Source: Parcubacteria group bacterium | GTDB taxonomy: Bacteria; Patescibacteriota; Minisyncoccia; Moranbacterales; UBA2206 | Reading direction: 5' to 3' | DNA length: 60,171 nt | Assembly (NCBI GenBank): GCA_041664225.1 | Contig: JBAYLE010000005.1 | Location: 1-60,171 of the forward strand | Part shown: in pieces, positions 1 through 60,171 of the stretch | Layout of the letters: the number at the start of each line of letters is the position of its first letter | Position numbering within the stretch: position 1 is the first letter of the stretch | The notes under the pieces: generated by a model | Database searches by the model: none | What the model saw: only the letters and a program-made list of their open reading frames with translations | What the model was told of the DNA's origin: nothing | Position numbers and translations under genes: made by a program

Positions 1-28
1 AAAAAATCCCGTTAAAAGGGATTTTTTT
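1..28 (-). terminator. Short hairpin flanked by A-run and T-run, immediately 3' of tRNA-Leu (could act in either direction)
   Basis: AAAAA-ATCCC-GTTAAAA-GGGAT-TTTTTT read directly. 5-bp stem only, so weak. Confidence 0.4.
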
Positions 29-29
29 G

Positions 30-113
30 TGCCCAAGGTGGGACTCGAACCCACACTCCCTTGCGAGAACACGATTTTGAGTCGTGCGCGTATACCAATT
101 CCGCCACTTGGGC
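30..113 (-). tRNA. tRNA-Leu (anticodon CAA), class II with long variable arm; CCA not encoded
   Basis: The reverse complement folds as a cloverleaf. Acceptor GCCCAAG/CTTGGGC, anticodon stem CACGA/TCGTG with loop CTCAAAA, T arm GTGGG-TTCGAGT-CCCAC, extra arm TCTCGCAAGGGAG. Confidence 0.9.
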
Positions 114-137
114 TTTTGTGTTATACTGAAAATAATT

Positions 138-923
138 ATGGCAAAGATTATCTCTTTAGTCAACCAAAAAGGGGGAGTGGGCAAAACTACTTCCGCGATC
201 AATCTGGCGACGTATCTGGCGGCGGCGGGCAAATTTGTTTTGCTAGTGGATCTTGACCCGCAGGGCAATGCGTCTTCAGGGCTGGGCATAGACATTCGAG
301 AAATTGGAAAAAGCCTGTATCACTCGATGATTTTGGGAGAACATCCTTCAAAGATAATTTTAAGAACCGAAACTTTAGGGCACGATATTATTCCATCTTC
401 ACAAGATTTGGCCGGAGCTGGCATAGAGCTAGTGCATATGGATAACCGCGAATTCAGGCTGTATAATGTTTTGCGCGAAATCAGAACCAATTACGATTAT
501 ATTATTATTGATTCTCCGCCGAGTTTGGGTCTTTTGACCATCAATGGACTGGTCGCGAGCGACGAGATAATCATCCCAGTGCAGACAGAATATTTTGCCC
601 TAGAGGGATTGAGCCAGCTTCTGAATACTATAAATTTGGTACGAGAAAATTTGCAGCCGGATTTGAAAATTATGGGAGCGATGCTGACCATGTATGATAA
701 AAGAAATCGGCTTTCCCGCCAAGTAATCAAAGAAGTGCAAGATCATTTTCCGGGGCATGTTTTTGACAGCATTATTCCGCGCTCCGTGCGCTTGGCGGAA
801 GCGCCAGGGTTTGGTAAATCAATTCTGAGCTTTGACTCTTTTTCTAAAGGCGCGCGCGCATACAAGAATCTGGCCAGGGAAATTATTGAGTTGGAAAAAG
901 GAGATAAAAATTTTTCAGTTTAA
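138..923 (+). CDS. parA: ParA/Soj chromosome-partitioning ATPase
   Basis: N-terminus MAKIISLVNQKGGVGKTT (deviant Walker A), DLDPQGN, IIIDSPPSLG. ATG at 138 is preferred over the in-frame start at 84, which would overlap the tRNA. Confidence 0.9.
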   Translation: MAKIISLVNQKGGVGKTTSAINLATYLAAAGKFVLLVDLDPQGNASSGLGIDIREIGKSLYHSMILGEHPSKIILRTETLGHDIIPSSQDLAGAGIELVHMDNREFRLYNVLREIRTNYDYIIIDSPPSLGLLTINGLVASDEIIIPVQTEYFALEGLSQLLNTINLVRENLQPDLKIMGAMLTMYDKRNRLSRQVIKEVQDHFPGHVFDSIIPRSVRLAEAPGFGKSILSFDSFSKGARAYKNLAREIIELEKGDKNFSV

Positions 924-947
924 ATAAAAATTAAAATTTCAAATAGC

Positions 948-1859
948 ATGGCGCAAAATTATGGCCTCGGCCGGGGATTATCTTCTCTCATTCCTCCAAA
1001 AAATCAAAAAATAACCGAACCCAAAACGGATTTTAATTATTTTGGAGCTGGAGACAAGAAAAGTGAATCAGCGCAACAACCAGTGAGTTCCGGTGGCGTG
1101 CAGGAAATAGAGCTGATGCGCATTGTTCCAAATCCGCACCAGCCACGGATGAATTTTGATGGAGAAAGAATGCAAGAACTCGCAGCGTCAATCAAGGAAC
1201 ACGGGATCATTCAGCCTTTAGTAGTGACAAAAAGCGAAAATGGCTATGAGATAATCGCTGGTGAGCGCAGATTTCAAGCGGCCAAACTGGCCGGCCTCAA
1301 AACCGTGCCGGCCATCGTGCGAAAAGCGACGGAGCAGCAAAAACTAGAGTTGGCGATTATTGAAAATATTCAAAGACATGATTTGAATCCGATTGAAGAA
1401 GCCAAGTCATATGTAAAACTGGTAACTGAATTTGATCTCAGTCAAGAAGCGGTCGCGCAAAAAGTGGGCAAGAGCCGCAGCGCCATCGCTAACAAGGAAA
1501 GACTCTTGAAATTGCCGGTGGAAATCCAAAAAGCATTGATTGAAAATAAAATTACGGAGGGTCATGCCAAGGCGATTCTGGCGATTGATCAGCCGGAAAA
1601 ACAAAGAGCGCTTTTTGAAATGATCTTAAAAAATAATCTGACTGTGCGCCAAACGGAAGATAAGACTAAGGAAATTTCTGTTAGAACCCATAAGCGCGTC
1701 ATCAGCGTCGATCCGGAGATTAAAAGGATAGAAGATATGTTGGCTGGAACATTAAAGACCAAAGTTAAAATTGCGAAGTCCGGAGACGGGGGGAAGATTA
1801 TAGTTGATTATTATTCAAAAGAAGAATTAAACAATATTTTGGATAAAATTCATTTATAG
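948..1859 (+). CDS. parB: ParB/Spo0J partition protein
   Basis: IVPNPHQPR and IIAGERRFQAA ParB-box motifs plus an HTH region (SQEAVAQKVGKSRSAIAN). Lies directly after parA. Confidence 0.9.
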   Translation: MAQNYGLGRGLSSLIPPKNQKITEPKTDFNYFGAGDKKSESAQQPVSSGGVQEIELMRIVPNPHQPRMNFDGERMQELAASIKEHGIIQPLVVTKSENGYEIIAGERRFQAAKLAGLKTVPAIVRKATEQQKLELAIIENIQRHDLNPIEEAKSYVKLVTEFDLSQEAVAQKVGKSRSAIANKERLLKLPVEIQKALIENKITEGHAKAILAIDQPEKQRALFEMILKNNLTVRQTEDKTKEISVRTHKRVISVDPEIKRIEDMLAGTLKTKVKIAKSGDGGKIIVDYYSKEELNNILDKIHL

Positions 1860-3338
1860 GATTCCGTCTTTTTTGAGCGCGCGTTTGATGTGAGTCTTAG
1901 CCAAAGTCGTGTGGACGAACTTCAGCCAGTCCCGGCTGGGGTTTTTGTGTTCTTTGGAAGTTATAATCTCGATCACATTGCCATTTCGTATTTTATAGTC
2001 AAGGGTGACCATTTTCCCGTCAGCTTTGGCGCCAACGGCGCGATGGCCAATTTCGCTGTGCACCTTGTAAGCAAAGTCGATTGGCGTAGCTTCTTCCGGC
2101 AGATCTATGACGTCGCCGCGAGGCGTAAAAGCAAAGATATGATTTTTGAAAAATTCAATCTTGAGCCCCTCCATAAATTCTGTGTCGTCTTTGCCGAGGT
2201 CAGTCTGCCATTCGCGAAGTTGTTTGACCCAATTCAATTCTTCGCCGGAGAACTTTTTGCTTGTTTTGCCAAACTTCAGAAAACTTATCCAGTCTTTGCT
2301 TTTTTCGGTATAAATCCAATGCGCGGCAATACCGAATTCAGCCTCGTCATGCATTTTTTGCGTGCGGATCTGGATTTCCATGATCTTGCCGTCTGGGCCG
2401 AAGACTGTTGTGTGGATGGATTGGTAGCCATTCGGCTTGGGGAGCGATATATAATCTTTGATCCGTCCAACGAGCGGGTGGTATTTGCGATGAGCGACGC
2501 CCAGCGTTTCATAGCAATCCGCCACTTCCGGAACGATAACGCGGATGCCGGCCAGATCGTAAATCTTGCTAATATCCATCTCGTGCCGCTGCAGTTTCTG
2601 AAAAAGCCGGTACAAGTGCTTGGTTCTTCCATAGATTTCGATGACCTGGATATTTTCTTTAAGCAATTCTTTTTTCAATTCTTCCACAGCTTTCTCCAAA
2701 TTCTTTTTACGCAAGCTGAATTCTTTCTCGGCAATATTTTTTACATACTCGTAATTTTCGCGGTCCAGATATTTGAAGGCCAAATCTTCCAGGCGCGCTT
2801 TGATGTCGCCGATTCCCAATCTGTTGGCCAGAGGCGCGAAAACCTCCATAGTTTCCAGGGCGATTCTCTGGCGTTTGTTTTCTGGGAGCGCGTCAAGGGT
2901 TTCCATATTATGCAAACGATCGGCCAGTTTAATGATGACCACGCGAATATCTGCCGCCATCGCTAAAAACATCTTGCGCATGTTTTCCAGATAGAATTCT
3001 TCTTTTTCCCCGCGCAACCTAATTTTTCCAACCTTGGTTACGCCGTCAACCAAAAAAGCGATTTCATGTCCAAAGGTTGCCTCGATTTCTTTCAAAGTGA
3101 CGCTGGTATCTTCTGAAACGTCGTGCAGCAATCCTGCGGAGATGGTTTTTGAACCTAATCCCAGATGGGCAATATTTAGCGCAGTGTGCAAAGAATGCTG
3201 GATATACGCCTCTCCCGATTTTCTCTTTTGCCCGCGATGGGCCTTTTCGGCGAATTCATAGGCGCTTCGAATCAACGCCTCGCGCTGGGGCGTTTTTTCA
3301 ACTCGCATATTCTTTAAGATATCTTCAATGGTTAGCAT
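1854..3338 (-). CDS. rel: RelA/SpoT-homologue (p)ppGpp synthetase/hydrolase, short form (HD + synthetase + TGS)
   Basis: HD region (HRGQKRKSGEAYIQH ... LLHDVSEDT), synthetase region (IYGRTKHLYRLFQKL ... DLAGIRVIV ... YQSIHTTV), TGS (IFAFTPRGDVIDLPEEATPIDFAYKVHSEIG). The 3' end overlaps the parB stop by 6 nt (convergent). Confidence 0.85.
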   Translation of the reverse strand: MLTIEDILKNMRVEKTPQREALIRSAYEFAEKAHRGQKRKSGEAYIQHSLHTALNIAHLGLGSKTISAGLLHDVSEDTSVTLKEIEATFGHEIAFLVDGVTKVGKIRLRGEKEEFYLENMRKMFLAMAADIRVVIIKLADRLHNMETLDALPENKRQRIALETMEVFAPLANRLGIGDIKARLEDLAFKYLDRENYEYVKNIAEKEFSLRKKNLEKAVEELKKELLKENIQVIEIYGRTKHLYRLFQKLQRHEMDISKIYDLAGIRVIVPEVADCYETLGVAHRKYHPLVGRIKDYISLPKPNGYQSIHTTVFGPDGKIMEIQIRTQKMHDEAEFGIAAHWIYTEKSKDWISFLKFGKTSKKFSGEELNWVKQLREWQTDLGKDDTEFMEGLKIEFFKNHIFAFTPRGDVIDLPEEATPIDFAYKVHSEIGHRAVGAKADGKMVTLDYKIRNGNVIEIITSKEHKNPSRDWLKFVHTTLAKTHIKRALKKDGIL

Positions 3339-3381
3339 ACTTTTGATAATACAAGCATATCTCAGAAAAATTCAGAGTAAA

Positions 3382-5607
3382 TTATTTCTCAAATTTACAT
3401 TCTTTCTTCGAGCATTTGATTTTGCCCTTGGCGGCGAAGACGAGCAGTGATTTGCAATCAGGACAAATTTCACCATTCGGTTTATTCCAGAGCGCGAAGT
3501 CACATTTGGGATAAGTGTTGCAACCATAAAAAGGCCGGCCACGCTTGGATTTTCGTTCAACTATATCGCCGATATTGCACTTGGGACACTTGATGCCGGT
3601 TTTATTTTCAATTTTTTTGATGCCCTTGCATTCCGGATAATTCGAACATCCGAGAAAAGTTCCGAATTTGCCCCGCTTCACCACCATCGGCGCACCGCAA
3701 ACTTCGCAAACTTCGCCCTTGTGTTCATCATCCACTTTCTTTTCCGCGTCGGTTTTTTCTGTGTGTTTGCAATTTGGATAATTGGAACAAGCAATAAACT
3801 TGCCAAAGCGGCCGAATTTCATGATCAAATCTCCGCCGCAATCCGGACACACTCGATCAAGTTTTTCCTGGAAATCTTCTTTTTTGACTTCTTTGGTTTT
3901 GGATTCCAGATTTTTGTGGAATGGTTTATAAAATTCACGGATAACCGGCACCCACTTGCGTTTGCCCTCGGCAATTTCGTCAAAATCCAGTTCGATAGTG
4001 GCGGTGAATTTGATATCCACAATTTCTGGAAAGTGTTCCACTAGAAGATCATTGACCAACTTGCCGATTTCTTCGGGGAATAATCTTTTCTCCTCGTTTT
4101 TATCGACATATTTTCTTTCAATGACGGTGGAAATTGTTGGCGCATAAGTTGATGGACGTCCGATACCATTTTCCTCCAGTACTTTAACCAAAGTTGCTTC
4201 ACTGTAACGCGGCGGCGGAGTCGTGGATTTTTGAGTTGTTGTTGCTTCGACTAAATCCAAAGCATCCGCGACTTTCAATGGCGGCAAAATATTTTCCGAA
4301 ATTGCGTCTTCGCCATAAACTTTTAAATAGCCATCAAACAATAATGTCGAACCATTGGCTCGCAGCAAATAATTATTTTTTCCTTTGGCTTCGATATCCA
4401 CTTTGACGGAATTAAATTTGGCGCCTTGCATTTGGCAAGCGATCATGCGATTCCAAATCAGGCGATACAAGCGGTATTGATTGTTGTCCAGTTTGCTTTT
4501 CAATTCGTCAGGCGTGCGTTCCGGATAAGCCGGTCGGATTGCTTCATGTGCTTCTTGCGCACCTTTGGAACGAGTTTTATAGAAACGCGGATTTTCCAAA
4601 GCGTAGTTTTTGCCAAAAAGTGACGTAATAATTTTTTGTGCCGTGAGCATGGATTCCATCGACAAGTTAGTCGAATCAGTTCGCATATAGGTGATCAAGC
4701 CTTCTTCGTAAAGTTTTTGCGCGATCATCATGGTCTGCTTGGAAGAAAAGCCTAAGCTATTAATGGCTGCCTGTTGCAGTGTTGAAGTTGTAAAAGGAGC
4801 AGGCGGAGTGCGCAAAGTTTCTTTTTTGACAACATCACTGACTTTGTATTTTGCGCTTTTAAGATCGGCCAGAATCGCATCGGCGCTTTTTTGGTCGGTG
4901 ATGACGGTTTTTTTAGTTTTATAGTCTCCGGTAAAAAGTTTCAGCGTGATCACTTGCTCGATCTTTTCGTCGCCTTTTTGGATCAGGTTGGCATCAAAGA
5001 TATTTTTGTCGCCTTGTTTTTTTAGTTTGGCGCCAATGGTCCAAAATTCTTCGGCTTTGAATTTTTCAATTTCACGTTCTCGTTCCACGATCAATCGCAC
5101 GGCCACGGATTGGACGCGCCCAGCCGAAAGGCCTCGTCTGATTTTTTTCCAAAGAAAGGGAGAGAGTTCATAGCCGACCAGTCGGTCTAGGATGCGGCGC
5201 GCCTGTTGCGCGTCGACCAGGTTTAAATCGAGCTTGCGGGGTTTTTCCAAAGCTTTTTCGATGGCGGCTTTGGTAATTTCGTGGAAAACAATTCTTTTGG
5301 CTGTGTCCGGATTCAGGTCGAGGGCGCTGACCAGATGCCAGGAGATCGCTTCACCCTCACGATCTTCGTCAGTCGCGAGGATAACTTCTTCCGCTTTTTG
5401 GGCCAACTCTTTCAGTTCGGAAACACGCTCCGCGGATTTAGCGGGAATGACATATTCCGGCGCAAAGTCGTGCTCGATATCAATGCCCATCTTCTTGGCC
5501 GGTAAATCGCGGATGTGTCCGTAGGAAGATTTCACGGTGAATTTTTTGCCGAGAAACTTTGAAATGGTTTTAGCCTTGGTGGGTGACTCAACGATAACTA
5601 ATTTCAT
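3382..5607 (-). CDS. topA: DNA topoisomerase I
   Basis: Toprim start MKLVIVESPTKAKTI, DEDREGE, active-site region ITYMRTDS, four C-terminal CxxC...CxxC zinc ribbons. Confidence 0.95.
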   Translation of the reverse strand: MKLVIVESPTKAKTISKFLGKKFTVKSSYGHIRDLPAKKMGIDIEHDFAPEYVIPAKSAERVSELKELAQKAEEVILATDEDREGEAISWHLVSALDLNPDTAKRIVFHEITKAAIEKALEKPRKLDLNLVDAQQARRILDRLVGYELSPFLWKKIRRGLSAGRVQSVAVRLIVEREREIEKFKAEEFWTIGAKLKKQGDKNIFDANLIQKGDEKIEQVITLKLFTGDYKTKKTVITDQKSADAILADLKSAKYKVSDVVKKETLRTPPAPFTTSTLQQAAINSLGFSSKQTMMIAQKLYEEGLITYMRTDSTNLSMESMLTAQKIITSLFGKNYALENPRFYKTRSKGAQEAHEAIRPAYPERTPDELKSKLDNNQYRLYRLIWNRMIACQMQGAKFNSVKVDIEAKGKNNYLLRANGSTLLFDGYLKVYGEDAISENILPPLKVADALDLVEATTTQKSTTPPPRYSEATLVKVLEENGIGRPSTYAPTISTVIERKYVDKNEEKRLFPEEIGKLVNDLLVEHFPEIVDIKFTATIELDFDEIAEGKRKWVPVIREFYKPFHKNLESKTKEVKKEDFQEKLDRVCPDCGGDLIMKFGRFGKFIACSNYPNCKHTEKTDAEKKVDDEHKGEVCEVCGAPMVVKRGKFGTFLGCSNYPECKGIKKIENKTGIKCPKCNIGDIVERKSKRGRPFYGCNTYPKCDFALWNKPNGEICPDCKSLLVFAAKGKIKCSKKECKFEK

Positions 5608-5614
5608 AAAAAAT

Positions 5615-6694
5615 TTAGATTAAAATATAATTTTGTCCGCCGATATTTTTTGTCCAGCCTTTTATTTCCATCATGGAAAGAGAAGCGCTAACGGCACTGG
5701 TATCCAGTTTAGACCTAAACGAAATATTGTCAATGTGAAGCGGGTCAGTGGATAATATTTTTAAAATAATTTCCTCCTCTTTTGTCTCGGGAATTTTTGC
5801 GATCGGAGCGGTTTTTTCTTGCATTTCATCCAAATCCAACTCTTCCAAAATATCCTTGACGCCGGTGACGATTTTGGCGCCGTTCCTGATCAGATTATGG
5901 GTGCCGATCGATTGCGGTGAAAAGATCGAGCCGGGTACGGCAAAAACTTCACGATTGAATTCCAGCGCCAGAGTAGCAGTGATGAGCGTCCCGCTTTTTT
6001 CACCGGCTTCCACCACTAGTGTGCCGAGCGACAAGCCGGCGATGATGCGATTGCGCGCGGGAAAATTTCCGGGGATGCCAGCCGGCGTTTCGATCGGATA
6101 ATCCGAAAGAAGCGCGCCCTGAACAATTATATCGCGCGAGAGATTAAAATTGTTTCTGGGATAAATATTTTTATCATCCAAGCTGCCGCCCAAAACGGCG
6201 ACAGTTTTTCCTCCTGCCAAAAGCGCTCCGGAATGGGCGATAGAATCGATGCCGAGCGCCATGCCGCTGACGACTGTGATGCCGGCCGCGGCCAAATCTT
6301 TGGCAAAAGATGTGGCGGCTTGCGCGCCATAGGAAGTGTACTTTCTCGAACCGACGATGGAAATCATAGGTGCCGCGTTGAGATCGATTTTTCCCTTCAT
6401 ATATATAATGTAGGGAGCGGGGGAAATTTCTTTCAAAAGGCGGGGGTAGGCCGGATCGTTTTGGGTAATCATGCGGATGTTTTCTTTTGCGAGCCTTTCC
6501 CATTCGGCGTCGGGGTTGATAGCCGGCCTTTCGGAAACTATTTTTTGGGTTATGGCTGGGCCGATGCCGCTTTTTTCTAAATCAACAATGCTGGCTTGCC
6601 AGATATTTTCCGGAGTTTCAAAAAAACTTAAAAGCGTCCGCATTTTCTGCGGACCGAGACCGTTAATCTTATTGAGAGCATTGAGATATTTCAT
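5615..6694 (-). CDS. dprA: DNA-processing protein DprA (Smf)
   Basis: Rossmann-like core ISIVGSRKYTSYG ... GMALGIDSIAH ... GTLITA. The conserved dprA-topA adjacency is present. Confidence 0.85.
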   Translation of the reverse strand: MKYLNALNKINGLGPQKMRTLLSFFETPENIWQASIVDLEKSGIGPAITQKIVSERPAINPDAEWERLAKENIRMITQNDPAYPRLLKEISPAPYIIYMKGKIDLNAAPMISIVGSRKYTSYGAQAATSFAKDLAAAGITVVSGMALGIDSIAHSGALLAGGKTVAVLGGSLDDKNIYPRNNFNLSRDIIVQGALLSDYPIETPAGIPGNFPARNRIIAGLSLGTLVVEAGEKSGTLITATLALEFNREVFAVPGSIFSPQSIGTHNLIRNGAKIVTGVKDILEELDLDEMQEKTAPIAKIPETKEEEIILKILSTDPLHIDNISFRSKLDTSAVSASLSMMEIKGWTKNIGGQNYILI

Positions 6695-6727
6695 AGCACT
6701 TTATAAATATAACAATATCCAGAGGTA

Positions 6728-6756
6728 TTGACAAAACTATTGGTTGTATCTATAAT
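6728..6756 (+). promoter_or_regulatory. Consensus sigma70-type promoter TTGACA-N17-TATAAT, followed by a leader hairpin
   Basis: Perfect hexamers with 17-nt spacing read directly. CCCAAATCC-TTA-GGATTTTTGGGG hairpin lies downstream. About 70 nt upstream of the 6826 CDS. Confidence 0.7.
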
Positions 6757-6825
6757 AGCAAATCCCAAATCCTTAGGATTTTTGGGGCTGTCATTTGACA
6801 AAAAAAGAACGAAAGGAGAGGAATT

Positions 6826-8658
6826 ATGATAAGGGGGTTTGATTCAAAAAAGGTCCTGGCTGTTTTGTTTGTTCTGATGATTGCTTTCGGTGCCTGGATG
6901 ACATTTATCCATCCCGGTCAGATAGCGACCAAGGAGCTCAAAAAAGCCGAGGTGGTTTTTACTGAAGCTCAGCAAAAACTGGCGGATGTTGAAAAACAAG
7001 CCATCAGTTTAAGGTGGTACAAAAAGAAGTACTTCGACGAATTAGCCATACTCTTTGATCAGGCTCGACGCGAGCTTTCAAGCACGGAAGGAGCGTTGAA
7101 ACTGGCGCAATCAGAAAAAAAGGCTAAAGACAAAAGAAGCCGTTCTGAAAGCGTGAGTCAAAGGTTGCGGCAAAAAACAGGTGCGTTGTCGGCCATTGAA
7201 AAGATACGGCAGAAAATTGCTGCGTATCAAAAAGTGACTGATGAGGCAAGGGCTGAATCTGAAGTTTTGCAGAAAACAATTTTAAGTCTCGGCAAAAAAC
7301 ATAACGAGACCGAAGCTGTTCTGGAAGTTGAAAAAAAATCATATCTCTCGAAATACGTAAAATCCATGGACGAACAGTTATCGGACGTGGAGAAAAAAGC
7401 AGTTGAAGCTTTCGAAATTTTGCATCAGGCCAGTAGTCTGCTTCCACCGAAGGATGATGTTTCAGGCAACGGCGACCCTATTGAAGCCGGCCGTTTTATC
7501 AAGGGATGCAAGGCCACATTGGAATCAGCGAAGAATACTTTGGATGCAGTTGGCAGTGAGCTTGTCTTACAGCACGATGCCCTCACTAAATCAGTACCGA
7601 GTGTGGCAGAGGCAGACGTCCAGCTGAAAGAAGCACGAGCTCATCTTGAGTCAATAAGACAAAGTTCAAGTCTATTACCCAATAAAGCCTTGAAGAATGC
7701 ATACCAAAAAAATGCTGAAGCCGAGAAAAAAATTGGTCAGGCAAAAAAAGCACTTACTGTTGTCGTGGAAAAAGGCAAAAAGGATCTGGCGCTGGCTTAT
7801 AGAAACGCACTGGCCGTGTCCGGATTGTCTTTGGAAGTCATCAAAGAAGCGGATTTTCAGGTTAAATTATTTGCGGAAGCGAAAACAAAACTTGAGAAGC
7901 ATGTGCTCAAACTGAACACTCAGGAAAAGGAATTTGTCAAGGCTGAAAATAGCCTGGTCATTCTAAAAGCGAATCATATCGTTTCGGCTTGGCAGGATGT
8001 TGCGTTGAACTTGGAAACAGCAAGACAGAAATATTCTTTGGCGCAAAAAACTTTGGCAGATGCCGAAACACTTTTTCTGGAGCAGATTTTTTCTGATGCC
8101 GTAAAGAGTTTCGATTTGGCAACTTCTGATTATGGTTACTCTTCCCAGTTATTAGCTGGGTTGATTGCTCGTACTGACAAGCTGGAGAGATACCGCGGGG
8201 AATGGCCTCGCGTCGAAAAAAAGGCGCAACGGACAATCAATGATGAGGAAGATAAAGTGAGCAAATACGGCAGTCATTCATCGTCGGCCAAAAGCGACTT
8301 TGATTCAGCCGTAAGTCTGCTTGCAAATGCCAAACGTTTAGCTTCTCAAAAGGATTATGCAAGCGCGGTTAAAAAAGCCCAAGAGGCAGATAAGCTTGCG
8401 GAAGGTACCGGAAGCCGGGCGTATGCCGCTTATGAAGATTATGAAGAAGGTCAGAGACGAGCCAGATCTTTTGATAGTGATGATTCATCACCAGGATTTG
8501 GCGGGGGCTTTGGTAGCGGAAGCGATTCCGGCAGTGGCGGTTTTGGTGGAAGTTCCGGCGGTAGCGATGGTGGAGGCTGGGGTGGAAGTTCCGGCGGTAG
8601 TGATGGTGGAGGCTGGGGCGGAAGTTCCGGTGGCAGTGACGGCGGCGGCTGGAATTAA
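6826..8658 (+). CDS. Membrane-anchored long coiled-coil protein with Gly/Ser-rich C-terminal tail (function unknown)
   Basis: SD AAAGGAGAGG upstream. One N-terminal TM (VLAVLFVLMIAFGAWMTFI), about 500 aa rich in K/E/A/L heptad-like sequence, tail GGFGGSSGGSDGGGW x3. Confidence 0.75.
   Translation: MIRGFDSKKVLAVLFVLMIAFGAWMTFIHPGQIATKELKKAEVVFTEAQQKLADVEKQAISLRWYKKKYFDELAILFDQARRELSSTEGALKLAQSEKKAKDKRSRSESVSQRLRQKTGALSAIEKIRQKIAAYQKVTDEARAESEVLQKTILSLGKKHNETEAVLEVEKKSYLSKYVKSMDEQLSDVEKKAVEAFEILHQASSLLPPKDDVSGNGDPIEAGRFIKGCKATLESAKNTLDAVGSELVLQHDALTKSVPSVAEADVQLKEARAHLESIRQSSSLLPNKALKNAYQKNAEAEKKIGQAKKALTVVVEKGKKDLALAYRNALAVSGLSLEVIKEADFQVKLFAEAKTKLEKHVLKLNTQEKEFVKAENSLVILKANHIVSAWQDVALNLETARQKYSLAQKTLADAETLFLEQIFSDAVKSFDLATSDYGYSSQLLAGLIARTDKLERYRGEWPRVEKKAQRTINDEEDKVSKYGSHSSSAKSDFDSAVSLLANAKRLASQKDYASAVKKAQEADKLAEGTGSRAYAAYEDYEEGQRRARSFDSDDSSPGFGGGFGSGSDSGSGGFGGSSGGSDGGGWGGSSGGSDGGGWGGSSGGSDGGGWN
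8545..8652 (+). repeat. Three tandem 36-nt repeats encoding GGSSGGSDGGGW
   Basis: ggtggaagttccggcggtagcgatggtggaggctgg repeated three times with a few synonymous or near-synonymous changes, at the 3' end of the 6826 CDS. Confidence 0.9.
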
Positions 8659-8685
8659 AAATCAAGAAAAAGGAAGAGAGGTAAT

Positions 8686-9435
8686 ATGGATATAATCGGT
8701 CCGATTTTATTAGTCGTGGGAGTCGTGGGTCTTGCTTTTATAATCTACACATTCATAAGGGATAAAAAGCAAGGTGGTATTTCACAGTATGTTCCTCCCA
8801 GGGAAGAAAAAGTCGAAATTCTACCAACTGACAGATCGGGAATGAAACCGGAAGATCGTTTGAAAGAGGTACGTTCTAAGCAGACAATCACTCTGGCTGG
8901 CGAAGGAGAGAGATCCGTGCTGGCTTCGGTGGCATTGCACGAGATGACTCAAACTTCGAAAGAAGCGCCCTGGTCAAGAACAGGAAACGTTTCAAAAGGA
9001 TTGGTTCTTTCGAAAGAAATATTTATTTTCAAAGTGCCTGGTCGTGAAGGAGGACAACCAAAATGGTTGCGGGCTCAAGAAATTGAAACTTATTCCCTAA
9101 AACAGTTTTATCGGGGAAAAGATGAAGAAAGCGGTCCCGCCAAACAGTTTCATTTGAATGGGCAGATAACTCCTGTTCCATATCAACTTCCTGGTGGTTT
9201 GACCCCGGGAGTTACTTGGAAAGTAGTTGACATTGGTACGTTTGATGTAGGTGTCGACGGAGAATCAGGAAATTTTGTTAGCGGTGACAGGTTGTATTTT
9301 GTTACATCAATTGAGGAAGGGGGTATGCGCTGGCTTCTGTATCTTGATGCCAGGAAGGGAGAGGCCAAGGGTTCCGGGGGCTTGTTTATTGGAGAGCCTT
9401 TTGAGCCTTCGGTAGAAGTGTCTGATTTGCTCTAA
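8686..9435 (+). CDS. Single-pass membrane protein, possibly DUF4178/YdjH-like PspA partner
   Basis: SD GGAAGAGAGG. N-terminal TM (IIGPILLVVGVVGLAFIIYTFI). C-terminal beta-rich region (VTWKVVDIGTFDVGVDGE ... RWLLYLDA) resembles DUF4178 from memory. Sits directly upstream of the PspA-like gene. Confidence 0.6.
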   Translation: MDIIGPILLVVGVVGLAFIIYTFIRDKKQGGISQYVPPREEKVEILPTDRSGMKPEDRLKEVRSKQTITLAGEGERSVLASVALHEMTQTSKEAPWSRTGNVSKGLVLSKEIFIFKVPGREGGQPKWLRAQEIETYSLKQFYRGKDEESGPAKQFHLNGQITPVPYQLPGGLTPGVTWKVVDIGTFDVGVDGESGNFVSGDRLYFVTSIEEGGMRWLLYLDARKGEAKGSGGLFIGEPFEPSVEVSDLL

Positions 9436-9468
9436 AAATAAAACCAGAAACGAAGAAGGAGGTTTAGT

Positions 9469-10200
9469 ATGAAGACAGGAATTGAATCATTAGACAAGAA
9501 AATTGATTTCGGAATGTTCATGAAGGCCATGATGGGCAGGTTTAAGAGCATTCTGGCGGGCGTGCTTGATCCGGAAGAAAAACTGGAGCAGATCATCCAA
9601 GTGCTCGAAAGGGAAGTCCAGGGGAAAAGGGTTCTCGCCCGCGAGATTGGCGGACAGATGAGAGCCATTGCTGATCCGGACACAAAAGAACTCGAGCCGC
9701 TGGAAGCACTCAAAGCCAGGCGTGCAAAACTCGTGAAGCTTGGCGGAACGATGATAGACGATGTTGCCAAGGCTACCCAGCTCGGGCAGATTCAACAGGA
9801 GATCAAATCGATTGATGCCTTGGTTGCGTCCCAGCAGGCAACATACGATACTCTTGCTGAAAGCTATACGCTCGCTAAGGGAAATTATCAGGAAGCCTTC
9901 TCGGCATTGGAAACGGTCCGCAGAAATGGTCCGGCCATGCTTAAGGCGATACAGGCACATAAGGACGCGCTTGCGCAGAGAGATAAAGCGAGAGACGAGG
10001 AGTCTATCGACACGAGTTTTCTCGCTGATCTTACTGCGGAGCTCAGCAAAACGAAGGCTGAGTTGCGTTCAGACACTGAGATCGAGAGGGATCTCGATGC
10101 ATCTGATACGCATGTGATCGACAGGGCACTTGCCGAAATGGACAAAGCTACAGTCGATGAGGGGCTGATGGCCGAGTTCAGAGCAGCGACCGGGAAATAA
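9469..10200 (+). CDS. PspA/IM30 (ESCRT-III-like) family protein
   Basis: FKSILAGVLDPEEKLEQIIQVLEREVQ aligns by eye with the PspA N-terminal helix ([27 protein letters not shown]). The remainder is coiled-coil. SD GAAGGAGG. Confidence 0.6.
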   Translation: MKTGIESLDKKIDFGMFMKAMMGRFKSILAGVLDPEEKLEQIIQVLEREVQGKRVLAREIGGQMRAIADPDTKELEPLEALKARRAKLVKLGGTMIDDVAKATQLGQIQQEIKSIDALVASQQATYDTLAESYTLAKGNYQEAFSALETVRRNGPAMLKAIQAHKDALAQRDKARDEESIDTSFLADLTAELSKTKAELRSDTEIERDLDASDTHVIDRALAEMDKATVDEGLMAEFRAATGK

Positions 10201-10220
10201 CGATTAATCATAAGCATATG

Positions 10221-10251
10221 GGGGGCAGAGGAAACTCTGCCCCGTTTTTTT
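10221..10251 (+). terminator. Intrinsic terminator after the PspA-like gene
   Basis: GGGGCAGAG-GAAA-CTCTGCCCC followed by T7. Confidence 0.8.
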
Positions 10252-10298
10252 ATCCTCTTTTTAGGACGTCCCCAAGGCTCTTTATTGGTCCGTTAGTC

Positions 10299-10327
10299 TT
10301 GACAAAAATTATCTTTTTTGCTACGCT
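10299..10327 (+). promoter_or_regulatory. Promoter-like TTGACA-N17-TACGCT (with TGC just upstream of -10) and no ORF downstream
   Basis: Hexamers read directly. Same tgcTAnnnT -10 style as three other promoters in this window. Confidence 0.45.
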
Positions 10328-10334
10328 CTAATGT

Positions 10335-10499
10335 CGTTAAAAATTTGGTTTTTACAGTCTCGCACGTAAGTTCAAATGCAAGCCTCCTCCTTGGTTTGCG
10401 TTTGAGTAAGCGCAATCCAAAGTGATAATTCACCGCGGGATGCCACTCACGCGCGGGACTGTGAAAAGCAAAGATGTTTGGAGCAAGAGCACTCTTTTT
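10335..10499 (+). ncRNA. Candidate small structured RNA (class unknown)
   Basis: 10-bp closing helix ACAGTCTCGC (10354-10363) / GCGGGACTGT (10453-10462). 12-bp hairpin 10373-10404 with loop TCCTCCTT (anti-SD-like). GTGA-TAAT-TCAC hairpin. T-run near 10495. No ORF of 60 aa or more. Confidence 0.3.
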
Positions 10500-10561
10500 G
10501 TTTATTTTGGCTTTAAAATACTTTTTTTAAGCCAAAAAAACTGAATTTTCGGGAAAGGGGC

Positions 10562-10590
10562 TTGACAAGACCTTTCTTTTCTGCTAGGAT
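10562..10590 (+). promoter_or_regulatory. Promoter TTGACA-N17-TAGGAT for the 10719 gene
   Basis: Hexamers and spacing read directly. Gives a leader of about 120 nt containing two hairpins. Confidence 0.55.
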
Positions 10591-10718
10591 GGACAGTTAT
10601 GGTTGAAAAAGGATAGAAGGTTGTTTCACAAGGGGATGAGAGACGTTTGATCTCTCAAATAAAAATATTTTAGTATATCTCTGGGACAAACGTCACCAGA
10701 GAAAAAGGAGGATTTGTT

Positions 10719-11213
10719 ATGAACACATCCGTAATCGTTGGTCTGTTGGCAGTTGTAGCAGCTTTGTTTATTGTCTACAAAATGGGCAAGGGTTCGGTCG
10801 TTGTGCCGGTTCAGACACTTGGTATCGATAAGGCCATCGGGATACACCAGGGGCTCATGAAACCGATTGAGACCATCGTCGAAGCAAACGGCGACGGGAT
10901 TGATGAGAAGACCAAGGTCTTCGTAAAGACAGTAGCCTCGGCTGTGGCTGCGTTGTCCATAAGAAACACAGCCGATTCATTCGGTATTGATGACAACATT
11001 GCTCCGGAAGGCAAGCAGCGGATCGATGAGCACAACGCGGTGATAAACACAGCGTTGAAAGCCCACGAGACAATGCGTAACGAGAAAGAAAGCATTATCG
11101 AAAAACTACAAACCGAGATTAAGGAACATGACGGTATAACGAAAAAGACCGTTGGAAATCAGACAGAGGCCATCAAGACAACAGAGGCCGCTATGTCGTT
11201 CTTCCAGGTCTAA
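10719..11213 (+). CDS. Single-pass membrane protein, function unknown
   Basis: Strong SD AAAGGAGG 7 nt upstream. N-terminal TM (VIVGLLAVVAALFIVY), helical C-terminal half. Confidence 0.7.
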   Translation: MNTSVIVGLLAVVAALFIVYKMGKGSVVVPVQTLGIDKAIGIHQGLMKPIETIVEANGDGIDEKTKVFVKTVASAVAALSIRNTADSFGIDDNIAPEGKQRIDEHNAVINTALKAHETMRNEKESIIEKLQTEIKEHDGITKKTVGNQTEAIKTTEAAMSFFQV

Positions 11214-11226
11214 CAGTCTCATCCCC

Positions 11227-11286
11227 AGAAGGGAGTTTTATGGAGGCGACAACAGTCACTTCCATAGAACCCCTTCTATTTTTTTA
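11227..11286 (+). terminator. Long hairpin plus T7 between convergent genes
   Basis: AGAAGGG ... CCCTTCT outer stem, TATGGA ... TCCATA inner stem, then TTTTTTT. Abuts the pth stop. Confidence 0.6.
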
Positions 11287-11814
11287 CAAAAGTTTTTTAA
11301 TCTCACTCAAAACATCGTTCTCGATGTTTTTTATTTTTTCTTTTTCCTCTTCTGAAAATTTATCCAGTACATAGTCGTGGGCGCCTAATCTGCAAGTATC
11401 TTCGTCACTATTATCTTCGCCAATTCCAATTCTGATGCGTTTGAATTTTTGGGTGCCGAGTTTTTCTATAATATTCTCGACGCCATGATGCCCGGCGGAA
11501 GAAGAGTCGGTGGCGACTTTGTATTTGCCAACAGGAATGTCCAGATCGTCATGGATAACAATAATGTCATCGGGTGTCAGTTTGTAAAAAGTTAAGATGC
11601 TTCGCACGGCCTCGCCTGAAAGATTCATGAAAGTTCGCGGCTTCACTAGCAACGTGTCATTGCCTTTAGAAATTTCTGCGTTAAATTTTTTATTGAATTC
11701 CCACGGCGAAAAATTCCAATCTCTTTGAAGTTTGTCCACAATTTCAAAACCCACATTGTGTCGGGTGTGTTCATATTCTTTTCCTGGATTACCGAGTCCG
11801 AAAATTAGTTTCAT
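11284..11814 (-). CDS. pth: Peptidyl-tRNA hydrolase
   Basis: MKLIFGLGNPGKEYEHTRHNVGF signature; GHHGVENI. Confidence 0.9.
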   Translation of the reverse strand: MKLIFGLGNPGKEYEHTRHNVGFEIVDKLQRDWNFSPWEFNKKFNAEISKGNDTLLVKPRTFMNLSGEAVRSILTFYKLTPDDIIVIHDDLDIPVGKYKVATDSSSAGHHGVENIIEKLGTQKFKRIRIGIGEDNSDEDTCRLGAHDYVLDKFSEEEKEKIKNIENDVLSEIKKLL

Positions 11815-11819
11815 ATAAA

Positions 11820-13304
11820 TTAATTTTTATTAAAATCAGCTGACTCTTGATCATCGCGCGCTTTATTCAAGTCCTCAAGTGTTCCTTCCTCCATATTATA
11901 CTTCGCTACTAAATCTTTTCCAAGGACGACGACGATGTCGAATTTGGAGCCGGAATATGACGGCAGGGAATAATCTGAATAGGAAATAACCGCTGGCAAT
12001 TTTGTCACCAACTCATTGGCAGTAAATGGTTTGGTGCCACTAGTGGAATCATAAACCATGGAAACATCGACAGGGGATTTATTGGAACTATTTATAGTAA
12101 TCACATTTTTGTAGGCCAAATTGACGTTCAGAAGCTTTCTGATTTTTTCAGAAAGTGAAAAATCCCCGCTTTGGTTCACAATCGCGATGCGCGCGCTTTC
12201 CTTTGCAATTTCATCGCGCGTTCTTTTTATTTTATCCAAATCAAAAATATTCTGGGCAAGATCCTGAACTTCGCTATAATTTCCAACACGCGGTATTAGG
12301 GCGGAAAATTGGGCGTCCGGATTGCCGGTGTGGATAATTTTCAAAAGACTGTCCTTGTTCCACGCGTCGAGCACGGCGTTGGTGATGTTTTGAGTGTCCA
12401 GTTTTTTGGAAAGTTCCAGGAAACTTCCAATTTCATCCGGAGTGATATTGGTGGATGCGTTGTTCCCCAAGGTATCAAGCAAATTATTTAAGGCAATCGG
12501 ATTAAAGATGGTTGTGGCGGAGAAAATTTTATTTTTAACCGCCTGCATAATTTCTTGCTGTCTTTTGGCGCGTCCGAAATCACTCTGGGGATCATTGTGC
12601 CGTTCGCGCGCGTATTTGAGTGCTGTGGCGCCATCGAGATGGTGGAAGCCTTTTTTAAGTTCAAAAATTTCATAGCTGTAATTCGGTCCCGGGTAACGGG
12701 CATCGTAAAGATCTTTTTCGTTTACGATGTTGATGCCGCCGATATCATCAATGGCTTTTCGAAATCCATCGAAATTAAGCACGGCCCAATAATCAATGTC
12801 GAGCGCAGTGATACTTTTAATGACTGCCAAAAGCGGGTCAATCGTATTTGTTCCGGAATTTTTCGCGCTGTTCATGCCAAGCTGATACACAGTGTTTATT
12901 TTGTTTTGGTAACCAGTATTTGGGATAGTGACATACAAATCGCGCGGGATGGAAAGCATGGCCACCCGGTTGGTTTTGCGGTCAATACTCATAATCATGA
13001 TAGTGTCGGTGAGATATTGGCCCGGTTTGCCTTTGCCCGCCATACCTAAAAGCAAAATATTGATACGGTTTGGATCAGCACTTCCGAGATCGATGGAATT
13101 ATCAGTAGTCAGTGATTTAACGGTTTCAAGGAAAGAGGGTTGTGAGGTTGCATTATCCACGCTTATTTTTTTACTGACAGAATAAATTTTATACATGAAA
13201 AAACCGCCATAGGAAAGCGCGGCGAGAAACACGACTGCCAATAGGATAAAAAATACTTTTTTGCCCGTATTTTTTTTGGGTGATCGGTAATAAATCGCAT
13301 CCAT
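11820..13304 (-). CDS. LytR-CpsA-Psr (LCP) family cell-envelope phosphotransferase
   Basis: N-terminal TM, then INILLLGMAG ... TDTIMIMSID ... MLSIPRDLYV ... ALKYARERH, typical of the LCP domain. Confidence 0.8.
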   Translation of the reverse strand: MDAIYYRSPKKNTGKKVFFILLAVVFLAALSYGGFFMYKIYSVSKKISVDNATSQPSFLETVKSLTTDNSIDLGSADPNRINILLLGMAGKGKPGQYLTDTIMIMSIDRKTNRVAMLSIPRDLYVTIPNTGYQNKINTVYQLGMNSAKNSGTNTIDPLLAVIKSITALDIDYWAVLNFDGFRKAIDDIGGINIVNEKDLYDARYPGPNYSYEIFELKKGFHHLDGATALKYARERHNDPQSDFGRAKRQQEIMQAVKNKIFSATTIFNPIALNNLLDTLGNNASTNITPDEIGSFLELSKKLDTQNITNAVLDAWNKDSLLKIIHTGNPDAQFSALIPRVGNYSEVQDLAQNIFDLDKIKRTRDEIAKESARIAIVNQSGDFSLSEKIRKLLNVNLAYKNVITINSSNKSPVDVSMVYDSTSGTKPFTANELVTKLPAVISYSDYSLPSYSGSKFDIVVVLGKDLVAKYNMEEGTLEDLNKARDDQESADFNKN

Positions 13305-13394
13305 AGGTTTATAATACTAAATAATGAACAGAATGGCGAATTTCAGAATTCGGGATGTTTTTATTTTTTGGCTTAAAACAGGCTTTGGTTACTA

Positions 13395-14102
13395 TTGCCA
13401 AATAGCCAATTTTCTGATAAAATGGAGAAGTTAAATCGCAAAAAATCTATAAAAATGGGTGATAATTTGGAAAAATGGGCTCCCCGAGAAACAAAAGAAG
13501 ACAATCTTGACGAGAAATATTACGGCGTCGGCGGGTTTATTTTGGAGATAATCAAAGTTTTCGTTCTGGCTTTCGTCATCATATTTCCCATCAGGGTTTT
13601 TTTATTCCAGCCCTTTTTTGTGCAAGGCGCCAGCATGGAACCAAATTTCGAAAATAATCAATATTTGATCGTGAATGAGTTTGGCTATAAAAAAACAGTC
13701 GCGGATATCAATGGCACGACGCTTTTCACTGTCAATCCTTTCAAGGAGATCCAAAGGCAAATGGTCGTCGTTTTCCGCTATCCGAAAAATCCATCCCAAT
13801 TTTTCATCAAGAGAGTAATCGGCCTGCCAGGAGAAAAGATCCAGATCAAGGATAACAAAATCACCATTTTCAATTCCGAGCATCCGGACGGATTTGTTTT
13901 GGATGAGAGTGCGTATCTTGCGTCGAAAGTCATAACTGCCGGCGATTTGATCATAAACCTAAAAGAAGATCAATATTTCGTATTGGGAGATAATCGCGGA
14001 GCCAGTTCTGATTCGAGATCGTGGGGGCCTGTTCCGGAGGCAGATGTGATTGGGAAAGTGTTACTGCGAGCGTGGCCGCTCAATCAGCTCTCTGTGTTTT
14101 AA
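13395..14102 (+). CDS. lepB: Signal peptidase I
   Basis: GASMEPNF (catalytic Ser box), IKRVIGLPGE, GDNRGASSDSRSWGPV. The start is uncertain: TTG at 13395, ATG at 13422 or 13455. Confidence 0.85.
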   Translation: MPNSQFSDKMEKLNRKKSIKMGDNLEKWAPRETKEDNLDEKYYGVGGFILEIIKVFVLAFVIIFPIRVFLFQPFFVQGASMEPNFENNQYLIVNEFGYKKTVADINGTTLFTVNPFKEIQRQMVVVFRYPKNPSQFFIKRVIGLPGEKIQIKDNKITIFNSEHPDGFVLDESAYLASKVITAGDLIINLKEDQYFVLGDNRGASSDSRSWGPVPEADVIGKVLLRAWPLNQLSVF

Positions 14103-14158
14103 AATTTGTAAATTAATATTTATTTATAAAATTACAAAATTAAAAATTACAAAATTTT

Positions 14159-15580
14159 ATGTCAATTAAGCAAAAAGTTAAAAAGACCAGTCGCAAGACT
14201 TTGAAACAAGAAAAAAAGAAAGTGGTGATGGAAAAGGAGCCCTTGCTTTTGCAGCCGCCGCGGGGCATGAAAGACATTTTGCCCAATGATCAATGCTACT
14301 GGGATCAGGTCAGGCGGTCGACGGAAAAGTTGGCGCGTGAATACGGATATTTGCGAATTGATACGCCACTAGTTGAATTTAGCAATCTTTTTGCCCGCGG
14401 GGTCGGAGAGGGAACGGATATCGTAGAAAAAGAAATGTATAATTTCGTGACGAAAGGCGGAGACAAGGTGGCGTTACGGCCGGAAATGACAGCTGGAACT
14501 TGCCGAGCGTATATCCAACACGGGATGAATGTTTTGCCGAAGCCGATTAAGCTTTTTTCAACTGGTCCGGTTTATCGTTATGATCGACCGCAAGAAGGCA
14601 GGTATCGAGAATTCTACCAAGTTAATTTTGATGTTTTTGGAGAACAGGACGCGATTTTGGATGCGCAAGTGATCCAGGTGGCGGCGCGCGTGGTGCAGAG
14701 TTTGGGCATCAAGGCGGTTCAGATCCAGGTTAATTCGATTGGTTGCGCAGCCTGCCGCAAGGAATATCGGGAATTGCTCATAAATTATTTAGAGTCTAAG
14801 AAACAAAAACTGTGTCAGGATTGTAAAAACAGATTAGAGAATAACCCGCTCAGAGTTTTGGATTGTAAGGAAGATAAATGTTCTCAAGTGGCGGCCACGG
14901 CGCCCCAATCAGTCGATCATCTTTGTGATGAATGCCGGGTGCATTTCAAGAGCCTTTTGGAATATCTGGATGAGTTGGAGTTGCCTTATGTTATCAATCC
15001 GCAATTGGTGCGTGGTCTGGATTATTACACTAAAACTGTTTTTGAAATTTGGTCGGCTGATGAAGAGGGCCGAAAAAGCGCCCTGGGCGGCGGCGGCAGA
15101 TATGACGGGCTGATCAAATTGCTGGGCGGGGAGGCGACGCCGGCTATCGGTTTCGGTCTGGGAGTTGAGAGACTAATCATTGAAATGAAAAGAGTCCAGG
15201 CTAAGCCGTATCGCGCGCCTAAGCCAAGAGTCTTTCTGGCGCAATTGGGCGATCTGGCCAAGAAGAAAAGTTTGAAACTGTTTTCTGAACTCGAAAAAAG
15301 CGGCATTTTGGTGGCGGAAAGTTTTGGCCGGGGAAGCCTCAAGTCGCAGTTACGCGTGGCGGACAGGCTGGGCGTGGAACTGACTTTGATCTTAGGCCAA
15401 AAGGAGGCGTTGGATAAGACGGCGATAATCAAAAACATGATTACCGGCGTCCAGGAAATTGTCAGCATGGATAAATTGATCGATCTGGTGAAAAGAAAAC
15501 TGAAGACAGACAATGTAGTGGTCTATCACGATAATAATCATCAGAATAACAATCACGATGGCGATCACGCCGCGCAGTAA
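14159..15580 (+). CDS. hisS: Histidyl-tRNA synthetase
   Basis: GMKDILP, class II motifs (LRPEMT, YRYDRPQEGRYREFYQ, GGGRYDGL), anticodon-binding domain. Short His/Asn-rich tail HDNNHQNNNHDGDH. Confidence 0.9.
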   Translation: MSIKQKVKKTSRKTLKQEKKKVVMEKEPLLLQPPRGMKDILPNDQCYWDQVRRSTEKLAREYGYLRIDTPLVEFSNLFARGVGEGTDIVEKEMYNFVTKGGDKVALRPEMTAGTCRAYIQHGMNVLPKPIKLFSTGPVYRYDRPQEGRYREFYQVNFDVFGEQDAILDAQVIQVAARVVQSLGIKAVQIQVNSIGCAACRKEYRELLINYLESKKQKLCQDCKNRLENNPLRVLDCKEDKCSQVAATAPQSVDHLCDECRVHFKSLLEYLDELELPYVINPQLVRGLDYYTKTVFEIWSADEEGRKSALGGGGRYDGLIKLLGGEATPAIGFGLGVERLIIEMKRVQAKPYRAPKPRVFLAQLGDLAKKKSLKLFSELEKSGILVAESFGRGSLKSQLRVADRLGVELTLILGQKEALDKTAIIKNMITGVQEIVSMDKLIDLVKRKLKTDNVVVYHDNNHQNNNHDGDHAAQ

Positions 15581-15585
15581 ATTTT

Positions 15586-15933
15586 ATGGATTGTATTTTT
15601 TGCAAAATTATTGCGAAGGAAATTCCAGCTGAAGTGGTCTATGAAGACGAGCAGATTCTGGCCTTCAAGGATGTCCATCCGTTGGCGCCGATCCATGTTT
15701 TGGTAATTCCCAAAAAACATATCGGAAGCATTAATGATCTCTCGGAAGCGGATGAGCAATTAGCTGGACACATGATTGTGGCGGCGAAAAAAATAGCGGA
15801 GGACTTGCAAACATCTGAGAAAGGGTATAAACTGCTATTTCGCGTGGGTGAATGGGGCGGGCAGGAAGTTGGGCATCTGCACCTGCATTTATTGGGGGGC
15901 GCCCAGTTGTATGAAGAAATAAGACCGATATAA
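15586..15933 (+). CDS. HIT-family (histidine triad) nucleotide hydrolase
   Basis: CIFCKI ... HLHLHLLGG histidine-triad motif. Confidence 0.85.
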   Translation: MDCIFCKIIAKEIPAEVVYEDEQILAFKDVHPLAPIHVLVIPKKHIGSINDLSEADEQLAGHMIVAAKKIAEDLQTSEKGYKLLFRVGEWGGQEVGHLHLHLLGGAQLYEEIRPI

Positions 15934-15968
15934 TTTTTTTTATATCTAATGTAGAGAGGAGGTTTTTT

Positions 15969-16229
15969 ATGATCGAGGTAAAAAAGAAAGACAGAGAAAC
16001 TTCTGAGAGTTTAATCAGAAGATTCAGCCGCCGGGTTCAACAGAGCGGTGTTTTGGTGCATGCCAGAAAGACCAGATTCAGAGTTGATGAAAAAAGCAAA
16101 ACCGAACTGCGCCAGGGCGCAATGTATAAGGCTAAAGTCAAAAAAGTTGTTGACCGTTTGAAAAAAATGGGCAAGTTTGACGAAGGCACTTTCAAAAACG
16201 TAAAGAAAAAATTAATTCCCAAAGAATAA
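15969..16229 (+). CDS. rpsU: 30S ribosomal protein S21
   Basis: Small basic protein with ESLIRRFSRRVQQSGVL ... ARKTRF. SD AGGAGG upstream. Confidence 0.75.
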   Translation: MIEVKKKDRETSESLIRRFSRRVQQSGVLVHARKTRFRVDEKSKTELRQGAMYKAKVKKVVDRLKKMGKFDEGTFKNVKKKLIPKE

Positions 16230-16233
16230 TTAT

Positions 16234-16686
16234 ATGTCTTTGAAACAAAAAATATTTTCGGATATGAAAGAAGCGATGAAGGCGGGAGATGCGATGAAGC
16301 GCGATACTTTGCGCATGCTGGACTCGATGATCAAAAATACCGAGATAGAGCTTAGGAAAAAAGAAGAAGGGCTAACTGACGCAGAAACGCAGGATGTGAT
16401 CGCGCGCGCGGTGAAGCAGAGAAAAGACGCGGTGGCGCAATACGAGGCCGGCGGGCGTCCGGAGTTGGCGGAAAAAGAAAATCAGGAAATCGAAATTCTG
16501 ATGCAATATATGCCGGAGCAGATGAGTGAAGAAAAAGTGCGGGAAATTATTCAGGAAGTTATTAAACAGACCGGTGCCGCCACCAAGGCTGACATTGGCA
16601 AAGTTATGGGGCAGGCGATGGGTAAGCTCAAAGGTCAGGCTGACGGTAATTTGGTCAAAAAGATCGTAGAAGAATTGCTGAAATAG
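16234..16686 (+). CDS. GatB/YqeY-domain protein
   Basis: MSLKQKIFSDMKEAMKAGD ... RDTLRML ... QRKDAVAQYEAGGRPELAEKE, typical of YqeY. The common rpsU-yqeY pairing is present. Confidence 0.8.
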   Translation: MSLKQKIFSDMKEAMKAGDAMKRDTLRMLDSMIKNTEIELRKKEEGLTDAETQDVIARAVKQRKDAVAQYEAGGRPELAEKENQEIEILMQYMPEQMSEEKVREIIQEVIKQTGAATKADIGKVMGQAMGKLKGQADGNLVKKIVEELLK

Positions 16687-16715
16687 ATTATTATTTGGGG
16701 TTGTATTATTCTTTG

Positions 16716-16816
16716 CGAGAGGGAAAGTTACTGGCTTAGGCGGCGCAATGCCGTTGTTCCGGATGCTTATTAGTAATCCGAGGTCTAGCCAGGGAGGGTT
16801 CTCTCTCGTGTTTTTT
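16716..16816 (+). other. About 95-nt multi-helix RNA structure ending in a T-run (complex terminator or unclassified cis-element)
   Basis: Outer helix CGAGAGGGAA/TTCTCTCTCG, second helix CTGGCT/AGCCAG, internal hairpins CGGC-GCAAT-GCCG and CGGAT-N11-ATCCG, then TGTTTTTT. Confidence 0.4.
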
Positions 16817-16840
16817 AGAGAAAAAATCTTTAGATAAAGC

Positions 16841-16877
16841 AAAAACCGCCATTTTAAAAACCGGGCGGTTTTTGTTT
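16841..16877 (+). terminator. Intrinsic terminator (second in tandem)
   Basis: AAAACCGCC ... GGCGGTTTTTGTTTT. Confidence 0.65.
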
Positions 16878-16888
16878 TGGCTCGGAAT

Positions 16889-16930
16889 TTGCTTTTTGAG
16901 GCTGGGCTTGCTACGATAAAATACTTTATC
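16889..16930 (+). promoter_or_regulatory. Promoter TTGCTT-N17-TACGAT overlapped by the inverted repeat GATAAA-N4-TTTATC
   Basis: The 23 nt TTGCTACGATAAAATACTTTATC are identical to a second copy at 19138-19160. Confidence 0.55.
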
Positions 16931-17027
16931 AAGGAGGGATAGAGTAAATTCTTTAACAATTTGGGTTTAGAAAAATAAAGGTATGTAGGAATAGATTGTT
17001 AACCAGAAAATAAATAGAGGGGGCGGA

Positions 17028-17408
17028 ATGGAAGAATTAAATGTTGAAAAAATGAATTGTCATGGCCACGTGGTGAAAATAAGATACTTAGGAACAGGCC
17101 GGTTTGAAAAAATCGTGATGTGCGACAAAGATGGAGAGGAACTTTATCATGTCCGTAAAGAAATATCCGGGCTGTCTTCTGATGAAGATTATCTCATCGA
17201 GCGGCGGGAATATTTTGAGGATGTGCTCCGTCGTAAGTATACGGGCTGGAGAAACAGTTTCATTGAGTTTTGCCGCGAGACGGCGAAACGCAAAAACTTT
17301 CCGAGACTTATTATCTATGGCTATGTAATGGTGAAGCTAAGATTAAGCATGAAAGCAACTAAAATTTATGCTGAGTATTACGAAAAGTTTTTCGGAAAGG
17401 GAAAATAG
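17028..17408 (+). CDS. Hypothetical protein, first gene of the guaA transcription unit
   Basis: SD GAGGGGG 6 nt upstream. 126 aa with no motif I recognise. Confidence 0.6.
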   Translation: MEELNVEKMNCHGHVVKIRYLGTGRFEKIVMCDKDGEELYHVRKEISGLSSDEDYLIERREYFEDVLRRKYTGWRNSFIEFCRETAKRKNFPRLIIYGYVMVKLRLSMKATKIYAEYYEKFFGKGK

Positions 17409-17443
17409 ATTATTAACCAGAAAGGGAAAGGAGAGGACAAGCA

Positions 17444-18997
17444 ATGGGAGAGATAAAAAATCCGGAAATACTCATTATCGATTTAAGTTCGCAACTGGCT
17501 GCGGTTATTGAAAGGACGATTCGTGAAACTGGTCATCGCTCAGCAATTTTTGGGCCGAAGGGAGCAAAAAAATGGCTCGAGAAAAACAAGCCGAAAGGCA
17601 TCTTTTTGTCAGGTGGTCAGCAAAGTGTATACGACGAAGATGCTTTGATGCCGCCGGATGAAATTCTTGAAATGGGGATTCCCATTTTCGGAATATGTTA
17701 CGGGATGCAGTGGATGGCTTACAAAATGGGTGGTCGGGTTGTCCCTAATATTGGCACCAAAGATATCAGCAACAAAAATTATGGAGAAACTTCCGTATAT
17801 TTTGAATCATCCGATCGGATCTTCAAAGACATAAGCCATAAAGAGCATAAGGTTTGGGCAAGCCATGGCGATAGTGTTCAGAGCGTGCCCTCGGGTTTTC
17901 GGGAGATAGGTTGGACAAATAAGGGACGGACTATAATGGCTATGCATGATTCCGGAAGAGGATATTATGCTGTGCAATTTCATCCTGAAGCTCCGGAAAC
18001 CGCAATTGGCAAGGAAATTCTGCGCCGGTTTGTCGAAGATGTCTGCGGGTGCGAAAAAGACTGGTCAGCAGAAAATTTTATTGGCCAAAAGAGAGACGAG
18101 ATTGCTTATGTAATGAAGGGCAAAAAAGCAGTCTTGGCCTACAGCGGAGGCGTAGACTCCTCAGTGACTCTCGGAATTGCTCATCCTGTACTCGGAGAAA
18201 GACTCGGAACCTTTTGTATAGATACCGGTGCGTTACGCGAAGGAGAGTTGCATGAGATCGTTTCTAACGCCAGGGAGATAGGAATCTCTAATTTGAGAGT
18301 TCTTTTTAGAAGCCGAGAGTTTTTTTCTGCTGTGGGTAATTCTATTGATGCGGAAGAGAAAAGAAAAGGCTTTCAGTCAATTTATGGACCGTTACTGGAT
18401 CACGAGGGCAAAGCTTTCGGCGCCAAATTTGTTTTTCAGGGGACAAACAAGGCTGACAGAGTTGAATCCGGGAAAGCTGGCAGGTCAGGGCATATAAAAA
18501 GTCATCACAATGAAGTGGAAATCGAACTTATTAAATATAATCCACTTCAGGATCTATTCAAATATGAAATTCGTGCACTGGCTTATAAGCTCGGACTTTC
18601 AGAAGAGATCGCTGAAAGAATGCCCTTCCCTGGTCCGGGGATTTTTCTGCGGGTAAATGGAATTTTAGTTACACCCGATAAGGTTGAAATTGTACGCTGG
18701 GCCGACAAGATGACCATGCAGATGTTTAAAAAACACAATATTTACAAAGAGATTTCTCAGTGTCCGGTCAGCCTTAATGGAGTTCCGACGGTTGGCGTCA
18801 GTGGCGATGGAAGAGTATATAAATATTCCATTGTCATACACCCCGTTCAGACAATAGACTTTATGACTTCGAGAGGGTTTCAGGTGCCTGCGCATATCAG
18901 AAGAGAAGTCACACGCGAATTGACAAAACATCATGAGATTGTTCGCGTTTATTGGGACGAAGGCGACAAACCGAAAGCCTCAACAGAACCGGAATAA
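17444..18997 (+). CDS. guaA: GMP synthase (glutamine-hydrolysing)
   Basis: GATase triad context (FGICYGMQ, HPE), ATP-PPase loop YSGGVDSSV, C-terminal PFPGPG. Confidence 0.85.
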   Translation: MGEIKNPEILIIDLSSQLAAVIERTIRETGHRSAIFGPKGAKKWLEKNKPKGIFLSGGQQSVYDEDALMPPDEILEMGIPIFGICYGMQWMAYKMGGRVVPNIGTKDISNKNYGETSVYFESSDRIFKDISHKEHKVWASHGDSVQSVPSGFREIGWTNKGRTIMAMHDSGRGYYAVQFHPEAPETAIGKEILRRFVEDVCGCEKDWSAENFIGQKRDEIAYVMKGKKAVLAYSGGVDSSVTLGIAHPVLGERLGTFCIDTGALREGELHEIVSNAREIGISNLRVLFRSREFFSAVGNSIDAEEKRKGFQSIYGPLLDHEGKAFGAKFVFQGTNKADRVESGKAGRSGHIKSHHNEVEIELIKYNPLQDLFKYEIRALAYKLGLSEEIAERMPFPGPGIFLRVNGILVTPDKVEIVRWADKMTMQMFKKHNIYKEISQCPVSLNGVPTVGVSGDGRVYKYSIVIHPVQTIDFMTSRGFQVPAHIRREVTRELTKHHEIVRVYWDEGDKPKASTEPE

Positions 18998-19019
18998 AAG
19001 AATTTCAAGATTTACTTTT

Positions 19020-19047
19020 GGCAGGGAACCCCACCCTGCCTTTTTTT
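19020..19047 (+). terminator. Intrinsic terminator after guaA
   Basis: GGCAGGG-AACCCC-ACCCTGCC followed by T7. Confidence 0.8.
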
Positions 19048-19066
19048 ATTTTAGGATTAATTTGTA

Positions 19067-19100
19067 TGTAAGTAATTAATTACGTAATTAATTACTTGCA
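19067..19100. promoter_or_regulatory. 34-bp near-perfect palindrome containing two tandem copies of the self-complementary 12-mer GTAATTAATTAC
   Basis: TGTAA-GTAATTAATTAC-GTAATTAATTAC-TTGCA read directly. Lies about 20 bp upstream of the purD promoter -35. Confidence 0.5.
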
Positions 19101-19119
19101 TAGGAGAACATTTTTGCGC

Positions 19120-19160
19120 TTGCATATTTCCGTAGATTTGCTACGATAAAATACTTTATC
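19120..19160 (+). promoter_or_regulatory. purD promoter TTGCAT-N16-TACGAT with the same GATAAA-N4-TTTATC operator-like repeat
   Basis: Second copy of the 23-nt block; see 16889-16930. Confidence 0.55.
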
Positions 19161-19269
19161 GAAGGAGAGATAAAGCGGTTTTTTGACAATAAGAAGATAA
19201 AAATATAACGGGTAAAAGGGATGAAGCATTGTATAAATCTGATATTTTTTGAGAAGGGAGAATACGGTT

Positions 19270-20595
19270 ATGTTTAAAATCAAGAGAAGAATGAAGAAGC
19301 CAAGAGGAAAAAAGGTTATTCTCGTAATTGGTAGCGGCGGTCGTGAACATGCTTTGGCTTGGAAGATAGCCAAGAGCGGTTCTGTCTGGAGAGTATATTG
19401 CGCCCCGGGCAACGCGGGTACGGAAAAAACAAAGAAATGCATAAACATCGACATTAAGCCTGATGAAGTCGCGGATCTTTTGGAATTTGCGAAAAGACAC
19501 GAAGTGGACCTGGTCGTTTTTGGATCTGAAGATACGCTGGCGGCTGGAAGTGCGGACATCTTCGAAAGAAATGGCATCAAGGTTTTCGGTCCTTCAATAC
19601 TCGGAGCCAAGATGGAAGCAAGTAAAAGGTTTGCCAAGGATCTGATGCTGAAATACGAAATTCCGACAGCTGCGTACAGAGCCTTTACCGATCCGGAAGA
19701 AGCCAAGAAGTATTTGGAAGAAATCGGATTAAAAGGCGTTCTTAAGGCAGATGGTCTCACCGGAGGAAAGGGAGTTTTCTTATACCCAGACCTTGAGCAG
19801 GGCTGCAAAATGATCGACAAGATGATGGTCGATTGCATATACGGGAAAGCCGGAAAGACAGTTTTGATCGAAGAGCGTCTCAGGGGGAAGGAAACATCAT
19901 ATCAATTCTTCACCGACGGACGAAACGTGATACCTTGCGCCTTGCTCGAAGATCACAAACAGTTGCTTGACGGTGACGAAGGGCCAAACACCGGAGGCAT
20001 GGGCATAGGCCCGGCAGATATCACGGCGGAAGAAGAAGCCAAGATGAATGCGATCGCAAGAAAGCTGGTCTGGGCAATGAGAATGGAAGGCATAGATTAT
20101 CGCGGACTTTGCTATATTGGTTTCATGATTGTGGATGGCCAGCCTTATGTTCTCGAAATCAACTGCCGTTTTGGAGATCCGGAAACTCAGCCGCTTATGC
20201 TGAAGATGAGAAGTGATATTGTTCCGATACTGTTTGCTTGCACTGACGGAACACTAAAGCAGCACAAAATTGAATGGGATGAACGTCCGGTGGTTTGTGT
20301 CGTACTGGCTGAGGACGGATACCCAGTCAAACCAAAAGATGGGCAAGTCGTTTCCGGTCTTAATCGCGTTGCTCGCATGAAAGACGTCGTTGTTTTTTAC
20401 GCCGGTGCAATCAAGGATGGCAAGGACGTCATAACAAAAGGAGGAAGAAATTTCGGTGTGGTAGCTTTCGGAAGAAAAAAGGGTGATGTTGCCTCAGCGG
20501 CTCGAAGGGCATACGAGGCCGCAGACAAGATTAACTATTGGGGTAAATATTGTCGGAAAGACATTCCGCGTATTTTACACCGTAAAGCGGCATAA
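19270..20595 (+). CDS. purD: Phosphoribosylamine-glycine ligase
   Basis: VILVIGSGGREHALAWK start region, ATP-grasp body. ATG at 19270 chosen for the SD GGGAGAA upstream; the ORF track begins at 19249. Confidence 0.9.
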   Translation: MFKIKRRMKKPRGKKVILVIGSGGREHALAWKIAKSGSVWRVYCAPGNAGTEKTKKCINIDIKPDEVADLLEFAKRHEVDLVVFGSEDTLAAGSADIFERNGIKVFGPSILGAKMEASKRFAKDLMLKYEIPTAAYRAFTDPEEAKKYLEEIGLKGVLKADGLTGGKGVFLYPDLEQGCKMIDKMMVDCIYGKAGKTVLIEERLRGKETSYQFFTDGRNVIPCALLEDHKQLLDGDEGPNTGGMGIGPADITAEEEAKMNAIARKLVWAMRMEGIDYRGLCYIGFMIVDGQPYVLEINCRFGDPETQPLMLKMRSDIVPILFACTDGTLKQHKIEWDERPVVCVVLAEDGYPVKPKDGQVVSGLNRVARMKDVVVFYAGAIKDGKDVITKGGRNFGVVAFGRKKGDVASAARRAYEAADKINYWGKYCRKDIPRILHRKAA

Positions 20596-20662
20596 CGTGC
20601 ATTATGATGAGAGGCGAGTCCGGAAATACCGGACTCCCTCTCAAAATTATTTGGGAGGTGAT

Positions 20663-21451
20663 ATGAAAAAAAGAATAGGATTGTTCACTTCTGGCTGGGA
20701 TAAGGTTGCCTGGAAATTGATCGACACCGTGTATCAAATGGCAACTTCGGGCATTATTCCCGATACAGAAATTGCCTTTATTTTCTCAAGCAGAACTGAA
20801 GGGGAAAATCCGGAAAGTGATCGTGTTATCAGAAACTGCCGGAAACTTGGCATTCCTCTGGTTACATTTTCAGCGGCGCAATTCAAAAAGCAGCTGCCTG
20901 ATAACAAAAAAGGCAAGTGGCGGGAGCTGTATGATAAAAAGATAATCAAAATTCTTCCGCCGACTGATTTTGATGTGCTTCTCGGTTATATGCTGATAGC
21001 TGGAGAAGATTTATGTGGAAAGCGAACGATGATTAATCTGCATCCCGCGCTTCCAGGTGGTCCACAAGGGACGTTCCGCGATGTAGTATGGAAATTGATA
21101 AAAATAGGCGCGAAAGAATCCGGAGTCATGATACATCTGGTTGTTCCCAAACTTGATAGCGGTCCGGTTATTTCTTATTGCCGGTATCCGATTAACGGCC
21201 AACGCGTTGATTGTCTGCGGAAAACAATGCAGGGGAGGCTCTTGTATCTAACTCTCGATGAAATCAAAAAGAGAGAGGGAGATTCAAATCAGTTTTTCCG
21301 GTTCATCCGCCAATGTGGGGTGCGCCGCGAATTCCCGTTGATTATACAGACTCTCAAAGCGATAGCTGAAGAAAGAATAGATATCACATGGCCTTCCAAT
21401 GTAAATTTGACAAAGGAAGTTGAAGGGGACATAGAGGGGGATATGACATGA
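20663..21451 (+). CDS. purN: Formyltransferase, PurN-like (GAR transformylase candidate)
   Basis: INLHPALP (Asn/His) and HLVVPKLDSGPV (Asp) match the PurN catalytic-triad context. ATG at 20663 follows SD GGGAGG. The upstream part of ORF 20483 is rejected. Confidence 0.6.
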   Translation: MKKRIGLFTSGWDKVAWKLIDTVYQMATSGIIPDTEIAFIFSSRTEGENPESDRVIRNCRKLGIPLVTFSAAQFKKQLPDNKKGKWRELYDKKIIKILPPTDFDVLLGYMLIAGEDLCGKRTMINLHPALPGGPQGTFRDVVWKLIKIGAKESGVMIHLVVPKLDSGPVISYCRYPINGQRVDCLRKTMQGRLLYLTLDEIKKREGDSNQFFRFIRQCGVRREFPLIIQTLKAIAEERIDITWPSNVNLTKEVEGDIEGDMT

Positions 21452-22527
21452 ACAAACAGAGAAAACCAACAAAGAGAAAAATTGCTATCATTACAGATCT
21501 CGAAGGTCCGTGGGTGACCAATGACAACGCGTACGAACTTTTCGTATGGTTCGCAATCCTGTGCGGATTGGGCGAGGAAGTTGGGCAGAAAGCCTATCAG
21601 CGTATAAGCGTTATCGACGATATATGGGGCGATTTCGGGAAAGTAAAAAAGTATGATGAAACTTATTCCTCAGGTCACACCCTGAAAGTTATCCTGCCTT
21701 TTCTGAAGGCTATGGGCGCTGTTGAGAGGGATCTGTATGATTTTTCGCGAAAAAGCATGCGAACGCTAAAGTCTACGGATAAAGTTTTCAGAAAACTGAG
21801 TGGTGCATATCCAACCTGGATCGTATCTACCTCTTACAGTTTTTTTGTGAGAGCTTTCTGCGATCTGGTCGGTTTCGATTCCGAGCGCGCACATTGTACG
21901 AAGGTATCGCGGTTCGACAAGATCGGGATCAAGGAGAAGGAAAGCAAAGAACTCCAGGATTTTATTGTCAGGCTGGCAGAAATGCCTGTGCTCGAGTATG
22001 ATCATGCGAACGGCGAGGTAATCGATGAGCACGTCCGCTATTACGAAGAAATGACCAGATTCATATGGGAAACCATAAGTAAAATGAAGGTTGGGCAATT
22101 TATGAAAGAAGTGGTGCCTGTCGGTCAGCTGCAAAAATATGTAGCCTTAGAGGAGATCTGCCGAAAAAACGATATTTCCTTGACTGATGTCGTGTGCATA
22201 GGTGATAGCCAAACTGATGTCACGATGGGAGGAAGAGCCGCAGGCAGAGGATTATTTATAGTTGTGAACGGTAAAGGTTGGGTCTGCGACCTTTCTGACA
22301 TCATGATCATCGGCAATGATACTCGGGCGATCAAAAAGGTTGTCGACATGTTCGCGAAGACTTCCAGGGAAGAGGTTATTAGGCATTTCTTCCATTGGGA
22401 CCATTGTTATGGATGCCGGATAGCCGCGACTCCGAAAAATAATCCGGACCTTCTCAAGCAACTGAAAAAAGAAAGCGAACGGGTCCGCAAGTTAGTGAGG
22501 GGCGTCAGCATTGGAGGACTGACGTAG
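21448..22527 (+). CDS. HAD-like protein of unknown function (EhaR-like by memory)
   Basis: N-terminal IITDLEGPW (DxEGP-type motif I) and distal CIGDSQTDV (motif IV-like). Start overlaps the purN-like stop (ATGA). Confidence 0.5.
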   Translation: MNKQRKPTKRKIAIITDLEGPWVTNDNAYELFVWFAILCGLGEEVGQKAYQRISVIDDIWGDFGKVKKYDETYSSGHTLKVILPFLKAMGAVERDLYDFSRKSMRTLKSTDKVFRKLSGAYPTWIVSTSYSFFVRAFCDLVGFDSERAHCTKVSRFDKIGIKEKESKELQDFIVRLAEMPVLEYDHANGEVIDEHVRYYEEMTRFIWETISKMKVGQFMKEVVPVGQLQKYVALEEICRKNDISLTDVVCIGDSQTDVTMGGRAAGRGLFIVVNGKGWVCDLSDIMIIGNDTRAIKKVVDMFAKTSREEVIRHFFHWDHCYGCRIAATPKNNPDLLKQLKKESERVRKLVRGVSIGGLT

Positions 22528-22542
22528 ACCTTATAATGCGAT

Positions 22543-22599
22543 AAAAAAAATAGGAGGTAACTTTGATGCCAAGCGTGGCACTTGAGTTACCTCCTTTTA
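22543..22599. terminator. Bidirectional hairpin between convergent genes
   Basis: A8-AGGAGGTAACT ... AGTTACCTCCT-TTT, with nested TGCCA-AGCG-TGGCA. Confidence 0.7.
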
Positions 22600-22606
22600 A
22601 ATTTCT

Positions 22607-23524
22607 TTATGCTATGCCGAAAATCTCCCGCATGGATTTTCCTGCCAGCATATCGACAAAAGTTTCTTCATCACGCAGGTGATTAGCAATGACCTGCCAA
22701 TCGCTGAATCGGATGCCATTATCAATCGCTTGGAATATTGTGCCGGGAGTGAACCAGCCGAAAGGGATTCCGGCTCGGCGAGCAAGCTCGCCGTCTCTTT
22801 CGAGATCATCGCCGAAGTAGGCCATTTTCAGACGCATTTCTTTCGCATCTTTGAGGGGCAGATTAATCTTTCCATGGAGCCGTGCCAACCGCTTCTGGAC
22901 AAGATAGAGCAAGAAGGTCGAGGGCTTAATTTTTCTCTCTATAGGACAGTTTATATAGCGAACTTCGTCATCAGAAAGAACGACTTTTGGCAGCGGGTAA
23001 CCCCACGCTTTGAAGGTTTTTTTAATGAAGGGAGTGTGGCCAGCAGAAAGAATGGCCAGATCTATCGGGATGCCTTTTTCTTTGAGTTCGCGCAGGGAAT
23101 CTAAGAGAGACAGAAACCCCTTGCAAGGTTCCGGCCAGATTACACCGCCTGGATGTTTACCTAGTTCGCTTGCGTACACGAACATTTTTTCTGTCACAAA
23201 TACCTCTGTGACGCTACCGATTGGATCGTCATCTTTCCATTGGATATTTTTAAGCCGTCCGCAATTGCGTATGAAATACATCTTGGCTGTTTCTTGCAAT
23301 CTTAAATCCTGTGATAGCAAGGCGGATACAAGTTCCAAAGGCGCTCTGTTTTGCAATCCGCCGATCGCTTGAAATGAATCTGCTCCCCTTTCACCGAAGA
23401 TTCTTTTTATGGAAATCTGATGCGCGTCTCTCAGTCCTATATTGTGGGGACCAGGCTTTTTTGTTGCGGCCATTGTTTCATCAAAATCGAAGACTAATAA
23501 ATACTGATTGTGTTTCATGTTCAA
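22607..23524 (-). CDS. HAD-superfamily hydrolase (only minus-strand gene in the purine block)
   Basis: Motif I VFDFDETM, motif II ILSAGHT, motif IV YFGDDLERD. Confidence 0.7.
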   Translation of the reverse strand: MNMKHNQYLLVFDFDETMAATKKPGPHNIGLRDAHQISIKRIFGERGADSFQAIGGLQNRAPLELVSALLSQDLRLQETAKMYFIRNCGRLKNIQWKDDDPIGSVTEVFVTEKMFVYASELGKHPGGVIWPEPCKGFLSLLDSLRELKEKGIPIDLAILSAGHTPFIKKTFKAWGYPLPKVVLSDDEVRYINCPIERKIKPSTFLLYLVQKRLARLHGKINLPLKDAKEMRLKMAYFGDDLERDGELARRAGIPFGWFTPGTIFQAIDNGIRFSDWQVIANHLRDEETFVDMLAGKSMREIFGIA

Positions 23525-23625
23525 TATCCTCCATGTAAAAATGTCGGGGTTAATAATGACAAAGGACTAACATCCTCCCTAAAATCTTATCCCCATATAA
23601 CCACACAACTTACGATCAGGCAAAT

Positions 23626-23654
23626 TTGATTCCCCCGTGGTTTATTGTTATTAT
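23626..23654 (+). promoter_or_regulatory. Promoter TTGATT-N17-TATTAT placed 8 nt before the purL ATG (possible leaderless mRNA)
   Basis: Hexamers read directly. There is no convincing SD between the -10 and the ATG at 23663. Confidence 0.4.
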
Positions 23655-23662
23655 AAAGGCGT

Positions 23663-26638
23663 ATGATAACGCGCATAAACGTAAAATATGCCACTCCAGA
23701 CGCCCGGGCAAAAGTAAAACAGAAAAATTTTGCAGAGCTGGGTCTGTGGGGGAAAATAAAAGCTGTTGAAATTGTGGATTCTTACGCTATAGATGCGAAG
23801 TTAAACTTTGCTGATATTAAGCGCGTGGCAAAAATTTTGACGAACCCTTTGATGGAGAAATCAACGATCAACAGGCTTGAAGTTTCCGGAAAATTTGATT
23901 GGATGATTGAAATCGGATTTCTGCCGGGGGTTACGGACAATGTCGGCGCGACAGCGAAAGAAACAATCGAAGATCTCCTGAAGAAAAAATTTAAAAACGG
24001 CGAAGGCGTCTATGTCTCGCAGGTTTTTTTTATTTCCGGAAAATTAAAACTCGAAGATATCCAAAAGATCGCTGACAGCCTCTATAACCCCCTGATTCAA
24101 AGCGCCAGGATAAAAAGTTACGCAGAATTTAGAAAACAAAAAGGAACAGAAAAAGACGTGCCAAAAGTCCGGCTGAGCTCGTCGCAAAATGTGGGGCAAG
24201 TGGATCTGGAGGTAAATGACGAAGAACTGATCAAGATCGGGAAACAGGGGATTGCCAACGCGGATGGAACCAGAAGAGGTCCCTTGGCGATGGATTTGGA
24301 TTATATGCTGACAATCCAAAAGTATTTTCGTAAAATTGGCAGACAGCCGACTGATTTGGAACTGGAATCGATAGCGCAAACATGGTCGGAACATTGTAAG
24401 CACACGATATTCGCCAATTCGATGGATGAAATCAAAGATGGTTTGTATAAGACATACATCAAAGGAGCGACAAATTTAATCAGAAAAAAGAAAGGTAGAA
24501 AGGATTTTTGTGTTTCAGTTTTTACCGATAATTCCGGCGGAATAGAATTTGATGAAAAATATATAATTACGCACAAAGCTGAAACTCACAATAGCCCCTC
24601 AGCTCTCGATCCTTTTGGCGGGGCGATTACCGGAATCGTTGGGGTAAATCGCGATGCTATGGGTTTTGGGTTAGGCGCGAAGCCGGTAGTGAATATCTAC
24701 GGATTTTGTCTGGCCGATCCAAAAGAAAAGAGAGTTCTATACAAAGATGAGGATCTCAAACAAAAAATACTTTCTCCTAAAAGAATTATGCAGGGAGTTA
24801 TCCAGGGCGTAAATGTCGGCGGCAATTGTTCCGGCATTCCGACAGCCCAAGGATTTTTGTTTTTTGATGAAAGATACCGAGGAAAGCCACTGGTGTTTGT
24901 GGGTACGGTCGGATTAATTCCGAAAAAAATCAGAGGAAAAGACTCCTGGAAAAAGAAAGCTATGCCAGGCGATTTAATTGTCATGGTAGGCGGCAGAGTC
25001 GGGCAGGATGGAATTCATGGAGCAACTTTTTCTTCTGAGGCGATGGATTCCGGCAGTCCGGCGACAGCGGTGCAAATCGGCGATCCGATTACGCAGAAAA
25101 AAATGAGTGATGCCATTATAAAAGAAGCGAGAGATGCCGGCTTGTATAACAGCATAACTGATAATGGCGCGGGCGGATTGTCATGCTCGGTCGCGGAAAT
25201 GGCCAAAGAATCTCATGGATGTTTTGTAGAATTAGAAAAGGTTCCAGTAAAATATCCCGGACTCGAACCTTGGAAAATTTGGATATCTGAGTCTCAAGAA
25301 AGAATGACGTTGTCTGTGCCGAAAAAGAAATGGCCGGCCTTTTTGAAATTAATGCAGAGAAGAGGAGTTGAGGCGACTGTGATCGGCGAATTTACGAATT
25401 CGGGCAAGTGTGTGGTGAAAAATAACGGGCGGGTTGTTATGGACATAGATCTGGATTTTTTGCATAACGGCTTGCCGGAAAAAAAGTTGCAGACCAAGGA
25501 GGTAAAGATTAAAAATCTTGAGCCTCCGAAACAGAAAGAGAAAAATTTAAACAAGGCGGTTATTCAAATGTTAAAACGTTTGAACATAACCAGTTCCGAA
25601 TTTATTTCCAAGCAGTACGACCACGAGGTTCAGGCCGGTTCCGTGCTGAAACCGCTCATGGGGAGAGGACGCGTCAATGGCGATACAGCAGTTATGTGCC
25701 CGGTGCTAAATTCAAAAAAGGGAATAGTTTTGTCCTATGGAATTAACCCTAATTATTCAGATATCAGCACATATCACATGGCGGCTTGCGCCATTGACTC
25801 TGCTATCCGCGGCGCAGTCGCTGGCGGTGCGGACATTGAAAGACTGGCGCTTCTGGATAATTTTTGTTGGTGCAGTTCCAATGAGCCGGAACGTTTATGG
25901 CAGCTCAAGCAGGCAGTAAAAGCTTGCCATGATTACGCGATTGCCTTCGGTACGCCATTTATCTCCGGAAAAGATAGTATGTTCAATGATTTCAAAGGCT
26001 TTGATGAAAACAAAAAGCCGCTCAAAATTTCTGTGCCGCCCACACTGCTCATTTCAGCGATTGGAGTCGTGCCGGATGTTGCCAGGACTGTTTCATTGGA
26101 CGCGAAATTTCCCGGTGATTTGATCTATATCCTCGGCGAAACTTTCGATGAGCTGGGTGCTTCTGAATATTTCGCACAAATAAGTGAAAAAGAAAATAAA
26201 AAATATATCGGTAATAATATTCCAAAAGTTGATGCCAGAAAAAACAAAAAAATCTACGCGGATCTTTGCAGATGTATTCAACGAGAACTGGTCGCTTCAT
26301 CAGTGAGCGTCGGCCGCGGAGGAATCGCAGTCGCGCTTTTGAAAACTGCCATGGCGGGCAAGCTGGGCGTCGATGTGGCGCTCGCAAAAATTCCCGGCAA
26401 CGTTTTGCAAAATGATTTGGCGCTTTTCTCCGAGAGCCAGGGGAGAATCATTGTGACTGTTTCGCCAAAAAATCAAAAAGAATTTGAGAAAAAGATGAAA
26501 GGCAATAAGGCCGAGCTTATCGGGAAAGTTACCAATAAGAATTTCGTGGAAATTAAAGGGCTGGATGGGAAAAATATCGTGAATCTCAATTTAAATTTCG
26601 CGCTATTGGCTTATCGATCAACATTTAAGGATTTTTAA
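23663..26638 (+). CDS. purL: FGAM synthase subunit PurL with N-terminal PurS-like extension
   Basis: 991 aa. AIR-synthase-like duplicated body (HNSPSALDPFGGA, GVNRD, DNGAGGL). The first roughly 90 aa resemble PurS. No separate purS ORF is seen. Confidence 0.85.
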   Translation: MITRINVKYATPDARAKVKQKNFAELGLWGKIKAVEIVDSYAIDAKLNFADIKRVAKILTNPLMEKSTINRLEVSGKFDWMIEIGFLPGVTDNVGATAKETIEDLLKKKFKNGEGVYVSQVFFISGKLKLEDIQKIADSLYNPLIQSARIKSYAEFRKQKGTEKDVPKVRLSSSQNVGQVDLEVNDEELIKIGKQGIANADGTRRGPLAMDLDYMLTIQKYFRKIGRQPTDLELESIAQTWSEHCKHTIFANSMDEIKDGLYKTYIKGATNLIRKKKGRKDFCVSVFTDNSGGIEFDEKYIITHKAETHNSPSALDPFGGAITGIVGVNRDAMGFGLGAKPVVNIYGFCLADPKEKRVLYKDEDLKQKILSPKRIMQGVIQGVNVGGNCSGIPTAQGFLFFDERYRGKPLVFVGTVGLIPKKIRGKDSWKKKAMPGDLIVMVGGRVGQDGIHGATFSSEAMDSGSPATAVQIGDPITQKKMSDAIIKEARDAGLYNSITDNGAGGLSCSVAEMAKESHGCFVELEKVPVKYPGLEPWKIWISESQERMTLSVPKKKWPAFLKLMQRRGVEATVIGEFTNSGKCVVKNNGRVVMDIDLDFLHNGLPEKKLQTKEVKIKNLEPPKQKEKNLNKAVIQMLKRLNITSSEFISKQYDHEVQAGSVLKPLMGRGRVNGDTAVMCPVLNSKKGIVLSYGINPNYSDISTYHMAACAIDSAIRGAVAGGADIERLALLDNFCWCSSNEPERLWQLKQAVKACHDYAIAFGTPFISGKDSMFNDFKGFDENKKPLKISVPPTLLISAIGVVPDVARTVSLDAKFPGDLIYILGETFDELGASEYFAQISEKENKKYIGNNIPKVDARKNKKIYADLCRCIQRELVASSVSVGRGGIAVALLKTAMAGKLGVDVALAKIPGNVLQNDLALFSESQGRIIVTVSPKNQKEFEKKMKGNKAELIGKVTNKNFVEIKGLDGKNIVNLNLNFALLAYRSTFKDF

Positions 26639-26639
26639 T

Positions 26640-27410
26640 ATGAGAAAACCAAAAGTTTTAATTCTTTCCGGCTATGGACTCAACTGTGAAGAGGAAACGA
26701 AGTTTGCTTTTGAATTGGCGGGAGCAGAAGGCCGGATCGTCCATATCAACGACCTGATTGATGGAAGTGTAAAACTTAAAAATTTTCAAATACTCGCGAT
26801 CCCGGGTGGATTTTCGTATGGCGATGATACCGGTTCCGGCAAGGCGTATGCCAATAAAATCAAGAATCATCTTCAGAAAGAAATTAATGATTTTGTGAAA
26901 GAGGACAAACTGGTCATCGGGATCTGCAATGGTTTTCAGATTCTTACCAATCTTGGCCTCTTGCCGGGAGCTTTGAACTTCAATGACTCCGCGCGCTATA
27001 CGGATCGCTGGGTGGATATCAAAATAGAGGGAGAGAGTCCGTGGCTTGTTGGAATCAAAACACTTTCTGTCCCGATTGCCCATGGAGAAGGAAAATATTT
27101 TACCGACAAAAAAACGCTGGCCAAATTGAAAAAAGAAAAAAGAATTACGGCAAAATATTTTAAGGGCGAAATTTGCCGCTATCAGGATTATCCGGCCAAT
27201 CCCAACGGAGCACTGGAGGATATCGCCGGAGTTCTGGGAGCAGGCGGAAAAATCTTAGGCATGATGCCGCATCCGGAAAGAGCGATGTTTTTCACTCAGC
27301 TGCCAAACTGGCCCTATTTGAAGGAAAAATACAAACGGGAAGGCAAAAAAATTCCGATCTATGGTCCAGGCCTCAAAATTTTCCAAAACGCCGTAAAATA
27401 TTTTCAATAA
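26640..27410 (+). CDS. purQ: FGAM synthase glutaminase subunit
   Basis: GICNGFQ (nucleophile Cys), MMPHPER. Confidence 0.9.
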   Translation: MRKPKVLILSGYGLNCEEETKFAFELAGAEGRIVHINDLIDGSVKLKNFQILAIPGGFSYGDDTGSGKAYANKIKNHLQKEINDFVKEDKLVIGICNGFQILTNLGLLPGALNFNDSARYTDRWVDIKIEGESPWLVGIKTLSVPIAHGEGKYFTDKKTLAKLKKEKRITAKYFKGEICRYQDYPANPNGALEDIAGVLGAGGKILGMMPHPERAMFFTQLPNWPYLKEKYKREGKKIPIYGPGLKIFQNAVKYFQ

Positions 27411-27411
27411 T

Positions 27412-27945
27412 ATGAAATCAAAAAATAACTGGTACGTTATTACTGGCGCACCATCTTCCGGGAAAACCACACTGATTAAACAACTTGAAGAAAAAGGCTA
27501 CTACGTCATTCATGAAGTAGCTAGGGAGTATATTGACAAAGAAATGGCTAAAGGCAAGACGATTGAGGAAATACGCAAAAATGAGCGACATTTTCAAGAT
27601 GAAGTGTTGAAAATGAAGATTGATTTAGAAAAAAAGCTTTCTAAAAATAAAATCATTTTTTTTGACCGCGGAATTCCTGACAGTCTGGCATATTACAAGC
27701 TTTATGGCTGGAAGGTAAGCCAGGATCTTCAAAAAGCAGTGGACGAGTGCTGGTATAAAAAAATATTTTTGCTGGATTTCTATGATTTTAAAAAAGATTA
27801 CGCGCGAACCGAGAGCAGGGAACAGCAGGTGAAAATCCATGACCTTATGGAAAAAACTTATCGAGAAACTAAAATTCCATTGGAAATAATTCCTAAGATG
27901 GAAATAAAAGAGCATAGAGCCAAACATATATTAAAAAATTTATAA
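27412..27945 (+). CDS. P-loop NTPase/kinase-like protein (AAA_28/NadR-ATPase-like)
   Basis: Walker A ITGAPSSGKTTL, FFDRG (Walker B/lid-like). Start is 1 nt after the purQ stop. Confidence 0.6.
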   Translation: MKSKNNWYVITGAPSSGKTTLIKQLEEKGYYVIHEVAREYIDKEMAKGKTIEEIRKNERHFQDEVLKMKIDLEKKLSKNKIIFFDRGIPDSLAYYKLYGWKVSQDLQKAVDECWYKKIFLLDFYDFKKDYARTESREQQVKIHDLMEKTYRETKIPLEIIPKMEIKEHRAKHILKNL

Positions 27946-27963
27946 AAATTAATTTGTATTCTT

Positions 27964-28482
27964 ATGGACAAAGCAACAGTGGGAATTATTATGGGTTCAG
28001 ATTCTGATTTAGAGGTGATGCAGGGAGCAGCCAAGGTCATGGAAGAATTCGGAGTGCCGTATGAAATTACGGTCTGTTCGGCCCATCGCACACCAGAAGC
28101 GGCGCATAATTTTGCAGCTTCTGCCAAGGAACGCGGCCTCAAGGTTATAATTGCTAGCGCGGGGGGCGCCGCGCATCTGGCCGGCGCGATGGCTGGCAGT
28201 ACCATCTTGCCGGTGATTGGCGTGCCGATTAATTGGAAACTGAATGGCTTGGATGCTTTGCTGGCCACTGTGCAGATGCCGCCGGGCGTTCCTGTAGCCA
28301 CAGTTGGAATTGATAACGCAAAAAATGCGGGCTTGCTGGCCGTTCAAATTTTAGCCACGGCCGATGCTGCTCTTGCGGGCAAGATGGATGAGTATAAGAA
28401 AAAAATGGCCGATGAAGTTTTGGCCAAAGCCAAAAAATTGGAAGAAGAAGGATATAAAAAATATCTATCTGATAAAAAATAA
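27964..28482 (+). CDS. purE: N5-CAIR mutase (class I PurE signature)
   Basis: GSDSDL, CSAHRTP, SAGGAAHLAG, matching the class I pattern (SAHRTP / AGGAAHL) rather than class II. Confidence 0.85.
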   Translation: MDKATVGIIMGSDSDLEVMQGAAKVMEEFGVPYEITVCSAHRTPEAAHNFAASAKERGLKVIIASAGGAAHLAGAMAGSTILPVIGVPINWKLNGLDALLATVQMPPGVPVATVGIDNAKNAGLLAVQILATADAALAGKMDEYKKKMADEVLAKAKKLEEEGYKKYLSDKK

Positions 28483-28483
28483 A

Positions 28484-29629
28484 ATGAGCGAAGAACAAAA
28501 AAGCTTATATGCGCAAGACGGCGTAGATGTTATCGAAGAAGCTGATTTCAGTAAATACGCAGCTTCGATTTGTAAAACTAGCTATGAAAATTCTTTTTTT
28601 GTAGATGTGCATGATCTTTCTCTGGGGCAATTTCGCGGACCCAGGCCCTTTAGTTTCAAAAATTTACCTGAAGGATTTTTTATTGAAGCTTCAACTGATG
28701 GAATCGGGACCAAAGGAATAATTATTGATGCAGCTAAGACTCATGCTGACGCGGCTTATGATCTTATTGCTATGACAGCGAGCGATATAACTCGCTATGG
28801 AGGCGTACCTTTAGTTTTTGTTAACGCTCTGGATATTGTTTCAGTAGGTGAAGATAATGATGAAGCCAGACTTGCTTATAAAAGCGTATTGGACGGGCTA
28901 GGTAAGGTTGCCAAAGATTCAAATATAGTTATTTTGAAGGGCGAAACTGCACAGATGGGAGTTTGTATCGGGTCAGAGATAGCAGACTCCAAAACTAAAC
29001 TTAATTGGACTGGTGCGATGATTGGCGCTTACCATAAAGACAAAATGATTACGGGGGAAACCATAAGGCCCGGACAGATTATTTTAGCCTTAAAAGAAAA
29101 TGGTTTTCGCTGCAATGGGATTAGTTCTTTGCGTAAAGCTTTAGCGAATAAATTCGGAGAACAGTGGTGGAAAAATCCCGAAGCCAAAAAAAGTATAAAG
29201 CTGGCTGCGACTCCATCTGTTCTTTATGATAAGTATGTGACCACTCTTCATGGCTGGTACAATAGCGATTTTAAACCGAAAGTTAAGCTTCATGCAGTAG
29301 TTCATGTTTCCGGGGGAGCTATAAAAGAAAAATTGGCTAAAGATATTTTATTTTCTCAAGGAATGGGCGCAGATATTGATGATCTCTGGGATCCGCCGAA
29401 AATAATGAAGGAATGTGCACAATGGCGTGGAATAAAAGACGAAGAATTTTATGAAACTTGGAATGGTGGGCAAGGAATGATGTTGATTGTGGATGAGAAA
29501 GATGCAGAAAAATGTCTAAATTTAGCCAAGGACTTTGGAATTGAAGCTAAAATTTCTGGTAAAGTTACAAATATTCCAAAAGTAAAAATATTTTCCAAAT
29601 TATCAAATAAAGAAATTATTTATTCTTGA
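28484..29629 (+). CDS. purM: AIR synthase (PurM-like)
   Basis: STDGIGTK, PurM-type N and C domains. ATG at 28484 is 1 nt after the purE stop. The ORF-track start at 28364 overlaps purE and is rejected. Confidence 0.75.
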   Translation: MSEEQKSLYAQDGVDVIEEADFSKYAASICKTSYENSFFVDVHDLSLGQFRGPRPFSFKNLPEGFFIEASTDGIGTKGIIIDAAKTHADAAYDLIAMTASDITRYGGVPLVFVNALDIVSVGEDNDEARLAYKSVLDGLGKVAKDSNIVILKGETAQMGVCIGSEIADSKTKLNWTGAMIGAYHKDKMITGETIRPGQIILALKENGFRCNGISSLRKALANKFGEQWWKNPEAKKSIKLAATPSVLYDKYVTTLHGWYNSDFKPKVKLHAVVHVSGGAIKEKLAKDILFSQGMGADIDDLWDPPKIMKECAQWRGIKDEEFYETWNGGQGMMLIVDEKDAEKCLNLAKDFGIEAKISGKVTNIPKVKIFSKLSNKEIIYS

Positions 29630-29662
29630 TAAAATTAAAAAATAATTAATTAAAATAAACAA

Positions 29663-30631
29663 ATGGACAAAGAATTTATAGCGCAAAACATCAAAAATGT
29701 TTTGAAGGAAACCGACCTGCCTGAATTAGGGCAAAAAAGAAAGGGCAAGGTGCGGGATATTTATGATCAAGGAGATAAGCTGATTCTCATTTCTACGGAC
29801 CGTCATTCTTCATTTGATCGGATTATTGCTCACATTCCTTTTAAAGGACAAGTCCTGACCGGAACCAGCCGGTGGTGGTTTGAAAAAGTTAAAGATATTA
29901 TCCCTAATCATGTCATAGATTATCCCGATCCTAATGTGGTTGTGGGGAAAAAATATAAAATTGTTCCGATTGAGGTTGTCCCGCGTGCATATATTACCGG
30001 ATCGACTAATACCTCTCTCTGGACGCATTATCAAAACGGAAAAAGAGATTTTGGTGATTTTATTCTACCAGAAGGATTAAAGAAAAATCAGAAATTAGAA
30101 AAAACTGTCCTGACTATCACAACCAAACTAGAAGAACACGACAGGAGCCTGAGTTCGGGGGAAGCTGTGGCAGAAGGGCTGATATCGGCAGAAATTATGG
30201 AAAAAGTTAAGGAAGCAGCTCTCCGAATTTTTGAAAGAGGGCAGCGAATCGCTAATGAAAAGGGGCTGATCCTAGTTGACACCAAATTTGAATTCGGTCT
30301 GGATGAAAATAATGATTTGGTGCTTATCGATGAGCTTCTCACCCCAGACTCGGCTCGTTGGTGGATGCTGGGCAGTTATGAAGAAAGATTTAGGAATGGA
30401 CAAGATCCGGAATATTTTGACAAAGAATTTTTGCGGTTGTGGTTCAAGGATAAATGTGATCCGTATAAAGATGAGGTTCTACCTGAGCTTCCAGAGGACA
30501 TGATAGTGGAAATGGCGTCCAGGTATATCCAGATATATGAACAGATAGTTGGAGAAAAATTCGAAGTGGACGTTACTATTCCAATTGAAGAGAGGATAAA
30601 GAATAATCTTAGAAAATATGCAAAGGCTTAA
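29663..30631 (+). CDS. purC: SAICAR synthase
   Basis: GKVRDIY, STDRHSSFD, LVDTKFEFG. Confidence 0.9.
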   Translation: MDKEFIAQNIKNVLKETDLPELGQKRKGKVRDIYDQGDKLILISTDRHSSFDRIIAHIPFKGQVLTGTSRWWFEKVKDIIPNHVIDYPDPNVVVGKKYKIVPIEVVPRAYITGSTNTSLWTHYQNGKRDFGDFILPEGLKKNQKLEKTVLTITTKLEEHDRSLSSGEAVAEGLISAEIMEKVKEAALRIFERGQRIANEKGLILVDTKFEFGLDENNDLVLIDELLTPDSARWWMLGSYEERFRNGQDPEYFDKEFLRLWFKDKCDPYKDEVLPELPEDMIVEMASRYIQIYEQIVGEKFEVDVTIPIEERIKNNLRKYAKA

Positions 30632-32000
30632 GGCAATTAGCCCGATTGACGGACGGTACCATGAAAAAACAGAAATCCTCTCCCAATTTTTTAGTGAGGA
30701 GGCTCTTATTAAATATAGAATTATTATTGAGGGAGAATATCTCTTAGGTCTGTCGAATACGCCAGGAGTGGGACTTCGAAAATTTTCTGCAAAAGAAAAA
30801 AATATTATCCGGACGCTTTCCAATTTGAAAGAAAAAGATATTTCGAGGGTCAAAGAAATCGAAGCTGCGACCAATCATGATGTAAAAGCAATCGAATATT
30901 TTATAAAAGAAAAACTTAAAAAAACAACGCTAAGTGATTCTTTGGAGTGGATTCATTTCGCGCTAACTTCGGAGGACACTAATAATATGTCCTATGCGTT
31001 GATGCTTTCCGACTCTCTGGCGCAAGTTATCTTGCCAGTTCTGGAAGAAATTAACGCAAAAATGGAAAACTTTGCCGTAAAAAATAAAGCTGTAGTTGCC
31101 ATTGCTCGAACGCATGGCCAAGCAGCATCGCCTACGACAATCGGAAAAGAGTTCAAGGTATTTGCTGCTCGTTTGGCAAGGCAAATAAAGCAACTTAAGA
31201 ATTTTAAAATCCAGGCCAAGCTTAATGGCGCTACGGGTAATTATAATGCTCATCGCGCAGCCTATCCAAAAGTAAACTGGATGAGGTTTACAGAGACTTT
31301 TGTTGCAGGTTTTAATACGTCAAGAAAAGTTAAGCTTAAAACTAATTTAATTACAACGCAAATTGAATCGCATGACACCTATGCCGAACTTTTCAGTATC
31401 ATGCAAAGAATCAATACTATCTTGATCGATTTCGATCAGGACATCTGGCGATATATCAGTGATAATTGGATCATCCAAAAACTCAAAAAGGGAGAGGTTG
31501 GGTCTTCGACAATGCCACACAAGGTAAATCCTATAGACTTTGAAAATAGCGAAGGTAATTTGGGTATTGCTAATGTGCTTTTTTCTTTTTTTGCCAACAA
31601 GCTTCCGATTTCAAGATTACAAAGAGATTTATCTGACTCGACTGTCGAAAGAAATTTTGGTGTAGCTCTGGCGCACAGCCTAATTGCTTACAAATCTATC
31701 TTAAAAGGGCTGGAAAAGATAAATTTGAATTATAAAAAGATGGCGGAAGAAGTTGAAAATCATCCCGAGGTTGTAGCTGAAGCAATCCAAACAATTTTGC
31801 GAAGGGAAAAATACCCCATTCCGTATGAGCAATTAAAAGAATTAACTAGGGGGAAAAAATGTACTTTGCAGGATTTTGAAAAGTTTATTAATGGATTGCA
31901 CATCTCTAAAAAAATTAAGCAGGAACTTCATTCCACAGCTCCTCAAAATTACACGGGAATTGCTGAAAAATTGGCGATATTGAATAAGAGCGACCTATGA
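30618..32000 (+). CDS. purB: Adenylosuccinate lyase
   Basis: SPIDGRY, TSEDTNN, GSSTMPHKVNP signature loop. Confidence 0.9.
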   Translation: MQRLKAISPIDGRYHEKTEILSQFFSEEALIKYRIIIEGEYLLGLSNTPGVGLRKFSAKEKNIIRTLSNLKEKDISRVKEIEAATNHDVKAIEYFIKEKLKKTTLSDSLEWIHFALTSEDTNNMSYALMLSDSLAQVILPVLEEINAKMENFAVKNKAVVAIARTHGQAASPTTIGKEFKVFAARLARQIKQLKNFKIQAKLNGATGNYNAHRAAYPKVNWMRFTETFVAGFNTSRKVKLKTNLITTQIESHDTYAELFSIMQRINTILIDFDQDIWRYISDNWIIQKLKKGEVGSSTMPHKVNPIDFENSEGNLGIANVLFSFFANKLPISRLQRDLSDSTVERNFGVALAHSLIAYKSILKGLEKINLNYKKMAEEVENHPEVVAEAIQTILRREKYPIPYEQLKELTRGKKCTLQDFEKFINGLHISKKIKQELHSTAPQNYTGIAEKLAILNKSDL

Positions 32001-32440
32001 AAATTAATCTCGAAATCAACAACACAACCCAAAGCCCCGTGGAGGATGATTTTTTTATTTCTGTTGCGGAAAAAACTTTTGCGGAATTAAGACTCAATTT
32101 TTTAGAAGAAAAAGAAGTGACTGTCAGTCTTGCGCTGGTAAAGCCTGAGGAAATTCAGAAACTTAATAGAGTTCATAGAAAAAACAATAGCGTAACTGAC
32201 ATTTTGTCTTTTGCGGAATATAGAGAAATCGAAGAAATAAAAAAAGATGTGGATAAGGAAATATTTCTCGGCGAGCTGATTTTATGTTATGATGATATAA
32301 AGGAATATGCGGCCGATGAAGGCATAAAATTGGAAAAAGAGCTGGCCAATGTTGTTTCGCATGGCATCTTGCATCTTTTGGGTTTTGAGCATGGAGAAAA
32401 AATGTTTGAACTGCAAAATAGAATAAAAAACAAAATTTAA
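31997..32440 (+). CDS. ybeY: rRNA maturation endoribonuclease YbeY
   Basis: HGILHLLGFEH zinc motif. ATGA overlap with purB. Confidence 0.9.
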   Translation: MKINLEINNTTQSPVEDDFFISVAEKTFAELRLNFLEEKEVTVSLALVKPEEIQKLNRVHRKNNSVTDILSFAEYREIEEIKKDVDKEIFLGELILCYDDIKEYAADEGIKLEKELANVVSHGILHLLGFEHGEKMFELQNRIKNKI

Positions 32441-32451
32441 GAAATAAAACA

Positions 32452-32832
32452 ATGAAAAGATTTAGAGAATTTTCACACAGTTGCCGGCATGCCGTGCGCG
32501 GCCTGGTGTACGCGCTCAAATTTGAAAAGAATTTTCAGAACGAAGTGGCAATTGGGCTTTTAGTTGTTTTTTGTATGTTTTATTTTCACGTTACTCGTGC
32601 TGAAATGGTTGTTTTGTTTATTGTCATCATGGAGGTTCTAGTGTTCGAATTATTGAATACTATCATGGAGAGAATAGTGGATATATTGAAACCTAGGGTG
32701 CATCCCTATGCCAAGCTGATCAAAGATTTGATGGCGGGCACAGTACTCCTTTCTTCGATTTTGGCTCTGATCATCGGCTTGATAATCTTCCTGCCCTATG
32801 TAGTGCCGAAAATTCAGGCGTTGATGGGGTAG
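32452..32832 (+). CDS. dgkA: Diacylglycerol/undecaprenol kinase (DgkA family)
   Basis: Three TM segments, ELLNTIMERIVD motif. Confidence 0.8.
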   Translation: MKRFREFSHSCRHAVRGLVYALKFEKNFQNEVAIGLLVVFCMFYFHVTRAEMVVLFIVIMEVLVFELLNTIMERIVDILKPRVHPYAKLIKDLMAGTVLLSSILALIIGLIIFLPYVVPKIQALMG

Positions 32833-32907
32833 GTGTAGAGGTAAAATCATTGTCAAATGTCGTTTTTTAGCCTATTATTTATCTAATCAGTATTTAAGGT
32901 AAAATTC

Positions 32908-34167
32908 ATGCCCAAAGGAGACATAGTTGTGGGAATTGATGTCGGCTCATCACAAGTGAGAACTGTTATCGTACAATCTTTTCCTGAAGAAGAATTGCCG
33001 CGCGTCATTGGCGTGGGCGTGGCGTCTTCGGCGGGCCTACGTAAAGGCATGATTGTTGATTTGGAAGAAGCGATCAAGGCGGTCAATGAATCGGTGGAAA
33101 ACGCGGAAAGAAGCTCAGGCGTGGCCGTGAACAGCGCTGTGGTAAGTTTGGGCGGCAATCATATCAGCTCACAAAGCTCCAAAGGAGTGATTGCGGTTGG
33201 ACGTGCGGACGGTGAAGTGACCGAGGATGATATCGCGCGCGTAATCAACGCGGCTCAGGCGATTTCGGTTCCTGCCAACAAAGAGATAGTGCATATTATT
33301 CCGAAAAATTATTCTTTGGATGATCAAAAAAATATCAAGGATCCGTCAGGCATGAATGGGGTGCGCTTGGAAGTGGACGCGACCATCATTGAAGGCTCGA
33401 CTCCGGTTATCAAAAATCTGACCAAATGCGTGGAGCAAGCCGGCATCAAAATCGATGATTTTGTTTTAGCGCCGCTGGCCGCCGCGAAAGCCTGCCTTTC
33501 CAAAAGGCAAAGAGAACTGGGAGTTATTTTGGTGGACATCGGCGGCGGAACTACTTCGGTGGTTGTTTATGAAGAAAATGATCTGTTGCATACGGCTATT
33601 TTGCCGATCGGCGGCAACCATATTACTAACGACATTGCGATCGGACTGCGCACTTCAATTGATGTGGCCGAGCGGGTAAAAATCGAATACGGCAACGCGC
33701 TGCCGAGAGAAATTGGCAAAAAGGAAGACATAAATTTGTCCGAGATTGATTCACAGGAAGAGGGGATTGTTTCGCGCTATCATGTAGCCGAAATTATTGA
33801 AGCCAGACTTGAAGAAATTTTTAGCATGGTTAACAAGGAATTGCGGACGATCGGGCGGGACAAGCTGTTGCCAGCCGGCGTAATACTTACCGGCGGAACA
33901 GCCAAATTGCCAGGAGCGGTTGATTTGGCCAAAAACACTCTAGGACTTCCGGCGCAAACTGGCTTTCCGTCTCCATTGGGCGGTTTGGTGGATAAAGTTG
34001 ATGATCCTTCCTTTGCGACTGCGGTCGGACTGGTTTTATGGGGATTGGAAGGCTTGGCGAGCGGCCGGGGCGGCGGTATCGGCAACCGGCTGGTGGGCAG
34101 TATTACTGACAGCATGGGCGGCACGGTGGGCAGCATGAAAAAATGGCTGGGCAAGTTTTTGCCGTAA
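32908..34167 (+). CDS. ftsA: Cell-division protein FtsA
   Basis: Actin-fold motifs VGIDVGSS, VDIGGGTT, LTGGTAKLPG. Confidence 0.9.
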   Translation: MPKGDIVVGIDVGSSQVRTVIVQSFPEEELPRVIGVGVASSAGLRKGMIVDLEEAIKAVNESVENAERSSGVAVNSAVVSLGGNHISSQSSKGVIAVGRADGEVTEDDIARVINAAQAISVPANKEIVHIIPKNYSLDDQKNIKDPSGMNGVRLEVDATIIEGSTPVIKNLTKCVEQAGIKIDDFVLAPLAAAKACLSKRQRELGVILVDIGGGTTSVVVYEENDLLHTAILPIGGNHITNDIAIGLRTSIDVAERVKIEYGNALPREIGKKEDINLSEIDSQEEGIVSRYHVAEIIEARLEEIFSMVNKELRTIGRDKLLPAGVILTGGTAKLPGAVDLAKNTLGLPAQTGFPSPLGGLVDKVDDPSFATAVGLVLWGLEGLASGRGGGIGNRLVGSITDSMGGTVGSMKKWLGKFLP

Positions 34168-34406
34168 AAACGCCGTAAAATCACATTTGACATAATAGAC
34201 GGCGATATGATAGATTTAAGTACTGGAAAAAAGCCGATTTTACCAAGGAATCAGGCACGACTGGAAAACCAAAACGAAAACGAAAAACTCAAAATAAAAA
34301 TTTAAAGAGAGTGGCGAACAAAACAGTCGCGCGTTTAAATTTTTGTGTTTTGAGTTTATTTTTTTACTGAATTTTTTAAATTTTTTCAAAATTAGCAAAA
34401 AAACAT

Positions 34407-35612
34407 ATGGCAGAAATAAAACCACCCGTAGAAACTTTTGCGAGAATCAAAGTCGTTGGTGTTGGAGGATCAGGCGGAAACGCCATCAGCCGGATGATTG
34501 AAACCAAACTCAAAGGCGTTGAATTTGTGGCGATTAACACGGATGCGCAAGATTTGCATCACAACAAAGCTTCGGAGAAAGTGCACATCGGAAAAAATCT
34601 GACCAAAGGGTTGGGAGCCGGAATGAACCCAGACATCGGACGCCAGGCGGCTGAGGAAAATCGCGATGAAATCCAGGAAGTTTTGAAGGGGGCGGATATG
34701 GTTTTTGTAACTTGCGGTCTGGGCGGTGGCACAGGATCCGGCGCGGCGCCGATTGTAGCGGAAACTGCCAAAGAATTGGGAGCGCTTACCGTAGCGGTGG
34801 TGACCAAACCGTTTGCTTTTGAGGGCGCGCAAAGAAGAGCGATCGCCGATGAAGCTCTGGAAAATTTGCGGGAACGCGTGGACACCTTGATCACCATCCC
34901 AAATGATAAATTACTCCAGATTATCGACAAAAAAACGACTTTGATAAATTCCTTCAAGATTGTAGATGATGTTCTGCGTCAAGGTGTGCAGGGTATTTCT
35001 GACCTGATTACTAAGCCTGGCATCGTCAATGTGGACTTTGCGGACGTGCGGGCGATTATGTCGAACAGCGGTTCGGCTTTGATGGGCATCGGCATCGGCG
35101 GAGGAGAAAACCGCGCGGCCGACGCGGCCAAAGCAGCGATCAATAGTCCGCTTCTGGAACTTTCCATCGATGGCGCCAAGGGCGTGCTTTTCAATGTCAG
35201 CGGTTGCAGCGATCTAACAATGCTCGAAATCAATGAAGCGGCTAATATCATCACTGAATCAATTGACCCGAATGCGAAGGTTATTTTCGGCGCCGTGGTG
35301 GATGATTCAATCAAAAAAGGTGAAGTGCAGATTACGGTAGTGGCGACTGGTTTTGACGCGGAAAGAGTCAAGGAATCACCATTGGAAAAAATGTCGCGTA
35401 TGACGATTGAATCCAGGAGAAAAGAAGATGAGGAAGATAATCAAGAAATTTCAAAAATAACTTTTCCGGGCAAAAACGAGCCCAAGATGATTATTGAAGA
35501 AAAAGTGCCGCCAAAATCGCAGAGAACTTTCACGCAAGTGGATAAGGATTTGCAGGATGAAGATGATGAGTTGGAAATCCCAGCCTTTATCCGCAGGAAG
35601 ATGGGTAAATAA
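34407..35612 (+). CDS. ftsZ: Cell-division GTPase FtsZ
   Basis: GVGGSGGNA, GGGTGSGAAP tubulin signature, C-terminal DDELEIPAFIRRK peptide. Confidence 0.95.
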   Translation: MAEIKPPVETFARIKVVGVGGSGGNAISRMIETKLKGVEFVAINTDAQDLHHNKASEKVHIGKNLTKGLGAGMNPDIGRQAAEENRDEIQEVLKGADMVFVTCGLGGGTGSGAAPIVAETAKELGALTVAVVTKPFAFEGAQRRAIADEALENLRERVDTLITIPNDKLLQIIDKKTTLINSFKIVDDVLRQGVQGISDLITKPGIVNVDFADVRAIMSNSGSALMGIGIGGGENRAADAAKAAINSPLLELSIDGAKGVLFNVSGCSDLTMLEINEAANIITESIDPNAKVIFGAVVDDSIKKGEVQITVVATGFDAERVKESPLEKMSRMTIESRRKEDEEDNQEISKITFPGKNEPKMIIEEKVPPKSQRTFTQVDKDLQDEDDELEIPAFIRRKMGK

Positions 35613-35650
35613 GTTGTTCGTGAATTGGTGCTAATGTATTGTTTTATATA

Positions 35651-35675
35651 AAGCGGGGAAACCCGCTTTTTTTTA
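35651..35675 (+). terminator. Intrinsic terminator after ftsZ
   Basis: AGCGGGG-AAA-CCCGCT followed by T8. Confidence 0.8.
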
Positions 35676-35701
35676 ATGATGTATTGGTGTAAAATATACC
35701 C

Positions 35702-36943
35702 ATGGATAATATAAACAGGAAATTTCCGCAAGGTTTTTTGTGGGGCGTAGCCGCTTCGTCTTATCAGATCGAAGGCAATAATTCTAAATCTGATTGGTGG
35801 GAATGGGAAAAACAGGGGAGAGCGGACAATGAGTCCGGGCTGGCTTGCGATTACTGGAATCGTTATGAAAAAGATCATGATTTGCTTTCCGAGCTCGGCG
35901 TAAATATTTTTCGAACATCGATTGAATGGTCGCGGGTGGAACCGGAAGAGGGTGTTTTTTCCGAGGAGGCGATTGCGCACTATCGTGAAATTTTTCAAGA
36001 CTTGAAAAGGCGCAACATAAAAACACAGGTTACTTTGTGGTGGTGGACCAGTCCGATTTGGTTTCAAAAAAAATACGGCTGGCATAAAAAAGCTTCAGTC
36101 AAAATTTTTGCTGAATATGTGGAAAAAGTTACGCAGGAACTGGGGGATCTGATTGACATATTCACGGTTCTTAATGAGCCGATGGTACCCTTGGGGCAAG
36201 GTTTTTTGGCGGGCGTTTTTCCTCCCGGCTTTCGCAACCCGTGCAAATTTATCCGGGCAGTAAACAATGTCGCTCACGCATACAAAGAATCATATAAAAT
36301 AATTCATAAAATCAAGCCCGAAGCGCAAGTCGGCATAACCTACCTTTATAATTGGTATGAATCAGAAGGGTTTGGATTTTTGCTCAAGGCTATCAATAGG
36401 ATCGCGCAGTGGTACAGGATAGATCTGCTGGGCAATAAGATAAGGGGCTTTCAGGATTACATTGGTGTCAATTACTATCGCTTAGGTAAGATTAAATTTG
36501 ACCGAAAAAATATCAGAATGGATTCTCGAAACCAGATTTATTTAGGATTTACGATCGAAGAAGATAAAGAGAATGTGATGAAATGGATAACCTACCCGGA
36601 GGGAATTTATAAAGTGCTCAAAGAAGCCAGCGGAAAATTCAAGCTGCCGATCTATATCACGGAAAATGGCGGGCCGACCAGGGCGGGCCTTGAAGATGAA
36701 GATCGAATTAAATTTATTCAGGAGCACCTGGTTTTTGTCCATAAGGCGGTTGAGGAGGGGATTGATGTACGCGGTTACAATTTTTGGTCGCTGATGGATA
36801 ACTTGGAATGGCTGTATGGCTATGATCCGAAATTCGGGCTTATTGAGATGGATTATAAAACTTTGGAACGCAAACCGCGCAAGAGCTTTTATGCGTATAA
36901 AAAAATAATAAAAAATGGAAACGTCAATAATTATCAGGACTAA
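35702..36943 (+). CDS. Glycoside hydrolase family 1 (beta-glucosidase-like)
   Basis: FPQGFLWGVAASSYQIEGN, LNEP (acid/base Glu), ITENG (nucleophile Glu). Confidence 0.85.
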   Translation: MDNINRKFPQGFLWGVAASSYQIEGNNSKSDWWEWEKQGRADNESGLACDYWNRYEKDHDLLSELGVNIFRTSIEWSRVEPEEGVFSEEAIAHYREIFQDLKRRNIKTQVTLWWWTSPIWFQKKYGWHKKASVKIFAEYVEKVTQELGDLIDIFTVLNEPMVPLGQGFLAGVFPPGFRNPCKFIRAVNNVAHAYKESYKIIHKIKPEAQVGITYLYNWYESEGFGFLLKAINRIAQWYRIDLLGNKIRGFQDYIGVNYYRLGKIKFDRKNIRMDSRNQIYLGFTIEEDKENVMKWITYPEGIYKVLKEASGKFKLPIYITENGGPTRAGLEDEDRIKFIQEHLVFVHKAVEEGIDVRGYNFWSLMDNLEWLYGYDPKFGLIEMDYKTLERKPRKSFYAYKKIIKNGNVNNYQD

Positions 36944-37634
36944 AAACGAAGAAAAGTGGATTGGCGAAGTTTTAGAAAAGCTTTTTGATCAAACATATAA
37001 AGATTTCGAAATAATTATTGTGGATTCTGGTTCTATAGACATGACTCTTGAGATAGTTAAGAAGTATCCTGTCAGGCTATTTGAAATTAAGCCTGAAGAT
37101 TTCTCTTATCCATACGCGCTTAACTTTGGGTGCAGGCAAGCCAAAGCCGAAAAATATTTTCTTTTTTTGAGCGCTCACTCACTGCCCATTTCCAATACCT
37201 GGTTGCGAGATGGAATAAGCGGGTTCTCTGTGGGCAAAAATATTTTAGGAGTTTATGGAAATGTGCGCGCTCTTCCTGATGCAACAATCTGGGAAAAATT
37301 ATACTTTAACAGTTTTTGGGACAATATTTTTAATCTATTTAAGCGCAGAACAATATTTAAAAAATCAAAAATGGGAGTTCTGGGTTTTACTAACGCAATA
37401 ATTAGAAAGGATCTTTGGGAAAGGCGAGGCTTGAATGAAGATTATGGGGGCGGAGGTGAAGACGGAGAATGGTGTAAATATTGGATCAAGAAAGGATATG
37501 TGGCTGTTAGGGACCGTCGTTTTTCAGTGTGTCATTCGCATAGCCTGGGTTTAGTTGGTCTAATTAAGCAATTGAAGCACTGGAAAAGCAATACAAAGCC
37601 CAAGCCTTTCAAAAAACTGGAATATAGAAAATGA
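36915..37634 (+). CDS. Family 2 glycosyltransferase
   Basis: IIIRTKNEEKWI ... FEIIIVDSGSID, GT-A DxD context. Overlaps the GH1 3' end by 29 nt. Confidence 0.75.
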   Translation: METSIIIRTKNEEKWIGEVLEKLFDQTYKDFEIIIVDSGSIDMTLEIVKKYPVRLFEIKPEDFSYPYALNFGCRQAKAEKYFLFLSAHSLPISNTWLRDGISGFSVGKNILGVYGNVRALPDATIWEKLYFNSFWDNIFNLFKRRTIFKKSKMGVLGFTNAIIRKDLWERRGLNEDYGGGGEDGEWCKYWIKKGYVAVRDRRFSVCHSHSLGLVGLIKQLKHWKSNTKPKPFKKLEYRK

Positions 37635-38197
37635 TAATGAAAATTAAAAAAATCAGAATAAAGGACAAGGATTTTCATTATAGTTTGCGCAAAAAAAGAG
37701 GCATGCGATCGATGCGGCTGGCTATTTATCCAGACGGGGCCTTTGTGGTAACGGCACCAAAATGGTATCCGGCTTATATTATCAATAAGTTTCTGGCGGA
37801 AAAGGCCGAGTGGATCTATAATAAGCTACAGCATATCGATTTTGCGGAGCTGGAACTCAGGCAGAAAGCGGAAAAAAATGATTACCAGGCGCAAAAAGAG
37901 CTGGCGCGTGAAATAATTCAGAGCCGGGTGGAGTTTTTCAACCAATGCTATCAACTTGCTTATAATCGCGTTTCAATTAAAAATCAAAAATCTTGCTGGG
38001 GAAGCGCGAGCCGCAAGGGGAATCTTAATTTTAACTACAAGGTTGCTTTTTTGCCGGAAGAGTTGCGTGACTATGTTGTTGTCCATGAGCTTTGCCATTT
38101 ACTGGAGCTGAATCACGGCAAAAAATTTTGGGAGCTGGTTGCCAGAACAATTCCGCAGTATAAAAATATAAGACAAAAATTAAAAATTAAAAAATGA
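37631..38197 (+). CDS. YgjP-like (DUF45/M48-type) metal-dependent hydrolase
   Basis: HELCHLLELNHGKKFW zinc motif. ATGA overlap with the upstream gene. Confidence 0.75.
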   Translation: MIMKIKKIRIKDKDFHYSLRKKRGMRSMRLAIYPDGAFVVTAPKWYPAYIINKFLAEKAEWIYNKLQHIDFAELELRQKAEKNDYQAQKELAREIIQSRVEFFNQCYQLAYNRVSIKNQKSCWGSASRKGNLNFNYKVAFLPEELRDYVVVHELCHLLELNHGKKFWELVARTIPQYKNIRQKLKIKK

Positions 38198-39129
38198 ACT
38201 TTATTGTTATTGCCATCGTTTCATATTTTCTGGTCGCTCTCGAGATTATTCTTGACAAATTTCTGCTGACCTCCAAAAGGGTATCACACCCGGCGGTGTA
38301 TGCTTTTTATTCAGGTGTTTTGAGCTTGGGGGCGCTTTTGATTTTTGCGCCGTTTGGTTTTCACTGGATAAGTTTTTCCAGCGCAATTCTTTCTTTCTTG
38401 GCAGGTCTGATCTTCACTTATGGTATCCTCTGCCTTTTTTTTGCTATCAACAAGAGTGAGGCTAGCCAGGCGATACCGGTGGTTACGGCCATGACAGCGC
38501 TCATGACTTACTTCTTGTCACTTATTTTTTTGCATGAACATTTGCTGGGTCATCAACTGATCGGGGTGGCCACCTTGATTCTTGGCGGCCTTTTGATTTC
38601 TTTTGATCTGCCGCTGAAAATAAGCAAGCGGAAATTTTTTTCCGGTTTCTATTATTCAATCGGAGCCGGAGTTCTCTTGGCGGTTGCTTTCATTTCTTTC
38701 AAACATTTTTACGAACGAGACAATTTTTTGAACGTGTTTATTTGGACGCGCATCGGACTTTTCATCGGCGCCCTGACTCTTTTGGCCATACCCGCCTGGC
38801 GCCTGATTATTTCGAATTCTTTTACGGGACTCAAAAAGGATAAAAAAGAAAAAAAGGAGAATCTCAAAACAAGCGGGCTGTTTATCCTGAATAAGGCGTT
38901 GGGCGGAACCGGATCAATTCTAACCAATTGGGCCATATCTTTAGGCAGCGTTACTATCGTGAACGCGCTTGTTTCAACGGAATATGCCTTCATTCTTTTG
39001 ATGGGCATAATTTTTTCTGTCTGGTTTCCGCAGATTTTCCAAGAAAAGCGGGATGTAAAAAGCCTGATTGAAAAAATAGTGGCTATAATTTTGATCACGA
39101 CCGGGGTTGTCCTGATCTCTCTAAAATAA
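38194..39129 (+). CDS. Polytopic membrane protein, DMT/EamA-like transporter
   Basis: About 10 predicted TM helices in two halves. ATGA overlap upstream. Confidence 0.5.
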   Translation: MNFIVIAIVSYFLVALEIILDKFLLTSKRVSHPAVYAFYSGVLSLGALLIFAPFGFHWISFSSAILSFLAGLIFTYGILCLFFAINKSEASQAIPVVTAMTALMTYFLSLIFLHEHLLGHQLIGVATLILGGLLISFDLPLKISKRKFFSGFYYSIGAGVLLAVAFISFKHFYERDNFLNVFIWTRIGLFIGALTLLAIPAWRLIISNSFTGLKKDKKEKKENLKTSGLFILNKALGGTGSILTNWAISLGSVTIVNALVSTEYAFILLMGIIFSVWFPQIFQEKRDVKSLIEKIVAIILITTGVVLISLK

Positions 39130-39132
39130 AAA

Positions 39133-40158
39133 ATGACTATTATTAAAAATTTTTTCAAAGTACTGCTTGTGGCAGTTTCATTGATCATCTCTTTAATTAT
39201 CGGAATATTCATCTATTTTAACCTGCCAGTCAACGTAGCCAACGGCGATGCTAAACTGGGTGTGACATATTCCGCGAGATACGCAAAGGACATCGGTGTG
39301 GATTGGAAAGAAAATTATTTAGCTATCTTGGATGATCTTGGCATTAAAAAAATCAGAATTCCGGTTTATTGGGATCTGATTGAGCCAAAAGAGGGGGAGT
39401 ATAATTTTGATGATTTGGATTGGCAGTTGAATGAGGCGCGCCAAAGAGACGCAGAAATAATTCTGACGGTCGGGCAAAAGGTTCCGCGCTGGCCGGAATG
39501 TTTCATCCCCGACTGGACGAAAAATGATCCGGAGAAGAAAAACCCTGCCTTGCTTCGGATGGTTAATACGGTCGTGGAGAGATATAAAAATAATCCGGAA
39601 GTCAAATATTGGCAGGTTGAGAATGAGCCATTTTTGGATTTTGGAATTTGTCCCATTCCAGATACTGATTTATTGGGCAGTGAAGTGGCACTGGTTCGAA
39701 ATCTTGATCCATCTAGAAAAGTTATTGTTACAGACAGCGGCGAGTTGAGTTTATGGTACAAGGCGGCTTCATATGCGGATGTTTTCGGCACGACAATGTA
39801 TCGCACCATTTGGAAAGAAGGCTTCGGTTATTTTGACTATCCGATCGGACCCAGGTTTTTTCAAGCGAAGTTAGGGCTAGTTAATTTGATAAACAATAAA
39901 AATGAAGCGATTGTGGTTGAATTGCAGGCTGAGCCTTGGATCAATGGCTGGACGACCAGCGGTGAGCTTTCCGAGCAATTTAAATCCATGAACGCGCAAA
40001 AACTTCAGGAGAATGTCGAATTTGCCAGGAAAGTCGGTTTTCCAGAAATATATCTTTGGGGAGCAGAATGGTGGTATTGGCTGAAAACCACCCAAGACCA
40101 TCCGGAATTGTGGGACACGGCTAGAACTTTGTTTGACCAGAATAATGTGTTAAAATAA
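39133..40158 (+). CDS. Membrane-anchored TIM-barrel glycoside hydrolase (GH5/GH42-like)
   Basis: N-terminal TM. IRIPVYWDLIEPKEG ... WQVENEP (NEP acid/base motif) ... LQAEPW. Confidence 0.55.
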   Translation: MTIIKNFFKVLLVAVSLIISLIIGIFIYFNLPVNVANGDAKLGVTYSARYAKDIGVDWKENYLAILDDLGIKKIRIPVYWDLIEPKEGEYNFDDLDWQLNEARQRDAEIILTVGQKVPRWPECFIPDWTKNDPEKKNPALLRMVNTVVERYKNNPEVKYWQVENEPFLDFGICPIPDTDLLGSEVALVRNLDPSRKVIVTDSGELSLWYKAASYADVFGTTMYRTIWKEGFGYFDYPIGPRFFQAKLGLVNLINNKNEAIVVELQAEPWINGWTTSGELSEQFKSMNAQKLQENVEFARKVGFPEIYLWGAEWWYWLKTTQDHPELWDTARTLFDQNNVLK

Positions 40159-40230
40159 AAGTAGGTAGGCATGTATTTTTGTTCCTTGGTATATTTTATA
40201 AATTTTTATAAAAAATAGAGGGGAGGGATT

Positions 40231-40422
40231 ATGCTTCAGGACGAAAAAGATAAACCGTTAACTGTGGAAGGTGTTGTTGCGGAACTTGGTATCACCGAGG
40301 AAGAATATGCAACAAAAGTGCTTGAGGAGCAGAGTGCTCGCTTGGGAGAAGGGGTTTCTCCATACGAAATGATGATGAAAATCAGCGAAGTTTGCCGTAT
40401 GGAAAGGGCTATGGGAAGGTGA
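40231..40422 (+). CDS. Small acidic hypothetical protein
   Basis: SD GGGGAGGG 6 nt upstream and a terminator immediately downstream. No recognisable motif. Confidence 0.45.
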   Translation: MLQDEKDKPLTVEGVVAELGITEEEYATKVLEEQSARLGEGVSPYEMMMKISEVCRMERAMGR

Positions 40423-40432
40423 AAATGCTATT

Positions 40433-40465
40433 GAGAGGACAGACGCCTGTCCTCTCATATTTTTT
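40433..40465 (+). terminator. Intrinsic terminator
   Basis: GAGAGGACAG-ACGC-CTGTCCTCTC followed by ATATTTTTT. Confidence 0.8.
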
Positions 40466-40470
40466 AGACT

Positions 40471-41607
40471 ATGGCGGATAAAATAAAAAAATCAATAGAA
40501 ATATTTTTATTGCTGGTAATTATAGTACTGGGTGTTTTCGGCGTTATTTTGGTAATTCAAAATGAATATGCGGTTGCAAGCGCGGATATTTTTTTGGAGA
40601 AAAATCGAGATGTTGCTCCAGAGGAAGCGGTAGTAGTGGATTTGCCGATGGCGACTTGGTCGAAGAATTATGCGAATGAAGTGCGTATTGTTCCGGCCAT
40701 TGCAGTAAATTTTCAGTGGCAAGACAAGAAAAAACTGGCCATCACTCCCAAAAAATTCTGGATTCCGGAAACAGAATATAAAATTATTTTGCCGCAAGGC
40801 AGGACTGTTTTATTGTCTAAAATAGAGGGAAACGAATTAATTTTTAAAACGGTGAGATTTCCGCGGGTCACAAGTATATCTCCAAATGACGGGGCCAAGG
40901 ATTCGATTGTGGATGCCGAGAGCCCGATTATCGTTGATTTTGATAAATCAACCAGCGGTTTTTTCATTAATTTTGTCTTAGATCCGCAGAGTACGGTTGT
41001 TTATCAGCATAATCCAGAAAAAACTGAGTTTAAACTACTCCCGAAAGAAAATGTGCAAGACGGTCAGCGCTATGAGATAAAAATTTACGCTAAATATGCA
41101 AAGGCTGATGACACTAGCTATTTTGAAATTTTCAAAAGCAGTTTTGAGACATTTGTGCCGGCCAACATTGTTTGGGATAAGGATTTTAGCATAAGATTAA
41201 CACAGGCTCACAGATTTACTCGGCCACTGGTAGCTATTGGTAAATATATTGACATCAACCTAGCAAATCAGGTAATGACTATTTTTCAGGATGGAAAACC
41301 TCTAGATTCTTTCATGATTTCTTCCGGCAAGGCAGGTATGCCGACGCCGAAAGGAACTTTCGAAATAGAGAATAAAACTCCGCGTGCTTGGTCTAAGGAA
41401 TATGGTTTGTATATGCCATACTGGAACGCTTTGGTGCCTAGCGGAAAATATGGTATTCATGAGTTGCCGGAATGGCCAGGGGGATATAAAGAAGGCGCTA
41501 ATCATTTGGGCACTCCGGTTTCGCATGGCTGTGTCCGGTTGGGTGTCGGTCCGGCCAAAATTGTCTATGACTGGGCGCCGATTGGCACGCCTGTCGTCAT
41601 ACATTAG
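40471..41607 (+). CDS. L,D-transpeptidase (YkuD domain) with N-terminal TM and Ig-like region
   Basis: C-terminal GIHELP ... SHGCVRL catalytic motif. Confidence 0.85.
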   Translation: MADKIKKSIEIFLLLVIIVLGVFGVILVIQNEYAVASADIFLEKNRDVAPEEAVVVDLPMATWSKNYANEVRIVPAIAVNFQWQDKKKLAITPKKFWIPETEYKIILPQGRTVLLSKIEGNELIFKTVRFPRVTSISPNDGAKDSIVDAESPIIVDFDKSTSGFFINFVLDPQSTVVYQHNPEKTEFKLLPKENVQDGQRYEIKIYAKYAKADDTSYFEIFKSSFETFVPANIVWDKDFSIRLTQAHRFTRPLVAIGKYIDINLANQVMTIFQDGKPLDSFMISSGKAGMPTPKGTFEIENKTPRAWSKEYGLYMPYWNALVPSGKYGIHELPEWPGGYKEGANHLGTPVSHGCVRLGVGPAKIVYDWAPIGTPVVIH

Positions 41608-41656
41608 TTCTTGGTTTATAGTCTATAGTTCTTGGTAATTAATTTGCAAATCCTGT

Positions 41657-42481
41657 ATGGCTAAATTTTCAAAATACCTATATATTATCAGCGCGCTAGC
41701 AATTATTATTGGCGGCTTTTTTGTTTTATCCAAAAAAAGCGCGGAGGCGCCGGTTGGAGAAAAGACCCAAATCCTGCAGGATTTGCCGGTGGGTAATAAT
41801 GCCAAGGAAGAAACAAATGCGCCAGCGCCTGCCTCGACTAGCAGAGACGCAACGCCTCTGCGAGGCGGGGAAAATATTTTGCCGGAAAAGAATAAAGATG
41901 GTGAAAAAAATATTCCCGATAAAATTTTAATCAAGGTTCCCTTCACAACGCAAGCGCCGTTTGCCAATTGGGACATGCTGCATGAAGAATCTTGTGAAGA
42001 AGCATCACTTATCATGCTCAAATATTATTTGGACAAAAAACCGCTGACGCCGGATATCGCCGAAAAAGAAATTCAAAAGATGGTAAAGTTTGAAATCAAA
42101 AATTATGGCGATTATAAAGATACGACTGCTAGCGAAACTGTGAAACTGGCCGAAGATTTTTACAAAATCGGTAATCTGAAAGTAGTTTATGATTTTCAAA
42201 AAGAAGATTTGAAAAAACACTTGGCCAAAGGCAATCCCGTAATCGTGCCGGCGGCAGGGAGACTCTTGGGTAATCCCAATTTTACTGCGCCGGGACCACT
42301 ATATCACAACTTGGTTCTGGTTGGGTATGATGGAAACACTGTAATTACCAATGACCCTGGCACGCGCAAGGGTCAAGGATATATCTACAATATTGATGTT
42401 TTGTACAATGCCATTCATGATTTTCCTGGCAGGCCGGAAAACATAAATCAGGGCAGGAAAGCGATGATTGTTTTAGAATAA
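41657..42481 (+). CDS. Membrane-anchored C39-like cysteine peptidase domain protein
   Basis: VPFTTQAPFANWDMLHEESCEEASLIM, then HNLVLVGYDG (Cys/His dyad context of Peptidase_C39_2-like proteins). Confidence 0.6.
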   Translation: MAKFSKYLYIISALAIIIGGFFVLSKKSAEAPVGEKTQILQDLPVGNNAKEETNAPAPASTSRDATPLRGGENILPEKNKDGEKNIPDKILIKVPFTTQAPFANWDMLHEESCEEASLIMLKYYLDKKPLTPDIAEKEIQKMVKFEIKNYGDYKDTTASETVKLAEDFYKIGNLKVVYDFQKEDLKKHLAKGNPVIVPAAGRLLGNPNFTAPGPLYHNLVLVGYDGNTVITNDPGTRKGQGYIYNIDVLYNAIHDFPGRPENINQGRKAMIVLE

Positions 42482-42560
42482 CCATTTTTATGGTATTATT
42501 TAAGTAGAAAATAAAAAACAATCCGGATAGGGGCGGGTGGCTAGAAAGCGGGGTGTTATT

Positions 42561-42764
42561 ATGAAAAACAAGGAAAATTTATCAAAAATCGCTATGGCCC
42601 TTTCTGTTGTCGCGGTTGTATTGGCTGCAATTGATACTTTAGCTGGAACTGACGTGTTGGGATTGGCCGGAACGCAATGGATTTTGGTTGGCATTGTTAT
42701 GGCGATTTATGCCGTATATCTCGGAACTTGCAGTTGCGGATGCTGCACTGACAAAAAAGAATAA
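42561..42764 (+). CDS. Small two-TM membrane protein with Cys-cluster tail (CSCGCC)
   Basis: Hydrophobic segments IAMALSVVAVVLAAI and WILVGIVMAIYAVYL. Tail GTCSCGCCTDKKE. The alternative GTG start is at 42537. Confidence 0.5.
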   Translation: MKNKENLSKIAMALSVVAVVLAAIDTLAGTDVLGLAGTQWILVGIVMAIYAVYLGTCSCGCCTDKKE

Positions 42765-42778
42765 TTTTGAAGAGTAAG

Positions 42779-42829
42779 AAGAGGTTCGACCTCTTTTGGT
42801 CGTTGCGGTCGAGAGAGGTCGAACCTCTA
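42779..42829 (+). terminator. Pair of mutually reverse-complementary mini-hairpins (AGAGGTTCGACCTCT / AGAGGTCGAACCTCT)
   Basis: Each unit is self-complementary, and the two units are exact reverse complements about 18 nt apart. The first is followed by TTTT. Confidence 0.5.
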
Positions 42830-42837
42830 GATTAATA

Positions 42838-43545
42838 ATGAGCAATAAAAAAAGATTAGCCGTTTTTGATATTGATGGCACGATTTTTCGCAAAAATCTG
42901 GCTTTTGAATTGATTGACGAATTGGCTTGGATGAAAGTTTTTGATCACAAAGTGAGAAAAGACTTGACCACTCTTTATTCCAAGTGGTTGGACCATAAAG
43001 GCACTTACGAAGACTATCGGCGGGAATTGGTTCAGCTTTATTGCCAGAATATCAAAGGTTGCTCCAAGCAGGAGGTTTTGGCGGCGAGCAAGATTGTTGT
43101 GCCTTTTTATAAAGACAGGACATATATTTTTGCCAATAATCTCATAGCTAAATTAAGAGAAGAAAATTATACGATCATTGCTATTTCCGGTTCGCCGCTG
43201 GAAATTGTGGAAGAATACAACAAGTATTTGAAATTTAACGCGGTATTCGGTTCTGTTTATGAAATAGATGCGAATGGAATTTATACCGGGAAAGCGATCT
43301 TTGAGCCGACGATTGATAAGGGGCAAGTTGTGCGTCAATATCTTACTGAAAATAATTTAAGTTTTACCGGGTCTTTTGGGGTGGGGGATACTGAATCTGA
43401 CGCGTCGTTTCTTAAAATAGTGGAAAATCCGATTGCTTTCAACCCCAACTATAATCTTAAAAAAATAGCCGAAGAAAATGGATGGCGCATCGTGGTGGAA
43501 AAAAAGGACGTGATTTATGAGTTTAATCCGCAAACTAATCATTAA
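42838..43545 (+). CDS. HAD-IB family hydrolase (SerB-like)
   Basis: LAVFDIDGTIF motif I, ISGSP motif II, GVGDTESD motif IV. ATG at 42838 preferred over the ORF-track start at 42796, which runs through the hairpins. Confidence 0.75.
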   Translation: MSNKKRLAVFDIDGTIFRKNLAFELIDELAWMKVFDHKVRKDLTTLYSKWLDHKGTYEDYRRELVQLYCQNIKGCSKQEVLAASKIVVPFYKDRTYIFANNLIAKLREENYTIIAISGSPLEIVEEYNKYLKFNAVFGSVYEIDANGIYTGKAIFEPTIDKGQVVRQYLTENNLSFTGSFGVGDTESDASFLKIVENPIAFNPNYNLKKIAEENGWRIVVEKKDVIYEFNPQTNH

Positions 43546-43556
43546 AATAAAAACAT

Positions 43557-43748
43557 ATGGCTCTTGGTTTGATCCTTATTTTTATCGGAATATTTTTTTT
43601 GTATTTGGTCATTGATTTTTTGCTTGTGTGCGGAGCGGATATCAATAAATTCGGGAACAAATGGACGAAAAAAACCCTTTGGCTTTGGTTGCCGATTTAT
43701 GCTCTGCATAGACTGATCAAGGAAGTGATTTTCAAAAAAGGAAGATAA
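43557..43748 (+). CDS. Small membrane protein, unknown
   Basis: 63 aa with two hydrophobic segments. Followed directly by a terminator. Confidence 0.4.
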   Translation: MALGLILIFIGIFFLYLVIDFLLVCGADINKFGNKWTKKTLWLWLPIYALHRLIKEVIFKKGR

Positions 43749-43750
43749 AG

Positions 43751-43775
43751 AAAAAAGCCCGAAAGGGCTTTTTTG
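43751..43775. terminator. Bidirectional terminator
   Basis: AAAAAA-GCCC-GAAA-GGGC-TTTTTT between convergent genes. Confidence 0.75.
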
Positions 43776-43817
43776 TCATTTCAAACAGAGAAGAATATCT
43801 CTGGTTTTTTGCGAGGA

Positions 43818-44162
43818 TTATTTGATGCTTTCAATAAATTTTACGAATACTTTCGGATCTTCAACGGCCATTTGGGAAAGCACCTTGCGATCCGTGGCAA
43901 TCTTTTTTGTTTTCATAATCTGGACTAACTGACTGTATTTCAGGCCCAATTCGCGCACGGCGATGTTAAGTCTGGTAATCCAAAGCGCGCGCATAGTTCT
44001 TTTCTTGGTCCGGCGGTCCCGGTAAGCGTATTGGCCGGCTTTAATGACGGCCTGTTTGGCTTCACGAAAAAGATTTTTGCGGTTCCAGCGATAGCCCTTG
44101 GCATCTTCCAAAAGATTATTCCTGCGTTTTACATGAGTTGTTCCTCTTTTTACCCTAGTCAT
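43818..44162 (-). CDS. rplT: 50S ribosomal protein L20
   Basis: MTRVKRGTTHVKRRN ... AYRDRR. Confidence 0.95.
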   Translation of the reverse strand: MTRVKRGTTHVKRRNNLLEDAKGYRWNRKNLFREAKQAVIKAGQYAYRDRRTKKRTMRALWITRLNIAVRELGLKYSQLVQIMKTKKIATDRKVLSQMAVEDPKVFVKFIESIK

Positions 44163-44183
44163 GGTATTTAGAAATTAGTGAGT

Positions 44184-44384
44184 TTAGTTAATATATGGCA
44201 TTCCTTTTAGGACGTTTTGTTCATCAGTTTTAAAAAGTCTGACATCGCCTCTTTTCTTTTGGCCTTCGGATCCGGTTTCTTTGGAATTGTAATGATTCTG
44301 GCCGGTTTTTCGGCGAGTAACTTTTCTGTTCTTGGTAACTTTGAATTTTTTTACCAAGGCTTTCTTGGTCTTTAATTTTGGCAT
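44184..44384 (-). CDS. rpmI: 50S ribosomal protein L35
   Basis: MPKLKTKKALVKKFKVT ... H. Confidence 0.95.
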   Translation of the reverse strand: MPKLKTKKALVKKFKVTKNRKVTRRKTGQNHYNSKETGSEGQKKRGDVRLFKTDEQNVLKGMPYIN

Positions 44385-44404
44385 ATAATCGGTAATTTTA
44401 AAAT

Positions 44405-44965
44405 TTATAACGAAGGAGTTATAACAACATTGAAACCGCCGGGGAATCTTTTGATGTCTTGTTCAACCTTGTAATCAATAGCAATGCTTTTGAGAAAATT
44501 AACCAGATTGGTCCTGGCCAGCTCCGCGTGGGCTTTCTCTCGGCCCCGAAGAACGATTTCAATCTTCACTTTGTCGCCTTTTGTCAAAAATTTTTCTGTC
44601 TGGTCCTTTTTAAAATTAAGATCATGGTCATCTGTTCGCACACCGATTCTTATTCCTTTGACCTCGGTCTTTTTCTGTTTGGCCTTGCTTTGGCGGTCTT
44701 GTTTGGATTGCTGATATTGAAACTTGCCATAGTCCATGATGCGGCAGACTGGCGGCTGGGCCGTTGGCGCCACTTCAACCAGGTCTATTTCGCGTTCACG
44801 CGCAATCTGCAAGGCTTCAAACGGGGTCATGATGCCCAATTGATTTCCTTGGTCATCAATGACCCGGATCTGGGGAACCCTGATTTGCTCGTTGATCCTT
44901 TCACGCGGAACTTTCTTAGGGAATACTCTTTTGATCGGTCCTCTTCTTATGGTTTTAGTATTAAT
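44405..44965 (-). CDS. infC: Translation initiation factor IF-3, probable ATT (or ATA) start
   Basis: The ORF track begins at an internal TTG (44839). The upstream in-frame translation reads INTKTIRRGPIKRVFPKKVPRERINEQIRVPQIRVIDDQGNQLG, which is the conserved IF-3 N-domain. Candidate starts are ATT at 44963-44965 and ATA at 44966-44968 or 44948-44950. Confidence 0.8.
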   Translation of the reverse strand: MNTKTIRRGPIKRVFPKKVPRERINEQIRVPQIRVIDDQGNQLGIMTPFEALQIAREREIDLVEVAPTAQPPVCRIMDYGKFQYQQSKQDRQSKAKQKKTEVKGIRIGVRTDDHDLNFKKDQTEKFLTKGDKVKIEIVLRGREKAHAELARTNLVNFLKSIAIDYKVEQDIKRFPGGFNVVITPSL

Positions 44966-44973
44966 TATTACGC

Positions 44974-45391
44974 GGTGGAGTTGATGGGAATCGCACCCAT
45001 GTCCAAAATTGTTATATTAAAATAATCTACAAGCGTAGTTTATTTATTTCCGCCGAGGCGGATCAATTAAAAAGTGATAAATAAACAAAATCTTTTTAAT
45101 CTATGTCTAAATTAGTTTTGAAAATATGGCTTAAACAAAATCATATTTTCTATCTCAATAATATGACACCGGAGACTGCTTATTGAGAATCAACAGTCCG
45201 ATGGCTCTAGGTAATCGCCTGAAGAGGCAATTTAAGCTAAAGCGGGAGCAAAACTTGCAAATGCTTGCGCAAATGTAGCCTTCGCTTTTGTTATGAAGTT
45301 TGCACTTATAACTTTGATACGAGTTTAACGAGTAAGTATCATGCTCGGCTTGCATATTTTAAAAGTACAACCTGTCGAAACTAGGCAACCC
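44974..45391 (-). ncRNA. ssrA: tmRNA (SsrA), about 418 nt
   Basis: 5' GGGGTTGCCTAGTTTCGACAGG pairs with 3' CAACTCCACC, giving a G3:U70 alanine-identity pair. T arm ATGGG-TGCGATT-CCCAT. Tag frame GCA AAC TTC ... GCT TTA GCT TAA (45303 down to 45232) encodes ANFITKAKATFAQAFASFAPALA. Adjacent to smpB. Confidence 0.85.
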
Positions 45392-45392
45392 C

Positions 45393-45857
45393 CTAGTAAT
45401 TTTTCAGCGCCCTTTTTATCCTTCTTTCGCTTTCTTTTTTGGCGAGGTCTTCGCGCTTATCAAACTTCTTTTTTCCTTTACCAACGCCAAACTCTAACTT
45501 CAATAGTCGCTTTTTAGTATACACTCGAATTGGCACCAGTGTCAAGCCTTCTGTGCGCACTTTGCCGATTAAACGGCGGATTTCCGCTTTGCGGAGCAAA
45601 AGCTTCCTCGGGCGGGTCGGTTCGTAGTTTTTTATCTCACCGGCGTGTTTCCAAGGCGTGATATGGGCGTTAGTCAGGTATAATTCTGCGCCCTTAACTG
45701 TGACAAAGCTTTCTTTGAGGCTGATATGGCCGGCTTTGACCGATTTCACTTCTTGGCCGGTCAAAACCAAGCCAGCCTCGTATTTGTCCGAAATTTGGTA
45801 GTCAAAATTAGCGCGCTTGTTGTAGGCTGCAGTTGTCATGTTTAAAGTATAGAGCAT
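45393..45857 (-). CDS. smpB: SsrA-binding protein SmpB
   Basis: NKRANFDY ... EAGLVLTGQEVKS ... YEPTRPRKLLL ... GKGKKKFDKRE. Confidence 0.95.
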   Translation of the reverse strand: MLYTLNMTTAAYNKRANFDYQISDKYEAGLVLTGQEVKSVKAGHISLKESFVTVKGAELYLTNAHITPWKHAGEIKNYEPTRPRKLLLRKAEIRRLIGKVRTEGLTLVPIRVYTKKRLLKLEFGVGKGKKKFDKREDLAKKESERRIKRALKNY

Positions 45858-45915
45858 TAATCAGAAAGTATAAAGTTTCTACGTTTCCTAAAGCAAAAAT
45901 ACAAAAAACAGTTTC

Positions 45916-45944
45916 TTGACAAGAGTTTTTATCTGAATTAGCAT
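45916..45944 (+). promoter_or_regulatory. Promoter TTGACA-N17-TAGCAT heading the Hxs-like cluster
   Basis: Hexamers read directly, about 30 nt upstream of the first cluster gene. Confidence 0.55.
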
Positions 45945-45977
45945 TAATAGGACTTTAAATAAAATTTTACTGAATTT

Positions 45978-46436
45978 ATGAAGAAAAACTTAGGAGATAA
46001 TGCTATCACTTTTTCATTAAATACAAACATTTACACGCCGGAGATAATTTATAAAACGTGCTATGTTTTCATTGATCGGATGTATATTTATCTTGATCAG
46101 CCAGAAAAAAATCTAATCACGGCATCTCTTAGGGGTAAACGTGAACTAAATCAAGGGGAGCTAAAAAAGCTAGAAGGAGAGTTTTTCAATGAGCTTTTGA
46201 ACACAAAACTGCGGGAAGAAATTTCCAGGAAAAACGCGAAACTTTTAGAATATATAGTGGGAGGGGCAATAAACGCTGCGCTGGAAAAGGATGAAAATTC
46301 CGGCAAAGATGAATTCGCCGATATTGAAAAGGAAATAAGGCAGCTGGATGAAGAATTGGCAGAAATGGACAAGGCGGATTATAAAAAAGACTCTCTTAAT
46401 ATCAGGCAAATCAAGAAGATTAATAAAAAGAAATAA
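45978..46436 (+). CDS. hxsD: HxsD-like protein (His-Xaa-Ser system)
   Basis: EFFNELLNTKLREEI resembles the LLNDYxLRE signature I recall for the HxsD family. Acidic coiled-coil tail. Confidence 0.55.
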   Translation: MKKNLGDNAITFSLNTNIYTPEIIYKTCYVFIDRMYIYLDQPEKNLITASLRGKRELNQGELKKLEGEFFNELLNTKLREEISRKNAKLLEYIVGGAINAALEKDENSGKDEFADIEKEIRQLDEELAEMDKADYKKDSLNIRQIKKINKKK

Positions 46437-46663
46437 TGGCAAAGTATCAAAAATCAATAAACTTTTGCAGCAGCTTGTATTCAGAAAAAAGCATCAAGGA
46501 GGCCACAAATGAATACAAAAAAGCCTATGGCGGAAAAATCGGCTTTGAAATTTTAAAGGAAAAGGGATATACACAAATAAAGTTATTATTAAACGATAAT
46601 AATTTGGGTGACAATATTGCGGATGAATTTTCCAATTATTTGTTGTTTTTGAACATACAATGA
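46436..46663 (+). CDS. Short HxsD-like paralogue (ends just after the EFxNYLL motif)
   Basis: The template SINFCSSLYSEKSIKEA ... IKLLL ... ADEFSNYLLFL parallels the N-terminal half of the 45978 protein. TAATG and ATGA overlaps with both neighbours. Confidence 0.45.
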   Translation: MAKYQKSINFCSSLYSEKSIKEATNEYKKAYGGKIGFEILKEKGYTQIKLLLNDNNLGDNIADEFSNYLLFLNIQ

Positions 46664-48126
46664 AAAAAGATGAATCTTTTTTAGTAAAAAATAGGAAGCT
46701 GGATAAATTTTATTTCAGGCAGCTTCGGGAAAAAACTCTCATTACTAATGATGGCGGAAATTGGATTTCTTTGCCGAATGATGATTTTAGGCGTTTTATT
46801 TCAGGAAAAATAAAGAACACAGAAAAGCTGTACCAGGAACTTGAAAAAAAAGGATTCATAAATGTCGGAAAGAAAAAACTTTCTGAATTAGCCAGCCAGT
46901 ATTTAAAATTAAACTACTCGCTTTCTCAGGGGCCTTCTCTTTTTATCATTGTTCTTACGCTGCGGTGCAACCACCGCTGTTTGTATTGCCAGGTTATTCC
47001 GGAAAATCCCAAGCAGAAAGGTTTTGATATGGGCAAAGCAACTGCCAAGAAAACGGTTGATTTGATTTTCCGGACTCCCTCAGAAAGTGTCCGTCTTGAA
47101 TTTCAAGGCGGAGAGCCACTACTCAACTGGCCAGTGTTGAAATACGTTGTGAAATATGCCAAAGAAGTGAATAAAAAGAAGAAAAAAAATTTAAAAATAA
47201 GCATTGTTTCCAATCTTTCCTTGATGGATGACGAAAAATTGAAATTTCTGCTGGACGAGGAAGTTGACATTGCTTGCTCGTTGGATGGGCCGGCTAAAGT
47301 GCATGATAAGAACAGAACATATTTGGACGGCGCTAGCAGCCATAAAGTTGTATCCGTCAAAATAAAAAAAATTCAAAAAGAAATCAAAAAAAAGCAAGAA
47401 AAAACAAAAGAAAAGACGGACAAATTGAATGCAATACTTACAGTTACTAAATTTTCCCTCCCGTACTATAAAGAAATTATTGACGAATATATGAGCTATG
47501 GCCTGGATAATGTTTTTATCAGGCCGCTGAGCCCTTTCGGCCTGGAACGAAAAACAACTGACCTAATCGGTTATACGGCGGAAGAGTTTTTGGAATTTTA
47601 CAAAAAATCCTTGGATTACATAGTGGAATTGAACTTAAAGGGGAAACTTTTTGCGGAAAGAGGAACATTCAATATCCTAAGAAAAATATTAAAGCAAGAG
47701 GATCCCAATTTTCTGGAATTGCGTTCGCCATGCGGGGCAGGAATCGGGCAGATGGCTTTTGACTATGACGGAAAAATATTTACTTGCGATGAGGGCAGGA
47801 TGGCGCGCCGGATGAGCCATGATAACTTTATGATAGGCGAGGTAGATGATAATGACTATAACCGGCTGATTGATAATGAAGTTGTAAAAACTATGTGCCT
47901 GGCATCCTCTCTGGATAATCATGCCGGCTGTCAAGATTGCGTCTATAAACCATATTGCGGAGTTTGTCCCTTGGCTAATTATATCGAGTGCGGAACGATT
48001 TTTCCCCAGTTAGCCAATACGTTGCGATGCCGGATAAATAAGGGCATCTTTGACTATATATTCCGAAAGATGGGGGACAAAAAATACCGAACCGTTTTTG
48101 AAAGCTGGGTGGGTAAGGGGTTATAA
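46660..48126 (+). CDS. hxsB: Radical SAM / SPASM-domain maturase, HxsB-like
   Basis: CNHRCLYC (CxxxCxxC), FQGGEPLL, C-terminal CGAG ... CDEG ... CQDCVYKPYCGVCP (SPASM-type Cys pattern). Confidence 0.7.
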   Translation: MKKDESFLVKNRKLDKFYFRQLREKTLITNDGGNWISLPNDDFRRFISGKIKNTEKLYQELEKKGFINVGKKKLSELASQYLKLNYSLSQGPSLFIIVLTLRCNHRCLYCQVIPENPKQKGFDMGKATAKKTVDLIFRTPSESVRLEFQGGEPLLNWPVLKYVVKYAKEVNKKKKKNLKISIVSNLSLMDDEKLKFLLDEEVDIACSLDGPAKVHDKNRTYLDGASSHKVVSVKIKKIQKEIKKKQEKTKEKTDKLNAILTVTKFSLPYYKEIIDEYMSYGLDNVFIRPLSPFGLERKTTDLIGYTAEEFLEFYKKSLDYIVELNLKGKLFAERGTFNILRKILKQEDPNFLELRSPCGAGIGQMAFDYDGKIFTCDEGRMARRMSHDNFMIGEVDDNDYNRLIDNEVVKTMCLASSLDNHAGCQDCVYKPYCGVCPLANYIECGTIFPQLANTLRCRINKGIFDYIFRKMGDKKYRTVFESWVGKGL

Positions 48127-48165
48127 TTCTTTTTAGGGGCTGTGGACAACATGGTGGGCGGTGTA

Positions 48166-48195
48166 TTTACATAATTATGCGGGTTATGGTATAAT
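48166..48195 (+). promoter_or_regulatory. Internal promoter TTTACA-N18-(TG)G-TATAAT in front of the precursor gene
   Basis: Extended -10 TGGTATAAT read directly. Short AT-rich leader with no SD. Confidence 0.5.
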
Positions 48196-48222
48196 ATAAA
48201 CATAAAAATTTCTTATAAAAAA

Positions 48223-48477
48223 ATGGCAAGGAATAAAAAAATCCCTCAAATTAAAAAAAACATTAAAGTATTTTTGCAAAGTGAGGAAGGAAAGATTGTC
48301 GAAAAAGATGCCGTCAAGCTGGGCATAGCTTTAATCGCGGCGGCGGGCATTATAAGCGGGATAGCCAAGCCGGACGCAACCCAGGCAGGATGCCACTCTT
48401 CCCACTCTTCCCATGGCTCGCATGGCTCCCATGGCTCGCATGGCTCCGGCAGCGGGTGCCAGATCGGCGGGTGGTAA
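48223..48477 (+). CDS. hxsA: His-Xaa-Ser repeat peptide (HxsA-like candidate precursor)
   Basis: C-terminal C-HSS-HSS-HGS-HGS-HGS-HGS-GSGC-QIGGW. N-terminal basic segment followed by a hydrophobic helix (KLGIALIAAAGIISGIA). Confidence 0.7.
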   Translation: MARNKKIPQIKKNIKVFLQSEEGKIVEKDAVKLGIALIAAAGIISGIAKPDATQAGCHSSHSSHGSHGSHGSHGSGSGCQIGGW

Positions 48478-48496
48478 TAAAGTTTAATAACATATT

Positions 48497-49273
48497 ATGG
48501 CAAAAAAAATAATACTTGCATTAATTGTTGTTGTGATCTTGGTTGTCATAGCCTTAGTTGGTGGCAACATCTCAAAAAATAAAAAAGCAAGCGAGGTGAA
48601 CCAACAAAATAATGATTTGAAGGTGGTGAAAAACGTTCCTTGTCCAGAGGCTTTTAATCCTGAAAAAGCATCAGAAAATTTTGACAAGCTTGCTCCTTCT
48701 ACTAAAGATCTGCTTGGCCAGTACTCTTTTTGTAAGGCTGCTTTGGACGGCGATAAGACAATTTGTGGCAAGTTGCCGCCCAGCTATGAAAAATCAACTT
48801 GTGAGGACGATTATGGTACCGGAGTTGATGTGTTTTTGACGAAAATATTGGGGAAGAAAAATTTTACCGATGATGACGTTAAATATTGCGTTGATAAAAA
48901 TATTTTTGGCGTAGCCGATTTGGAACAAAGGGGGAATCGATGCCGGACAACGCTTACAGCCATATTCAGCCAAGATGTCAAAATTTGCGACCAGGAAACC
49001 AGTGATTATGGAAAGGCCAATTGCATCAATGTTGTCTCGGGCAAGCCAAGCGCTGGCAACTGCGATAATGTCTCAAATGAAGAGAGCAAAGAAATGTGCA
49101 AAATCAGGGCTAAATTCATCCAGACTCTTAAGTTCGAAAAAACAGCTGTCAATTGTGATGCTATATCGGAGCAATATATCAAATTTAATACCCTCTGCCG
49201 GTTGCATTTTCTCTCCTCGTGCGATGATTTTTTGAAGCAATTGCGGGATAATTACTTTTGCGTGGGAAATTAA
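48497..49273 (+). CDS. Membrane-anchored exported protein with 14 spaced cysteines
   Basis: N-terminal TM IILALIVVVILVVIALV. Cysteines recur every 10-25 aa (for example CPEAF, FCKAAL, ICGKL, TCEDD, YCVDK). Confidence 0.65.
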   Translation: MAKKIILALIVVVILVVIALVGGNISKNKKASEVNQQNNDLKVVKNVPCPEAFNPEKASENFDKLAPSTKDLLGQYSFCKAALDGDKTICGKLPPSYEKSTCEDDYGTGVDVFLTKILGKKNFTDDDVKYCVDKNIFGVADLEQRGNRCRTTLTAIFSQDVKICDQETSDYGKANCINVVSGKPSAGNCDNVSNEESKEMCKIRAKFIQTLKFEKTAVNCDAISEQYIKFNTLCRLHFLSSCDDFLKQLRDNYFCVGN

Positions 49274-50317
49274 ATGGAAATAGTCCTGGTTGTTACAAAG
49301 CAATGCAACTTTGCTTGCCGGTATTGCTATGAAAAAAACAAAAAAATAGCGGGGGGAAAAATGCCTTTCGAAACAGCCAGAAAAATTCTGGATTTTTTTT
49401 TACCGCATTTACGCGCTGGTGATGCGGTGCATTTATTCGGCGGCGAGCCGCTTCTGGTTTTCCCTCTAATCAAAAAAATTATCAGCCATATCAAATCAGA
49501 AAATAGCAAGGTTCAAATCAGATTAGATACAAACGGCTCTCTGCTTTCCGGCAGAATCCTCGATTTTCTAAGGAAAAATAAAGTCAGCCTGACACTCAGT
49601 ATGGATGGCGGTCCGGAAACGCAAAACTGCAACCGCTGCGCTCAAGACAAAGCTGTGGACACTTATGATATTATTGCCAAAAGCAATTTTTTTAAAAAAA
49701 TTGTCAGTTATCCGCAACTGCAGATTAATCAAGTTGCCGCTATGAATAGGATTAACTTTTTGGCTCAGGATTTTTTCCACCTGGTTAAATTGGGCTTTAG
49801 AAATATAAATATTAAGGAAGAGAAGGGGAAAATTTGGCCGAAGACAAAACTGGAGGTACTGGAAAAAGAGCTGCGCAAAATTAATTATTACTGCCTGAAA
49901 CACCGGCAGAATATTAAGATAAAACATCTGAGCGGATATTTGGACAATCCCAAAAGCGGATTGCGGAAGAGCATGGAATGCCATCCTGAGCAGATGGTCG
50001 TCGCCCTGCCTAGCGGAGATATTTTTCCGTGCTCGGCAGTGTTGAGCGTGACAAAAAAACTCTATCTGGAAAGCATGAAGGTAATCTCTGCCACCGATTT
50101 GGAAAAGATCAAGCATAAAGAATTTTTCAAAATCAAGCGTCAAGCCTACTTGAAGGCTTATGATAAAATGAAACAAGATACGATGTTTATGGGCAAGAAA
50201 GTGCTATGCGCCGCTTTGCTTAAGAATCAAGACAATTTGAATTTAAAGAAGATGCATGAAAATGAAAAACAGAAAGCTAGTGTTTTCAACCGCAGCATAA
50301 AATATTTTCTCAAATAA
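49274..50317 (+). CDS. Radical SAM enzyme (possible HxsC counterpart)
   Basis: CNFACRYC, FGGEPLL. The start abuts the previous stop. Confidence 0.7.
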   Translation: MEIVLVVTKQCNFACRYCYEKNKKIAGGKMPFETARKILDFFLPHLRAGDAVHLFGGEPLLVFPLIKKIISHIKSENSKVQIRLDTNGSLLSGRILDFLRKNKVSLTLSMDGGPETQNCNRCAQDKAVDTYDIIAKSNFFKKIVSYPQLQINQVAAMNRINFLAQDFFHLVKLGFRNINIKEEKGKIWPKTKLEVLEKELRKINYYCLKHRQNIKIKHLSGYLDNPKSGLRKSMECHPEQMVVALPSGDIFPCSAVLSVTKKLYLESMKVISATDLEKIKHKEFFKIKRQAYLKAYDKMKQDTMFMGKKVLCAALLKNQDNLNLKKMHENEKQKASVFNRSIKYFLK

Positions 50318-50331
50318 AAATATTTATCCTT

Positions 50332-51369
50332 ATGGCAGAAAAAAAGAAAGAAATCAGCTTGTTTATTGTCTTGACGCATAATTGCAATTTTCATTGCCGT
50401 TATTGCGAAATATGCAGCCATTTTTGCAAGGTTTGCAAAGGCAACTGCGTGATGACCGGAGAGACGATCAATAAAATCGAGGAATTATTGAAAAGATCGG
50501 AAAATGATTTTAAAAAAATCAACCTGTCTTTTTTTGGAGGCGAACCGTTGTTGCATTTTGACAAAATGAAGAAGTTAGTAGATAGGGTGAGAAAATCAAA
50601 AAATAGTAACAAATATGAAATTTATCTTTATACCAACGGGTATCTGCTGGATAAGAAAAAGATCGAGTATCTTAAAAAAAACAAGGTGCAAGTCAGTTTA
50701 AGTTTCGACGGCAGAGAAAAAACACAGAATTTAAATCGCCCGTTAAGAGAAAATAATGGAGAGACATATAAAACAGTGCTTGAAAACATTAAAACTTTAC
50801 GCTCCAGAAACAAAATTTTTTCCGATGTGAATTTGTACATGACATCATTTCCATCTTTGGCAAAAGATCTTTTTGAAGATTTCAAACACATGCTACGCTT
50901 GGGATTTCGCAGATTTGAATTAGTGCCGGCGGTTTCAGGCAGGGGATCATGGGACTGGAATGAAGAACAATTAAAGGTGTTTGAAAAAGAGCTAGAAAAA
51001 ATAAAAAAATTAGCGGTAAGGCTCCATAAGGCTGGAATAAATTTGATTTTTCAGGAAGTATCTGAAATCAAGAATCCCGAACGCTACTTTGAAAACTTCG
51101 GCCAAAATATTTTCAGCATTGATTCAAATGGCAGTGTTTATTCCTCGCCATATTATTTGGTCCTGACTGAACCGCATCGGGGAAAATACAGAATTGGGCA
51201 TGTAACAACGGCCAAAAATATCAAGGATGATTTTTTGGGTAAAAAAGATCTGCTCAATTCAGGGGATTTATTTAAATTATATTATATCAACAAGGGGAAT
51301 AATCTCAGAAGCATGGTTATCTGCAATAAAAAATTATGCGAAATAAGAAAATTGATAAAATATACCTGA
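50332..51369 (+). CDS. Radical SAM enzyme with an extra Cys cluster directly after the SAM motif
   Basis: CNFHCRYCEICSHFCKVCKGNC, FFGGEPLL. Confidence 0.7.
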   Translation: MAEKKKEISLFIVLTHNCNFHCRYCEICSHFCKVCKGNCVMTGETINKIEELLKRSENDFKKINLSFFGGEPLLHFDKMKKLVDRVRKSKNSNKYEIYLYTNGYLLDKKKIEYLKKNKVQVSLSFDGREKTQNLNRPLRENNGETYKTVLENIKTLRSRNKIFSDVNLYMTSFPSLAKDLFEDFKHMLRLGFRRFELVPAVSGRGSWDWNEEQLKVFEKELEKIKKLAVRLHKAGINLIFQEVSEIKNPERYFENFGQNIFSIDSNGSVYSSPYYLVLTEPHRGKYRIGHVTTAKNIKDDFLGKKDLLNSGDLFKLYYINKGNNLRSMVICNKKLCEIRKLIKYT

Positions 51370-52343
51370 AAAATGTTTGCCGATCGATTTCCGGGCTTTC
51401 CGGCATAAGCCGGCCTGGAAAGTTAGCAATGCAAAAAGCGAAAAAATTTGTTTCGCTTTTATATTTGGCAAATTCGCAAAACAGCAATTTTTTGTCCGAC
51501 GATTTTTACTTTGGTTTTTCGCTAAAAATAAAGAGAGGCAATGGAAAAATAATTCCGTCAATCAGGATACTGAACCACAATTATTATCCCAGGGTGACAA
51601 GCGAGCTGCAAAGGGAAAAAATTTATAAAAAGAGAGGACAGATCATAAAGCACATTTTCAAGGCCCTGAATTTTTCAACCGAAAAAAATCTCACGACCAT
51701 CGATTATTTGCTGGAAAAAACTTACGATAAGAATGTCCTCTTGCCGGTGCAATTCGATGCTAATTTTGAGAAAAATAAGAATGCGCTCAAGGTTTATTTT
51801 TGGTGCGGGATCAAATATTCCACGCGGGAGCATAAGTACGCAGTATTGAAGGAAATTCTAGGGAAAGAAAAAATGGCAGATGACATTCTTTTTCTTCGCA
51901 ACAGAAACATCGAATTATTCAGTTTTGATTTTGGGGAAAAAAAGAAAGGCGCCAAAATTTACGTGCGTTACCGCATGAATTCGAGGGAATTTTACGCGGA
52001 TTTAAAAAAGTTTAATTTTAAAAAAGAAACGATCGCGGATATCAATAAATTCTTCTTTGCTCACAAGGAGTATTTGCAGCCAGATGTCACAATTTGTTAT
52101 AATGTCGCGGGCAGGGCTCTCTCTATGAAAAAAATCGAGCTTTTTTTGGATAAAAAAGTAGAAAGAAAAACCGTAATAGCAAAAAAAGTGGCGGCGGATT
52201 TCACCCGTAAATTCTCAGAAAAATTCATCGCTCCTCTTGAAACGGAAGACTTTTTTGGGGAATCATATGCTTACGCGGTAGGAGAAAATTTTATAGCCGT
52301 CTATTTCCAGAAAATAAAATCAGAAAGAAATAGGTCTGGTTAA
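51336..52343 (+). CDS. Unknown beta-strand-rich protein (speculative ABBA-prenyltransferase-like fold)
   Basis: Recurrent strand-like segments FGFSLKI, ALKVYFWCG, LFSFDFG..GAKIYVRY, DVTICYNV, FIAVYFQ. The start is uncertain: 51336 overlaps the upstream gene by 34 nt, and the next ATG is at 51429. Confidence 0.5.
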   Translation: MRNKKIDKIYLKNVCRSISGLSGISRPGKLAMQKAKKFVSLLYLANSQNSNFLSDDFYFGFSLKIKRGNGKIIPSIRILNHNYYPRVTSELQREKIYKKRGQIIKHIFKALNFSTEKNLTTIDYLLEKTYDKNVLLPVQFDANFEKNKNALKVYFWCGIKYSTREHKYAVLKEILGKEKMADDILFLRNRNIELFSFDFGEKKKGAKIYVRYRMNSREFYADLKKFNFKKETIADINKFFFAHKEYLQPDVTICYNVAGRALSMKKIELFLDKKVERKTVIAKKVAADFTRKFSEKFIAPLETEDFFGESYAYAVGENFIAVYFQKIKSERNRSG

Positions 52344-52363
52344 GCAAATAATCTTTATAAAAA

Positions 52364-53254
52364 ATGAAAAAAGCCGACATTAAAACAGGATTTTTGTGCA
52401 ATAATGATTGTCTTTTTTGCGTGCAGGGCAGTGAGAAGAAAAAATTTGGCAACAAAAAAACCGCGGAAATAAAAAAAATTATGGATGAGGCCAAGCGTGA
52501 TTGTCAGATCGTCGTTTTTACCGGTGGTGAGCCGACTATCCGCCAGGATATTATTGAGTTGGTGGGGTACGCGAAAAAGCTGGGTTTTGCGATGATTCAG
52601 ATCCAGTCCAATGGCAGAATGTTCGCCTACAAAGATTTTTGCAAAAAAATAATCAAGGCAGGAGCCAATGAATTCGCCTTAGCTTTGCATGGCCACATTC
52701 CTGAGTTGCACGATTATCTCACGCAAAGCGAAAGTTTTCTGCAAACGGTAAGAGGAATAAAAAATCTTAAAAAACTCAAACAAACCGTGATTATGAATAC
52801 CGTAATCACCAAATCCAATTATCGCCACTTGCCGGAAATTGCCAAGCTTTTGGTGAGCCTCGATGTTGATCAGTTCCAATTTGCATTTGTCCACGCCATT
52901 GGTTCGGCTGGCAAAAATTTTCAAAGCATCGTTCCGCGGATGACAATGGTTATGCCGTATCTTAAAAAGGCGATAAGTATCGGCAAGCATTTCAATAAGA
53001 GCGCTATGGTCGAGGCCGTGCCTCGTTGTCTTTTAGAAGGCTATGAAGACAATATATCGGAAAATATGATGCCGGAAATGAAGATATATGACCAGGATTT
53101 TATAATTAAAAGTTACACTCAAGCTAGAATTACTAAAGGCAAAGCCAGAGGACCGCGATGCAAAAAATGCAAATATTTCCATGTTTGTGAAGGATCTTGG
53201 AAAGAATATCCGGATCATTTTGGGTGGGATGAATTTGAACCGTTGTTAACATAA
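52364..53254 (+). CDS. Radical SAM enzyme, CNNDCLFC subgroup, C-terminal CxxCxxxxxC
   Basis: FLCNNDCLFCVQG, FTGGEPT, QSNGRMF, RCKKCKYFHVCEG. Confidence 0.7.
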   Translation: MKKADIKTGFLCNNDCLFCVQGSEKKKFGNKKTAEIKKIMDEAKRDCQIVVFTGGEPTIRQDIIELVGYAKKLGFAMIQIQSNGRMFAYKDFCKKIIKAGANEFALALHGHIPELHDYLTQSESFLQTVRGIKNLKKLKQTVIMNTVITKSNYRHLPEIAKLLVSLDVDQFQFAFVHAIGSAGKNFQSIVPRMTMVMPYLKKAISIGKHFNKSAMVEAVPRCLLEGYEDNISENMMPEMKIYDQDFIIKSYTQARITKGKARGPRCKKCKYFHVCEGSWKEYPDHFGWDEFEPLLT

Positions 53255-53260
53255 CTTTTT

Positions 53261-54220
53261 ATGATAAAGGCGGAGAAAATAATAAGTATTTTGCGAAATG
53301 TTCCAAAAAATAAAGACGGTGCTATTTCCAGAAAAAACCTAGACAGACATATCCTAAAAAGAGGAACGGATCTGGAAAAATTACTTGGTTTTTTGGCTAA
53401 AAAAGAATATATTTTTCACGGCTCGAAGAAGCTTTATAAAATTATCAAACCGCAAAAAAGCCATAGAATTTCGGGAGAAACAATATCAGCTATTTACGCT
53501 ACAAAAATACCCTCAATAGCTATTTATTATGCTATGATTAGCCGCAGTACGCATAAGATAGTTCATGGAAAAAAGTTTTACAATAAGCATAAAAATAACA
53601 ATAAGGGGTATATTTATATTTTGAGAAGAAATGACTTTGAAAAAAACAATGATGAGAATTTCCTTTGCCGCAAAAAGGTCGAACCAGAGTTTATTTTTGA
53701 ATGCCGATTTGATGATTTTTATAATAATCTTAAAAAAGAAAAAATTAACTGGAAAAAAGCCGGAGAAATAATTTTGCAAAATTACATCCATTCAAGCGCG
53801 GTTCACAACGTGAAACATGTCTTGAAAACCGTTAGAAATTCTTCTATCATTGCGAAATCGGTATGCCCGGAAAAAATAGATGATGTCAAGATGGGAGCCT
53901 TACTACATGATATTGGGAGAGTGGATGATTTCGACAGGGAATCGACGCATGCACAGAAGGGGGCGGCTATCGCTTATGAAATTCTGGCGAAATATTTCAG
54001 AAATGCACCCCTTGATTTCAAAAAAATTTTATTTGCCGTAAAATACCATTCGCGGGGCAAAATATCCCGAGATCCGGTTATTGGAGCGATTTGGGATGGA
54101 GACAGGCTTGATTTAGAGAGAGTCGGAATGAAAGTTAATCCAAAATATCTTTCCACTAAAAAAGCTAAAGAAATTATGCGTTCTAGGCTTATCGAAAAGC
54201 TTAAAAATATATCTTCTTAA
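53261..54220 (+). CDS. HD-domain phosphohydrolase-like protein with unknown N-terminal domain
   Basis: H ... LLHDIGRVDD ... HAQKGA ... KYHS in the C-terminal half. Confidence 0.6.
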   Translation: MIKAEKIISILRNVPKNKDGAISRKNLDRHILKRGTDLEKLLGFLAKKEYIFHGSKKLYKIIKPQKSHRISGETISAIYATKIPSIAIYYAMISRSTHKIVHGKKFYNKHKNNNKGYIYILRRNDFEKNNDENFLCRKKVEPEFIFECRFDDFYNNLKKEKINWKKAGEIILQNYIHSSAVHNVKHVLKTVRNSSIIAKSVCPEKIDDVKMGALLHDIGRVDDFDRESTHAQKGAAIAYEILAKYFRNAPLDFKKILFAVKYHSRGKISRDPVIGAIWDGDRLDLERVGMKVNPKYLSTKKAKEIMRSRLIEKLKNISS

Positions 54221-54228
54221 CAACCGTC

Positions 54229-55362
54229 ATGCTAAAAAACAATTTAAAACTAAGAGAAAAAGCCGCGGAAGAAAAAAGGCAGTGGGTGAGAATCACCAGA
54301 GCGTGCAACAATGATTGCCTTTTTTGTTTGGATCAAGAAGCCCATAACGGGAAACTTGTTCCGATAACAGAAGTGGTGAGAGTTTTGAAGCAGGGGGGAA
54401 AGGAAGGAGCGGCCAGAGCTATCATTTCCGGCGGAGAGCCGACTCTTCATCCGCAAGTTTTTGAAATAATTAGAAAAGCAAGGCAATTGGGCTACAAGCA
54501 TGTTCAGATGATCAGCAATGGCCGGATGCTGGCTTATGAAAATTTTGTCCAAAAGCTCAAAGAGGCTGGTTTAGATGAGGTTACCCTCTCCTTGCATAGC
54601 CATAAAAAAAATGATTTTGAAAAAATGTCAGGCGTGAAAGGAAGCTACTTACAGGCGATGCGGGGGCTCAAGAACGCTTTGGACAATAATTTCATTGTGA
54701 GCGTGGACATCGTGATCAATAAGATAAATTACAAGACACTCAAAGAAACAATGATTTTTTTTGAAAAAATGGGAGTATCTGAATTCGATCTTTTGCACCT
54801 AGTTCCATTTGGAAGTGCCTGGAAAAACAAGGATCAGTTGTTCTTTTCTTCAGCAGAGGCAAAAAAATATTTGCACCGGGCTTTTCAATTAGGGAAAAGA
54901 AAAAATTTATTCATCTGGACCAATCGTTTGCCGGCAGCATATTTGGAGGGCTTTGAAGAATTGATCCAGCATCCTATCAAAATGTCCGGTGAGATCAAGG
55001 GGATGGAAAGAAACTTTTTAGAATTTGTGAAAAGCGGCAAAAAAATGCCATGTTTTGGCGAAAGATGCGAATTTTGCTTTCTCCATGATTTTTGCGCTGA
55101 TCTTTCCGAGTTACGGGACAAAAAATTTTTGGAAGCCAAGCTGGCGCCTCCGTGTTTTGTGCAAAAAAAGGCTCCAAAAAAAGTGTTTAAATTCACGAAA
55201 AATTTTGATATCTATGAATTTTTGAAATTTTTTATTGACCATCGTTATTTTATTAAGAGTACTGGTTGCAGTAATTGCAAATACGACCAGCTTTGCCAGG
55301 GCGCCCAAATCAACGAGATCAGGAGCAAGGGATTCAAAATTTTAAAATCCATTAAAAAATAG
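54229..55362 (+). CDS. Radical SAM enzyme, CNNDCLFC subgroup
   Basis: RACNNDCLFCLD, ISGGEPT, ISNGRML, SLHSH, C-terminal CSNCKYDQLCQG. Confidence 0.7.
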   Translation: MLKNNLKLREKAAEEKRQWVRITRACNNDCLFCLDQEAHNGKLVPITEVVRVLKQGGKEGAARAIISGGEPTLHPQVFEIIRKARQLGYKHVQMISNGRMLAYENFVQKLKEAGLDEVTLSLHSHKKNDFEKMSGVKGSYLQAMRGLKNALDNNFIVSVDIVINKINYKTLKETMIFFEKMGVSEFDLLHLVPFGSAWKNKDQLFFSSAEAKKYLHRAFQLGKRKNLFIWTNRLPAAYLEGFEELIQHPIKMSGEIKGMERNFLEFVKSGKKMPCFGERCEFCFLHDFCADLSELRDKKFLEAKLAPPCFVQKKAPKKVFKFTKNFDIYEFLKFFIDHRYFIKSTGCSNCKYDQLCQGAQINEIRSKGFKILKSIKK

Positions 55363-55371
55363 TTACTGTTT

Positions 55372-56307
55372 ATGGCAAATATTGGATATATTCAAATCAC
55401 GCGCGAATGCAACCAGAAATGCATCATATGTTCCAATCCGCCGACGGACCAGTTTCTTGAATTTGCTCAAGCTAAAAAAGAAATAGACGGTCTAAAAGCG
55501 AAGGGATGCAGCGGAGTTATTTTTACCGGCGGGGAACCGACTCTTTACGCAAAACTTCCAGAACTTATCAAATATGCTTCGCGCGCCGGATTATTTCCCA
55601 GAATCATCACCAATGGCCAAAAGATTGCCAAGATTGCTTATTTGAAAGAACTCAAAAAAGCCGGGCTCAAGCATTTGCATCTTTCGGTTTATTCTGGCGA
55701 GGAAGGAATCCAAAGCCGGCTTTCCGGCAATAAAAATTCGCTGAAAAACATAAAGAAAGCTCTGGATAATTTGAAAAAAATCGGGGGGATCAGTGTGGAT
55801 GTCAATACAGCCATCAGCCGATACAATGCCGGGCACCTTTCAAAAACAGCAAGCTGGCTAATTGAGAGGTATCCCTTTATCAGCCATTTTGTTTTTAACA
55901 ATCTGGATCCTTTCATGAACCGGGTATCAGAGAATCCGGAAGTCGTGCCCAAGCTAGCTGACTTTGAGCTAGAACTGCATAAAACTTTAAAAATGCTGGA
56001 GCAAAACAAAAAGACATTCCGAGTCGAACGCGTGCCCCTGTGCTATCTGCCGGAATTTGAGCATATTGCCACGGAAACCAGAAAAATTATCAAAAGCGAA
56101 AGCCGTATGATTTTCTTTTTGGACCGGCGGGGTAAATTTGAGCAGACTGGTTTTCGTGAATACAAAAAATTTCCGCCCTGTCAGGCTTGTTCGCTTAAAA
56201 AAATTTGCGCCGGTCTTTATGCCAAGGGCGGGTATTATAGCGAAAAAGAACTTTTTCCGGTCTTTGTTGATCCTCAAAATATAATCGATAAAATCTCCAA
56301 AGGCTGA
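55372..56307 (+). CDS. Radical SAM enzyme, related subgroup
   Basis: RECNQKCIICSN, FTGGEPT, ITNGQK, C-terminal CQACSLKKICAG. Confidence 0.7.
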   Translation: MANIGYIQITRECNQKCIICSNPPTDQFLEFAQAKKEIDGLKAKGCSGVIFTGGEPTLYAKLPELIKYASRAGLFPRIITNGQKIAKIAYLKELKKAGLKHLHLSVYSGEEGIQSRLSGNKNSLKNIKKALDNLKKIGGISVDVNTAISRYNAGHLSKTASWLIERYPFISHFVFNNLDPFMNRVSENPEVVPKLADFELELHKTLKMLEQNKKTFRVERVPLCYLPEFEHIATETRKIIKSESRMIFFLDRRGKFEQTGFREYKKFPPCQACSLKKICAGLYAKGGYYSEKELFPVFVDPQNIIDKISKG

Positions 56308-56336
56308 CACTGGCAACTCAACAGTAATAAAAAAAT

Positions 56337-57263
56337 ATGGCGCTCAATTACATTCCATTGGCAATAATATTTTTCATCAGTTTTTTTGTATTAAAAGAAG
56401 ATTGGCAATATAAAAAAATCAGAAACAAATGGATAATGCTAGGTTTTTCGGCCGGAGCCGTATATCTTGTCATTTCTTATTTATTTGGAATAGTCAGCAT
56501 TGAGTATTTGGGAAAAATTGTTGCCAACACCGCCATTTCATTTTTAGTTGGTTTTCTTATTTGGCAATTCGGCTTCTGGCCTTCGGGAGACGCTAAGTTT
56601 TTTACGCTTATCGCTTTCTTGTTGCCGCTGGATCTTTACGCCCAGGCATATCTTTTTTATTTTCCTTCCTTTTGGTTGCTCTTCTATTCCTTTGCGGCGT
56701 TCTTGGTCTTCATCTTTTTTAAAGCGCTGATATTTTTTGTAAAATATTTATTTTCCCATCGGGGCAAGAGCGGCCGGACAAATGAATTGATAGCTGAGGT
56801 CATCAATTCCAAAAAATTATTAAATTTAAATTTTTGGGTAAAAATCGGCAAGCGGCTTGCGATTGGGCTGTTAATTTACTTTATCGCAGTCAAATTTTTT
56901 TTGAAAACCGACTTCAATTTTTGGAGGTTTATTATTTCGCTGGTTGTCTTCGCGGTCGTTCTGGCTCTCCTGGATTTTTATGTGGATCATAATTCCAGAT
57001 ATAAAATAAAAACGCTTGAGCTGAAAAAAGGCATGAATATATCCAAAGAAACTTTAGCTGAGATCAAGAAAGACAATAACTTTCCTGAATTAGCGGGGAA
57101 AATTTTTCCGGAAGGACTGACTGAAAAACAGGCGTCAGCAATTAAAAATTACTTGGCAGGCAGAGATATTCAAGAAATTTATATTTTCAAGACTATTCCT
57201 TTTGCCTGGTGGATAGTCTTGGGAGCCTTTTGGGTGGCGGTCTCATCCCAAAGATTATTCTGA
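56337..57263 (+). CDS. Polytopic membrane protein, A24 (prepilin/preflagellin peptidase)-like aspartic peptidase with inserted soluble domain
   Basis: Two Asp contexts as in the A24 family: LKEDWQYKKIRNKW and FWPSGDAKFFTLIA (GxGD-like). C-terminal IPFAWWIVLGA resembles the PilD-type ending. Confidence 0.55.
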   Translation: MALNYIPLAIIFFISFFVLKEDWQYKKIRNKWIMLGFSAGAVYLVISYLFGIVSIEYLGKIVANTAISFLVGFLIWQFGFWPSGDAKFFTLIAFLLPLDLYAQAYLFYFPSFWLLFYSFAAFLVFIFFKALIFFVKYLFSHRGKSGRTNELIAEVINSKKLLNLNFWVKIGKRLAIGLLIYFIAVKFFLKTDFNFWRFIISLVVFAVVLALLDFYVDHNSRYKIKTLELKKGMNISKETLAEIKKDNNFPELAGKIFPEGLTEKQASAIKNYLAGRDIQEIYIFKTIPFAWWIVLGAFWVAVSSQRLF

Positions 57264-57284
57264 GCACCTGTGGATAACGTGACT

Positions 57285-57314
57285 TTGGCAATTTGTATTG
57301 TTTTGTGGTATAAT
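57285..57314 (+). promoter_or_regulatory. Promoter TTGGCA-N18-(TG)G-TATAAT for the 916-aa gene
   Basis: Same extended -10 TGGTATAAT as at 48187-48195. SD-less AT-rich leader. Confidence 0.5.
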
Positions 57315-57358
57315 CAAAATGTTTGAAACTGCCCAAAACAATTTAAGTAAAACAAAAA

Positions 57359-60109
57359 ATGAAAAATTTATTTTCACAAAAAAAGGGCTGGGCTTTGATT
57401 TTCTTCCTCTTAGTTTTTTTAGTTACTTTTAGTTTCAGTGAAAAGGCGGAAGCTGCAATTTGTGGCTGTCCTAATAATAAAAACTGTCCTGCATCCTCCT
57501 CCTGCTACGACGATGGATATGGCAATTATAGTTGCTATTCATACTCAGGGGGTGACGGGTGTGTTGCCTGTACGCCATCTTTTCCTATTACCATTAATAG
57601 TTTTTATGCCAGCCCTCCTGCTGTTTTAAAAAATACCTCAACTACCCTGTATTGGAGTACCAGCGGTTCTGGAACCTATTCTTGCAAGGTGCAGTATTTA
57701 GTATACTGGCTTCCACCATCTTATCGCGTATTGTCTGCCACAGCGACAAGCGGTTCAGTAGTAATGGATCTTGATACTGAGGCAAAAAACGTGTCTTTAA
57801 TTTGTTGGCAGACGGCAGGGACGGGCCATACTACTTGTAATTCTGGGGCCAATGCCAAGATTACTGTTGATGTGCACAAAACCGAAACTAACAGCACAAC
57901 TACCACTTGCACATGCGATGGTTCGATTCCGGGTGGGAGTGTCACTTGCCCGGGAGCCGGTAATCCTTGGACATCCGGAGTTCCAGCTTCCTGGCACAAT
58001 GTAGGTTCTTGCACGGGACAGCCCTGTGAATACACGACGCCGGCGCCTACCTGCAGTATCTCATATTCCCCAGGTACAATTACCTCTCCGGGCAGTTCCA
58101 CAGCCACGGTGACTATGAATAATGTTACCAGCGCCACCTATGGCTGTACCGGCCCTCAACCGGTTGCATCTGGAAGCGGCTTGGGTGTTGCCGCCAGTGC
58201 TACTTATGTATTTACCTTTCCTGCTGGCCAAACCGGCACGGAAACATGCACAGCGTCCGTGTCAGGTCCTGGTGGTTCAAGCTCTTGCAGCGGTTCAGTT
58301 GTTGTTAACGCTCCCGCCAACCAAGATCCTGAAGGCGGAGTAGAGTCTGGAGGAACTTGTACTAATGGCACCATACATCTTTGGGGCTGGGCTATTGACC
58401 GAGACGCACTCACTACCAGCATACCCGTCCATTTTTACGAAGGCGGAACCTACAAAGGTCAATGTAATACCACTACGCTTAGATCCGATATCAATACCGC
58501 CTATGGTACCACTGGCAACCATGGCTTTGACTGCTATATTTCTGGATTTTCTGCTGGCAACCATACCATTACAACGTATGCAATCAATACTCCAGCTGGC
58601 AATAATCCGGCTTTGCCTTGGGGGACCAATCCGCAAACTGTCAATTGCCCCGTAACTGACTGCGCCCTCCCCTGGGGCGGCACGCTAGCCAATGGTTCCA
58701 GCGTTACTGCCTATCAGGCCAGCTCGGTTCCATGCGGATCCACTTGCACCAGCCAAACTAGAACCTGCAACAGCGGTACCTTAAGCGGCACCTACACCAG
58801 CCAGACCTGTTCGGTATCCGGTTGTCTTTCCTGCAACCGTCCTTGTGGCGGATCAACCATCAGTGGCAACTGGGGCGCTTTATGCTATCAATCCGCCTCC
58901 GTACCGTGCGGATCCAGTTGTTCCTCATCCCAGGGTTACTGTAATAATGGTCTCTGGACAACCCCATATGCGGCTGGTTCTACCGCAGCCAGTTGTAGCG
59001 TAGCGGCTTGCGTTTCTTGTGCCTCTCCTTGCGGACTTTCCGCCACGACTAGTGGTAATTGGGGGCCTTTCTGTTATCTGGCCAGTTCAGTGCCTTGCGG
59101 ATCCAGTTGTTCCTCATCCCAAGGTTATTGTTTTAATGGTAACTGGATAACTCCATATACGGCTGGCTCTACCGCAGCCAGTTGTAGCGTAGCGGCTTGT
59201 CCGACTTGCACCCTCCCATGGGGCGGCACGATTGCCAATGGCTCCAGTGTCACCGCCTACCAAAACAGCTCTGTTGCTTGTGGCAGTAGTTGCGTCAGTC
59301 AAACCCGTACCTGTAACAGCGGAGTTCTGAGCGGCACTTACACTAATCAGAATTGTTCTGTGGCGGCTTGTTCCTGCAATTTGCCGTGGGGCGGTACTCT
59401 AGCCAATGGCTCTAGTGTCACTGCCTACCAAGCCAGCTCCGTGCCTTGCGGTTCCAGCTGTTCTAGTCAAACCAGAACATGCAATAGCGGAGTTCTCTCT
59501 GGCAGCTACACCAGTCAGACTTGCAGCGTGGCGGGCTGTACTTCCTGCGTCTCTCCTTGCGGACTGGCTGCTACGGCCAGCGGCAATTGGGGAGCCTTCT
59601 GCTATCTGGCCGGTTCTGTCCCTTGTGGATCAAATTGTCTTTTGATTGCATCAGAGGGTTACTGTCAAAACGGTGTCTGGACAACACCTTACGCTGTTGG
59701 CGCCACTAGTGGGTCTTGTAGTGTAGCAGCTTGCGCTTCCTGCGTCTTGCCATGGGGTGGCAGCATTCCTTCCGGCAACAACGTTGTTGCTTATCAAGCT
59801 AGTTCCGTTCCGTGCGGATCCAGTTGCTCTCCCCAAGTGAGAACCTGCACCAACGGCTTCCTGAGCGGCAGCTATGCCAATCAAAATTGCTCGGCCACCG
59901 GTTGCCTCGGCTGCACTGCGCCGTGGGGAACAGCAATGGTTTCTGGCGGAGCAGTCACTGCCTGCCAATCCGCTTCCGTCCCGTGTGGGTCAAGCTGTGC
60001 CTGTGAAACTCGCACCTGTACCAACGGCGTTCTTTCTGGCAGCTTCACTGTTCAAGGACCTTGCAGCGTCCAAGTTTGTGACAAAAATTGGAAAGAAGTG
60101 GCCCCTTAA
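57359..60109 (+). CDS. Large exported Cys/Ser/Thr/Gly-rich modular repeat protein
   Basis: N-terminal KKG-WALIFFLLVFLVTF hydrophobic segment, a central GW...HGF beta-domain, and eight C-terminal Cys-rich modules of two types. Confidence 0.8.
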   Translation: MKNLFSQKKGWALIFFLLVFLVTFSFSEKAEAAICGCPNNKNCPASSSCYDDGYGNYSCYSYSGGDGCVACTPSFPITINSFYASPPAVLKNTSTTLYWSTSGSGTYSCKVQYLVYWLPPSYRVLSATATSGSVVMDLDTEAKNVSLICWQTAGTGHTTCNSGANAKITVDVHKTETNSTTTTCTCDGSIPGGSVTCPGAGNPWTSGVPASWHNVGSCTGQPCEYTTPAPTCSISYSPGTITSPGSSTATVTMNNVTSATYGCTGPQPVASGSGLGVAASATYVFTFPAGQTGTETCTASVSGPGGSSSCSGSVVVNAPANQDPEGGVESGGTCTNGTIHLWGWAIDRDALTTSIPVHFYEGGTYKGQCNTTTLRSDINTAYGTTGNHGFDCYISGFSAGNHTITTYAINTPAGNNPALPWGTNPQTVNCPVTDCALPWGGTLANGSSVTAYQASSVPCGSTCTSQTRTCNSGTLSGTYTSQTCSVSGCLSCNRPCGGSTISGNWGALCYQSASVPCGSSCSSSQGYCNNGLWTTPYAAGSTAASCSVAACVSCASPCGLSATTSGNWGPFCYLASSVPCGSSCSSSQGYCFNGNWITPYTAGSTAASCSVAACPTCTLPWGGTIANGSSVTAYQNSSVACGSSCVSQTRTCNSGVLSGTYTNQNCSVAACSCNLPWGGTLANGSSVTAYQASSVPCGSSCSSQTRTCNSGVLSGSYTSQTCSVAGCTSCVSPCGLAATASGNWGAFCYLAGSVPCGSNCLLIASEGYCQNGVWTTPYAVGATSGSCSVAACASCVLPWGGSIPSGNNVVAYQASSVPCGSSCSPQVRTCTNGFLSGSYANQNCSATGCLGCTAPWGTAMVSGGAVTACQSASVPCGSSCACETRTCTNGVLSGSFTVQGPCSVQVCDKNWKEVAP
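58661..60078 (+). repeat. Eight tandem coding modules (about 55-65 aa each) of two alternating types, order A-B-B-A-A-B-A-A
   Basis: Type A: C.LPWGG.(I/L)ANGSSVTAYQ.SSV.CGS.C.SQTRTCNSG.LSG.YT.Q.CSV..C. Type B: C.SC..PCG....SGNWG..CY...SVPCGS.C....GYC.NG.W.TPY..G....SCSVAAC. Confidence 0.85.
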
Positions 60110-60171
60110 CCTTATAGGTAACAACTAATTTTTAATAAACATAAAAAAATGGAAAACAAAAAAATCACCAC

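Follow-up and report, generated by a model that had tools for sequence, protein, structure and literature searches.

The locus raised the question of whether the many radical-SAM genes packed around a short His-Xaa-Ser (HxS) peptide gene form a single maturation system, and how such a system relates to the known Hxs system. The window analysed is a 60,171-nucleotide stretch of a Parcubacteria group bacterium contig (JBAYLE010000005.1). The initial annotation had placed 14 closely spaced open reading frames on one strand near its end, and all 14 (g1 to g14) were recovered on the plus strand with the same coordinates; all features described below lie on that strand. Thirteen of them, g1 to g13 (45978-57263, about 11 kb), are co-directional and tightly packed, with successive intergenic gaps of -1, -4, 96, 19, 0, 14, 59, 20, 6, 8, 9 and 29 nt. 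When 51336 is taken as the start of g8, the 59-nt gap between g7 and g8 is replaced by an overlap of 34 nt. We infer that g1 to g13 work as a single operon-like cluster that matures the 84-aa HxS peptide g4. The last gene, g14 (57359-60109), encodes a secreted repeat protein of 916 aa with 79 cysteines. It matches nothing in Pfam, NCBIfam or the PDB, lacks a homologue in all 49 related loci, and is probably an adjacent gene outside the cluster, so that the 14 genes first counted become 13.

Promoter-like sites were considered as consensus matches only. The reported TTGACA-N17-TAGCAT is present upstream of g1 (45916-45944) and matches 10/12 positions. Two more sites (48098-48195) are found at the 96-nt gap before the peptide gene, namely TTGAAA-18-TATAAT (48098-48127) and TTTACA-18-TATAAT with a TG (48166-48195), each matching 11/12. 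The separate promoter proposed for g14 likewise has a consensus match (57285-57314, 11/12). The sites before g4 and g14 are therefore stronger than the one before g1. Such matches are frequent in the AT-rich DNA of the window, with 55 observed versus 32.8 +/- 6.4 in shuffled sequences.

Which of these genes belong to an Hxs system? The four profile accessions given in the initial annotation (TIGR03976 HxsD, TIGR03977 HxsC, TIGR03978 HxsB and TIGR03979 HxsA) were right. HxsD and HxsB scored above their cut-offs, and no window protein reached the equivalog cut-off of HxsC or HxsA among the NCBIfam profiles. As to the two proteins called HxsD-like, g1 (45978-46436, 152 aa) is HxsD at 54.2 bits to TIGR03976 (cut-off 50). 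Its orthologues in related loci share 42-57% identity and belong to Pfam PF27806 HxsD, and a degenerate LLNxxLRE motif can be read in its sequence as ELLNTKLREE. The second, g2 (46436-46663, 75 aa), fell below the HxsD_rel cut-off (NF038315, 37.9 bits against 41); orthologues of 74-81 aa occupy the equivalent position in loci L001, L003, L005, L012, L020 and L043. The next gene, g3 (46660-48126, 488 aa), is an HxsB radical SAM/SPASM-type maturase (TIGR03978, 508 bits, cut-off 370); CNHRCLYC stands at residue 103, and cysteines cluster near the C-terminus at 413-457. It has more than 3400 homologues, and the best of them, some labelled Patescibacteria, are 55-67% identical. The peptide g4 (48223-48477) finds its best family matches among the HxsA families, with HxsA3 (NF038309) at 48.6 bits under a cut-off of 65. 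It consists of a conserved basic leader, a hydrophobic helix and the segment C-(HxS)6-GSGCQIGGW, in which the six triplets announced in the initial annotation follow one another without a break (residues 58-75). Judged from these matches, an Hxs-type core of HxsD, HxsB and HxS-repeat peptide forms part of a far larger operon with many radical-SAM genes.

The initial annotation had regarded Hxs as a prediction with no known chemistry, which is now outdated. In E. coli, the four genes HxsDBCA form an antiphage system that blocks phage DNA entry (Li et al., Nat Commun 2026, PMC13128918). There, HxsD, HxsB and the HxS-repeat substrate are all needed for defence. HxsA undergoes radical-SAM-dependent N-terminal processing, is covalently modified within an HxS repeat, with +8 Da on an SHRSS motif, and acts extracytoplasmically (PMC13128918). 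The window cluster might therefore be a functional orthologue of this system, an envelope HxS peptide that blocks phage DNA entry, with the extra enzymes merely fitting the effector to a cell without periplasm. We regard this as possible but doubtful. These three components are common to both systems, and the membrane-insertion segment of g4 also speaks for it. Nevertheless, the four-gene form accounts for more than 99.8% of HXS systems, and 99.7% of the systems occur in Pseudomonadota (Li et al., PMC13128918), whereas the window cluster has nine genes more. Unlike E. coli HxsA, g4 has no peptidoglycan-binding domain, and its repeats lack basic residues. The flanking context also speaks against this equivalence, being a conserved housekeeping neighbourhood (ftsA, ftsZ, rplT, smpB) and no defence island. 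No cluster copies were found on viral contigs, and PADLOC returned nothing beyond generic viperin-type radical-SAM similarity.

The additional genes are dominated by radical-SAM enzymes. Six cluster proteins pass the Pfam Radical_SAM threshold and six CxxxCxxC motifs can be read in the sequence, in agreement with the six enzymes first counted. Besides g3, two of them are PapB-like. For g6 (49274-50317, 347 aa; Radical_SAM 56.4 bits), PapB is the best NCBIfam match, below its cut-off (135 bits against 340), and the full SPASM cysteine set is missing. For g7 (50332-51369, 345 aa), the assignment comes from profile matches and cysteine positions: four extra cysteines (28, 32, 35 and 39) stand right behind CxxxCxxC, and C-terminal SPASM cysteines are lacking. 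Both genes are also found on the contig of a close relative. The other three are HxsC-like at scores under the cut-offs. The best-conserved gene of the cluster is g9 (52364-53254, 296 aa), which matches HxsC4 (NF038332, 178 bits, cut-off 500) and HxsC (TIGR03977, 110.7 bits, cut-off 267.9) and has orthologues of 47-75% identity in 43 genome loci. The HxsC/MoaA-like g11 (54229-55362, 377 aa; MoaA 101.6, HxsC 98.8) has orthologues of 53-62% identity that come after g9 in most bacterial loci, and orthologues of g12 (55372-56307, 311 aa; HxsC 88.8 bits) occur in 16/21 bacterial loci at 52-66% identity. All three had been grouped as CNNDCLFC-type enzymes; this motif is present in g9 and g11, while g12 has CNQKCIIC.

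The 335-aa beta-rich protein that had been left without assignment, g8 (51336-52343), has no Pfam or NCBIfam match; it measures 335 aa from the ATG at 51336, or 304 aa from the ATG at 51429. Its AlphaFold model (pLDDT 91, pTM 0.89) contains five alpha-alpha-beta-beta units, and the top 50 Foldseek matches in the PDB are all ABBA prenyltransferases, with LimF as the best (E 7.5e-8). The nearest structures include peptide-acting prenyltransferases, among them LimF and KgpF. The literature names LimF as a peptide prenyltransferase for 'histidine-C-geranylation', the term in the title under which PMC13290415 cites it. By its predicted structure, g8 is thus an ABBA (PT-barrel) prenyltransferase-fold protein. 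It is homologous to proteins of about 262 aa in related clusters (hhalign probability 98%, E 2.3e-13). Across the family K121, K176 and Y178 never vary and Y123 and Y292 hardly do; all five are on strands in the model. Alternatively, g8 might be a barrel with no catalytic activity or use a different substrate.

The cluster ends with g13 (56337-57263, 308 aa), a polytopic membrane protein. The A24-like peptidase claim held at the family level: g13 itself stays below the Pfam Peptidase_A24 cut-off (18.7 against 26.5 bits), and 13/13 family members match the model, at best with E 6.3e-8. Two aspartates, D22 (EDxxxKKIxN) and D85 (WPxGDAK), are invariant, and a homologue is found in 13/21 bacterial loci, mostly directly behind g12. 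We assign g13, from its sequence, to a conserved, divergent family of A24 (GxGD-type) aspartyl peptidases. The HD-domain call for g10 (53261-54220, 319 aa) was confirmed by Pfam HD (34.9 bits, cut-off 22; residues 185-269, C-terminal to an unassigned N-terminal half); its place in the cluster was not. A relative with a 79%-identical g8 retains g5-g9, g11 and g12 in order and lacks g10 between g9 and g11. No homologue of g10 was found in the 49 related loci or in a metagenome scan, and the gene is, on this distribution, a lineage-specific insertion. By cysteine count and alignments, g5 (48497-49273, 258 aa) is the N-terminally membrane-anchored protein with 14 cysteines that had been described. 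It can be aligned with proteins of 255-257 aa in L007 and L014 and is a remote homologue of the 14-16-Cys proteins of about 315 aa that follow the peptide elsewhere (hhalign 97.4%, E 1.4e-11).

Is this arrangement unique to the window? The initial annotation had asked whether the gene set co-localises in other genomes. It is no one-off expansion and recurs in at least 40 loci from dozens of independent genomes, in Patescibacteria and beyond, with up to nine radical-SAM genes per locus. Related loci in Patescibacteria, Omnitrophota and Schekmanbacteria carry 3-9 such genes; DPANN-labelled archaeal MAG loci carry 1-8, together with precursors that have the same leader. The order HxsD-HxsD'-HxsB-(rSAM)-peptide-Cys protein-...-PT-like-g9-g11-g12-A24 is seen in L001-L005, L007-L018, L042 and L043. 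The conserved parts are HxsD, the small HxsD-like protein, HxsB, the peptide, the 14-Cys membrane protein, the PT-like protein, g9, g11, g12 and the A24 protein. The extra radical-SAM set varies among loci, and in the window it comprises g6 and g7. We found no description of an expanded multi-radical-SAM Hxs cluster in the literature searched, in line with what the initial annotation had supposed.

Repetition in dozens of independent genomes argues that the arrangement is not due to chance. The one point in favour of a fortuitous neighbourhood or a foreign island of recent acquisition is base composition: the cluster has a GC content of 0.381, below the 0.429 of the upstream 46 kb. The impression of an A/T- and Lys-rich cluster beside a G/C-rich g14 (0.520) was accurate, but GC3 is similar throughout (0.38-0.47 in the cluster, where g10 is lowest with 0.328, and a native-like 0.46 in g14). 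The GC differences are therefore attributed to amino-acid content, Lys-rich proteins in the cluster versus a Ser/Thr/Gly/Cys-rich g14, and not to foreign origin. In GCA_021785125.1, moreover, the cluster occupies the equivalent chromosomal site (rplT-rpmI-infC-smpB) with flank proteins 71-76% identical, which suggests vertical inheritance. Recurrence, GC3 and this shared insertion site together refute chance or a foreign island, to which we give practically no credence. From these comparisons, the window cluster appears to be one Patescibacteria representative of a recurrent cluster type that is related to the four-gene Hxs system but expanded.

A different separation is conceivable, in which the accessory radical-SAM, HD and PT-like proteins serve a small-molecule or cofactor pathway that merely lies beside a minimal Hxs core. 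In its favour, g9, g11 and g12 show similarity to cofactor enzymes of the MoaA, NirJ and AhbD type as well, and some loci contain g9-g11-g12-g13 with no visible Hxs core, though most such contigs are incomplete. However, the two modules share a contig in all long-enough bacterial loci (L011, L012, L014, L016-L018, L042 and L043), HxsD and/or HxsB directly adjoin g9 in L020, L021, L025, L044 and L048, and the HD protein is not conserved. By contrast with a separate pathway, one enzyme co-varies with the peptide: a PapB-like radical-SAM gene lies between HxsB and the peptide gene in 8/8 loci with a peptide terminating in GGWC and in 0/9 loci with a different peptide end, the window among them. 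This ties at least one accessory enzyme to the peptide, and we consider a separate pathway improbable. The extra radical-SAM enzymes might still act on g5 or a small molecule instead of g4.

The reading we favour, with moderate confidence, is that g4 is guided by its leader, modified several times by radical-SAM enzymes and possibly prenylated, and that it is cut in the manner of a prepilin and exposed at the membrane, where it may serve as a barrier of the envelope. At least 17 loci, archaeal ones included, encode orthologous peptides with the leader ..IKKxLKxFLxSEEGKIxxK.., and from bacteria to archaea the basic leader is followed by K-[LMFA]-[GATS] and a hydrophobic helix of about 16 residues. 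The leader would be bound in the cytoplasm by the HxsD-type proteins and radical-SAM enzymes, whereupon HxsB, g9 (HxsC-like) and the remaining four radical-SAM enzymes would place several covalent modifications on C-(HxS)6-...C..GGW. An isoprenoid might be added by g8 to His, Trp or another residue. The helix would then insert in the membrane with the leader inside, and g13 would cleave at the K-L-G|hydrophobic junction in prepilin-peptidase fashion, although g4, unlike bacterial type IV pilins, has no Glu at +5 and its leader (about 33 aa) is long compared with those of prepilins. The mature peptide would remain helix-anchored on the outward-facing side of the membrane, possibly with an extracytoplasmic g5. 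The sub-threshold HxsC, HxsA and A24 scores, the lack of a peptidoglycan-binding domain, the housekeeping context and the merely generic PADLOC similarity weigh against this reading as well.

If the hydrophobic segment were instead a cleaved export signal, the modified His-rich core would be secreted as a released RiPP (bacteriocin, signal or metallophore). The leader-core layout of g4, the strong promoter-like sites before the precursor, the PapB/SCIFF-like radical-SAM enzymes and a prenyltransferase fold akin to that of cyanobactin enzymes are all compatible with such a product, and His-rich cores bind metals. Yet no exporter, ABC transporter or immunity gene was found in the cluster, an intramembrane A24-type protease cutting before the helix would free no soluble core, and a 14-Cys membrane protein is co-conserved. 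The shared chromosomal site, with the vertical inheritance it suggests, also fits a released product poorly, and we hold it to be unlikely. For the membrane-displayed peptide, analogy with E. coli HXS would make a barrier in the envelope, for instance one that excludes phages, the most likely role, closely followed in plausibility by a surface function in metal binding or host contact. Archaeal versions with up to 64 repeats suggest a polymer or structural role, a further point against equivalence with the E. coli system. A tiny-genome bacterium devotes 11 kb to a conserved gene cluster of a type that recurs in ultra-small bacteria and archaea.

Judged from its sequence, the cluster is real and conserved, and is an Hxs (His-Xaa-Ser) variant outside the canonical system. 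It is not canonical because the HxsC and HxsA equivalog tests gave scores below their cut-offs and the four-gene architecture is absent. The ORF list showed 14 genes on the plus strand, at the coordinates given in the initial annotation, and the 13 that we treat as the cluster (g1 to g13) run from 45978 to 57263. The intergenic gaps from g1 to g13 are -4 to 29 nt, except for 96 nt before g4; the gap before g8 is 59 nt, or a 34-nt overlap with the earlier of two candidate starts. The TTGACA-N17-TAGCAT site proposed as a promoter is present at 45916 with 10 of 12 positions matching, and the best promoter-like sites (11 of 12) lie directly before g4 (48098-48127 and 48166-48195) and before the adjacent gene g14 (57285-57314); all of these are identified by consensus matching only, and the DNA is AT-rich. 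Direct counting returned the six consecutive HxS triplets of g4 and the 14 Cys of g5 that had been noticed before, and six CxxxCxxC motifs.

The families that define the system, whose accessions the initial annotation gave correctly as TIGR03976 to TIGR03979, reportedly originate with Haft and Basu in 2011. Searched against NCBIfam, g3 (46660-48126, 488 aa) is an HxsB equivalog (TIGR03978, 508.1 bits against a cut-off of 370). Similarly, g1 (45978-46436, 152 aa) is an HxsD equivalog of the LLNDYxLRE family (TIGR03976, 54.2 bits against 50); the motif reads as a degenerate ELLNTKLREE, and g1 orthologues in related loci carry Pfam PF27806 HxsD. The best NCBIfam match of g2 (46436-46663, 75 aa) was HxsD_rel (NF038315), at 37.9 bits and below the cut-off of 41. 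The peptide g4 (48223-48477, 84 aa) has the tandem triplets expected of an Hxs substrate at residues 58-75. It scored below every HxsA cut-off (TIGR03979, 32.2 against 121.65; HxsA3, NF038309, 48.6 against 65; HxsA4, NF038313, 27.7 against 55). No Pfam domain was found in it, and it thus lacks a counterpart of the peptidoglycan-binding domain described in E. coli HxsA. Three radical-SAM (rSAM) enzymes resemble HxsC, all below the cut-off of 267.9 of the equivalog TIGR03977: g9 (52364-53254, 296 aa) at 110.7 bits, g11 (54229-55362, 377 aa) at 98.8 and g12 (55372-56307, 311 aa) at 88.8. Besides HxsC, the best match of g9 was HxsC4 (NF038332, 178 bits, cut-off 500), and g11 and g12 are HxsC/MoaA-like at about 89-102 bits in NCBIfam. 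The gene g9 lies 4.2 kb downstream of HxsB in the window. Among the related loci in other genomes, its orthologue directly follows HxsB in one (L025) and abuts the HxsD end of the core in four (L020, L021, L044 and L048). In place of a D-B-C-A organisation of four genes, the window has 13 in the order D-D'-B-A-...-C-like.

The best-scoring named families for g4, g9 and g2 are thus the NCBIfam variants HxsA3, HxsC4 and HxsD_rel; curators had therefore already recognised non-canonical Hxs systems whose HxsA-type peptides are short and which have a second HxsD-like protein. The window nevertheless scores below all three cut-offs, and so does the relative at locus L003. Our literature search found no paper on these four variants or on their multi-enzyme context. 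Neither did we find one on expanded or CPR/DPANN Hxs clusters, in line with the view that the expanded version had not been described, in a search that covered subscription journals thinly and in which absence is not proof.

The initial annotation had regarded Hxs as a comparative-genomics prediction only, which is now outdated. Li et al. (Nat Commun 2026, PMC13128918) demonstrated that the HxsD-HxsB-HxsC-HxsA set of E. coli protects broadly against phages by stopping their DNA from entering the cell. HxsC binds HxsD there, and HxsA is N-terminally processed in a manner dependent on HxsB, HxsC and HxsD, carries a +8 Da modification on the SHRSS motif of the last HxS repeat, and acts in the periplasm via a peptidoglycan-binding domain (PMC13128918). 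The window has in common with this system the HxsD and HxsB equivalogs, an HxsC-like rSAM partner, and a tandem His-Xaa-Ser substrate behind an N-terminal hydrophobic or signal region. A further likeness would be N-terminal processing of the substrate and its probable action beyond the cytoplasm. By contrast, the window has 13 genes rather than four; its HxsC-like enzymes are three paralogues far below the HxsC cut-off and not adjacent to HxsB; and its substrate is only 84 aa long, with no peptidoglycan-binding domain. It also adds a 14-Cys membrane protein, an ABBA prenyltransferase-like protein, an A24 peptidase and two PapB-like rSAM enzymes, and its host is of the Patescibacteria type, not a member of Pseudomonadota. 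The published survey, which was based on HxsA, placed 99.7% of HXS systems in Pseudomonadota and found four genes in more than 99.8% of them (PMC13128918). It probably missed the short, divergent HxsA-type peptides of the phyla considered here. By analogy with E. coli, phage exclusion might be the role of this cluster, a reading that we hold only tentatively; metal binding or host contact are the alternatives.

We then compared the substrates across loci. The bacterial peptides share a conserved basic leader, P.IKKxLKxFLxSEEGK[IM]..K., which is followed by K-[LMFA]-[GATS], a hydrophobic helix of about 16 residues, a KP.D linker and a (C)-(HxS)n-... core. In the archaeal proteins, the same leader and helix precede up to 64 HxS repeats (L044, 299 aa). 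Archaeal HxS proteins with 18 to 64 repeats are encoded at L044 (6856-7755, minus strand), L048 (3260-4126, minus strand) and L032 (439-831, plus strand), loci labelled Woesearchaeota or 'Methanosarcinales'; a run of masked bases (N) falls inside the repeat region of L048. A PapB-like rSAM gene lies between HxsB and the peptide gene in all eight loci whose peptide has a GGWC C-terminus and in none of the nine others. The window groups with loci L007 and L014, all three having no post-HxsB rSAM, no GGWC tail and a shorter Cys protein (255-258 aa). We also considered the post-HxsB rSAM of the relatives as a counterpart of HxsC and rejected it, as it is PapB/HxsB-like and not HxsC-like.

Chance juxtaposition of the genes can be rejected, since the gene set recurs widely in related loci. 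HxsB homologues number more than 3400 at E <= 1e-30, and the closest with a source name (55-67% identity) carry Patescibacteria, Moranbacteria or Parcubacteria labels. HxsB homologues with 46-67% identity were found in large numbers among metagenomic Patescibacteria and other uncultured phyla. The typical order in the contigs of HxsB relatives is HxsD, a 74-aa HxsD-like protein, HxsB, a PapB-like rSAM and an HxS peptide of about 80 aa, followed by a 14-Cys membrane protein of about 315 aa, HemN-, MiaB- or PapB-like rSAM enzymes, an unknown protein of about 262 aa, the g9 orthologue, YcaO in some loci, and the g11 orthologue. A scan with the g9 alignment, taking one genome per species, returned 43 loci with Patescibacteria, Omnitrophota and Schekmanbacteria labels as well as archaeal MAGs (Nanoarchaeota, Woesearchaeota, Aenigmatarchaeota, "Methanosarcinales"); a scan of viral contigs for g9 gave no match. 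In the synteny comparison, a block g9-g11-(x)-g12-g13 recurs (g11 in 17, g12 in 16 and g13 in 13 of the 21 bacterial ones). The HxsD-HxsB-peptide-Cys protein block is recurrent too, with an rSAM complement in between that differs among loci. ORFs with an N-terminal CxxxCxxC within 10 kb either side of g9 number 3-9 in bacterial and 1-8 in archaeal loci; the six of the window are therefore a typical number and not an extreme one. In the closest relative (JGI sample 3300075153, g8 79% identical), g5-g6-g7-g8-g9-g11-g12 follow one another in order with no HD gene. One cluster, L005 (GCA_021785125.1), occupies the same chromosomal site as that of the window (rplT-rpmI-infC-smpB), with flank proteins 71-76% identical.

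All six rSAM enzymes (g3, g6, g7, g9, g11 and g12) combine CxxxCxxC with Pfam PF04055 at 51.6-88.9 bits, against a cut-off of 29.5. They differ in the C-terminal part: g3 has seven C-terminal Cys including CQDCVYKPYC, g9, g11 and g12 have one CxxCx5C each, and g6 (49274-50317, 347 aa) and g7 (50332-51369, 345 aa) are devoid of SPASM-type Cys motifs. Pfam SPASM (PF13186) was not among the domains returned for the proteins of the window; it is precomputed for several HxsB homologues. PapB/ranthipeptide, SCIFF and CcpM-type maturases give the best scores for g6, g7 and the post-HxsB rSAM of the relatives, and the presence of the latter co-varies with the C-terminal Cys of the peptide. These scores (128-158 bits overall, 128-135 for g6 and g7 in NCBIfam) are, however, far below the cut-offs of 340 and above, and the window differs from PapB/SCIFF-type systems further in the missing SPASM Cys of g6 and g7 and the missing post-HxsB enzyme. 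Residues 18-39 of g7 contain the rSAM motif and, immediately after it, four further Cys (CNFHCRYCEICSHFCKVCKGNC). These may make up an additional metal or Fe-S site at the N-terminal end of an enzyme without C-terminal SPASM Cys. Related Patescibacteria clusters (L003, 12348-18945; L001, 14006-16503) also contain a HemN-like rSAM of the class C methyltransferase type, and L003 in addition has a MiaB-like rSAM of the methylthiotransferase type and a YcaO protein. The absence of HemN- and MiaB-like rSAM enzymes and of YcaO from the window points to very different modification sets acting on nearly the same peptide. Directly upstream of HxsD, L001 encodes a cysteine desulfurase, NifU, a flavodoxin-reductase-like protein and a ferredoxin (6631-9263), which would be consistent with Fe-S clusters and electrons being provided locally to the many rSAM enzymes.

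Two of the remaining proteins, g5 and g8, had no Pfam match, as was also the case for g14. The 258-aa g5 (48497-49273) is a remote homologue of the membrane proteins of about 315 aa with 14-16 Cys encoded after the peptide gene in other loci (hhalign 97.4%, E 1.4e-11), and is therefore a conserved component. The gene g8 starts at 51336 or 51429 and ends at 52343 (335 or 304 aa). A search of 5.8 billion proteins turned up only three close relatives of it, and a scan of metagenome contigs found none. When a mixed g8 alignment was used in a word-indexed protein search, only 7 proteins were retrieved; it took an exhaustive profile search to reveal the family, which comprises 44 clusters at 50% identity, including the ~262-aa proteins of loci L016 and L043. 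Independent subfamily profiles matched each other (hhalign 98%, E 2.3e-13). Neither g8 nor nine of its relatives matched Pfam or NCBIfam, so that by sequence-family membership they fall outside the ABBA prenyltransferases.

The AlphaFold model of g8, built on a 43-sequence alignment (pLDDT 91, pTM 0.89), has five alpha-alpha-beta-beta units, a pattern already the same in an earlier 7-sequence model. The ten-stranded antiparallel PT-barrel of ABBA prenyltransferases is thus present as a predicted structure. All of the top 50 Foldseek matches in the PDB were ABBA prenyltransferases, with TM-scores of 0.4-0.59; LimF ranked first (E 7.5e-8), followed by DMATS1, KgpF, CdpNPT, FunA and DciF. The predicted five-fold barrel is thereby shared with cyanobactin F-family and other ABBA enzymes (LimF, KgpF, DMATS, FunA, DciF), and the top matches include enzymes that prenylate residues in peptides. 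By contrast, sequence identity to ABBA prenyltransferases is only 10-14%, and g8 sits in an rSAM cluster, not in a cyanobactin pathway. Within the family, K121, K176 and Y178 are invariant and R46, R69, Y123 and Y292 nearly so; all except R69 lie on strands of the model. With their i/i+2 spacing, the conserved Lys-x-Tyr pairs should share a strand face and point into the barrel. In sequence pattern they are reminiscent of the diphosphate-binding K-x-Y pairs of DMATS enzymes, to which they may correspond. FunA is a free-histidine prenyltransferase. Cyanobactin F-family enzymes share the ABBA barrel and KgpF is a Trp prenyltransferase, according to a 2026 review (PMC13290415), which cites LimF under the title "histidine-C-geranylation". 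Overall, the model reveals what is predicted to be a new sequence-orphan family of ABBA-fold prenyltransferase-like proteins.

The last gene of the cluster, g13 (56337-57263, 308 aa), matched Pfam Peptidase_A24 (PF01478) below threshold (18.7 bits, cut-off 26.5). All 13 aligned family members matched this domain at E <= 0.1 (best 6.3e-8), and one also matched Arc_PepC, the archaeal A24 C-terminal domain; a PDB sequence search with the family profile gave no match. D22 (EDxxxKKIxN) and D85 (WP[AS]GDAK), which we take from the known A24 motifs to be the catalytic aspartates, are invariant in the 13 sequences. A24 enzymes such as PilD, FlaK and PibD cleave where a basic leader on the cytoplasmic side gives way to a hydrophobic helix. 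The K-[LMFA]-[GATS] element and its hydrophobic stretch of ~16 residues were present in all bacterial peptides inspected, with a similar pattern in the archaeal proteins. Since g4 has exactly the layout that A24 enzymes cut, we propose a prepilin-like cleavage at K-L-G|I, putatively by g13. The cluster thus resembles type IV prepilin and archaeal class III systems in having a dedicated A24-family membrane aspartyl peptidase with both Asp motifs and a peptide with a basic N-terminal leader, a small residue and a hydrophobic helix. It differs from them in that it contains no pilus assembly genes, g4 has no Glu at +5 of the class III signal peptide and a long, highly conserved leader (~33 aa), and g13 has an extra C-terminal region. 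A secreted bacteriocin is argued against by the cluster having no exporter. A membrane-inserted peptide with a prepilin-like cleavage remains our preferred reading.

Two genes were excluded as conserved components. The HD-domain gene g10 (53261-54220, 319 aa; Pfam HD at residues 185-269) was rejected as a conserved accessory, being missing from the close relative and from all 49 loci of the synteny comparison. Its absence from the close relative's cluster, together with the lowest GC3 of the cluster (0.328), suggests a recent insertion. A metagenome-contig scan found no g10 relatives, a PDB sequence search gave only a predicted HD hydrolase (E 0.011), and residues 1-170 belong to no detectable family. 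The 916-aa g14 (57359-60109, plus strand) was rejected as a member, with no counterpart in any of the 49 loci and a promoter-like site of its own; the contig ends 62 nt past its stop codon. It is predicted to be secreted, with 79 Cys and ~1% Lys, and consists of repeats of ~55-60 aa (..PWGG..NGSSVTAYQ.SSVPCGS.C.SQTRTC.NG.LSG.Y..Q.CSV..C); TRF found a 168-nt repeat at 59219-59534, and NCBIfam and PDB sequence searches gave no match. Its G/C-richness, noticed by eye, comes from codon position 2 alone (0.66); its GC3, at 0.46, is native-like. The gene is a native neighbour.

The low GC of the cluster itself, also noticed by eye, is an amino-acid (Lys) effect, and a foreign island was rejected on the uniform GC3 across the window. 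That the cluster is a mobile defence island is argued against by its housekeeping context (ftsA, ftsZ, the rplT operon and smpB); PADLOC reported generic viperin-type rSAM similarity only. A tmRNA gene (Rfam 142 bits) and the adjoining smpB occupy 44973-45392 and 45393-45857 on the minus strand, with rplT, rpmI and infC beyond, and the cluster begins 120 nt past smpB on the other strand, as in GCA_021785125.1. We rejected the tmRNA gene as an integration site, as the cluster lies on its 5' side, beyond smpB, likewise in the related genome. Rfam found only the tmRNA over 44000-60171, with no riboswitch. A Peptidase_C39-like protein (41657-42481, plus strand, Pfam 51.8 bits) is encoded 3.5 kb upstream, with an HAD gene and the rplT operon in between; in other loci we saw no conservation of it next to the cluster.

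What the analysis shows directly is the gene content and its conservation, the assigned folds and motifs, and that one enzyme co-varies with one feature of the peptide. We propose that the HxS core would be modified in the cytoplasm under guidance of the leader by HxsB, the HxsC-like g9 and four further rSAM enzymes, with HxsD-type proteins as enzyme partners, as HxsD is for HxsC in E. coli, and possibly with a prenylation step by g8. The peptide would then be inserted into the membrane, lose its leader to g13, and be displayed on the membrane's outer face together with the 14-Cys protein. More speculatively, and with rather low confidence, the clusters of Patescibacteria, Omnitrophota and DPANN might make an undescribed, cross-domain class of ribosomal product: a pilin-like membrane peptide or polymer with 4 to ~64 HxS repeats, cross-linked by up to nine rSAM enzymes, prenylated by a new ABBA family and freed of its leader by a dedicated A24 peptidase, serving as a cell-surface structure important in ultra-small cells, for instance in phage exclusion or host attachment.

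Patescibacteria genomes are typically very small, about 1 Mb. For such a cell, devoting 11 kb to an operon that encodes six Fe-S radical enzymes is therefore a considerable outlay, and a related genome has retained the operon at this chromosomal position. The design recurs in Omnitrophota and DPANN-labelled archaea, which suggests that it either arose anciently or has moved repeatedly between ultra-small organisms. The pairing of RiPP-style maturation with prepilin-type processing suggests a link that we have not seen described. The connection of four-gene Hxs to phage defence is very recent, and the expanded clusters are natural variants, in repeat number, in the GGWC tail with or without its enzyme, and in HemN-, MiaB- and YcaO-type additions, that could help to solve the +8 Da chemistry. 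The value of the cluster thus lies in its breadth across ultra-small bacteria and archaea, a predicted new prenyltransferase-fold family, a possible link between RiPP and prepilin pathways, and a handle on Hxs chemistry.

What the first reader, a model, noticed from the sequence alone, without database searches (positions are those of the whole stretch)
48223..48477. 84-aa candidate precursor: Cys-bracketed (His-Xaa-Ser)x6 core behind a basic, hydrophobic leader
The C-terminus reads AG-C-HSS-HSS-HGS-HGS-HGS-HGS-GSG-C-QIGGW, so the six H-x-S triplets (about 48394-48447) are framed by two cysteines. At the DNA level, the last four triplets are near-identical catggctc(g/c) units. The gene has its own extended -10 promoter (TGGTATAAT) inside the operon and no SD, which fits high, independent expression of a substrate peptide. 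The leader (MARNKKIPQIKKNIK ... KLG-IALIAAAGIISGIA) resembles a membrane-inserted or class-III-signal-like segment more than a typical soluble RiPP leader. The His/Ser/Cys composition would also suit metal binding.
Basis: partly seen in the sequence, partly recalled or inferred. Interest (0 to 1): 0.75.

Follow-up and report, generated by a model that had tools for sequence, protein, structure and literature searches.

The report
Short His-Xaa-Ser (HxsA-type) precursor peptide
The 84-codon gene is real and encodes the substrate peptide of a variant "His-Xaa-Ser" radical-SAM maturation system, a system whose E. coli version was shown in 2026 to block phage DNA entry; this version, in an uncultured ultra-small bacterium, is a short, probably exported form inside a much larger, unstudied enzyme cluster.

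Summary
ORF 48223-48477 (+) encodes 84 aa ending AGC-(HSS)2-(HGS)4-GSGC-QIGGW.

It belongs to a family of at least 239 short proteins with these parts:
- a conserved leader (P-x-I-K-K-x-L-K-x-F-L-x-S-E-E-G-K-I; F17, L18, E21, E22, G23 near-invariant);
- a hydrophobic segment ending in an A-x-A-type site;
- a variable array of 2-20 HxS units;
- a W, Y or GWC tail.

Substitutions against relatives fall mainly on third codon positions. An HxS ORF lies beside the HxsB orthologue in 20 of 22 related loci.

The window cluster is HxsD, an HxsD-like protein, HxsB (508 bits, cutoff 370), the peptide, a TM-anchored Cys-rich protein, two PapB-like rSAMs, three HxsC-like rSAMs and a GxGD (prepilin-peptidase-like) membrane protease.

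The peptide scores below the curated HxsA3 and HxsA4 cutoffs, and no canonical HxsC or peptidoglycan-binding domain is present. It is therefore a variant of a known kind, not a new kind.

Most likely course: the leader docks on HxsB/HxsD, the HxS core is modified in the cytoplasm, and the peptide is then exported. A delta-proteobacterial relative carries a Tat signal at the homologous position.

"No SD" is genome-wide here and not informative. The function (phage barrier or metal binding) is untested.

The parts
48166..48195 (+). Sigma-70-like promoter candidate, TTTACA-18-TATAAT with TG (extended -10 TGGTATAAT), 28 nt upstream of the peptide ATG
   Evidence: 11 of 12 match, among the two best in 45800-49400. 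Similar elements lie 30-55 nt upstream in several relatives. The regions are 65-76% AT, so this is suggestive only.
48223..48477 (+). Gene for the 84-aa HxsA-type precursor peptide (includes the stop codon)
   Evidence: NCBIfam HxsA3 48.6 bits (cutoff 65), covering residues 7-77. 239 homologues. Third-position substitution bias. The identical protein is called as a gene in two other assemblies.
48223..48324 (+). Leader, residues 1-34: Lys-rich N-terminus, the conserved motif P8-x-I-K-K-x-L-K-x-F17-L18-x-S-E21-E22-G23-K-I, then K32-L-G34
   Evidence: Among 120 homologues: F 117, L 119, E 119, E 119, G 111, K/R32 108, G/A/S34 120. Its role as a docking site for HxsB/HxsD is inferred.
48325..48387 (+). 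Hydrophobic segment (residues 35-48) plus c-region K-P-D-A-T-Q-A (49-55), signal-peptide-like, with a candidate signal peptidase I site after A55
   Evidence: position 53 is A/V/T/S in 113 of 120, position 55 is A/G/S in 108 of 120, position 50 is P in 57 and A in 31. The homologous segment of L078 passes the TIGR01409 Tat-signal model.
48391..48459 (+). Core: C57, six H-x-S units (48394-48447), G-S-G, C79
   Evidence: H58 is conserved in 118 of 120 and C57 in 64 of 120. Unit number is 2-20 in the family.
48460..48474 (+). C-terminal tail Q-I-G-G-W (the family ends in W, Y or GWC)
   Evidence: the last residue is W in 47, C in 32 and Y in 19 of 120.
45978..46436 (+). HxsD (152 aa), with the motif ELLNTKLRE
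   Evidence: TIGR03976 54.2 bits (cutoff 50). 47-52% identical orthologues at the same position in L001, L003 and L005.
46436..46663 (+). HxsD-like small protein (75 aa)
   Evidence: NF038315 37.9 bits (cutoff 41). A conserved 71-75-aa gene sits at the same position in L001-L005.
46660..48126 (+). HxsB radical SAM/SPASM maturase (488 aa)
   Evidence: TIGR03978 508.1 bits (cutoff 370), full length.
48497..49273 (+). Companion protein (258 aa): N-terminal TM anchor plus a Cys-repeat domain (14 Cys), presumably extracytoplasmic
   Evidence: The same architecture lies directly after the peptide in 9 related loci. 7 invariant and 2 near-invariant Cys in alignment A5. No family in Pfam or NCBIfam.
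49274..50317 (+). PapB-like radical SAM (347 aa)
   Evidence: NF047865 135 bits (cutoff 340). Pfam Radical_SAM.
50332..51369 (+). PapB-like radical SAM (345 aa)
   Evidence: NF047865 128 bits (cutoff 340). Pfam Radical_SAM.
51336..52343 (+). 335-aa protein of unknown family; membership in the system is by position only
   Evidence: no family. No BLASTP match in related loci.
52364..53254 (+). HxsC-like radical SAM (296 aa), the most conserved gene of the cluster
   Evidence: HxsC4 178 bits (cutoff 500), HxsC 110.7 (cutoff 267.9). 55-70% identical orthologues in 80 loci.
53261..54220 (+). HD-domain protein (319 aa), a lineage-specific accessory gene
   Evidence: HD/HDIG domain. Not conserved in related loci. 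L001 has a YcaO at this position.
54229..55362 (+). HxsC-like radical SAM (377 aa)
   Evidence: HxsC 98.8 bits (cutoff 267.9). 40-58% identical orthologues follow the 296-aa rSAM in many loci.
55372..56307 (+). HxsC-like radical SAM (311 aa)
   Evidence: HxsC 88.8 bits. 44-63% identical orthologues in many loci.
56337..57263 (+). Polytopic membrane protein (308 aa), a candidate GxGD (A24, prepilin-peptidase-like) aspartyl protease with D22 and D85
   Evidence: Pfam Peptidase_A24 18.7 bits (cutoff 26.5). D22 and D85 invariant in 24 of 24, motif W-x-[AS]-G-D-[AS]-K. AF2 pLDDT 78; top PDB match FlaK 3s0x (prob 0.91, TM 0.52 on target, E 0.18).

Best explanation
The ORF encodes the precursor (HxsA-type substrate) of a variant His-Xaa-Ser radical-SAM maturation system in an uncultured, probably Patescibacteria (CPR) bacterium.

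Shown:
- the gene is real and under selection;
- its leader and HxS core define a large family;
- the family is almost always encoded beside HxsD/HxsB orthologues and upstream of a conserved set of HxsC-like rSAM genes and a GxGD-type membrane protease gene.

Inferred course:
1. The conserved N-terminal motif (residues 8-28) is the docking element for HxsB and/or the two HxsD-type proteins.
2. HxsB and the HxsC-like and PapB-like rSAM enzymes modify His/Ser (and perhaps Cys) residues of the HxS array in the cytoplasm.
3. The hydrophobic segment with its conserved A-x-A-type site acts as a Sec-type export signal. The roughly 29-residue modified core (G56-W84) is delivered to the outer face of the membrane, and C57 and C79 can close a ring there.
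4. The GxGD protease processes the leader or the signal remnant.
5. The TM-anchored Cys-rich protein encoded next to the peptide is its extracytoplasmic partner.

By homology with the E. coli HXS system, the most likely role is an envelope-level barrier effector such as an antiphage one (my estimate about 0.3). Metal binding by the His array is the main functional alternative (about 0.25).
For: Identity.
- HxsB 508 bits against a 370 cutoff, and HxsD 54.2 against 50.
- The peptide hits HxsA3, HxsA4 and HxsA with E values from 5e-13 to 4e-6, and the HxsA3 match covers the leader as well.
- Distant relatives pass the HxsA4 cutoff and are so named by NCBI.

Coding.
- Third-position bias and a 13:4 synonymous to nonsynonymous ratio in the core.
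- The identical protein is called in other assemblies.

Family anatomy.
-.
- The leader-only HMM retrieves only HxS ORFs in 85 loci.
- Leader-only phmmer gives 48 genuine clusters, most with HxS cores and some with other cores.

Synteny.
-.
- 20 of 22 HxsB loci carry an adjacent HxS ORF (together).

Export.
- Position 53 is A/V/T/S in 113 of 120 homologues and position 55 is A/G/S in 108 of 120.
- The L078 homologue passes the Tat-signal model at 20.8 against 16.7, and L053 reaches 14.2.
- The neighbouring gene encodes a TM-anchored protein with a conserved Cys pattern.

Protease.
-.

Precedent.
- Canonical HxsA has a signal peptide, is matured by HxsB/C/D (N-terminal processing and a +8 Da change in an HxS unit), and acts in the periplasm against phage DNA entry (PMC13128918).
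Against: - No experiment or expression data exist for this variant.
- The peptide is below the curated cutoffs of all HxsA models: HxsA3 48.6 against 65, HxsA4 27.7 against 55, HxsA 32.2 against 121.65.
- No canonical HxsC is present; the best match is 110.7 bits against 267.9.
- There is no peptidoglycan-binding domain, and the repeats (HSS, HGS) lack the basic residues invoked for DNA binding in E. coli HxsA. Transferring the antiphage function is therefore weak.
- The cluster sits among housekeeping genes (smpB/tmRNA, infC-rpmI-rplT here; ftsA-ftsZ in L001 and L005), not in an obvious defence island.
- PADLOC gives only generic viperin-like rSAM similarity.
- The signal-peptide reading rests on inspection and column statistics. 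No dedicated predictor was available, and the window peptide itself has no RR motif and no Tat-model hit.
- Leader binding to HxsB/HxsD was not modelled.
Confidence: 0.8

Rival explanations
1. Class-III-signal, mini-pilin reading. The GxGD (A24-like) protease cuts the precursor at the cytoplasmic face after the conserved K32-L-G34. The hydrophobic segment then stays as the N-terminus of the mature product. That product is membrane-anchored, or assembles like a very small pilin, and displays the modified HxS tail outside the cell.
For: - An A24-like gene is conserved at the end of the cluster in many phyla.
- Its two Asp are invariant within a GxGD-like motif, and FlaK is the top structural match.
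- In the peptide family, position 32 is K/R in 108 of 120 and position 34 is G/A/S in 120 of 120, directly before the hydrophobic stretch.
- The predicted topology (basic N-terminus inside, C-terminus outside) is that of prepilins.
Against: - The basic residue is at -3, not at -2 as in archaeal class III signals, and there is no Glu at +5 as in bacterial type IV pilins (from the sequence; the rules are general knowledge of these families).
- No pilin or Flp family matches 10 family members even at E<=10.
- The hydrophobic stretch is short (about 14-16 residues) and is followed by a strongly conserved A-x-A-type site, which a retained anchor would not need.
- Relatives carry Tat-type signals.
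- All the A24 evidence is below curated thresholds: Pfam 18.7 against 26.5, Foldseek E 0.18. A profile search of PDB sequences found nothing.
Confidence: 0.15
2. Diffusible RiPP natural product. The modified core is released from the cell as an antibiotic or a metallophore, and is not an envelope-associated effector.
For: - The family shows a conserved leader with a variable core. Some members carry Cys-rich or D/N/Y-rich cores on the same leader.
- Tailoring enzymes vary between loci: YcaO, B12-rSAM, an ATP-pyrophosphatase-like protein and an HD protein.
- The core is His/Cys-rich, which suits Ni, Zn or Cu binding (inference).
Against: - The window cluster has no ABC exporter, immunity gene or C39-type leader peptidase.
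- A TM-anchored Cys-rich partner gene is conserved right after the peptide.
- Some family members are 480-555-aa proteins with the same leader and HxS array fused to a large C-terminal domain. That is not natural-product-like.
- The canonical homologue is a protein effector (PMC13128918).
Confidence: 0.2
3. Spurious ORF. A tandem DNA repeat happens to lie in an open frame in an intergenic spacer after hxsB.
For: The core is a 9/18-bp tandem repeat. Two overlapping shadow ORFs exist on other frames. No SD is present.
Against: - 239 protein homologues share a repeat-free leader.
- Third-position substitution bias and an excess of synonymous changes.
- Position beside HxsB is conserved in 20 of 22 loci.
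- SD is absent from most genes of this genome.
Confidence: 0.01

Closest known systems
Canonical HXS antiphage system of E. coli/Klebsiella (HxsD-HxsB-HxsC-HxsA; Haft & Basu 2011 as cited in PMC9062424; Li et al. 2026, PMC13128918)
   Same: - HxsB orthologue above the curated cutoff, and HxsD above its cutoff.
- A substrate with tandem His-Xaa-Ser units and an N-terminal export-type hydrophobic segment.
- Substrate gene in the same operon.
- Several rSAM enzymes needed or available for maturation.
   Different: - The substrate is 84 aa instead of 214 aa.
- It has no peptidoglycan-binding domain.
- Its repeats are HSS/HGS without basic residues.
- No canonical HxsC. Three HxsC-like paralogues (89-111 bits against a 268 cutoff) and two PapB-like rSAMs are present in its place.
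- Gene order is D, D-like, B, A rather than D-B-C-A.
- Extra genes: a GxGD protease, a Cys-rich TM protein and an HD protein.
- The host is a CPR-type bacterium. In the paper's census, 99.7% of systems are in Pseudomonadota.
NCBIfam HxsA3 (NF038309) and HxsA4 (NF038313) short His-Xaa-Ser repeat proteins, with HxsC4 (NF038332) and HxsD-like (NF038315)
   Same: - Same overall design: about 80-95 aa, with the leader motif, a hydrophobic segment and an HxS array.
- The HxsA3 profile aligns to residues 7-77 of the window peptide.
- More distant members of the same homologous family pass the HxsA4 cutoff.
- The 296-aa rSAM is closest to HxsC4, and the 75-aa protein is closest to HxsD-like.
   Different: - The window peptide and its closest relatives (P0003, P0008, P0015, P0027) score 45-53 bits on HxsA3 (cutoff 65) and 25-50 on HxsA4 (cutoff 55), so no curated model captures them.
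- HxsC4 scores 178 against 500, and HxsD-like 37.9 against 41.
- The sub-clade adds a Cys bracket and RGGWC or C-x-x-G-x-W tails.
- No paper in the searchable library describes HxsA3, HxsA4 or HxsC4.
rSAM/SPASM-dependent RiPP precursors in general (e.g. SCIFF, ranthipeptide/PapA, CXXX-repeat peptides)
   Same: A conserved leader, a repetitive or variable core and an adjacent SPASM-type rSAM. HxsB and the two 345-347-aa rSAMs are related to PapB, CcpM and SCIFF maturases.
   Different: - The leader contains a signal-peptide-like hydrophobic segment, so it is not a soluble leader.
- No leader-peptidase/ABC exporter (C39) is encoded.
- The repeat is His/Ser-based, not Cys-based.
Class III (prepilin/preflagellin) signal peptides and A24 GxGD peptidases (PilD, FlaK)
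   Same: A basic N-terminus, a small residue (G/A/S) directly before a hydrophobic stretch, and a GxGD-type polytopic protease gene in the same cluster whose top structural match is FlaK.
   Different: - The spacing of the basic residue differs, and there is no +5 Glu.
- No pilin-family match.
- The leader is long (34 aa) and carries its own conserved motif.
- An A-x-A-type site lies after the hydrophobic stretch.
- The protease scores below the Pfam threshold.

Membership tests
His-Xaa-Ser (HXS) system | HxsB radical SAM/SPASM maturase (TIGR03978) in the locus | tested here: met
   508.1 bits against a 370 cutoff, profile positions 3-466 of 466. The gene at 46660-48126 ends 96 bp upstream of the peptide.
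His-Xaa-Ser (HXS) system | HxsD (TIGR03976, LLNDYxLRE motif) in the locus | tested here: met
   54.2 bits against a 50 cutoff. The sequence contains ELLNTKLRE.
His-Xaa-Ser (HXS) system | HxsC radical SAM (TIGR03977) paired with HxsB | tested here: not met
   the best scores are 110.7, 98.8 and 88.8 bits for three paralogues against a 267.9 cutoff. None is adjacent to HxsB. The extra rSAM next to HxsB in L001 and L003 is PapB-like, not HxsC.
His-Xaa-Ser (HXS) system | Substrate with tandem His-Xaa-Ser repeats encoded in the operon | tested here: met
   six in-register H-x-S units at 48394-48447.
His-Xaa-Ser (HXS) system | Canonical HxsA (TIGR03979): about 190-214 aa with a signal peptide, a peptidoglycan-binding domain and basic HxS repeats | tested here: not met
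   32.2 bits against 121.65, repeat region only. The protein is 84 aa and no PG-binding domain appears in Pfam.
His-Xaa-Ser (HXS) system | rSAM-dependent covalent modification and N-terminal processing of the substrate; antiphage phenotype | not testable with these tools
   Known only for the E. coli system (PMC13128918). It would need MS and phage assays.
NCBIfam HxsA3 (NF038309) | Score at or above the curated cutoff of 65 bits | tested here: not met
   48.6 bits, E 5.2e-13, residues 7-77 on profile positions 2-66 of 81. Close relatives score 45-53 bits.
NCBIfam HxsA4 (NF038313) | Score at or above the curated cutoff of 55 bits | tested here: not met
   27.7 bits. More distant homologues of the same family pass: P0074 60.7, P0081 60.1, P0110 95.5, P0037 85.3, L053 93.5, L029 58.1.
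RiPP-type precursor | Conserved leader and variable core across homologues | tested here: met
   the leader motif is near-invariant, there are 2-20 HxS units, and some members carry non-HxS cores.
RiPP-type precursor | Physical recognition of the leader by the maturase (RRE-type domain or partner protein) | not tested
   No complex modelling tool was available. Pfam sees only Radical_SAM and Fer4_12 in HxsB.
Sec/Tat-exported protein (signal peptide) | n-h-c architecture with small residues at -3 and -1 | tested here: inconclusive
   -3 is A/V/T/S in 113 of 120 and -1 is A/G/S in 108 of 120. The L078 homologue passes the Tat-signal model. The window peptide has no RR, its n-region is unusually long (about 32 aa), and no signal-peptide predictor was available.
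Peptidase A24 (GxGD prepilin peptidase), for the 308-aa neighbour | Two catalytic Asp, the second in a GxGD motif; Pfam PF01478 above threshold; FlaK/PilD fold | tested here: inconclusive
   D22 and D85 are invariant in 24 of 24, with the motif [AS]-G-D-[AS]-K. Pfam gives 18.7 bits against 26.5. 3 of 20 homologues carry a precomputed PF01478 hit. FlaK is the top Foldseek hit at prob 0.91 but E 0.18. A PDB sequence profile search found no hit.

The most novel reading that the evidence does not exclude
The window shows one example of a widespread, undescribed pathway found in CPR, DPANN archaea, Omnitrophota and, in part, Myxococcota and Bdellovibrionota. It combines six or more radical-SAM enzymes, two HxsD-type proteins, a dedicated GxGD intramembrane protease and a Cys-rich membrane partner. 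In this reading, the pathway turns a prepilin-like or signal-peptide-like precursor into a heavily modified, His-rich surface peptide. That would be a new class of cell-surface RiPP: an HXS-type gatekeeper adapted to ultra-small cells, or a metal- or host-contact structure.
Probability: 0.2. Interest if true: 0.8.

Novelty: new variant of a known kind. Interest (0 to 1): 0.45.

Why it matters
The His-Xaa-Ser system has only just been given a function: a periplasmic block of phage DNA entry, shown in E. coli in 2026. That census placed 99.7% of systems in Pseudomonadota. The family found here shows that HxsB/HxsD-dependent HxS substrates also exist as short, probably exported peptides in CPR bacteria, Omnitrophota and DPANN archaea. 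There they sit in much larger clusters with several HxsC-like rSAM enzymes and a prepilin-peptidase-like protease.

If these variants are also envelope barriers, they would be a defence mechanism in lineages in which few defence systems have been reported (general knowledge, not tested here).

If they are not, they offer unexplored radical-SAM chemistry on His/Ser repeats. The small substrate is tractable: its leader, export signal and core are cleanly separable, and this could help define what the +8 Da HXS modification is.

Tried and rejected
1. Flp/Tad prepilin similarity. The leader motif F-L-x-S-E-E-G recalled the Flp motif F-L-K-D-E-S-G|ATAIEY (from memory). A permissive Pfam scan (E<=10) of 10 family members gave no Flp or pilin hit. 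Dropped.
2. Collagen-like reading. Pfam Collagen hits appear only for long arrays (L053 at 30.2 bits). Xaa is Gly in only about half of the units, and the window has four HGS units. Treated as a compositional artefact.
3. A PDB sequence-profile search with the A24-like alignment found no relevant hit. The structural route gave FlaK only at weak significance. The viral structure library was uninformative.
4. PADLOC (2023) gave only generic viperin-like rSAM similarity and has no HXS model.
5. A homology search with the Myxococcota leader (L053), meant to enlarge the Tat-motif sample, found nothing. The Tat inference therefore rests on L078 (passes), L053 and its close relative L077 (L053 scores just below the cutoff; L077 was not scanned) and L081 (no hit).
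6. The 3721-aa hit P0142 in the leader search is a filamentous-haemagglutinin-type repeat protein, so it is spurious.
7. Strain-level repeat-number variation: other assemblies of the same organism are 99.9-100% identical, with no length change.
8. The extra rSAM between HxsB and the peptide in L001 and L003 was tested as a possible canonical HxsC. It is PapB-like.
9. A literature search for HxsA3, HxsA4 and HxsC4 found no paper.
Full report
**1. Observation**

The ORF at 48223-48477 (+) has a single possible start and encodes 84 aa. The C-terminus reads AG-C-HSS-HSS-HGS-HGS-HGS-HGS-GSG-C-QIGGW.

- Tandem Repeats Finder reports CATGGCTCG x3.9 and an exact 18-bp unit x2.2.
- TGGTATAAT belongs to a TTTACA-18-TATAAT match with an upstream TG at 48166-48195. 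It is one of the two best promoter-like sites in 45800-49400.
- No terminator-like site follows the gene. The next gene starts 19 bp later.
- There is no SD. However, only 9 of 45 genes checked in this window have one, and none of the cluster's genes does. That feature is therefore not informative.
- The window holds no second copy of the leader or of an HxS array.

**2. It is a real gene**

- The protein has 239 homologues at E<=0.01, and the best are 57-72% identical.
- Against eight relatives, substitutions fall mainly on third codon positions. Against L001 the counts at positions 1, 2 and 3 are 20, 10 and 36 in the leader and 5, 2 and 14 in the core. Synonymous changes outnumber nonsynonymous ones 13:4 in the core.
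- The identical protein is called as a gene in independent assemblies. Their DNA is 99.9-100% identical to the window.

**3. Anatomy of the family**

- A variable Lys-rich start.
- A strongly conserved motif, P-x-I-K-K-x-L-K-x-F-L-x-S-E-E-G-K-I. Among 120 homologues, F17 occurs in 117, L18 in 119, E21 in 119, E22 in 119 and G23 in 111.
- K32 (K or R in 108), then a small residue at position 34 (G 90, A 27, S 3).
- A hydrophobic stretch of about 14-16 residues.
- A c-region, K-P-x-D-[AVTS]-x-[AGS]. Position 53 is A/V/T/S in 113 and position 55 is A/G/S in 108.
- Often a Cys (64 of 120), then an invariant His that opens the array.
- An array of 2-20 H-x-S units (median 7). Xaa is Gly in 463 units, Ser in 178 and Ala in 159.
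- A tail ending in W (47), GWC (30) or Y (19).

A leader-only HMM finds 30 ORFs in the 85 related loci held at that point, and all carry HxS arrays. A leader-only phmmer search of 1.84 billion representatives gives 49 hits. One is spurious (P0142). Of the other 48, 32 have HxS runs or scattered units. The remaining 16 are fragments or carry the same leader on other cores, such as Cys-rich or D/N/Y-rich ones. A conserved leader with a variable core is the pattern expected of a RiPP-type precursor.

**4. Genomic context**

NCBIfam identifies these neighbours:

| Window position | Product | Score against cutoff |
|---|---|---|
| 45978-46436 | HxsD | 54.2 / 50 |
| 46436-46663 | HxsD-like | 37.9 / 41 |
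| 46660-48126 | HxsB | 508 / 370 |

The peptide itself scores 48.6 bits on HxsA3 (cutoff 65), 27.7 on HxsA4 (cutoff 55) and 32.2 on HxsA (cutoff 121.65).

Downstream genes, in order:
- a 258-aa protein with a TM anchor and a Cys-rich domain;
- two PapB-like rSAMs;
- a 335-aa protein of unknown family;
- an HxsC-like rSAM of 296 aa (HxsC4 178 / 500; HxsC 110.7 / 267.9);
- an HD-domain protein;
- two further HxsC-like rSAMs of 377 and 311 aa;
- a 308-aa polytopic membrane protein with a weak Peptidase_A24 match.

The arrangement is conserved:
- Contigs encoding three homologous peptides show the order HxsD, a 71-75-aa gene, HxsB, an optional PapB-like rSAM, the peptide, a roughly 300-aa protein and then a string of rSAMs. 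YcaO, B12-rSAM or ATP-pyrophosphatase-like genes occur as variable extras.
- A scan of 185,579 species genomes, anchored on the 296-aa rSAM, found 271 relatives. The 80 loci fetched come from Patescibacteria, Omnitrophota, Myxococcota and other delta-proteobacterial MAGs, Bdellovibrionota, Schekmanbacteria, Margulisbacteria, Verrucomicrobia, and DPANN and Methanosarcinales archaea.
- The run of the 296-, 377- and 311-aa rSAMs followed by the A24-like gene recurs across these phyla.
- Of 22 non-redundant loci with an HxsB orthologue, 14 have a leader-bearing peptide within 3 kb downstream on the same strand. Six more have an HxS ORF nearby. One locus is cut 428 bp after HxsB, and one (L045) shows none in the 2.4 kb available.

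The nearest relatives of the window's proteins are Patescibacteria and Moraniibacteriota MAGs at 65-70% identity. The window's own genome is not among the representative genomes.

**5. How the leader is likely used**

Two conserved candidate processing sites flank the hydrophobic stretch.

The first is the A-x-A-type site after it, which fits the signal peptidase I rule. In a delta-proteobacterial homologue (L078), the segment at the homologous position, FTRRDFIAGSS followed by a hydrophobic run and AEA, passes the curated Tat-signal model (20.8 bits against 16.7). The L053 homologue reaches 14.2. The hydrophobic segment is therefore best read as an export signal. It is Tat-type where RR is present, and Sec-type by inference in the CPR forms, which have KK or EK at that position.

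Export after cytoplasmic modification parallels canonical HxsA. That protein has a signal peptide, is matured by HxsB, HxsC and HxsD, and acts in the periplasm (PMC13128918).

The second site is [KR]-hydrophobic-[GAS] directly before the hydrophobic stretch. It resembles a class III signal cleavage site, and the cluster encodes a candidate GxGD protease:
- D22 and D85 are invariant in 24 of 24 homologues, within W-x-[AS]-G-D-[AS]-K.
- The AF2 model has pLDDT 78 and pTM 0.71.
- FlaK (3s0x) is the top PDB match at probability 0.91 and TM 0.52 on the target. All other hits have probability <=0.07.

All of these values are below formal thresholds: Pfam 18.7 bits against 26.5, and Foldseek E 0.18. 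The protease assignment, and its action on this peptide, are inferences. It could remove the leader as a prepilin peptidase does, or clear the signal remnant as a signal-peptide peptidase does.

**6. An extracytoplasmic partner**

In the window's sub-clade, the gene right after the peptide always encodes a 255-344-aa protein with an N-terminal TM segment and 12-16 Cys. Sequence identity is low (18-25%). Even so, seven Cys are invariant and two nearly so across ten sequences, the window's 258-aa protein included. A disulfide-rich, membrane-anchored neighbour fits a peptide that works outside the cytoplasm.

**7. Comparison with what is known**

The His-Xaa-Ser system was defined bioinformatically by Haft and Basu (as cited in PMC9062424). 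It was characterised in 2026 as an antiphage system that blocks phage DNA entry. Its gene order is D-B-C-A. [quoted passage not shown] NCBIfam also holds HxsA2, HxsA3, HxsA4, HxsC4 and HxsD-like models. No paper in the searchable library mentions them.

The window's system meets the HxsB, HxsD and HxS-substrate criteria. It fails the HxsC and canonical-HxsA criteria, and it falls below the HxsA3, HxsA4 and HxsC4 cutoffs. I therefore file it as a new variant of a known kind. It is homologous to the HXS system and works like it in outline. It differs in having a short exported substrate, multiple HxsC-like enzymes and a dedicated membrane protease.

**8. Function**

Function cannot be settled here. 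The antiphage role of E. coli HxsA relies on peptidoglycan anchoring and basic repeats, and both are absent here. The cluster also lies among housekeeping genes: smpB and tmRNA, and infC-rpmI-rplT. An envelope-barrier role remains the best lead by homology (about 0.3). Metal binding by the His array is the main alternative (about 0.25).

**9. Verdict**

The thing itself is a recognisable member of a curated but barely studied branch of a known system. Interest is moderate. The larger pathway around it is the more novel object.

Noticed in passing
window 48497-49273: The 258-aa protein directly after the peptide has an N-terminal TM anchor and 14 Cys. It belongs to a fast-evolving family (18-25% identity) with 7 invariant and 2 near-invariant Cys. 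The family always sits right after the HxS peptide in the window's sub-clade. No Pfam or NCBIfam family matches.
   Followed up: partly
window 56337-57263: A 308-aa polytopic membrane protein has invariant D22 and D85 (motif [AS]-G-D-[AS]-K), a weak Peptidase_A24 hit, and FlaK as its top structural match. A soluble insert at about residues 215-285 is not explained.
   Followed up: partly
window 52364-57263; loci L017-L058: The run of the 296-, 377- and 311-aa rSAMs followed by the A24-like gene occurs in many Myxococcota and delta-proteobacterial MAGs with no HxsB or HxS peptide within 10 kb. Their substrate may be encoded elsewhere or be of another kind.
   Followed up: no
L052:3135-4802; proteins P0158, P0166: Long forms (482-555 aa) carry the same leader, with very long HxS or S-C-H-S arrays fused to a conserved C-terminal domain of about 330 aa (CPFI..WNGK.F..ENNILP...). 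The leader is thus also used on full-size proteins.
   Followed up: no
proteins P0146-P0148, P0165, P0169, P0173: Some proteins have the same leader but a non-HxS core: Cys-rich, D/N/G/Y-rich, or only the RGGWC tail.
   Followed up: no
L078:16034-16492 (-), L053:7638-8021, L077:7621-8022: Delta-proteobacterial and Myxococcota HxS peptides carry a twin-arginine motif (FTRRDFI, LTRRDLV) where CPR peptides have KKD or EKD. L078 passes the Tat-signal model.
   Followed up: partly
window 6826-11213 and 17444-27410, compared with the rest: SD-like motifs (GGAGG-type) precede a minority of genes (9 of 45), and these are mostly clustered in two stretches. Most genes, including the whole rSAM cluster, have A/T-rich upstream regions without an SD.
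   Followed up: no
window 44974-45488 (-) and 45393-45857 (-): A tmRNA gene (tag ANFITKAKATFAQAFASFAPALA) lies directly downstream of smpB. ARAGORN's tmRNA coordinates overlap the 3' end of the smpB ORF by about 95 nt.
   Followed up: no
window 42537-42764 (+): A 75-aa ORF has two hydrophobic segments and a C-terminal C-S-C-G-C-C motif. It was not examined.
   Followed up: no
window 51336-52343 and 50332-51369: The 335-aa ORF of unknown family overlaps the preceding rSAM gene by 34 nt. It has no homologue by BLASTP in the related loci, so its true start and its role are unclear.
   Followed up: no
L001:16697-17959; L003:12255-14592 and 18173-18898: Accessory tailoring genes differ between related clusters. 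L001 has a YcaO. L003 has DUF5838, a B12-binding rSAM and a diphthamide-synthase-like ATP pyrophosphatase. The window has an HD-domain protein.
   Followed up: no

Follow-up and report, generated by a model that had tools for sequence, protein, structure and literature searches.

The HXS system (HxsD-HxsB-HxsC-HxsA), the closest described counterpart of the locus analyzed here, prevents the DNA of phages from entering E. coli (Li et al., Nat Commun 2026, PMC13128918). The published system consists of four genes, and 99.7% of its examples come from Pseudomonadota (PMC13128918). In the E. coli HxsC, C342 and C345, which were assigned to a second 4Fe-4S cluster domain, are required for full activity, and the HXS modification is defined only as +8 Da (PMC13128918). 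The corresponding protein families are TIGR03976-03979.

Here we describe what appears to be an enlarged version of HXS, widespread among tiny uncultured bacteria and archaea. It was identified in the window, that is, the entire 60,171-nucleotide stretch of a Parcubacteria group bacterium contig that was analyzed. The cluster (45978-57263; 11.3 kb) comprises 13 genes in one direction, six of which encode radical SAM (rSAM) enzymes. The original prediction, which is partly supported overall, singled out three of these, denoted here rS1, rS2 and rS3, and considered them distinct from the HxsB-like SPASM enzyme. We propose instead that the trio does not constitute an independent pathway: as enzymes of the HxsC type, its members would work with the HxsB/HxsD/HxsA products of the adjacent upstream genes, and they form the downstream half of a single Hxs cluster.

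Gene content of the upstream half

The first gene of the cluster (45978..46436; plus strand, as all genes described here) encodes HxsD (TIGR03976, 54.2 bits; cut-off 50), orthologs of which are located 5' of rS1 in 17 of the 80 related loci. The next gene (46436..46663) encodes a small HxsD-related protein of 75 aa that scores just below the cut-off of NF038315 HxsD_rel (37.9 against 41 bits); an ORF of 66-71 aa occupies the equivalent position in L009 and L013. Next is the radical SAM maturase HxsB (46660..48126), whose close relatives are named rSAM/SPASM by NCBIfam; with 508 bits it exceeds the TIGR03978 cut-off (370), and it shares 32% identity with the protein annotated as HxsB on an Aeromonas plasmid. 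In 23 of the 80 loci, an HxsB gene is located no more than 10 kb from rS1.

The putative precursor (48223..48477; CHSSHSSHGSHGSHGSHGSGSGCQIGGW) is an 84-aa protein of the HxsA3/A4 type, with a conserved leader, a hydrophobic segment, six H-x-S repeats flanked by two Cys, and a C-terminal Trp; it scores 48.6 bits with HxsA3 (NF038309; cut-off 65). H-x-S-repeat precursors with the conserved leader were detected in 29 related loci, archaeal ones included, and some of them exceed the HxsA4 cut-off. In the HxsA3/A4 precursors, a K-x-G precedes a hydrophobic stretch, an arrangement similar to a class III signal. Promoter-like sites with 11 of 12 positions matched are present at 48098-48127 and 48166-48195.

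The precursor gene is followed by a lineage-specific gene for a Cys-rich protein of 258 aa whose N-terminal segment is hydrophobic (48497..49273), for which we found no family match and no tblastn match in the 80 related loci. Next come two PapB/HxsB-like rSAMs of 347 aa (49274..50317; Radical_SAM 56 bits, PapB 135 bits against a cut-off of 340) and 345 aa (50332..51369; PapB 128 bits, under the cut-off), which are paralogs (35% identity, E = 4e-27), and an orphan protein of 335 aa (51336..52343), with no Pfam, NCBIfam or PADLOC match and a single weak match in the 80 loci. In many loci, rS1 is preceded by a gene weakly similar to the first of these rSAMs (26-31% identity), and the minimal layout HxsD-HxsB-precursor-PapB-like-rS1 recurs in L034, L045, L051 and L069.

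Three paralogous HxsC-like rSAM enzymes

The three co-directional ORFs of the trio, rS1 (52364-53254; 296 aa), rS2 (54229-55362; 377 aa) and rS3 (55372-56307; 311 aa), were all found with the motifs originally quoted: LCNNDCLFC, FTGGEPT, QSNGR and CKKCKYFHVCEG in rS1; ACNNDCLFC, ISGGEPT, ISNGR and CSNCKYDQLCQG in rS2; and ECNQKCIIC, FTGGEPT, ITNGQ and CQACSLKKICAG in rS3. Each exceeds the Pfam Radical_SAM cut-off (81-89 bits against 29.5). That they are paralogs of one rSAM subfamily was borne out by BLASTP, which aligned the pairs over nearly their full length at 30% (E = 7e-37), 26% (6e-21) and 28% (9e-24) identity. Their similarity to one another far exceeds that to the remaining three rSAMs in the window, for which the sole cross match is between HxsB and rS3 (3.8e-4). 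The gaps around the trio are tight (6, 8, 9 and 29 nt), and no convincing terminators were found between the genes of the cluster in the window.

The cysteines C12/16/19 and C222/C266/C269/C275 of rS1 are invariant, with the auxiliary set present in 85 of 85 sequences, and C224/C270/C273/C279 of rS3 are kept in 41 of 41 sequences. The longer rS2 carries a C-terminal extension with two Cys4 sets conserved across orthologs, C275/280/283/289 and C309/347/350/356. The fourth Cys, upstream of the C-terminal motif, is likewise conserved across orthologs. Each enzyme has the SAM-cleaving CX3CX2C cluster and at least one predicted auxiliary [4Fe-4S] Cys4 site; the C-terminal motif anticipated as such a site is indeed conserved and probably binds an auxiliary cluster, but its number had been understated for rS2, which has two sites, against one each in rS1 and rS3.

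The nearest named families of the trio are HxsC4 and HxsC, with all scores below the cut-offs. For rS1, these are 178 bits with HxsC4 (cut-off 500) and 111 bits with HxsC; for rS2, 98.8 bits with HxsC, 97 with HxsC4 and 101.6 with archaeal MoaA; the best match of rS3 is HxsC (88.8 bits against a cut-off of 268). That no trio member attains a curated HxsC or HxsC4 score is a counterpoint to an HXS reading. There is no curated model for the rS1, rS2 or rS3 families in the NCBIfam release searched, and the ten rSAMs of L009 that were scanned all stayed below every NCBIfam cut-off. The canonical HxsC proteins encoded on plasmids of Aeromonas and Adhaeribacter cover nearly all of rS1 and rS3 in alignments (residues 2-285 of rS1, E = 2e-17; rS3, E = 4e-16), and share the C…CxxCx5C[CG]G ending with both. 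Two further counterpoints are that the identity between the trio and canonical HxsC is only 20-26% and that the trio is separated from HxsB, which canonical HxsC adjoins. The canonical protein carries about 100 additional N-terminal residues that the trio lacks.

A Foldseek search with the AF2 model of rS1 (pLDDT 86; the C-terminal 35 residues are low-confidence) identified no close solved homolog. The top matches were SkfB (6efn), BlsE (7vob), SuiB (5v1s), GDGT-MAS (7tom) and MoaA, with E-values of 6e-13 to 1e-8. Like these Twitch/SPASM-type enzymes, the trio combines a partial TIM-barrel rSAM core with a Cys-rich C-terminal extension predicted to hold auxiliary Fe-S clusters. However, the TM-scores are only 0.55-0.68 and the identity 14-21%, the trio has no SPASM match in Pfam or NCBIfam, and its cysteines are spaced as in HxsC (C-x~43-CxxCx5C). 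For none of the three proteins did we find a closer characterized ortholog in an unrelated pathway.

Distribution and conserved gene order

Homologs of rS1 number more than 1800, at 55-92% identity, and relatives are encoded in at least 361 genome stretches from species-representative genomes of bacteria and archaea. Between CPR bacteria and DPANN archaea, that is, across domains of life, identity is 50-70%. Within the module rS1 is the best-conserved member, and for a RiPP enzyme its conservation is unusually high, which is another counterpoint to an HXS reading. Orthologs of rS2 are present in 34 of the 80 loci (38-58% identity), mostly immediately 3' of rS1, and those of rS3 in 37 (43-65%). 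The trio widely co-occurs beyond this genome, with orthologs in conserved order in Patescibacteria, Omnitrophota, Myxococcota, Elusimicrobiota and DPANN archaea.

When the 284 HxsC-like ORFs from the window and 82 related loci were clustered at 45% identity, they separated into three clean groups. In Parcubacteria, Omnitrophota and Moranbacteria, each trio gene has its own orthologs, at 48-70% identity and with the order unchanged. Because cross-phylum orthologs are thus more similar than the paralogs within the window (26-30%) and their order is kept, the duplication is ancient, and the set was inherited or transferred as a module. The three genes therefore represent three ancient, separately conserved orthologous groups of a short HxsC-like rSAM family, and the local triplication originally proposed is not supported.

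The conserved final gene of the module (56337..57263) encodes an A24-type (prepilin-peptidase-like) polytopic membrane protein. Its match to PF01478 is 18.7 bits (cut-off 26.5); four of nine related membrane proteins tested alongside pass this cut-off, and the A24 C-terminal domain of archaea is present in some relatives. Members of the family show the motifs D..K(I/K).N and W(P/S/A)AGDAK(F/L)F. That the precursor and the A24 protein of the window are both under their family cut-offs is a further counterpoint to an HXS reading. An A24 relative is present in 30 of the 80 loci, typically directly 3' of rS3; the usual order, rS1-rS2-rS3-A24, is recurrent, with all four genes in at least 17 loci. 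The fourth constant member is the A24-type peptidase, not the HD protein, and the trio together with this membrane aspartyl peptidase appears to constitute a mobile, conserved module.

The HD protein

The HD gene, found between rS1 and rS2 as predicted (53261..54220), encodes a two-domain accessory protein of 319 aa, with an N-domain (residues 1 to ~175) and an HD phosphohydrolase domain (185 to ~300). The latter matches Pfam HD over residues 185-269 (34.9 bits against a cut-off of 22) and contains LLHDIGRVDD and KYHS; in the AF2 model (pLDDT 88.8), this half superposes on 2pq7 (Foldseek E = 5e-4), YqeK and YpgQ, and shares the H..HD..H..D(A/G)DRLD motifs of these phosphohydrolases. The first ~175 residues, rightly described as unrecognizable, match no Pfam family above the cut-off. 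Matches below significance are to Arr in Foldseek (probability 0.97, E about 0.1) and to NarE in Pfam (E = 0.013). As in minimal ADP-ribosyltransferases, HGS, YAT and [QEDN]-[FY]-[IVL]-[SC] lie on successive strands, but the window copy does not keep the acidic residue of the third motif. The N-domain may perhaps adopt an ADP-ribosyltransferase-like fold.

Only five full-length relatives were found among 5.8e9 proteins. The gene is missing from all 80 reference loci but turns up again in no fewer than four further rSAM arrays from metagenomes (L005, L096, L097 and L099). The order in L097 is rS1-HD-rS2, and in L096, HD is fused in frame to an rS2 ortholog (52% identity) and also to an rS1-like rSAM, P0126 (33% identity, E = 4e-53). 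This recurrence and the fusions substantiate the proposed functional link to the trio. To our knowledge, no described protein joins an HD domain and an rSAM to an N-domain of this kind.

Predicted maturation pathway and alternatives

The best explanation, which we consider fairly probable, is that the ancient HxsC-like trio and the A24 peptidase form a module within an HXS cluster that matures an HxS precursor. The most likely role of the trio is in stepwise radical modification of the precursor, followed by leader removal by A24. Recognition of the 84-aa precursor would depend on its conserved leader, IPxIKKxIKxFLxSEEGKIxKK. Its C-terminal (H-x-S)6 core would then receive successive radical modifications, probably distinct chemically or by position, from HxsB, both PapB-like rSAMs and all three HxsC-like enzymes. 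Cleavage by the A24 peptidase at the K-x-G|hydrophobic junction would yield a modified peptide that is membrane-anchored or exported. The HD protein would be an optional accessory enzyme, working physically with rS2 or rS1-type enzymes. By analogy with the E. coli HXS, the product may function at the envelope of the cell and might defend against phage.

Alternatively, rS1-rS2-rS3(-HD) might make or modify something other than a peptide, for example a lipid, cofactor, nucleotide or sugar nucleotide, with Hxs adjacency incidental in some lineages; this seems unlikely but deserves serious consideration. The level of rS1 conservation between CPR and DPANN is seen more typically in enzymes whose substrate does not vary. 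In the Myxococcota loci L029, L042 and L047, rS1-rS2-rS3-A24 is present without HxsA, HxsB or HxsD within 10 kb, the extent to which these loci were viewed on each side. A solitary rS1 in L088 neighbors carbamoyltransferase-like, B12-type rSAM, glycosyltransferase-like and other sugar-modifying-type ORFs (translations judged by eye), and L011 is flanked by UbiA and GT2 genes. Given the Hxs-free module and the lone rS1, the HxS peptide stays a presumed substrate. The nearest solved structures include enzymes acting on a lipid (GDGT-MAS), a nucleoside sugar (BlsE) and nucleotides (viperins and MoaA), and YqeK and YpgQ, the structural neighbors of the fused HD phosphohydrolase, act on nucleotides. 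However, the peptide maturases SkfB and SuiB equal the small-molecule enzymes in Foldseek rank, all with TM-scores of ~0.6; the closest named families, HxsC4 and HxsC, are peptide or protein maturases; the conserved fourth gene is a leader-peptidase homolog; and HxsB, HxsD and precursor genes co-localize in at least 23-29 loci across phyla.

As A24 is the most constant partner of the trio, often without Hxs genes, the module might act on another A24 substrate, a type IV pilin-like or class III signal-peptide protein, leaving HxsA3 to HxsB, HxsD and the PapB-like rSAMs alone. This is improbable: no pilin-like ORF was noticed beside the module in L029 or the window, the HxsA3/A4 precursors themselves bear the class III-like K-x-G and hydrophobic stretch, and the minimal recurrent layout links rS1 to the precursor. 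Three side-by-side paralogs with common motifs could also suggest a recent local triplication that, with HD, created a self-contained new pathway unrelated to the adjoining HxsB system, but the closer similarity of orthologs elsewhere, their unchanged order and the HxsC-like nature of all three make this scenario very hard to credit.

Comparison with known HXS systems

Compared with the four-gene published HXS, the predicted HxS-maturing cluster of the window is far larger, with 13 genes and six rSAMs. Its HxsC slot is occupied by three short HxsC-like paralogs, without the N-terminal ~100 residues and apart from HxsB; its precursor is an 84-aa protein with a leader and hydrophobic segment, unlike the ~190-aa peptidoglycan-binding HxsA; and it additionally encodes the A24 peptidase and the HD protein. 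The cluster resides in a bacterium of the CPR type, for which an antiphage role would be ascribed by analogy only. The variant families in NCBIfam (HxsA3, HxsA4, HxsC4 and HxsD_rel; NF038309, NF038313, NF038332 and NF038315) include the best matches of the precursor, the small HxsD-related protein and rS1; although these three are under the cut-offs in the window (48.6/65, 37.9/41 and 178/500 bits, respectively), precursors from sister loci exceed that of HxsA4. In common with the published system, the window encodes HxsD and HxsB above the curated cut-offs, a precursor with tandem His-Xaa-Ser repeats and a second rSAM class with the HxsC-type C-terminal C…CxxCx5C, all in co-directional, tightly packed genes.

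Gene content of the Hxs cluster

The cluster comprises 13 ORFs, all located on the plus strand and separated by short gaps, which together span positions 45978-57263 of the window. The first three encode HxsD (45978-46436; TIGR03976, 54.2 bits vs a cut-off of 50), an HxsD-related protein (46436-46663; NF038315, 37.9 bits vs 41), and HxsB (46660-48126; TIGR03978, 508 bits vs 370). Both HxsB and HxsD of the His-Xaa-Ser peptide maturation (HXS) system are encoded in the window and score above the curated cut-offs. Between the end of HxsB (48126) and the start of rS1 (52364), there are genes for a precursor peptide, the 258 aa protein p258, two PapB-like radical SAM (rSAM) proteins, and the 335 aa protein p335. 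These are followed by rS1 (52364-53254; 296 aa), an HD protein (53261-54220; 319 aa), rS2 (54229-55362; 377 aa), rS3 (55372-56307; 311 aa), and a peptidase-like membrane protein denoted A24 (56337-57263), with intergenic gaps of 6, 8, 9, and 29 nt, respectively. The original prediction gave the same lengths for the three rSAM ORFs, along with the motifs that they indeed contain (CNNDCLFC-type, GGEPT, NG(R/Q), and a terminal CxxCx5C), and correctly placed an HD gene between the first and second copies; the product of this gene passes the Pfam HD model over residues 185-269.

The two PapB/HxsB-like rSAMs (49274-50317 and 50332-51369) are paralogues of about 345 aa each, 35% identical, shorter than typical SPASM maturases and below every NCBIfam cut-off; in many related loci, a gene with weak similarity to them lies directly upstream of rS1. 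The p258 protein (48497-49273) is Cys-rich and has an N-terminal hydrophobic segment, and the first 34 nt of p335 (51336-52343) lie within the rSAM gene ahead of it. Neither matched any family. Downstream of the cluster, a 916 aa ORF (57359-60109, plus strand), also without a family match, combines an N-terminal hydrophobic segment with an extremely Cys/Ser/Thr/Gly-rich composition and many copies of a repeat of about 50 aa, …C.LPWGG(T/S)(L/I)ANGSSVTAYQASSVPCGS.C.SQTRTCN.G.LSG.YT.Q.C…. Its GC content is about 0.55, compared to about 0.40 in the remaining window, and it has its own promoter-like site at 57285-57314 (11 of 12 positions matched). We considered p258, p335, and the 916 aa protein as conserved members of the system and rejected all three, given that no homologues were found in 80 related loci.

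The upstream boundary of the cluster is formed by a tmRNA gene (44973-45392, minus strand; Rfam, 142 bits) and an ORF identified by eye as smpB-like (45393-45857, minus strand), with the tmRNA gene directly downstream of the latter. Farther upstream, on the minus strand, there are ORFs that by eye resemble the genes for ribosomal proteins L20 and L35 and IF3.

Relationship of the rSAM trio to HxsC

All three proteins are members of the Radical_SAM family (PF04055; 81.3, 88.9, and 82.6 bits for rS1, rS2, and rS3, respectively, vs a gathering threshold of 29.5), and the Cys triad of their CX3CX2C motif is conserved among orthologues. As originally predicted, they are paralogous: pairwise alignments show 26-30% identity over nearly the full length (E-values of 7e-37, 6e-21, and 9e-24), and the remaining rSAMs of the window, also three in number, are more distant from the trio than its members are from each other. 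The cut-offs of the curated HxsC (TIGR03977; 267.9 bits) and HxsC4 (NF038332; 500 bits) models were not reached by rS1 (110.7 and 178.2 bits), rS2 (98.8 and 97.2 bits), or rS3 (88.8 and 59.4 bits). Nevertheless, among the NCBIfam matches, all below the cut-offs, the top one was HxsC4 for rS1 and HxsC for rS3, whereas for rS2, HxsC and HxsC4 were level with archaeal MoaA.

The trio was compared with the canonical HxsC from annotated hxsD-hxsB-hxsC-hxsA operons of one Aeromonas plasmid and one Adhaeribacter plasmid. Residues 104-377 of canonical HxsC align with residues 2-285 of rS1 (23% identity, E-value of 2e-17); rS3 aligns with the same identity of 23% (E-value of 4e-16), and rS2 with an E-value of 3e-10. 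Canonical HxsC contains an N-terminal domain of about 100 residues ahead of the rSAM core that rS1-3, which start only 11-25 residues ahead of the CX3CX2C motif, lack. Nor does the trio adjoin HxsB, as canonical HxsC does: the genes for the precursor, p258, the two PapB-like rSAMs, and p335 intervene. The ends of the proteins are alike: canonical HxsC terminates in CDDCASKAVCCG or CTKCAVVNECGG, with the same CxxCx5C pattern as CKKCKYFHVCEG, CSNCKYDQLCQG, and CQACSLKKICAG in rS1-3. [quoted passage not shown] Judging from the alignment, the shared ending, and the E. coli data, rS1-3 are short HxsC-like proteins and form the partner class of HxsB rather than a separate system, contrary to the original proposal that they were distinct from the HxsB-like enzyme.

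Other identities were considered and rejected. The trio scored 55-56 bits against the NCBIfam model of viperin, the antiviral nucleotide synthase, where the cut-off is 180; PADLOC pVip matches of 45-71 bits were common to all six rSAMs of the window and hence reflect only the generic rSAM core. Matches to MoaA, NirJ, AhbD, and Tes were far below the cut-offs and confined to the rSAM core.

Auxiliary cluster cysteines and predicted structure of rS1

The conserved cysteines fit predicted auxiliary [4Fe-4S] sites, of which rS2 would have two and the other enzymes one each. In rS1, the SAM cluster cysteines C12/16/19 are accompanied by C222, C266, C269, and C275, conserved in 85 of 85 sequences, and in rS3, C13/17/20 are accompanied by C224, C270, C273, and C279 (41 of 41). 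The rS2 protein has, apart from C26/30/33, a first set, C275/280/283/289 (37 of 38), and a second set, C309/347/350/356 (34 of 38). For rS1 and rS3, this supports the single, twitch-like auxiliary site originally envisaged for all three proteins, and for rS2, with its two Cys4 sets, it extends the idea.

The AlphaFold2 model of rS1 has a mean pLDDT of 86, with residues 261-296 below 50. The top Foldseek matches were GDGT-MAS, SkfB, BlsE, SuiB, viperins, NifB, HydE, and MoaA (TM-scores, 0.55-0.68; identity, 14-21%), and a PDB sequence search with rS1 agreed with this picture. No characterised structural twin was found by Foldseek, the best matches (TM-scores of about 0.6-0.68) being scattered over lipid, peptide, and nucleotide enzymes. 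The predicted structure places rS1 in the SPASM/twitch neighbourhood and does not reveal its substrate. As to the SPASM/twitch trait itself, a C-terminal domain with one (twitch) or two (SPASM, 7-8 Cys) auxiliary [4Fe-4S] clusters, rS1-3 contain conserved Cys4 sets but do not match any SPASM model, and the modelled C-terminus is the region with pLDDT below 50.

Orthology, synteny and age of the duplications

More than 1800 homologues of rS1 were detected at 55-92% identity, and a scan that took one genome per species recovered at least 361 genome stretches encoding an rS1 relative. The best 80 loci with such a relative (49-70% identity) come from Patescibacteria, Omnitrophota, Myxococcota, Bdellovibrionota, Elusimicrobiota, Verrucomicrobiota, Spirochaetota, and Planctomycetota, as well as DPANN archaea and one Methanosarcinales MAG. 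The window proteins were compared by tblastn with these 80 loci and with loci reached via specific homologues; orthologues occurring in the same order were 60-70% (rS1), 48-58% (rS2), and 48-63% (rS3) identical to the window proteins. Clustering of 284 HxsC-like ORFs from the window and 82 related loci at a threshold of 45% identity yielded three clean groups, namely, rS1 (83 loci, including the window), rS3 (40), and rS2 (36), with about 100 additional HxsC-like paralogues outside these groups. In the recurring gene order, rS1, rS2, and rS3 precede the gene for a polytopic membrane protein, a homologue of the 56337-57263 product. At least 17 of the 80 loci have the complete set of four, even though many contigs are truncated, and further HxsC-like paralogues are frequently interleaved with the trio.

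Orthologues resemble each other far more closely than the paralogues do, so the duplications are older than the dispersal of the module among phyla. The local triplication proposed originally is thus rejected, at least as a recent event, by the orthologue and paralogue identities combined with the conserved synteny. Taken by itself, the trio is an ordinary case of paralogues in a system of known type.

Sister loci encode variable tailoring genes interleaved with the trio. A Moranbacteria locus (L013, 8748-13900) has a YcaO gene ahead of rS1 and an asparagine synthase-like amidotransferase gene between rS2 and rS3, and an Omnitrophota locus (L011) has a PP-loop (Diphthami_syn_2) gene ahead of rS1 (9348-9992). 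YcaO, asparagine synthase-like, and PP-loop enzymes are common types of peptide (RiPP) tailoring enzymes. In two Parcubacteria loci (L009 and L010, from GCA_030631305 and GCA_023132155; 8852-20891), at least 11 rSAM genes form one unbroken co-directional array following HxsD, HxsB, and a 102 aa HxsA4-type precursor; to our knowledge, this array is among the densest of its kind in a reduced genome.

The HD protein is an optional accessory

The HD protein belongs to the HD phosphohydrolase family (PF01966, 34.9 bits vs 22; HDIG, 30.5 bits vs 27.6). At full length it is rare, with only five matches among 5.8 billion proteins, and was found in none of the 80 reference loci; its closest homologue, P0002, is encoded in an unrelated context, adjoining OTCase and ADK. 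Therefore, we first favoured the possibility that the HD gene was an insignificant lineage-specific insertion. This reading was dropped in view of an HD-rSAM fusion protein and the presence of HD within rS1/rS2/rS3 arrays of three loci (L096, L097, and L099).

A search with the N-domain (residues 1-175) against 1.84 billion representatives identified 40 relatives, most of which are standalone proteins of 140-210 aa without a Pfam family, and several combine the N-domain with HD. One, P0126 (643 aa), joins the N-domain, HD, and an HxsC-like rSAM in a single polypeptide; the rSAM part is 33% identical to rS1 (E-value of 4e-53) and ends in CKSCSLEKACKG…YGWDEFEP. The P0126 gene lies in L096, after an rS1 orthologue (53%) and an rS1-like gene and ahead of a second N-domain ORF, followed by an in-frame fusion of an HD domain with an rS2 orthologue (52%) and then an rS3 orthologue (44%). 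L097 retains the order of the window, with the end of rS1 (81%), HD (38%), and the start of rS2 (55%), whereas in L099/L100 HD is found amid an A24 homologue, orthologues of rS1 (56%) and rS3 (50%), and an rS2-like gene. In L005, the neighbours of HD (33%) are three distant rSAMs and a homologue of A24; the contexts of HD in L001-4 and L101 lack rSAMs. A metagenome scan for further HD relatives yielded only six loci, none with rSAMs, L101 being in a housekeeping context. Given these contexts, the HD protein is an accessory that is optional and yet truly linked to the rSAMs, and its fusions speak for a physical partnership with rS2-type and rS1-type enzymes.

An N-domain-HD protein of L099, P0144 (8611-10098), carries an N-terminal fragment, …LPYCFLP…CFKCFYQSGCAG…, whose resemblance to an HxsC-like rSAM is limited to the C-terminal half, the rSAM core being absent.

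In the AlphaFold2 model of the HD protein (pLDDT of 88.8), the HD half matched 2pq7 (E-value of 5e-4), YqeK, 3ccg, and YpgQ by Foldseek, and the N half matched three entries for rifampin ADP-ribosyltransferase Arr (E-values of 0.1-0.4, probability of 0.8-0.97, about 115 columns). The N-domain profile hit 2kxi, an entry labelled 'Uncharacterized protein' that we take to be NarE, at an E-value of 0.099, and the window N-domain matched Pfam NarE (PF21641) weakly (E-value of 0.013, 16.2 bits vs 27). Three motifs on successive predicted strands of the family alignment, HGS, (I/V)YAT, and [QEDN]-[FY]-[IVL]-[SC], resemble the H-Y-[EDQ] signature of ADP-ribosyltransferases (ART); H53 of HGS is invariant and Y79 largely so, whereas the window copy has N/E at the third position. 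An ART-like fold of the N-domain is plausible but unproven.

Precursor peptide and the A24-type peptidase homologue

The 84 aa precursor (48223-48477), the likely substrate of the system, contains six tandem H-x-S repeats and ends in CHSSHSSHGSHGSHGSHGSGSGCQIGGW; its best match is HxsA3 (48.6 bits vs 65), and its scores for HxsA (32 bits vs 122) and HxsA4 (27.7 bits vs 55) are below the cut-offs as well. Small ORFs with at least three consecutive H-x-S units were identified by regular expression in 29 related loci, four of them archaeal, usually directly after HxsB, and several of these precursors exceed the HxsA4 cut-off in NCBIfam (88, 71, and 64 bits vs 55). The aligned precursors share the leader (I/L)PKIKKx(I/L)KxFLxSEEGKIxKK…KxG, followed by a hydrophobic segment about 15 residues long, a spacer, HGSHGS… repeats, and a C-terminal Trp. 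In the alignment of the window precursor with 18 relatives, nearly all end in Trp, the usual forms including GGW(C) and (S/Q/N)W. A Cys directly ahead of the first repeat is found in many HxsA3/A4-type precursors; in the window copy, two Cys bracket the repeats. Directly upstream of the precursor gene there are two promoter-like sites (11 of 12 positions each), which are consensus matches only; a promoter in this position is frequent for RiPP precursor genes. The antisense frame near 48520 (minus strand) also reads H-x-S-like (…HASHGSHASHG…) and was rejected as a gene, being a by-product of the codon repeat.

The conserved fourth member of the module is, by its motifs and profile matches, a predicted A24-type peptidase homologue. 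The window copy matches Peptidase_A24 (PF01478) weakly (18.7 bits vs a gathering threshold of 26.5); seven of the nine relatives from other loci match the family and four pass (L018, 33.4; L019, 27.3; L068, 27.3; and L005, 37.8 bits), and some also contain archaeal A24 C-terminal domains. Two Asp motifs can be read from the sequences, D..K(I/K)xN and W(P/S/A)AGDAK(F/L)F, and the patterns D..K.(R/K/P)N and GDAK are present as well. The K-x-G and hydrophobic segment of the precursor resemble a class III (prepilin-type) signal, which would suit an A24 enzyme; the predicted cut is after G34 (…VKLG|IALI…).

Proposed mechanism and alternatives

Beyond the observed homology, orthology, synteny, cysteine conservation, and fusions, we infer a pathway in which the precursor leader would be bound, perhaps through HxsD or the HxsD-related protein, as suggested by the binding of HxsC to HxsD in E. 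coli (PMC13128918). HxsB, the PapB-like rSAMs, rS1, rS2, and rS3 would then modify the HxS core in a series of radical steps. Once the A24 enzyme had taken off the leader, the product would be retained in the envelope or beside it.

The principal rival explanation is that the trio acts on a non-peptide substrate, and four observations keep it in contention: the conservation of rS1 is unusually strong; Myxococcota loci contain the module with no Hxs genes within 10 kb (L029, beside nusA-infB); rS1 occurs alone in L088, beside genes that, by eye from the translations, apparently modify sugars; and the accessory HD protein combines a nucleotide-type HD domain with ART-like features. On the side of a peptide substrate is the minimal recurring set HxsD-HxsB-precursor-PapB-like rSAM-rS1 in four loci (L034, L045, L051, and L069), which ties rS1 to the precursor.

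In L029 (Myxococcales MAG; 8803-15502), an rS1-like paralogue, rS1, rS2, rS3, and an A24 homologue precede an ORF that by eye is a KamA/lysine-2,3-aminomutase-like rSAM. The set directly adjoins ORFs resembling, by eye, rimP, nusA, and infB, and no HxS-repeat ORF was found within 10 kb of it.

Returning to action on the peptide, we also consider, as a distinctly improbable extension, that the cluster is the prototype of a pan-prokaryotic multi-enzyme HXS elaboration for envelope defence (CPR, DPANN, Omnitrophota, and Myxococcota). In such a system, a pilin-like His-Xaa-Ser peptide processed by A24 would receive its modifications from arrays of 3 to more than 10 HxsC-like rSAMs. In some lineages, a bifunctional enzyme (ART-like and HD), physically fused to rSAMs, would act in addition on the Ser/His repeats, where it would add or process a group derived from a nucleotide, such as one of the ADP-ribose or phosphoribose type. 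If true, this would be a peptide modification without known precedent, joining radical SAM and NAD-type enzymology.

Comparison with known HXS systems

Overall, the observation behind the original prediction is confirmed and its interpretation is partly supported. Our literature searches turned up no description of multi-rSAM Hxs clusters in CPR or of the architecture combining the trio with A24. NCBIfam already models the HxsA3, HxsA4, HxsC4, and HxsD_rel variants, but the rS1, rS2, and rS3 orthologue groups are without a curated model in the release searched: neither rS1-3 nor any of the ten L009 rSAMs scanned reaches a curated cut-off.

The expanded cluster is widespread, and unstudied, among the CPR and DPANN lineages, with their small genomes, and it extends to several further phyla. 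CPR and DPANN keep very few biosynthetic genes, and yet devote at least six rSAM genes to this cluster, which suggests that the product matters. The many natural variants, such as the minimal HxsD-HxsB-precursor-rS1 sets and the HD fusions, offer a comparative route to the action of HxsC-type enzymes on His-Xaa-Ser repeats, a modification defined in the published HXS system as +8 Da (PMC13128918).

HXS was shown in 2026 to be antiphage, as a four-gene unit with 99.7% of the examples in Pseudomonadota (PMC13128918). The published system blocks phage DNA entry. There exists, then, a far larger relative of HXS, with a leader-bearing HxS peptide, HxsB, HxsD, a trio of short HxsC-like rSAMs that elsewhere number up to about a dozen, and a leader peptidase homologue. 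The finding is best described as an enlarged HXS-type cluster in which a conserved HxsC-like trio is joined by an A24-type peptidase homologue and, in rare cases, by an N-domain-HD accessory.
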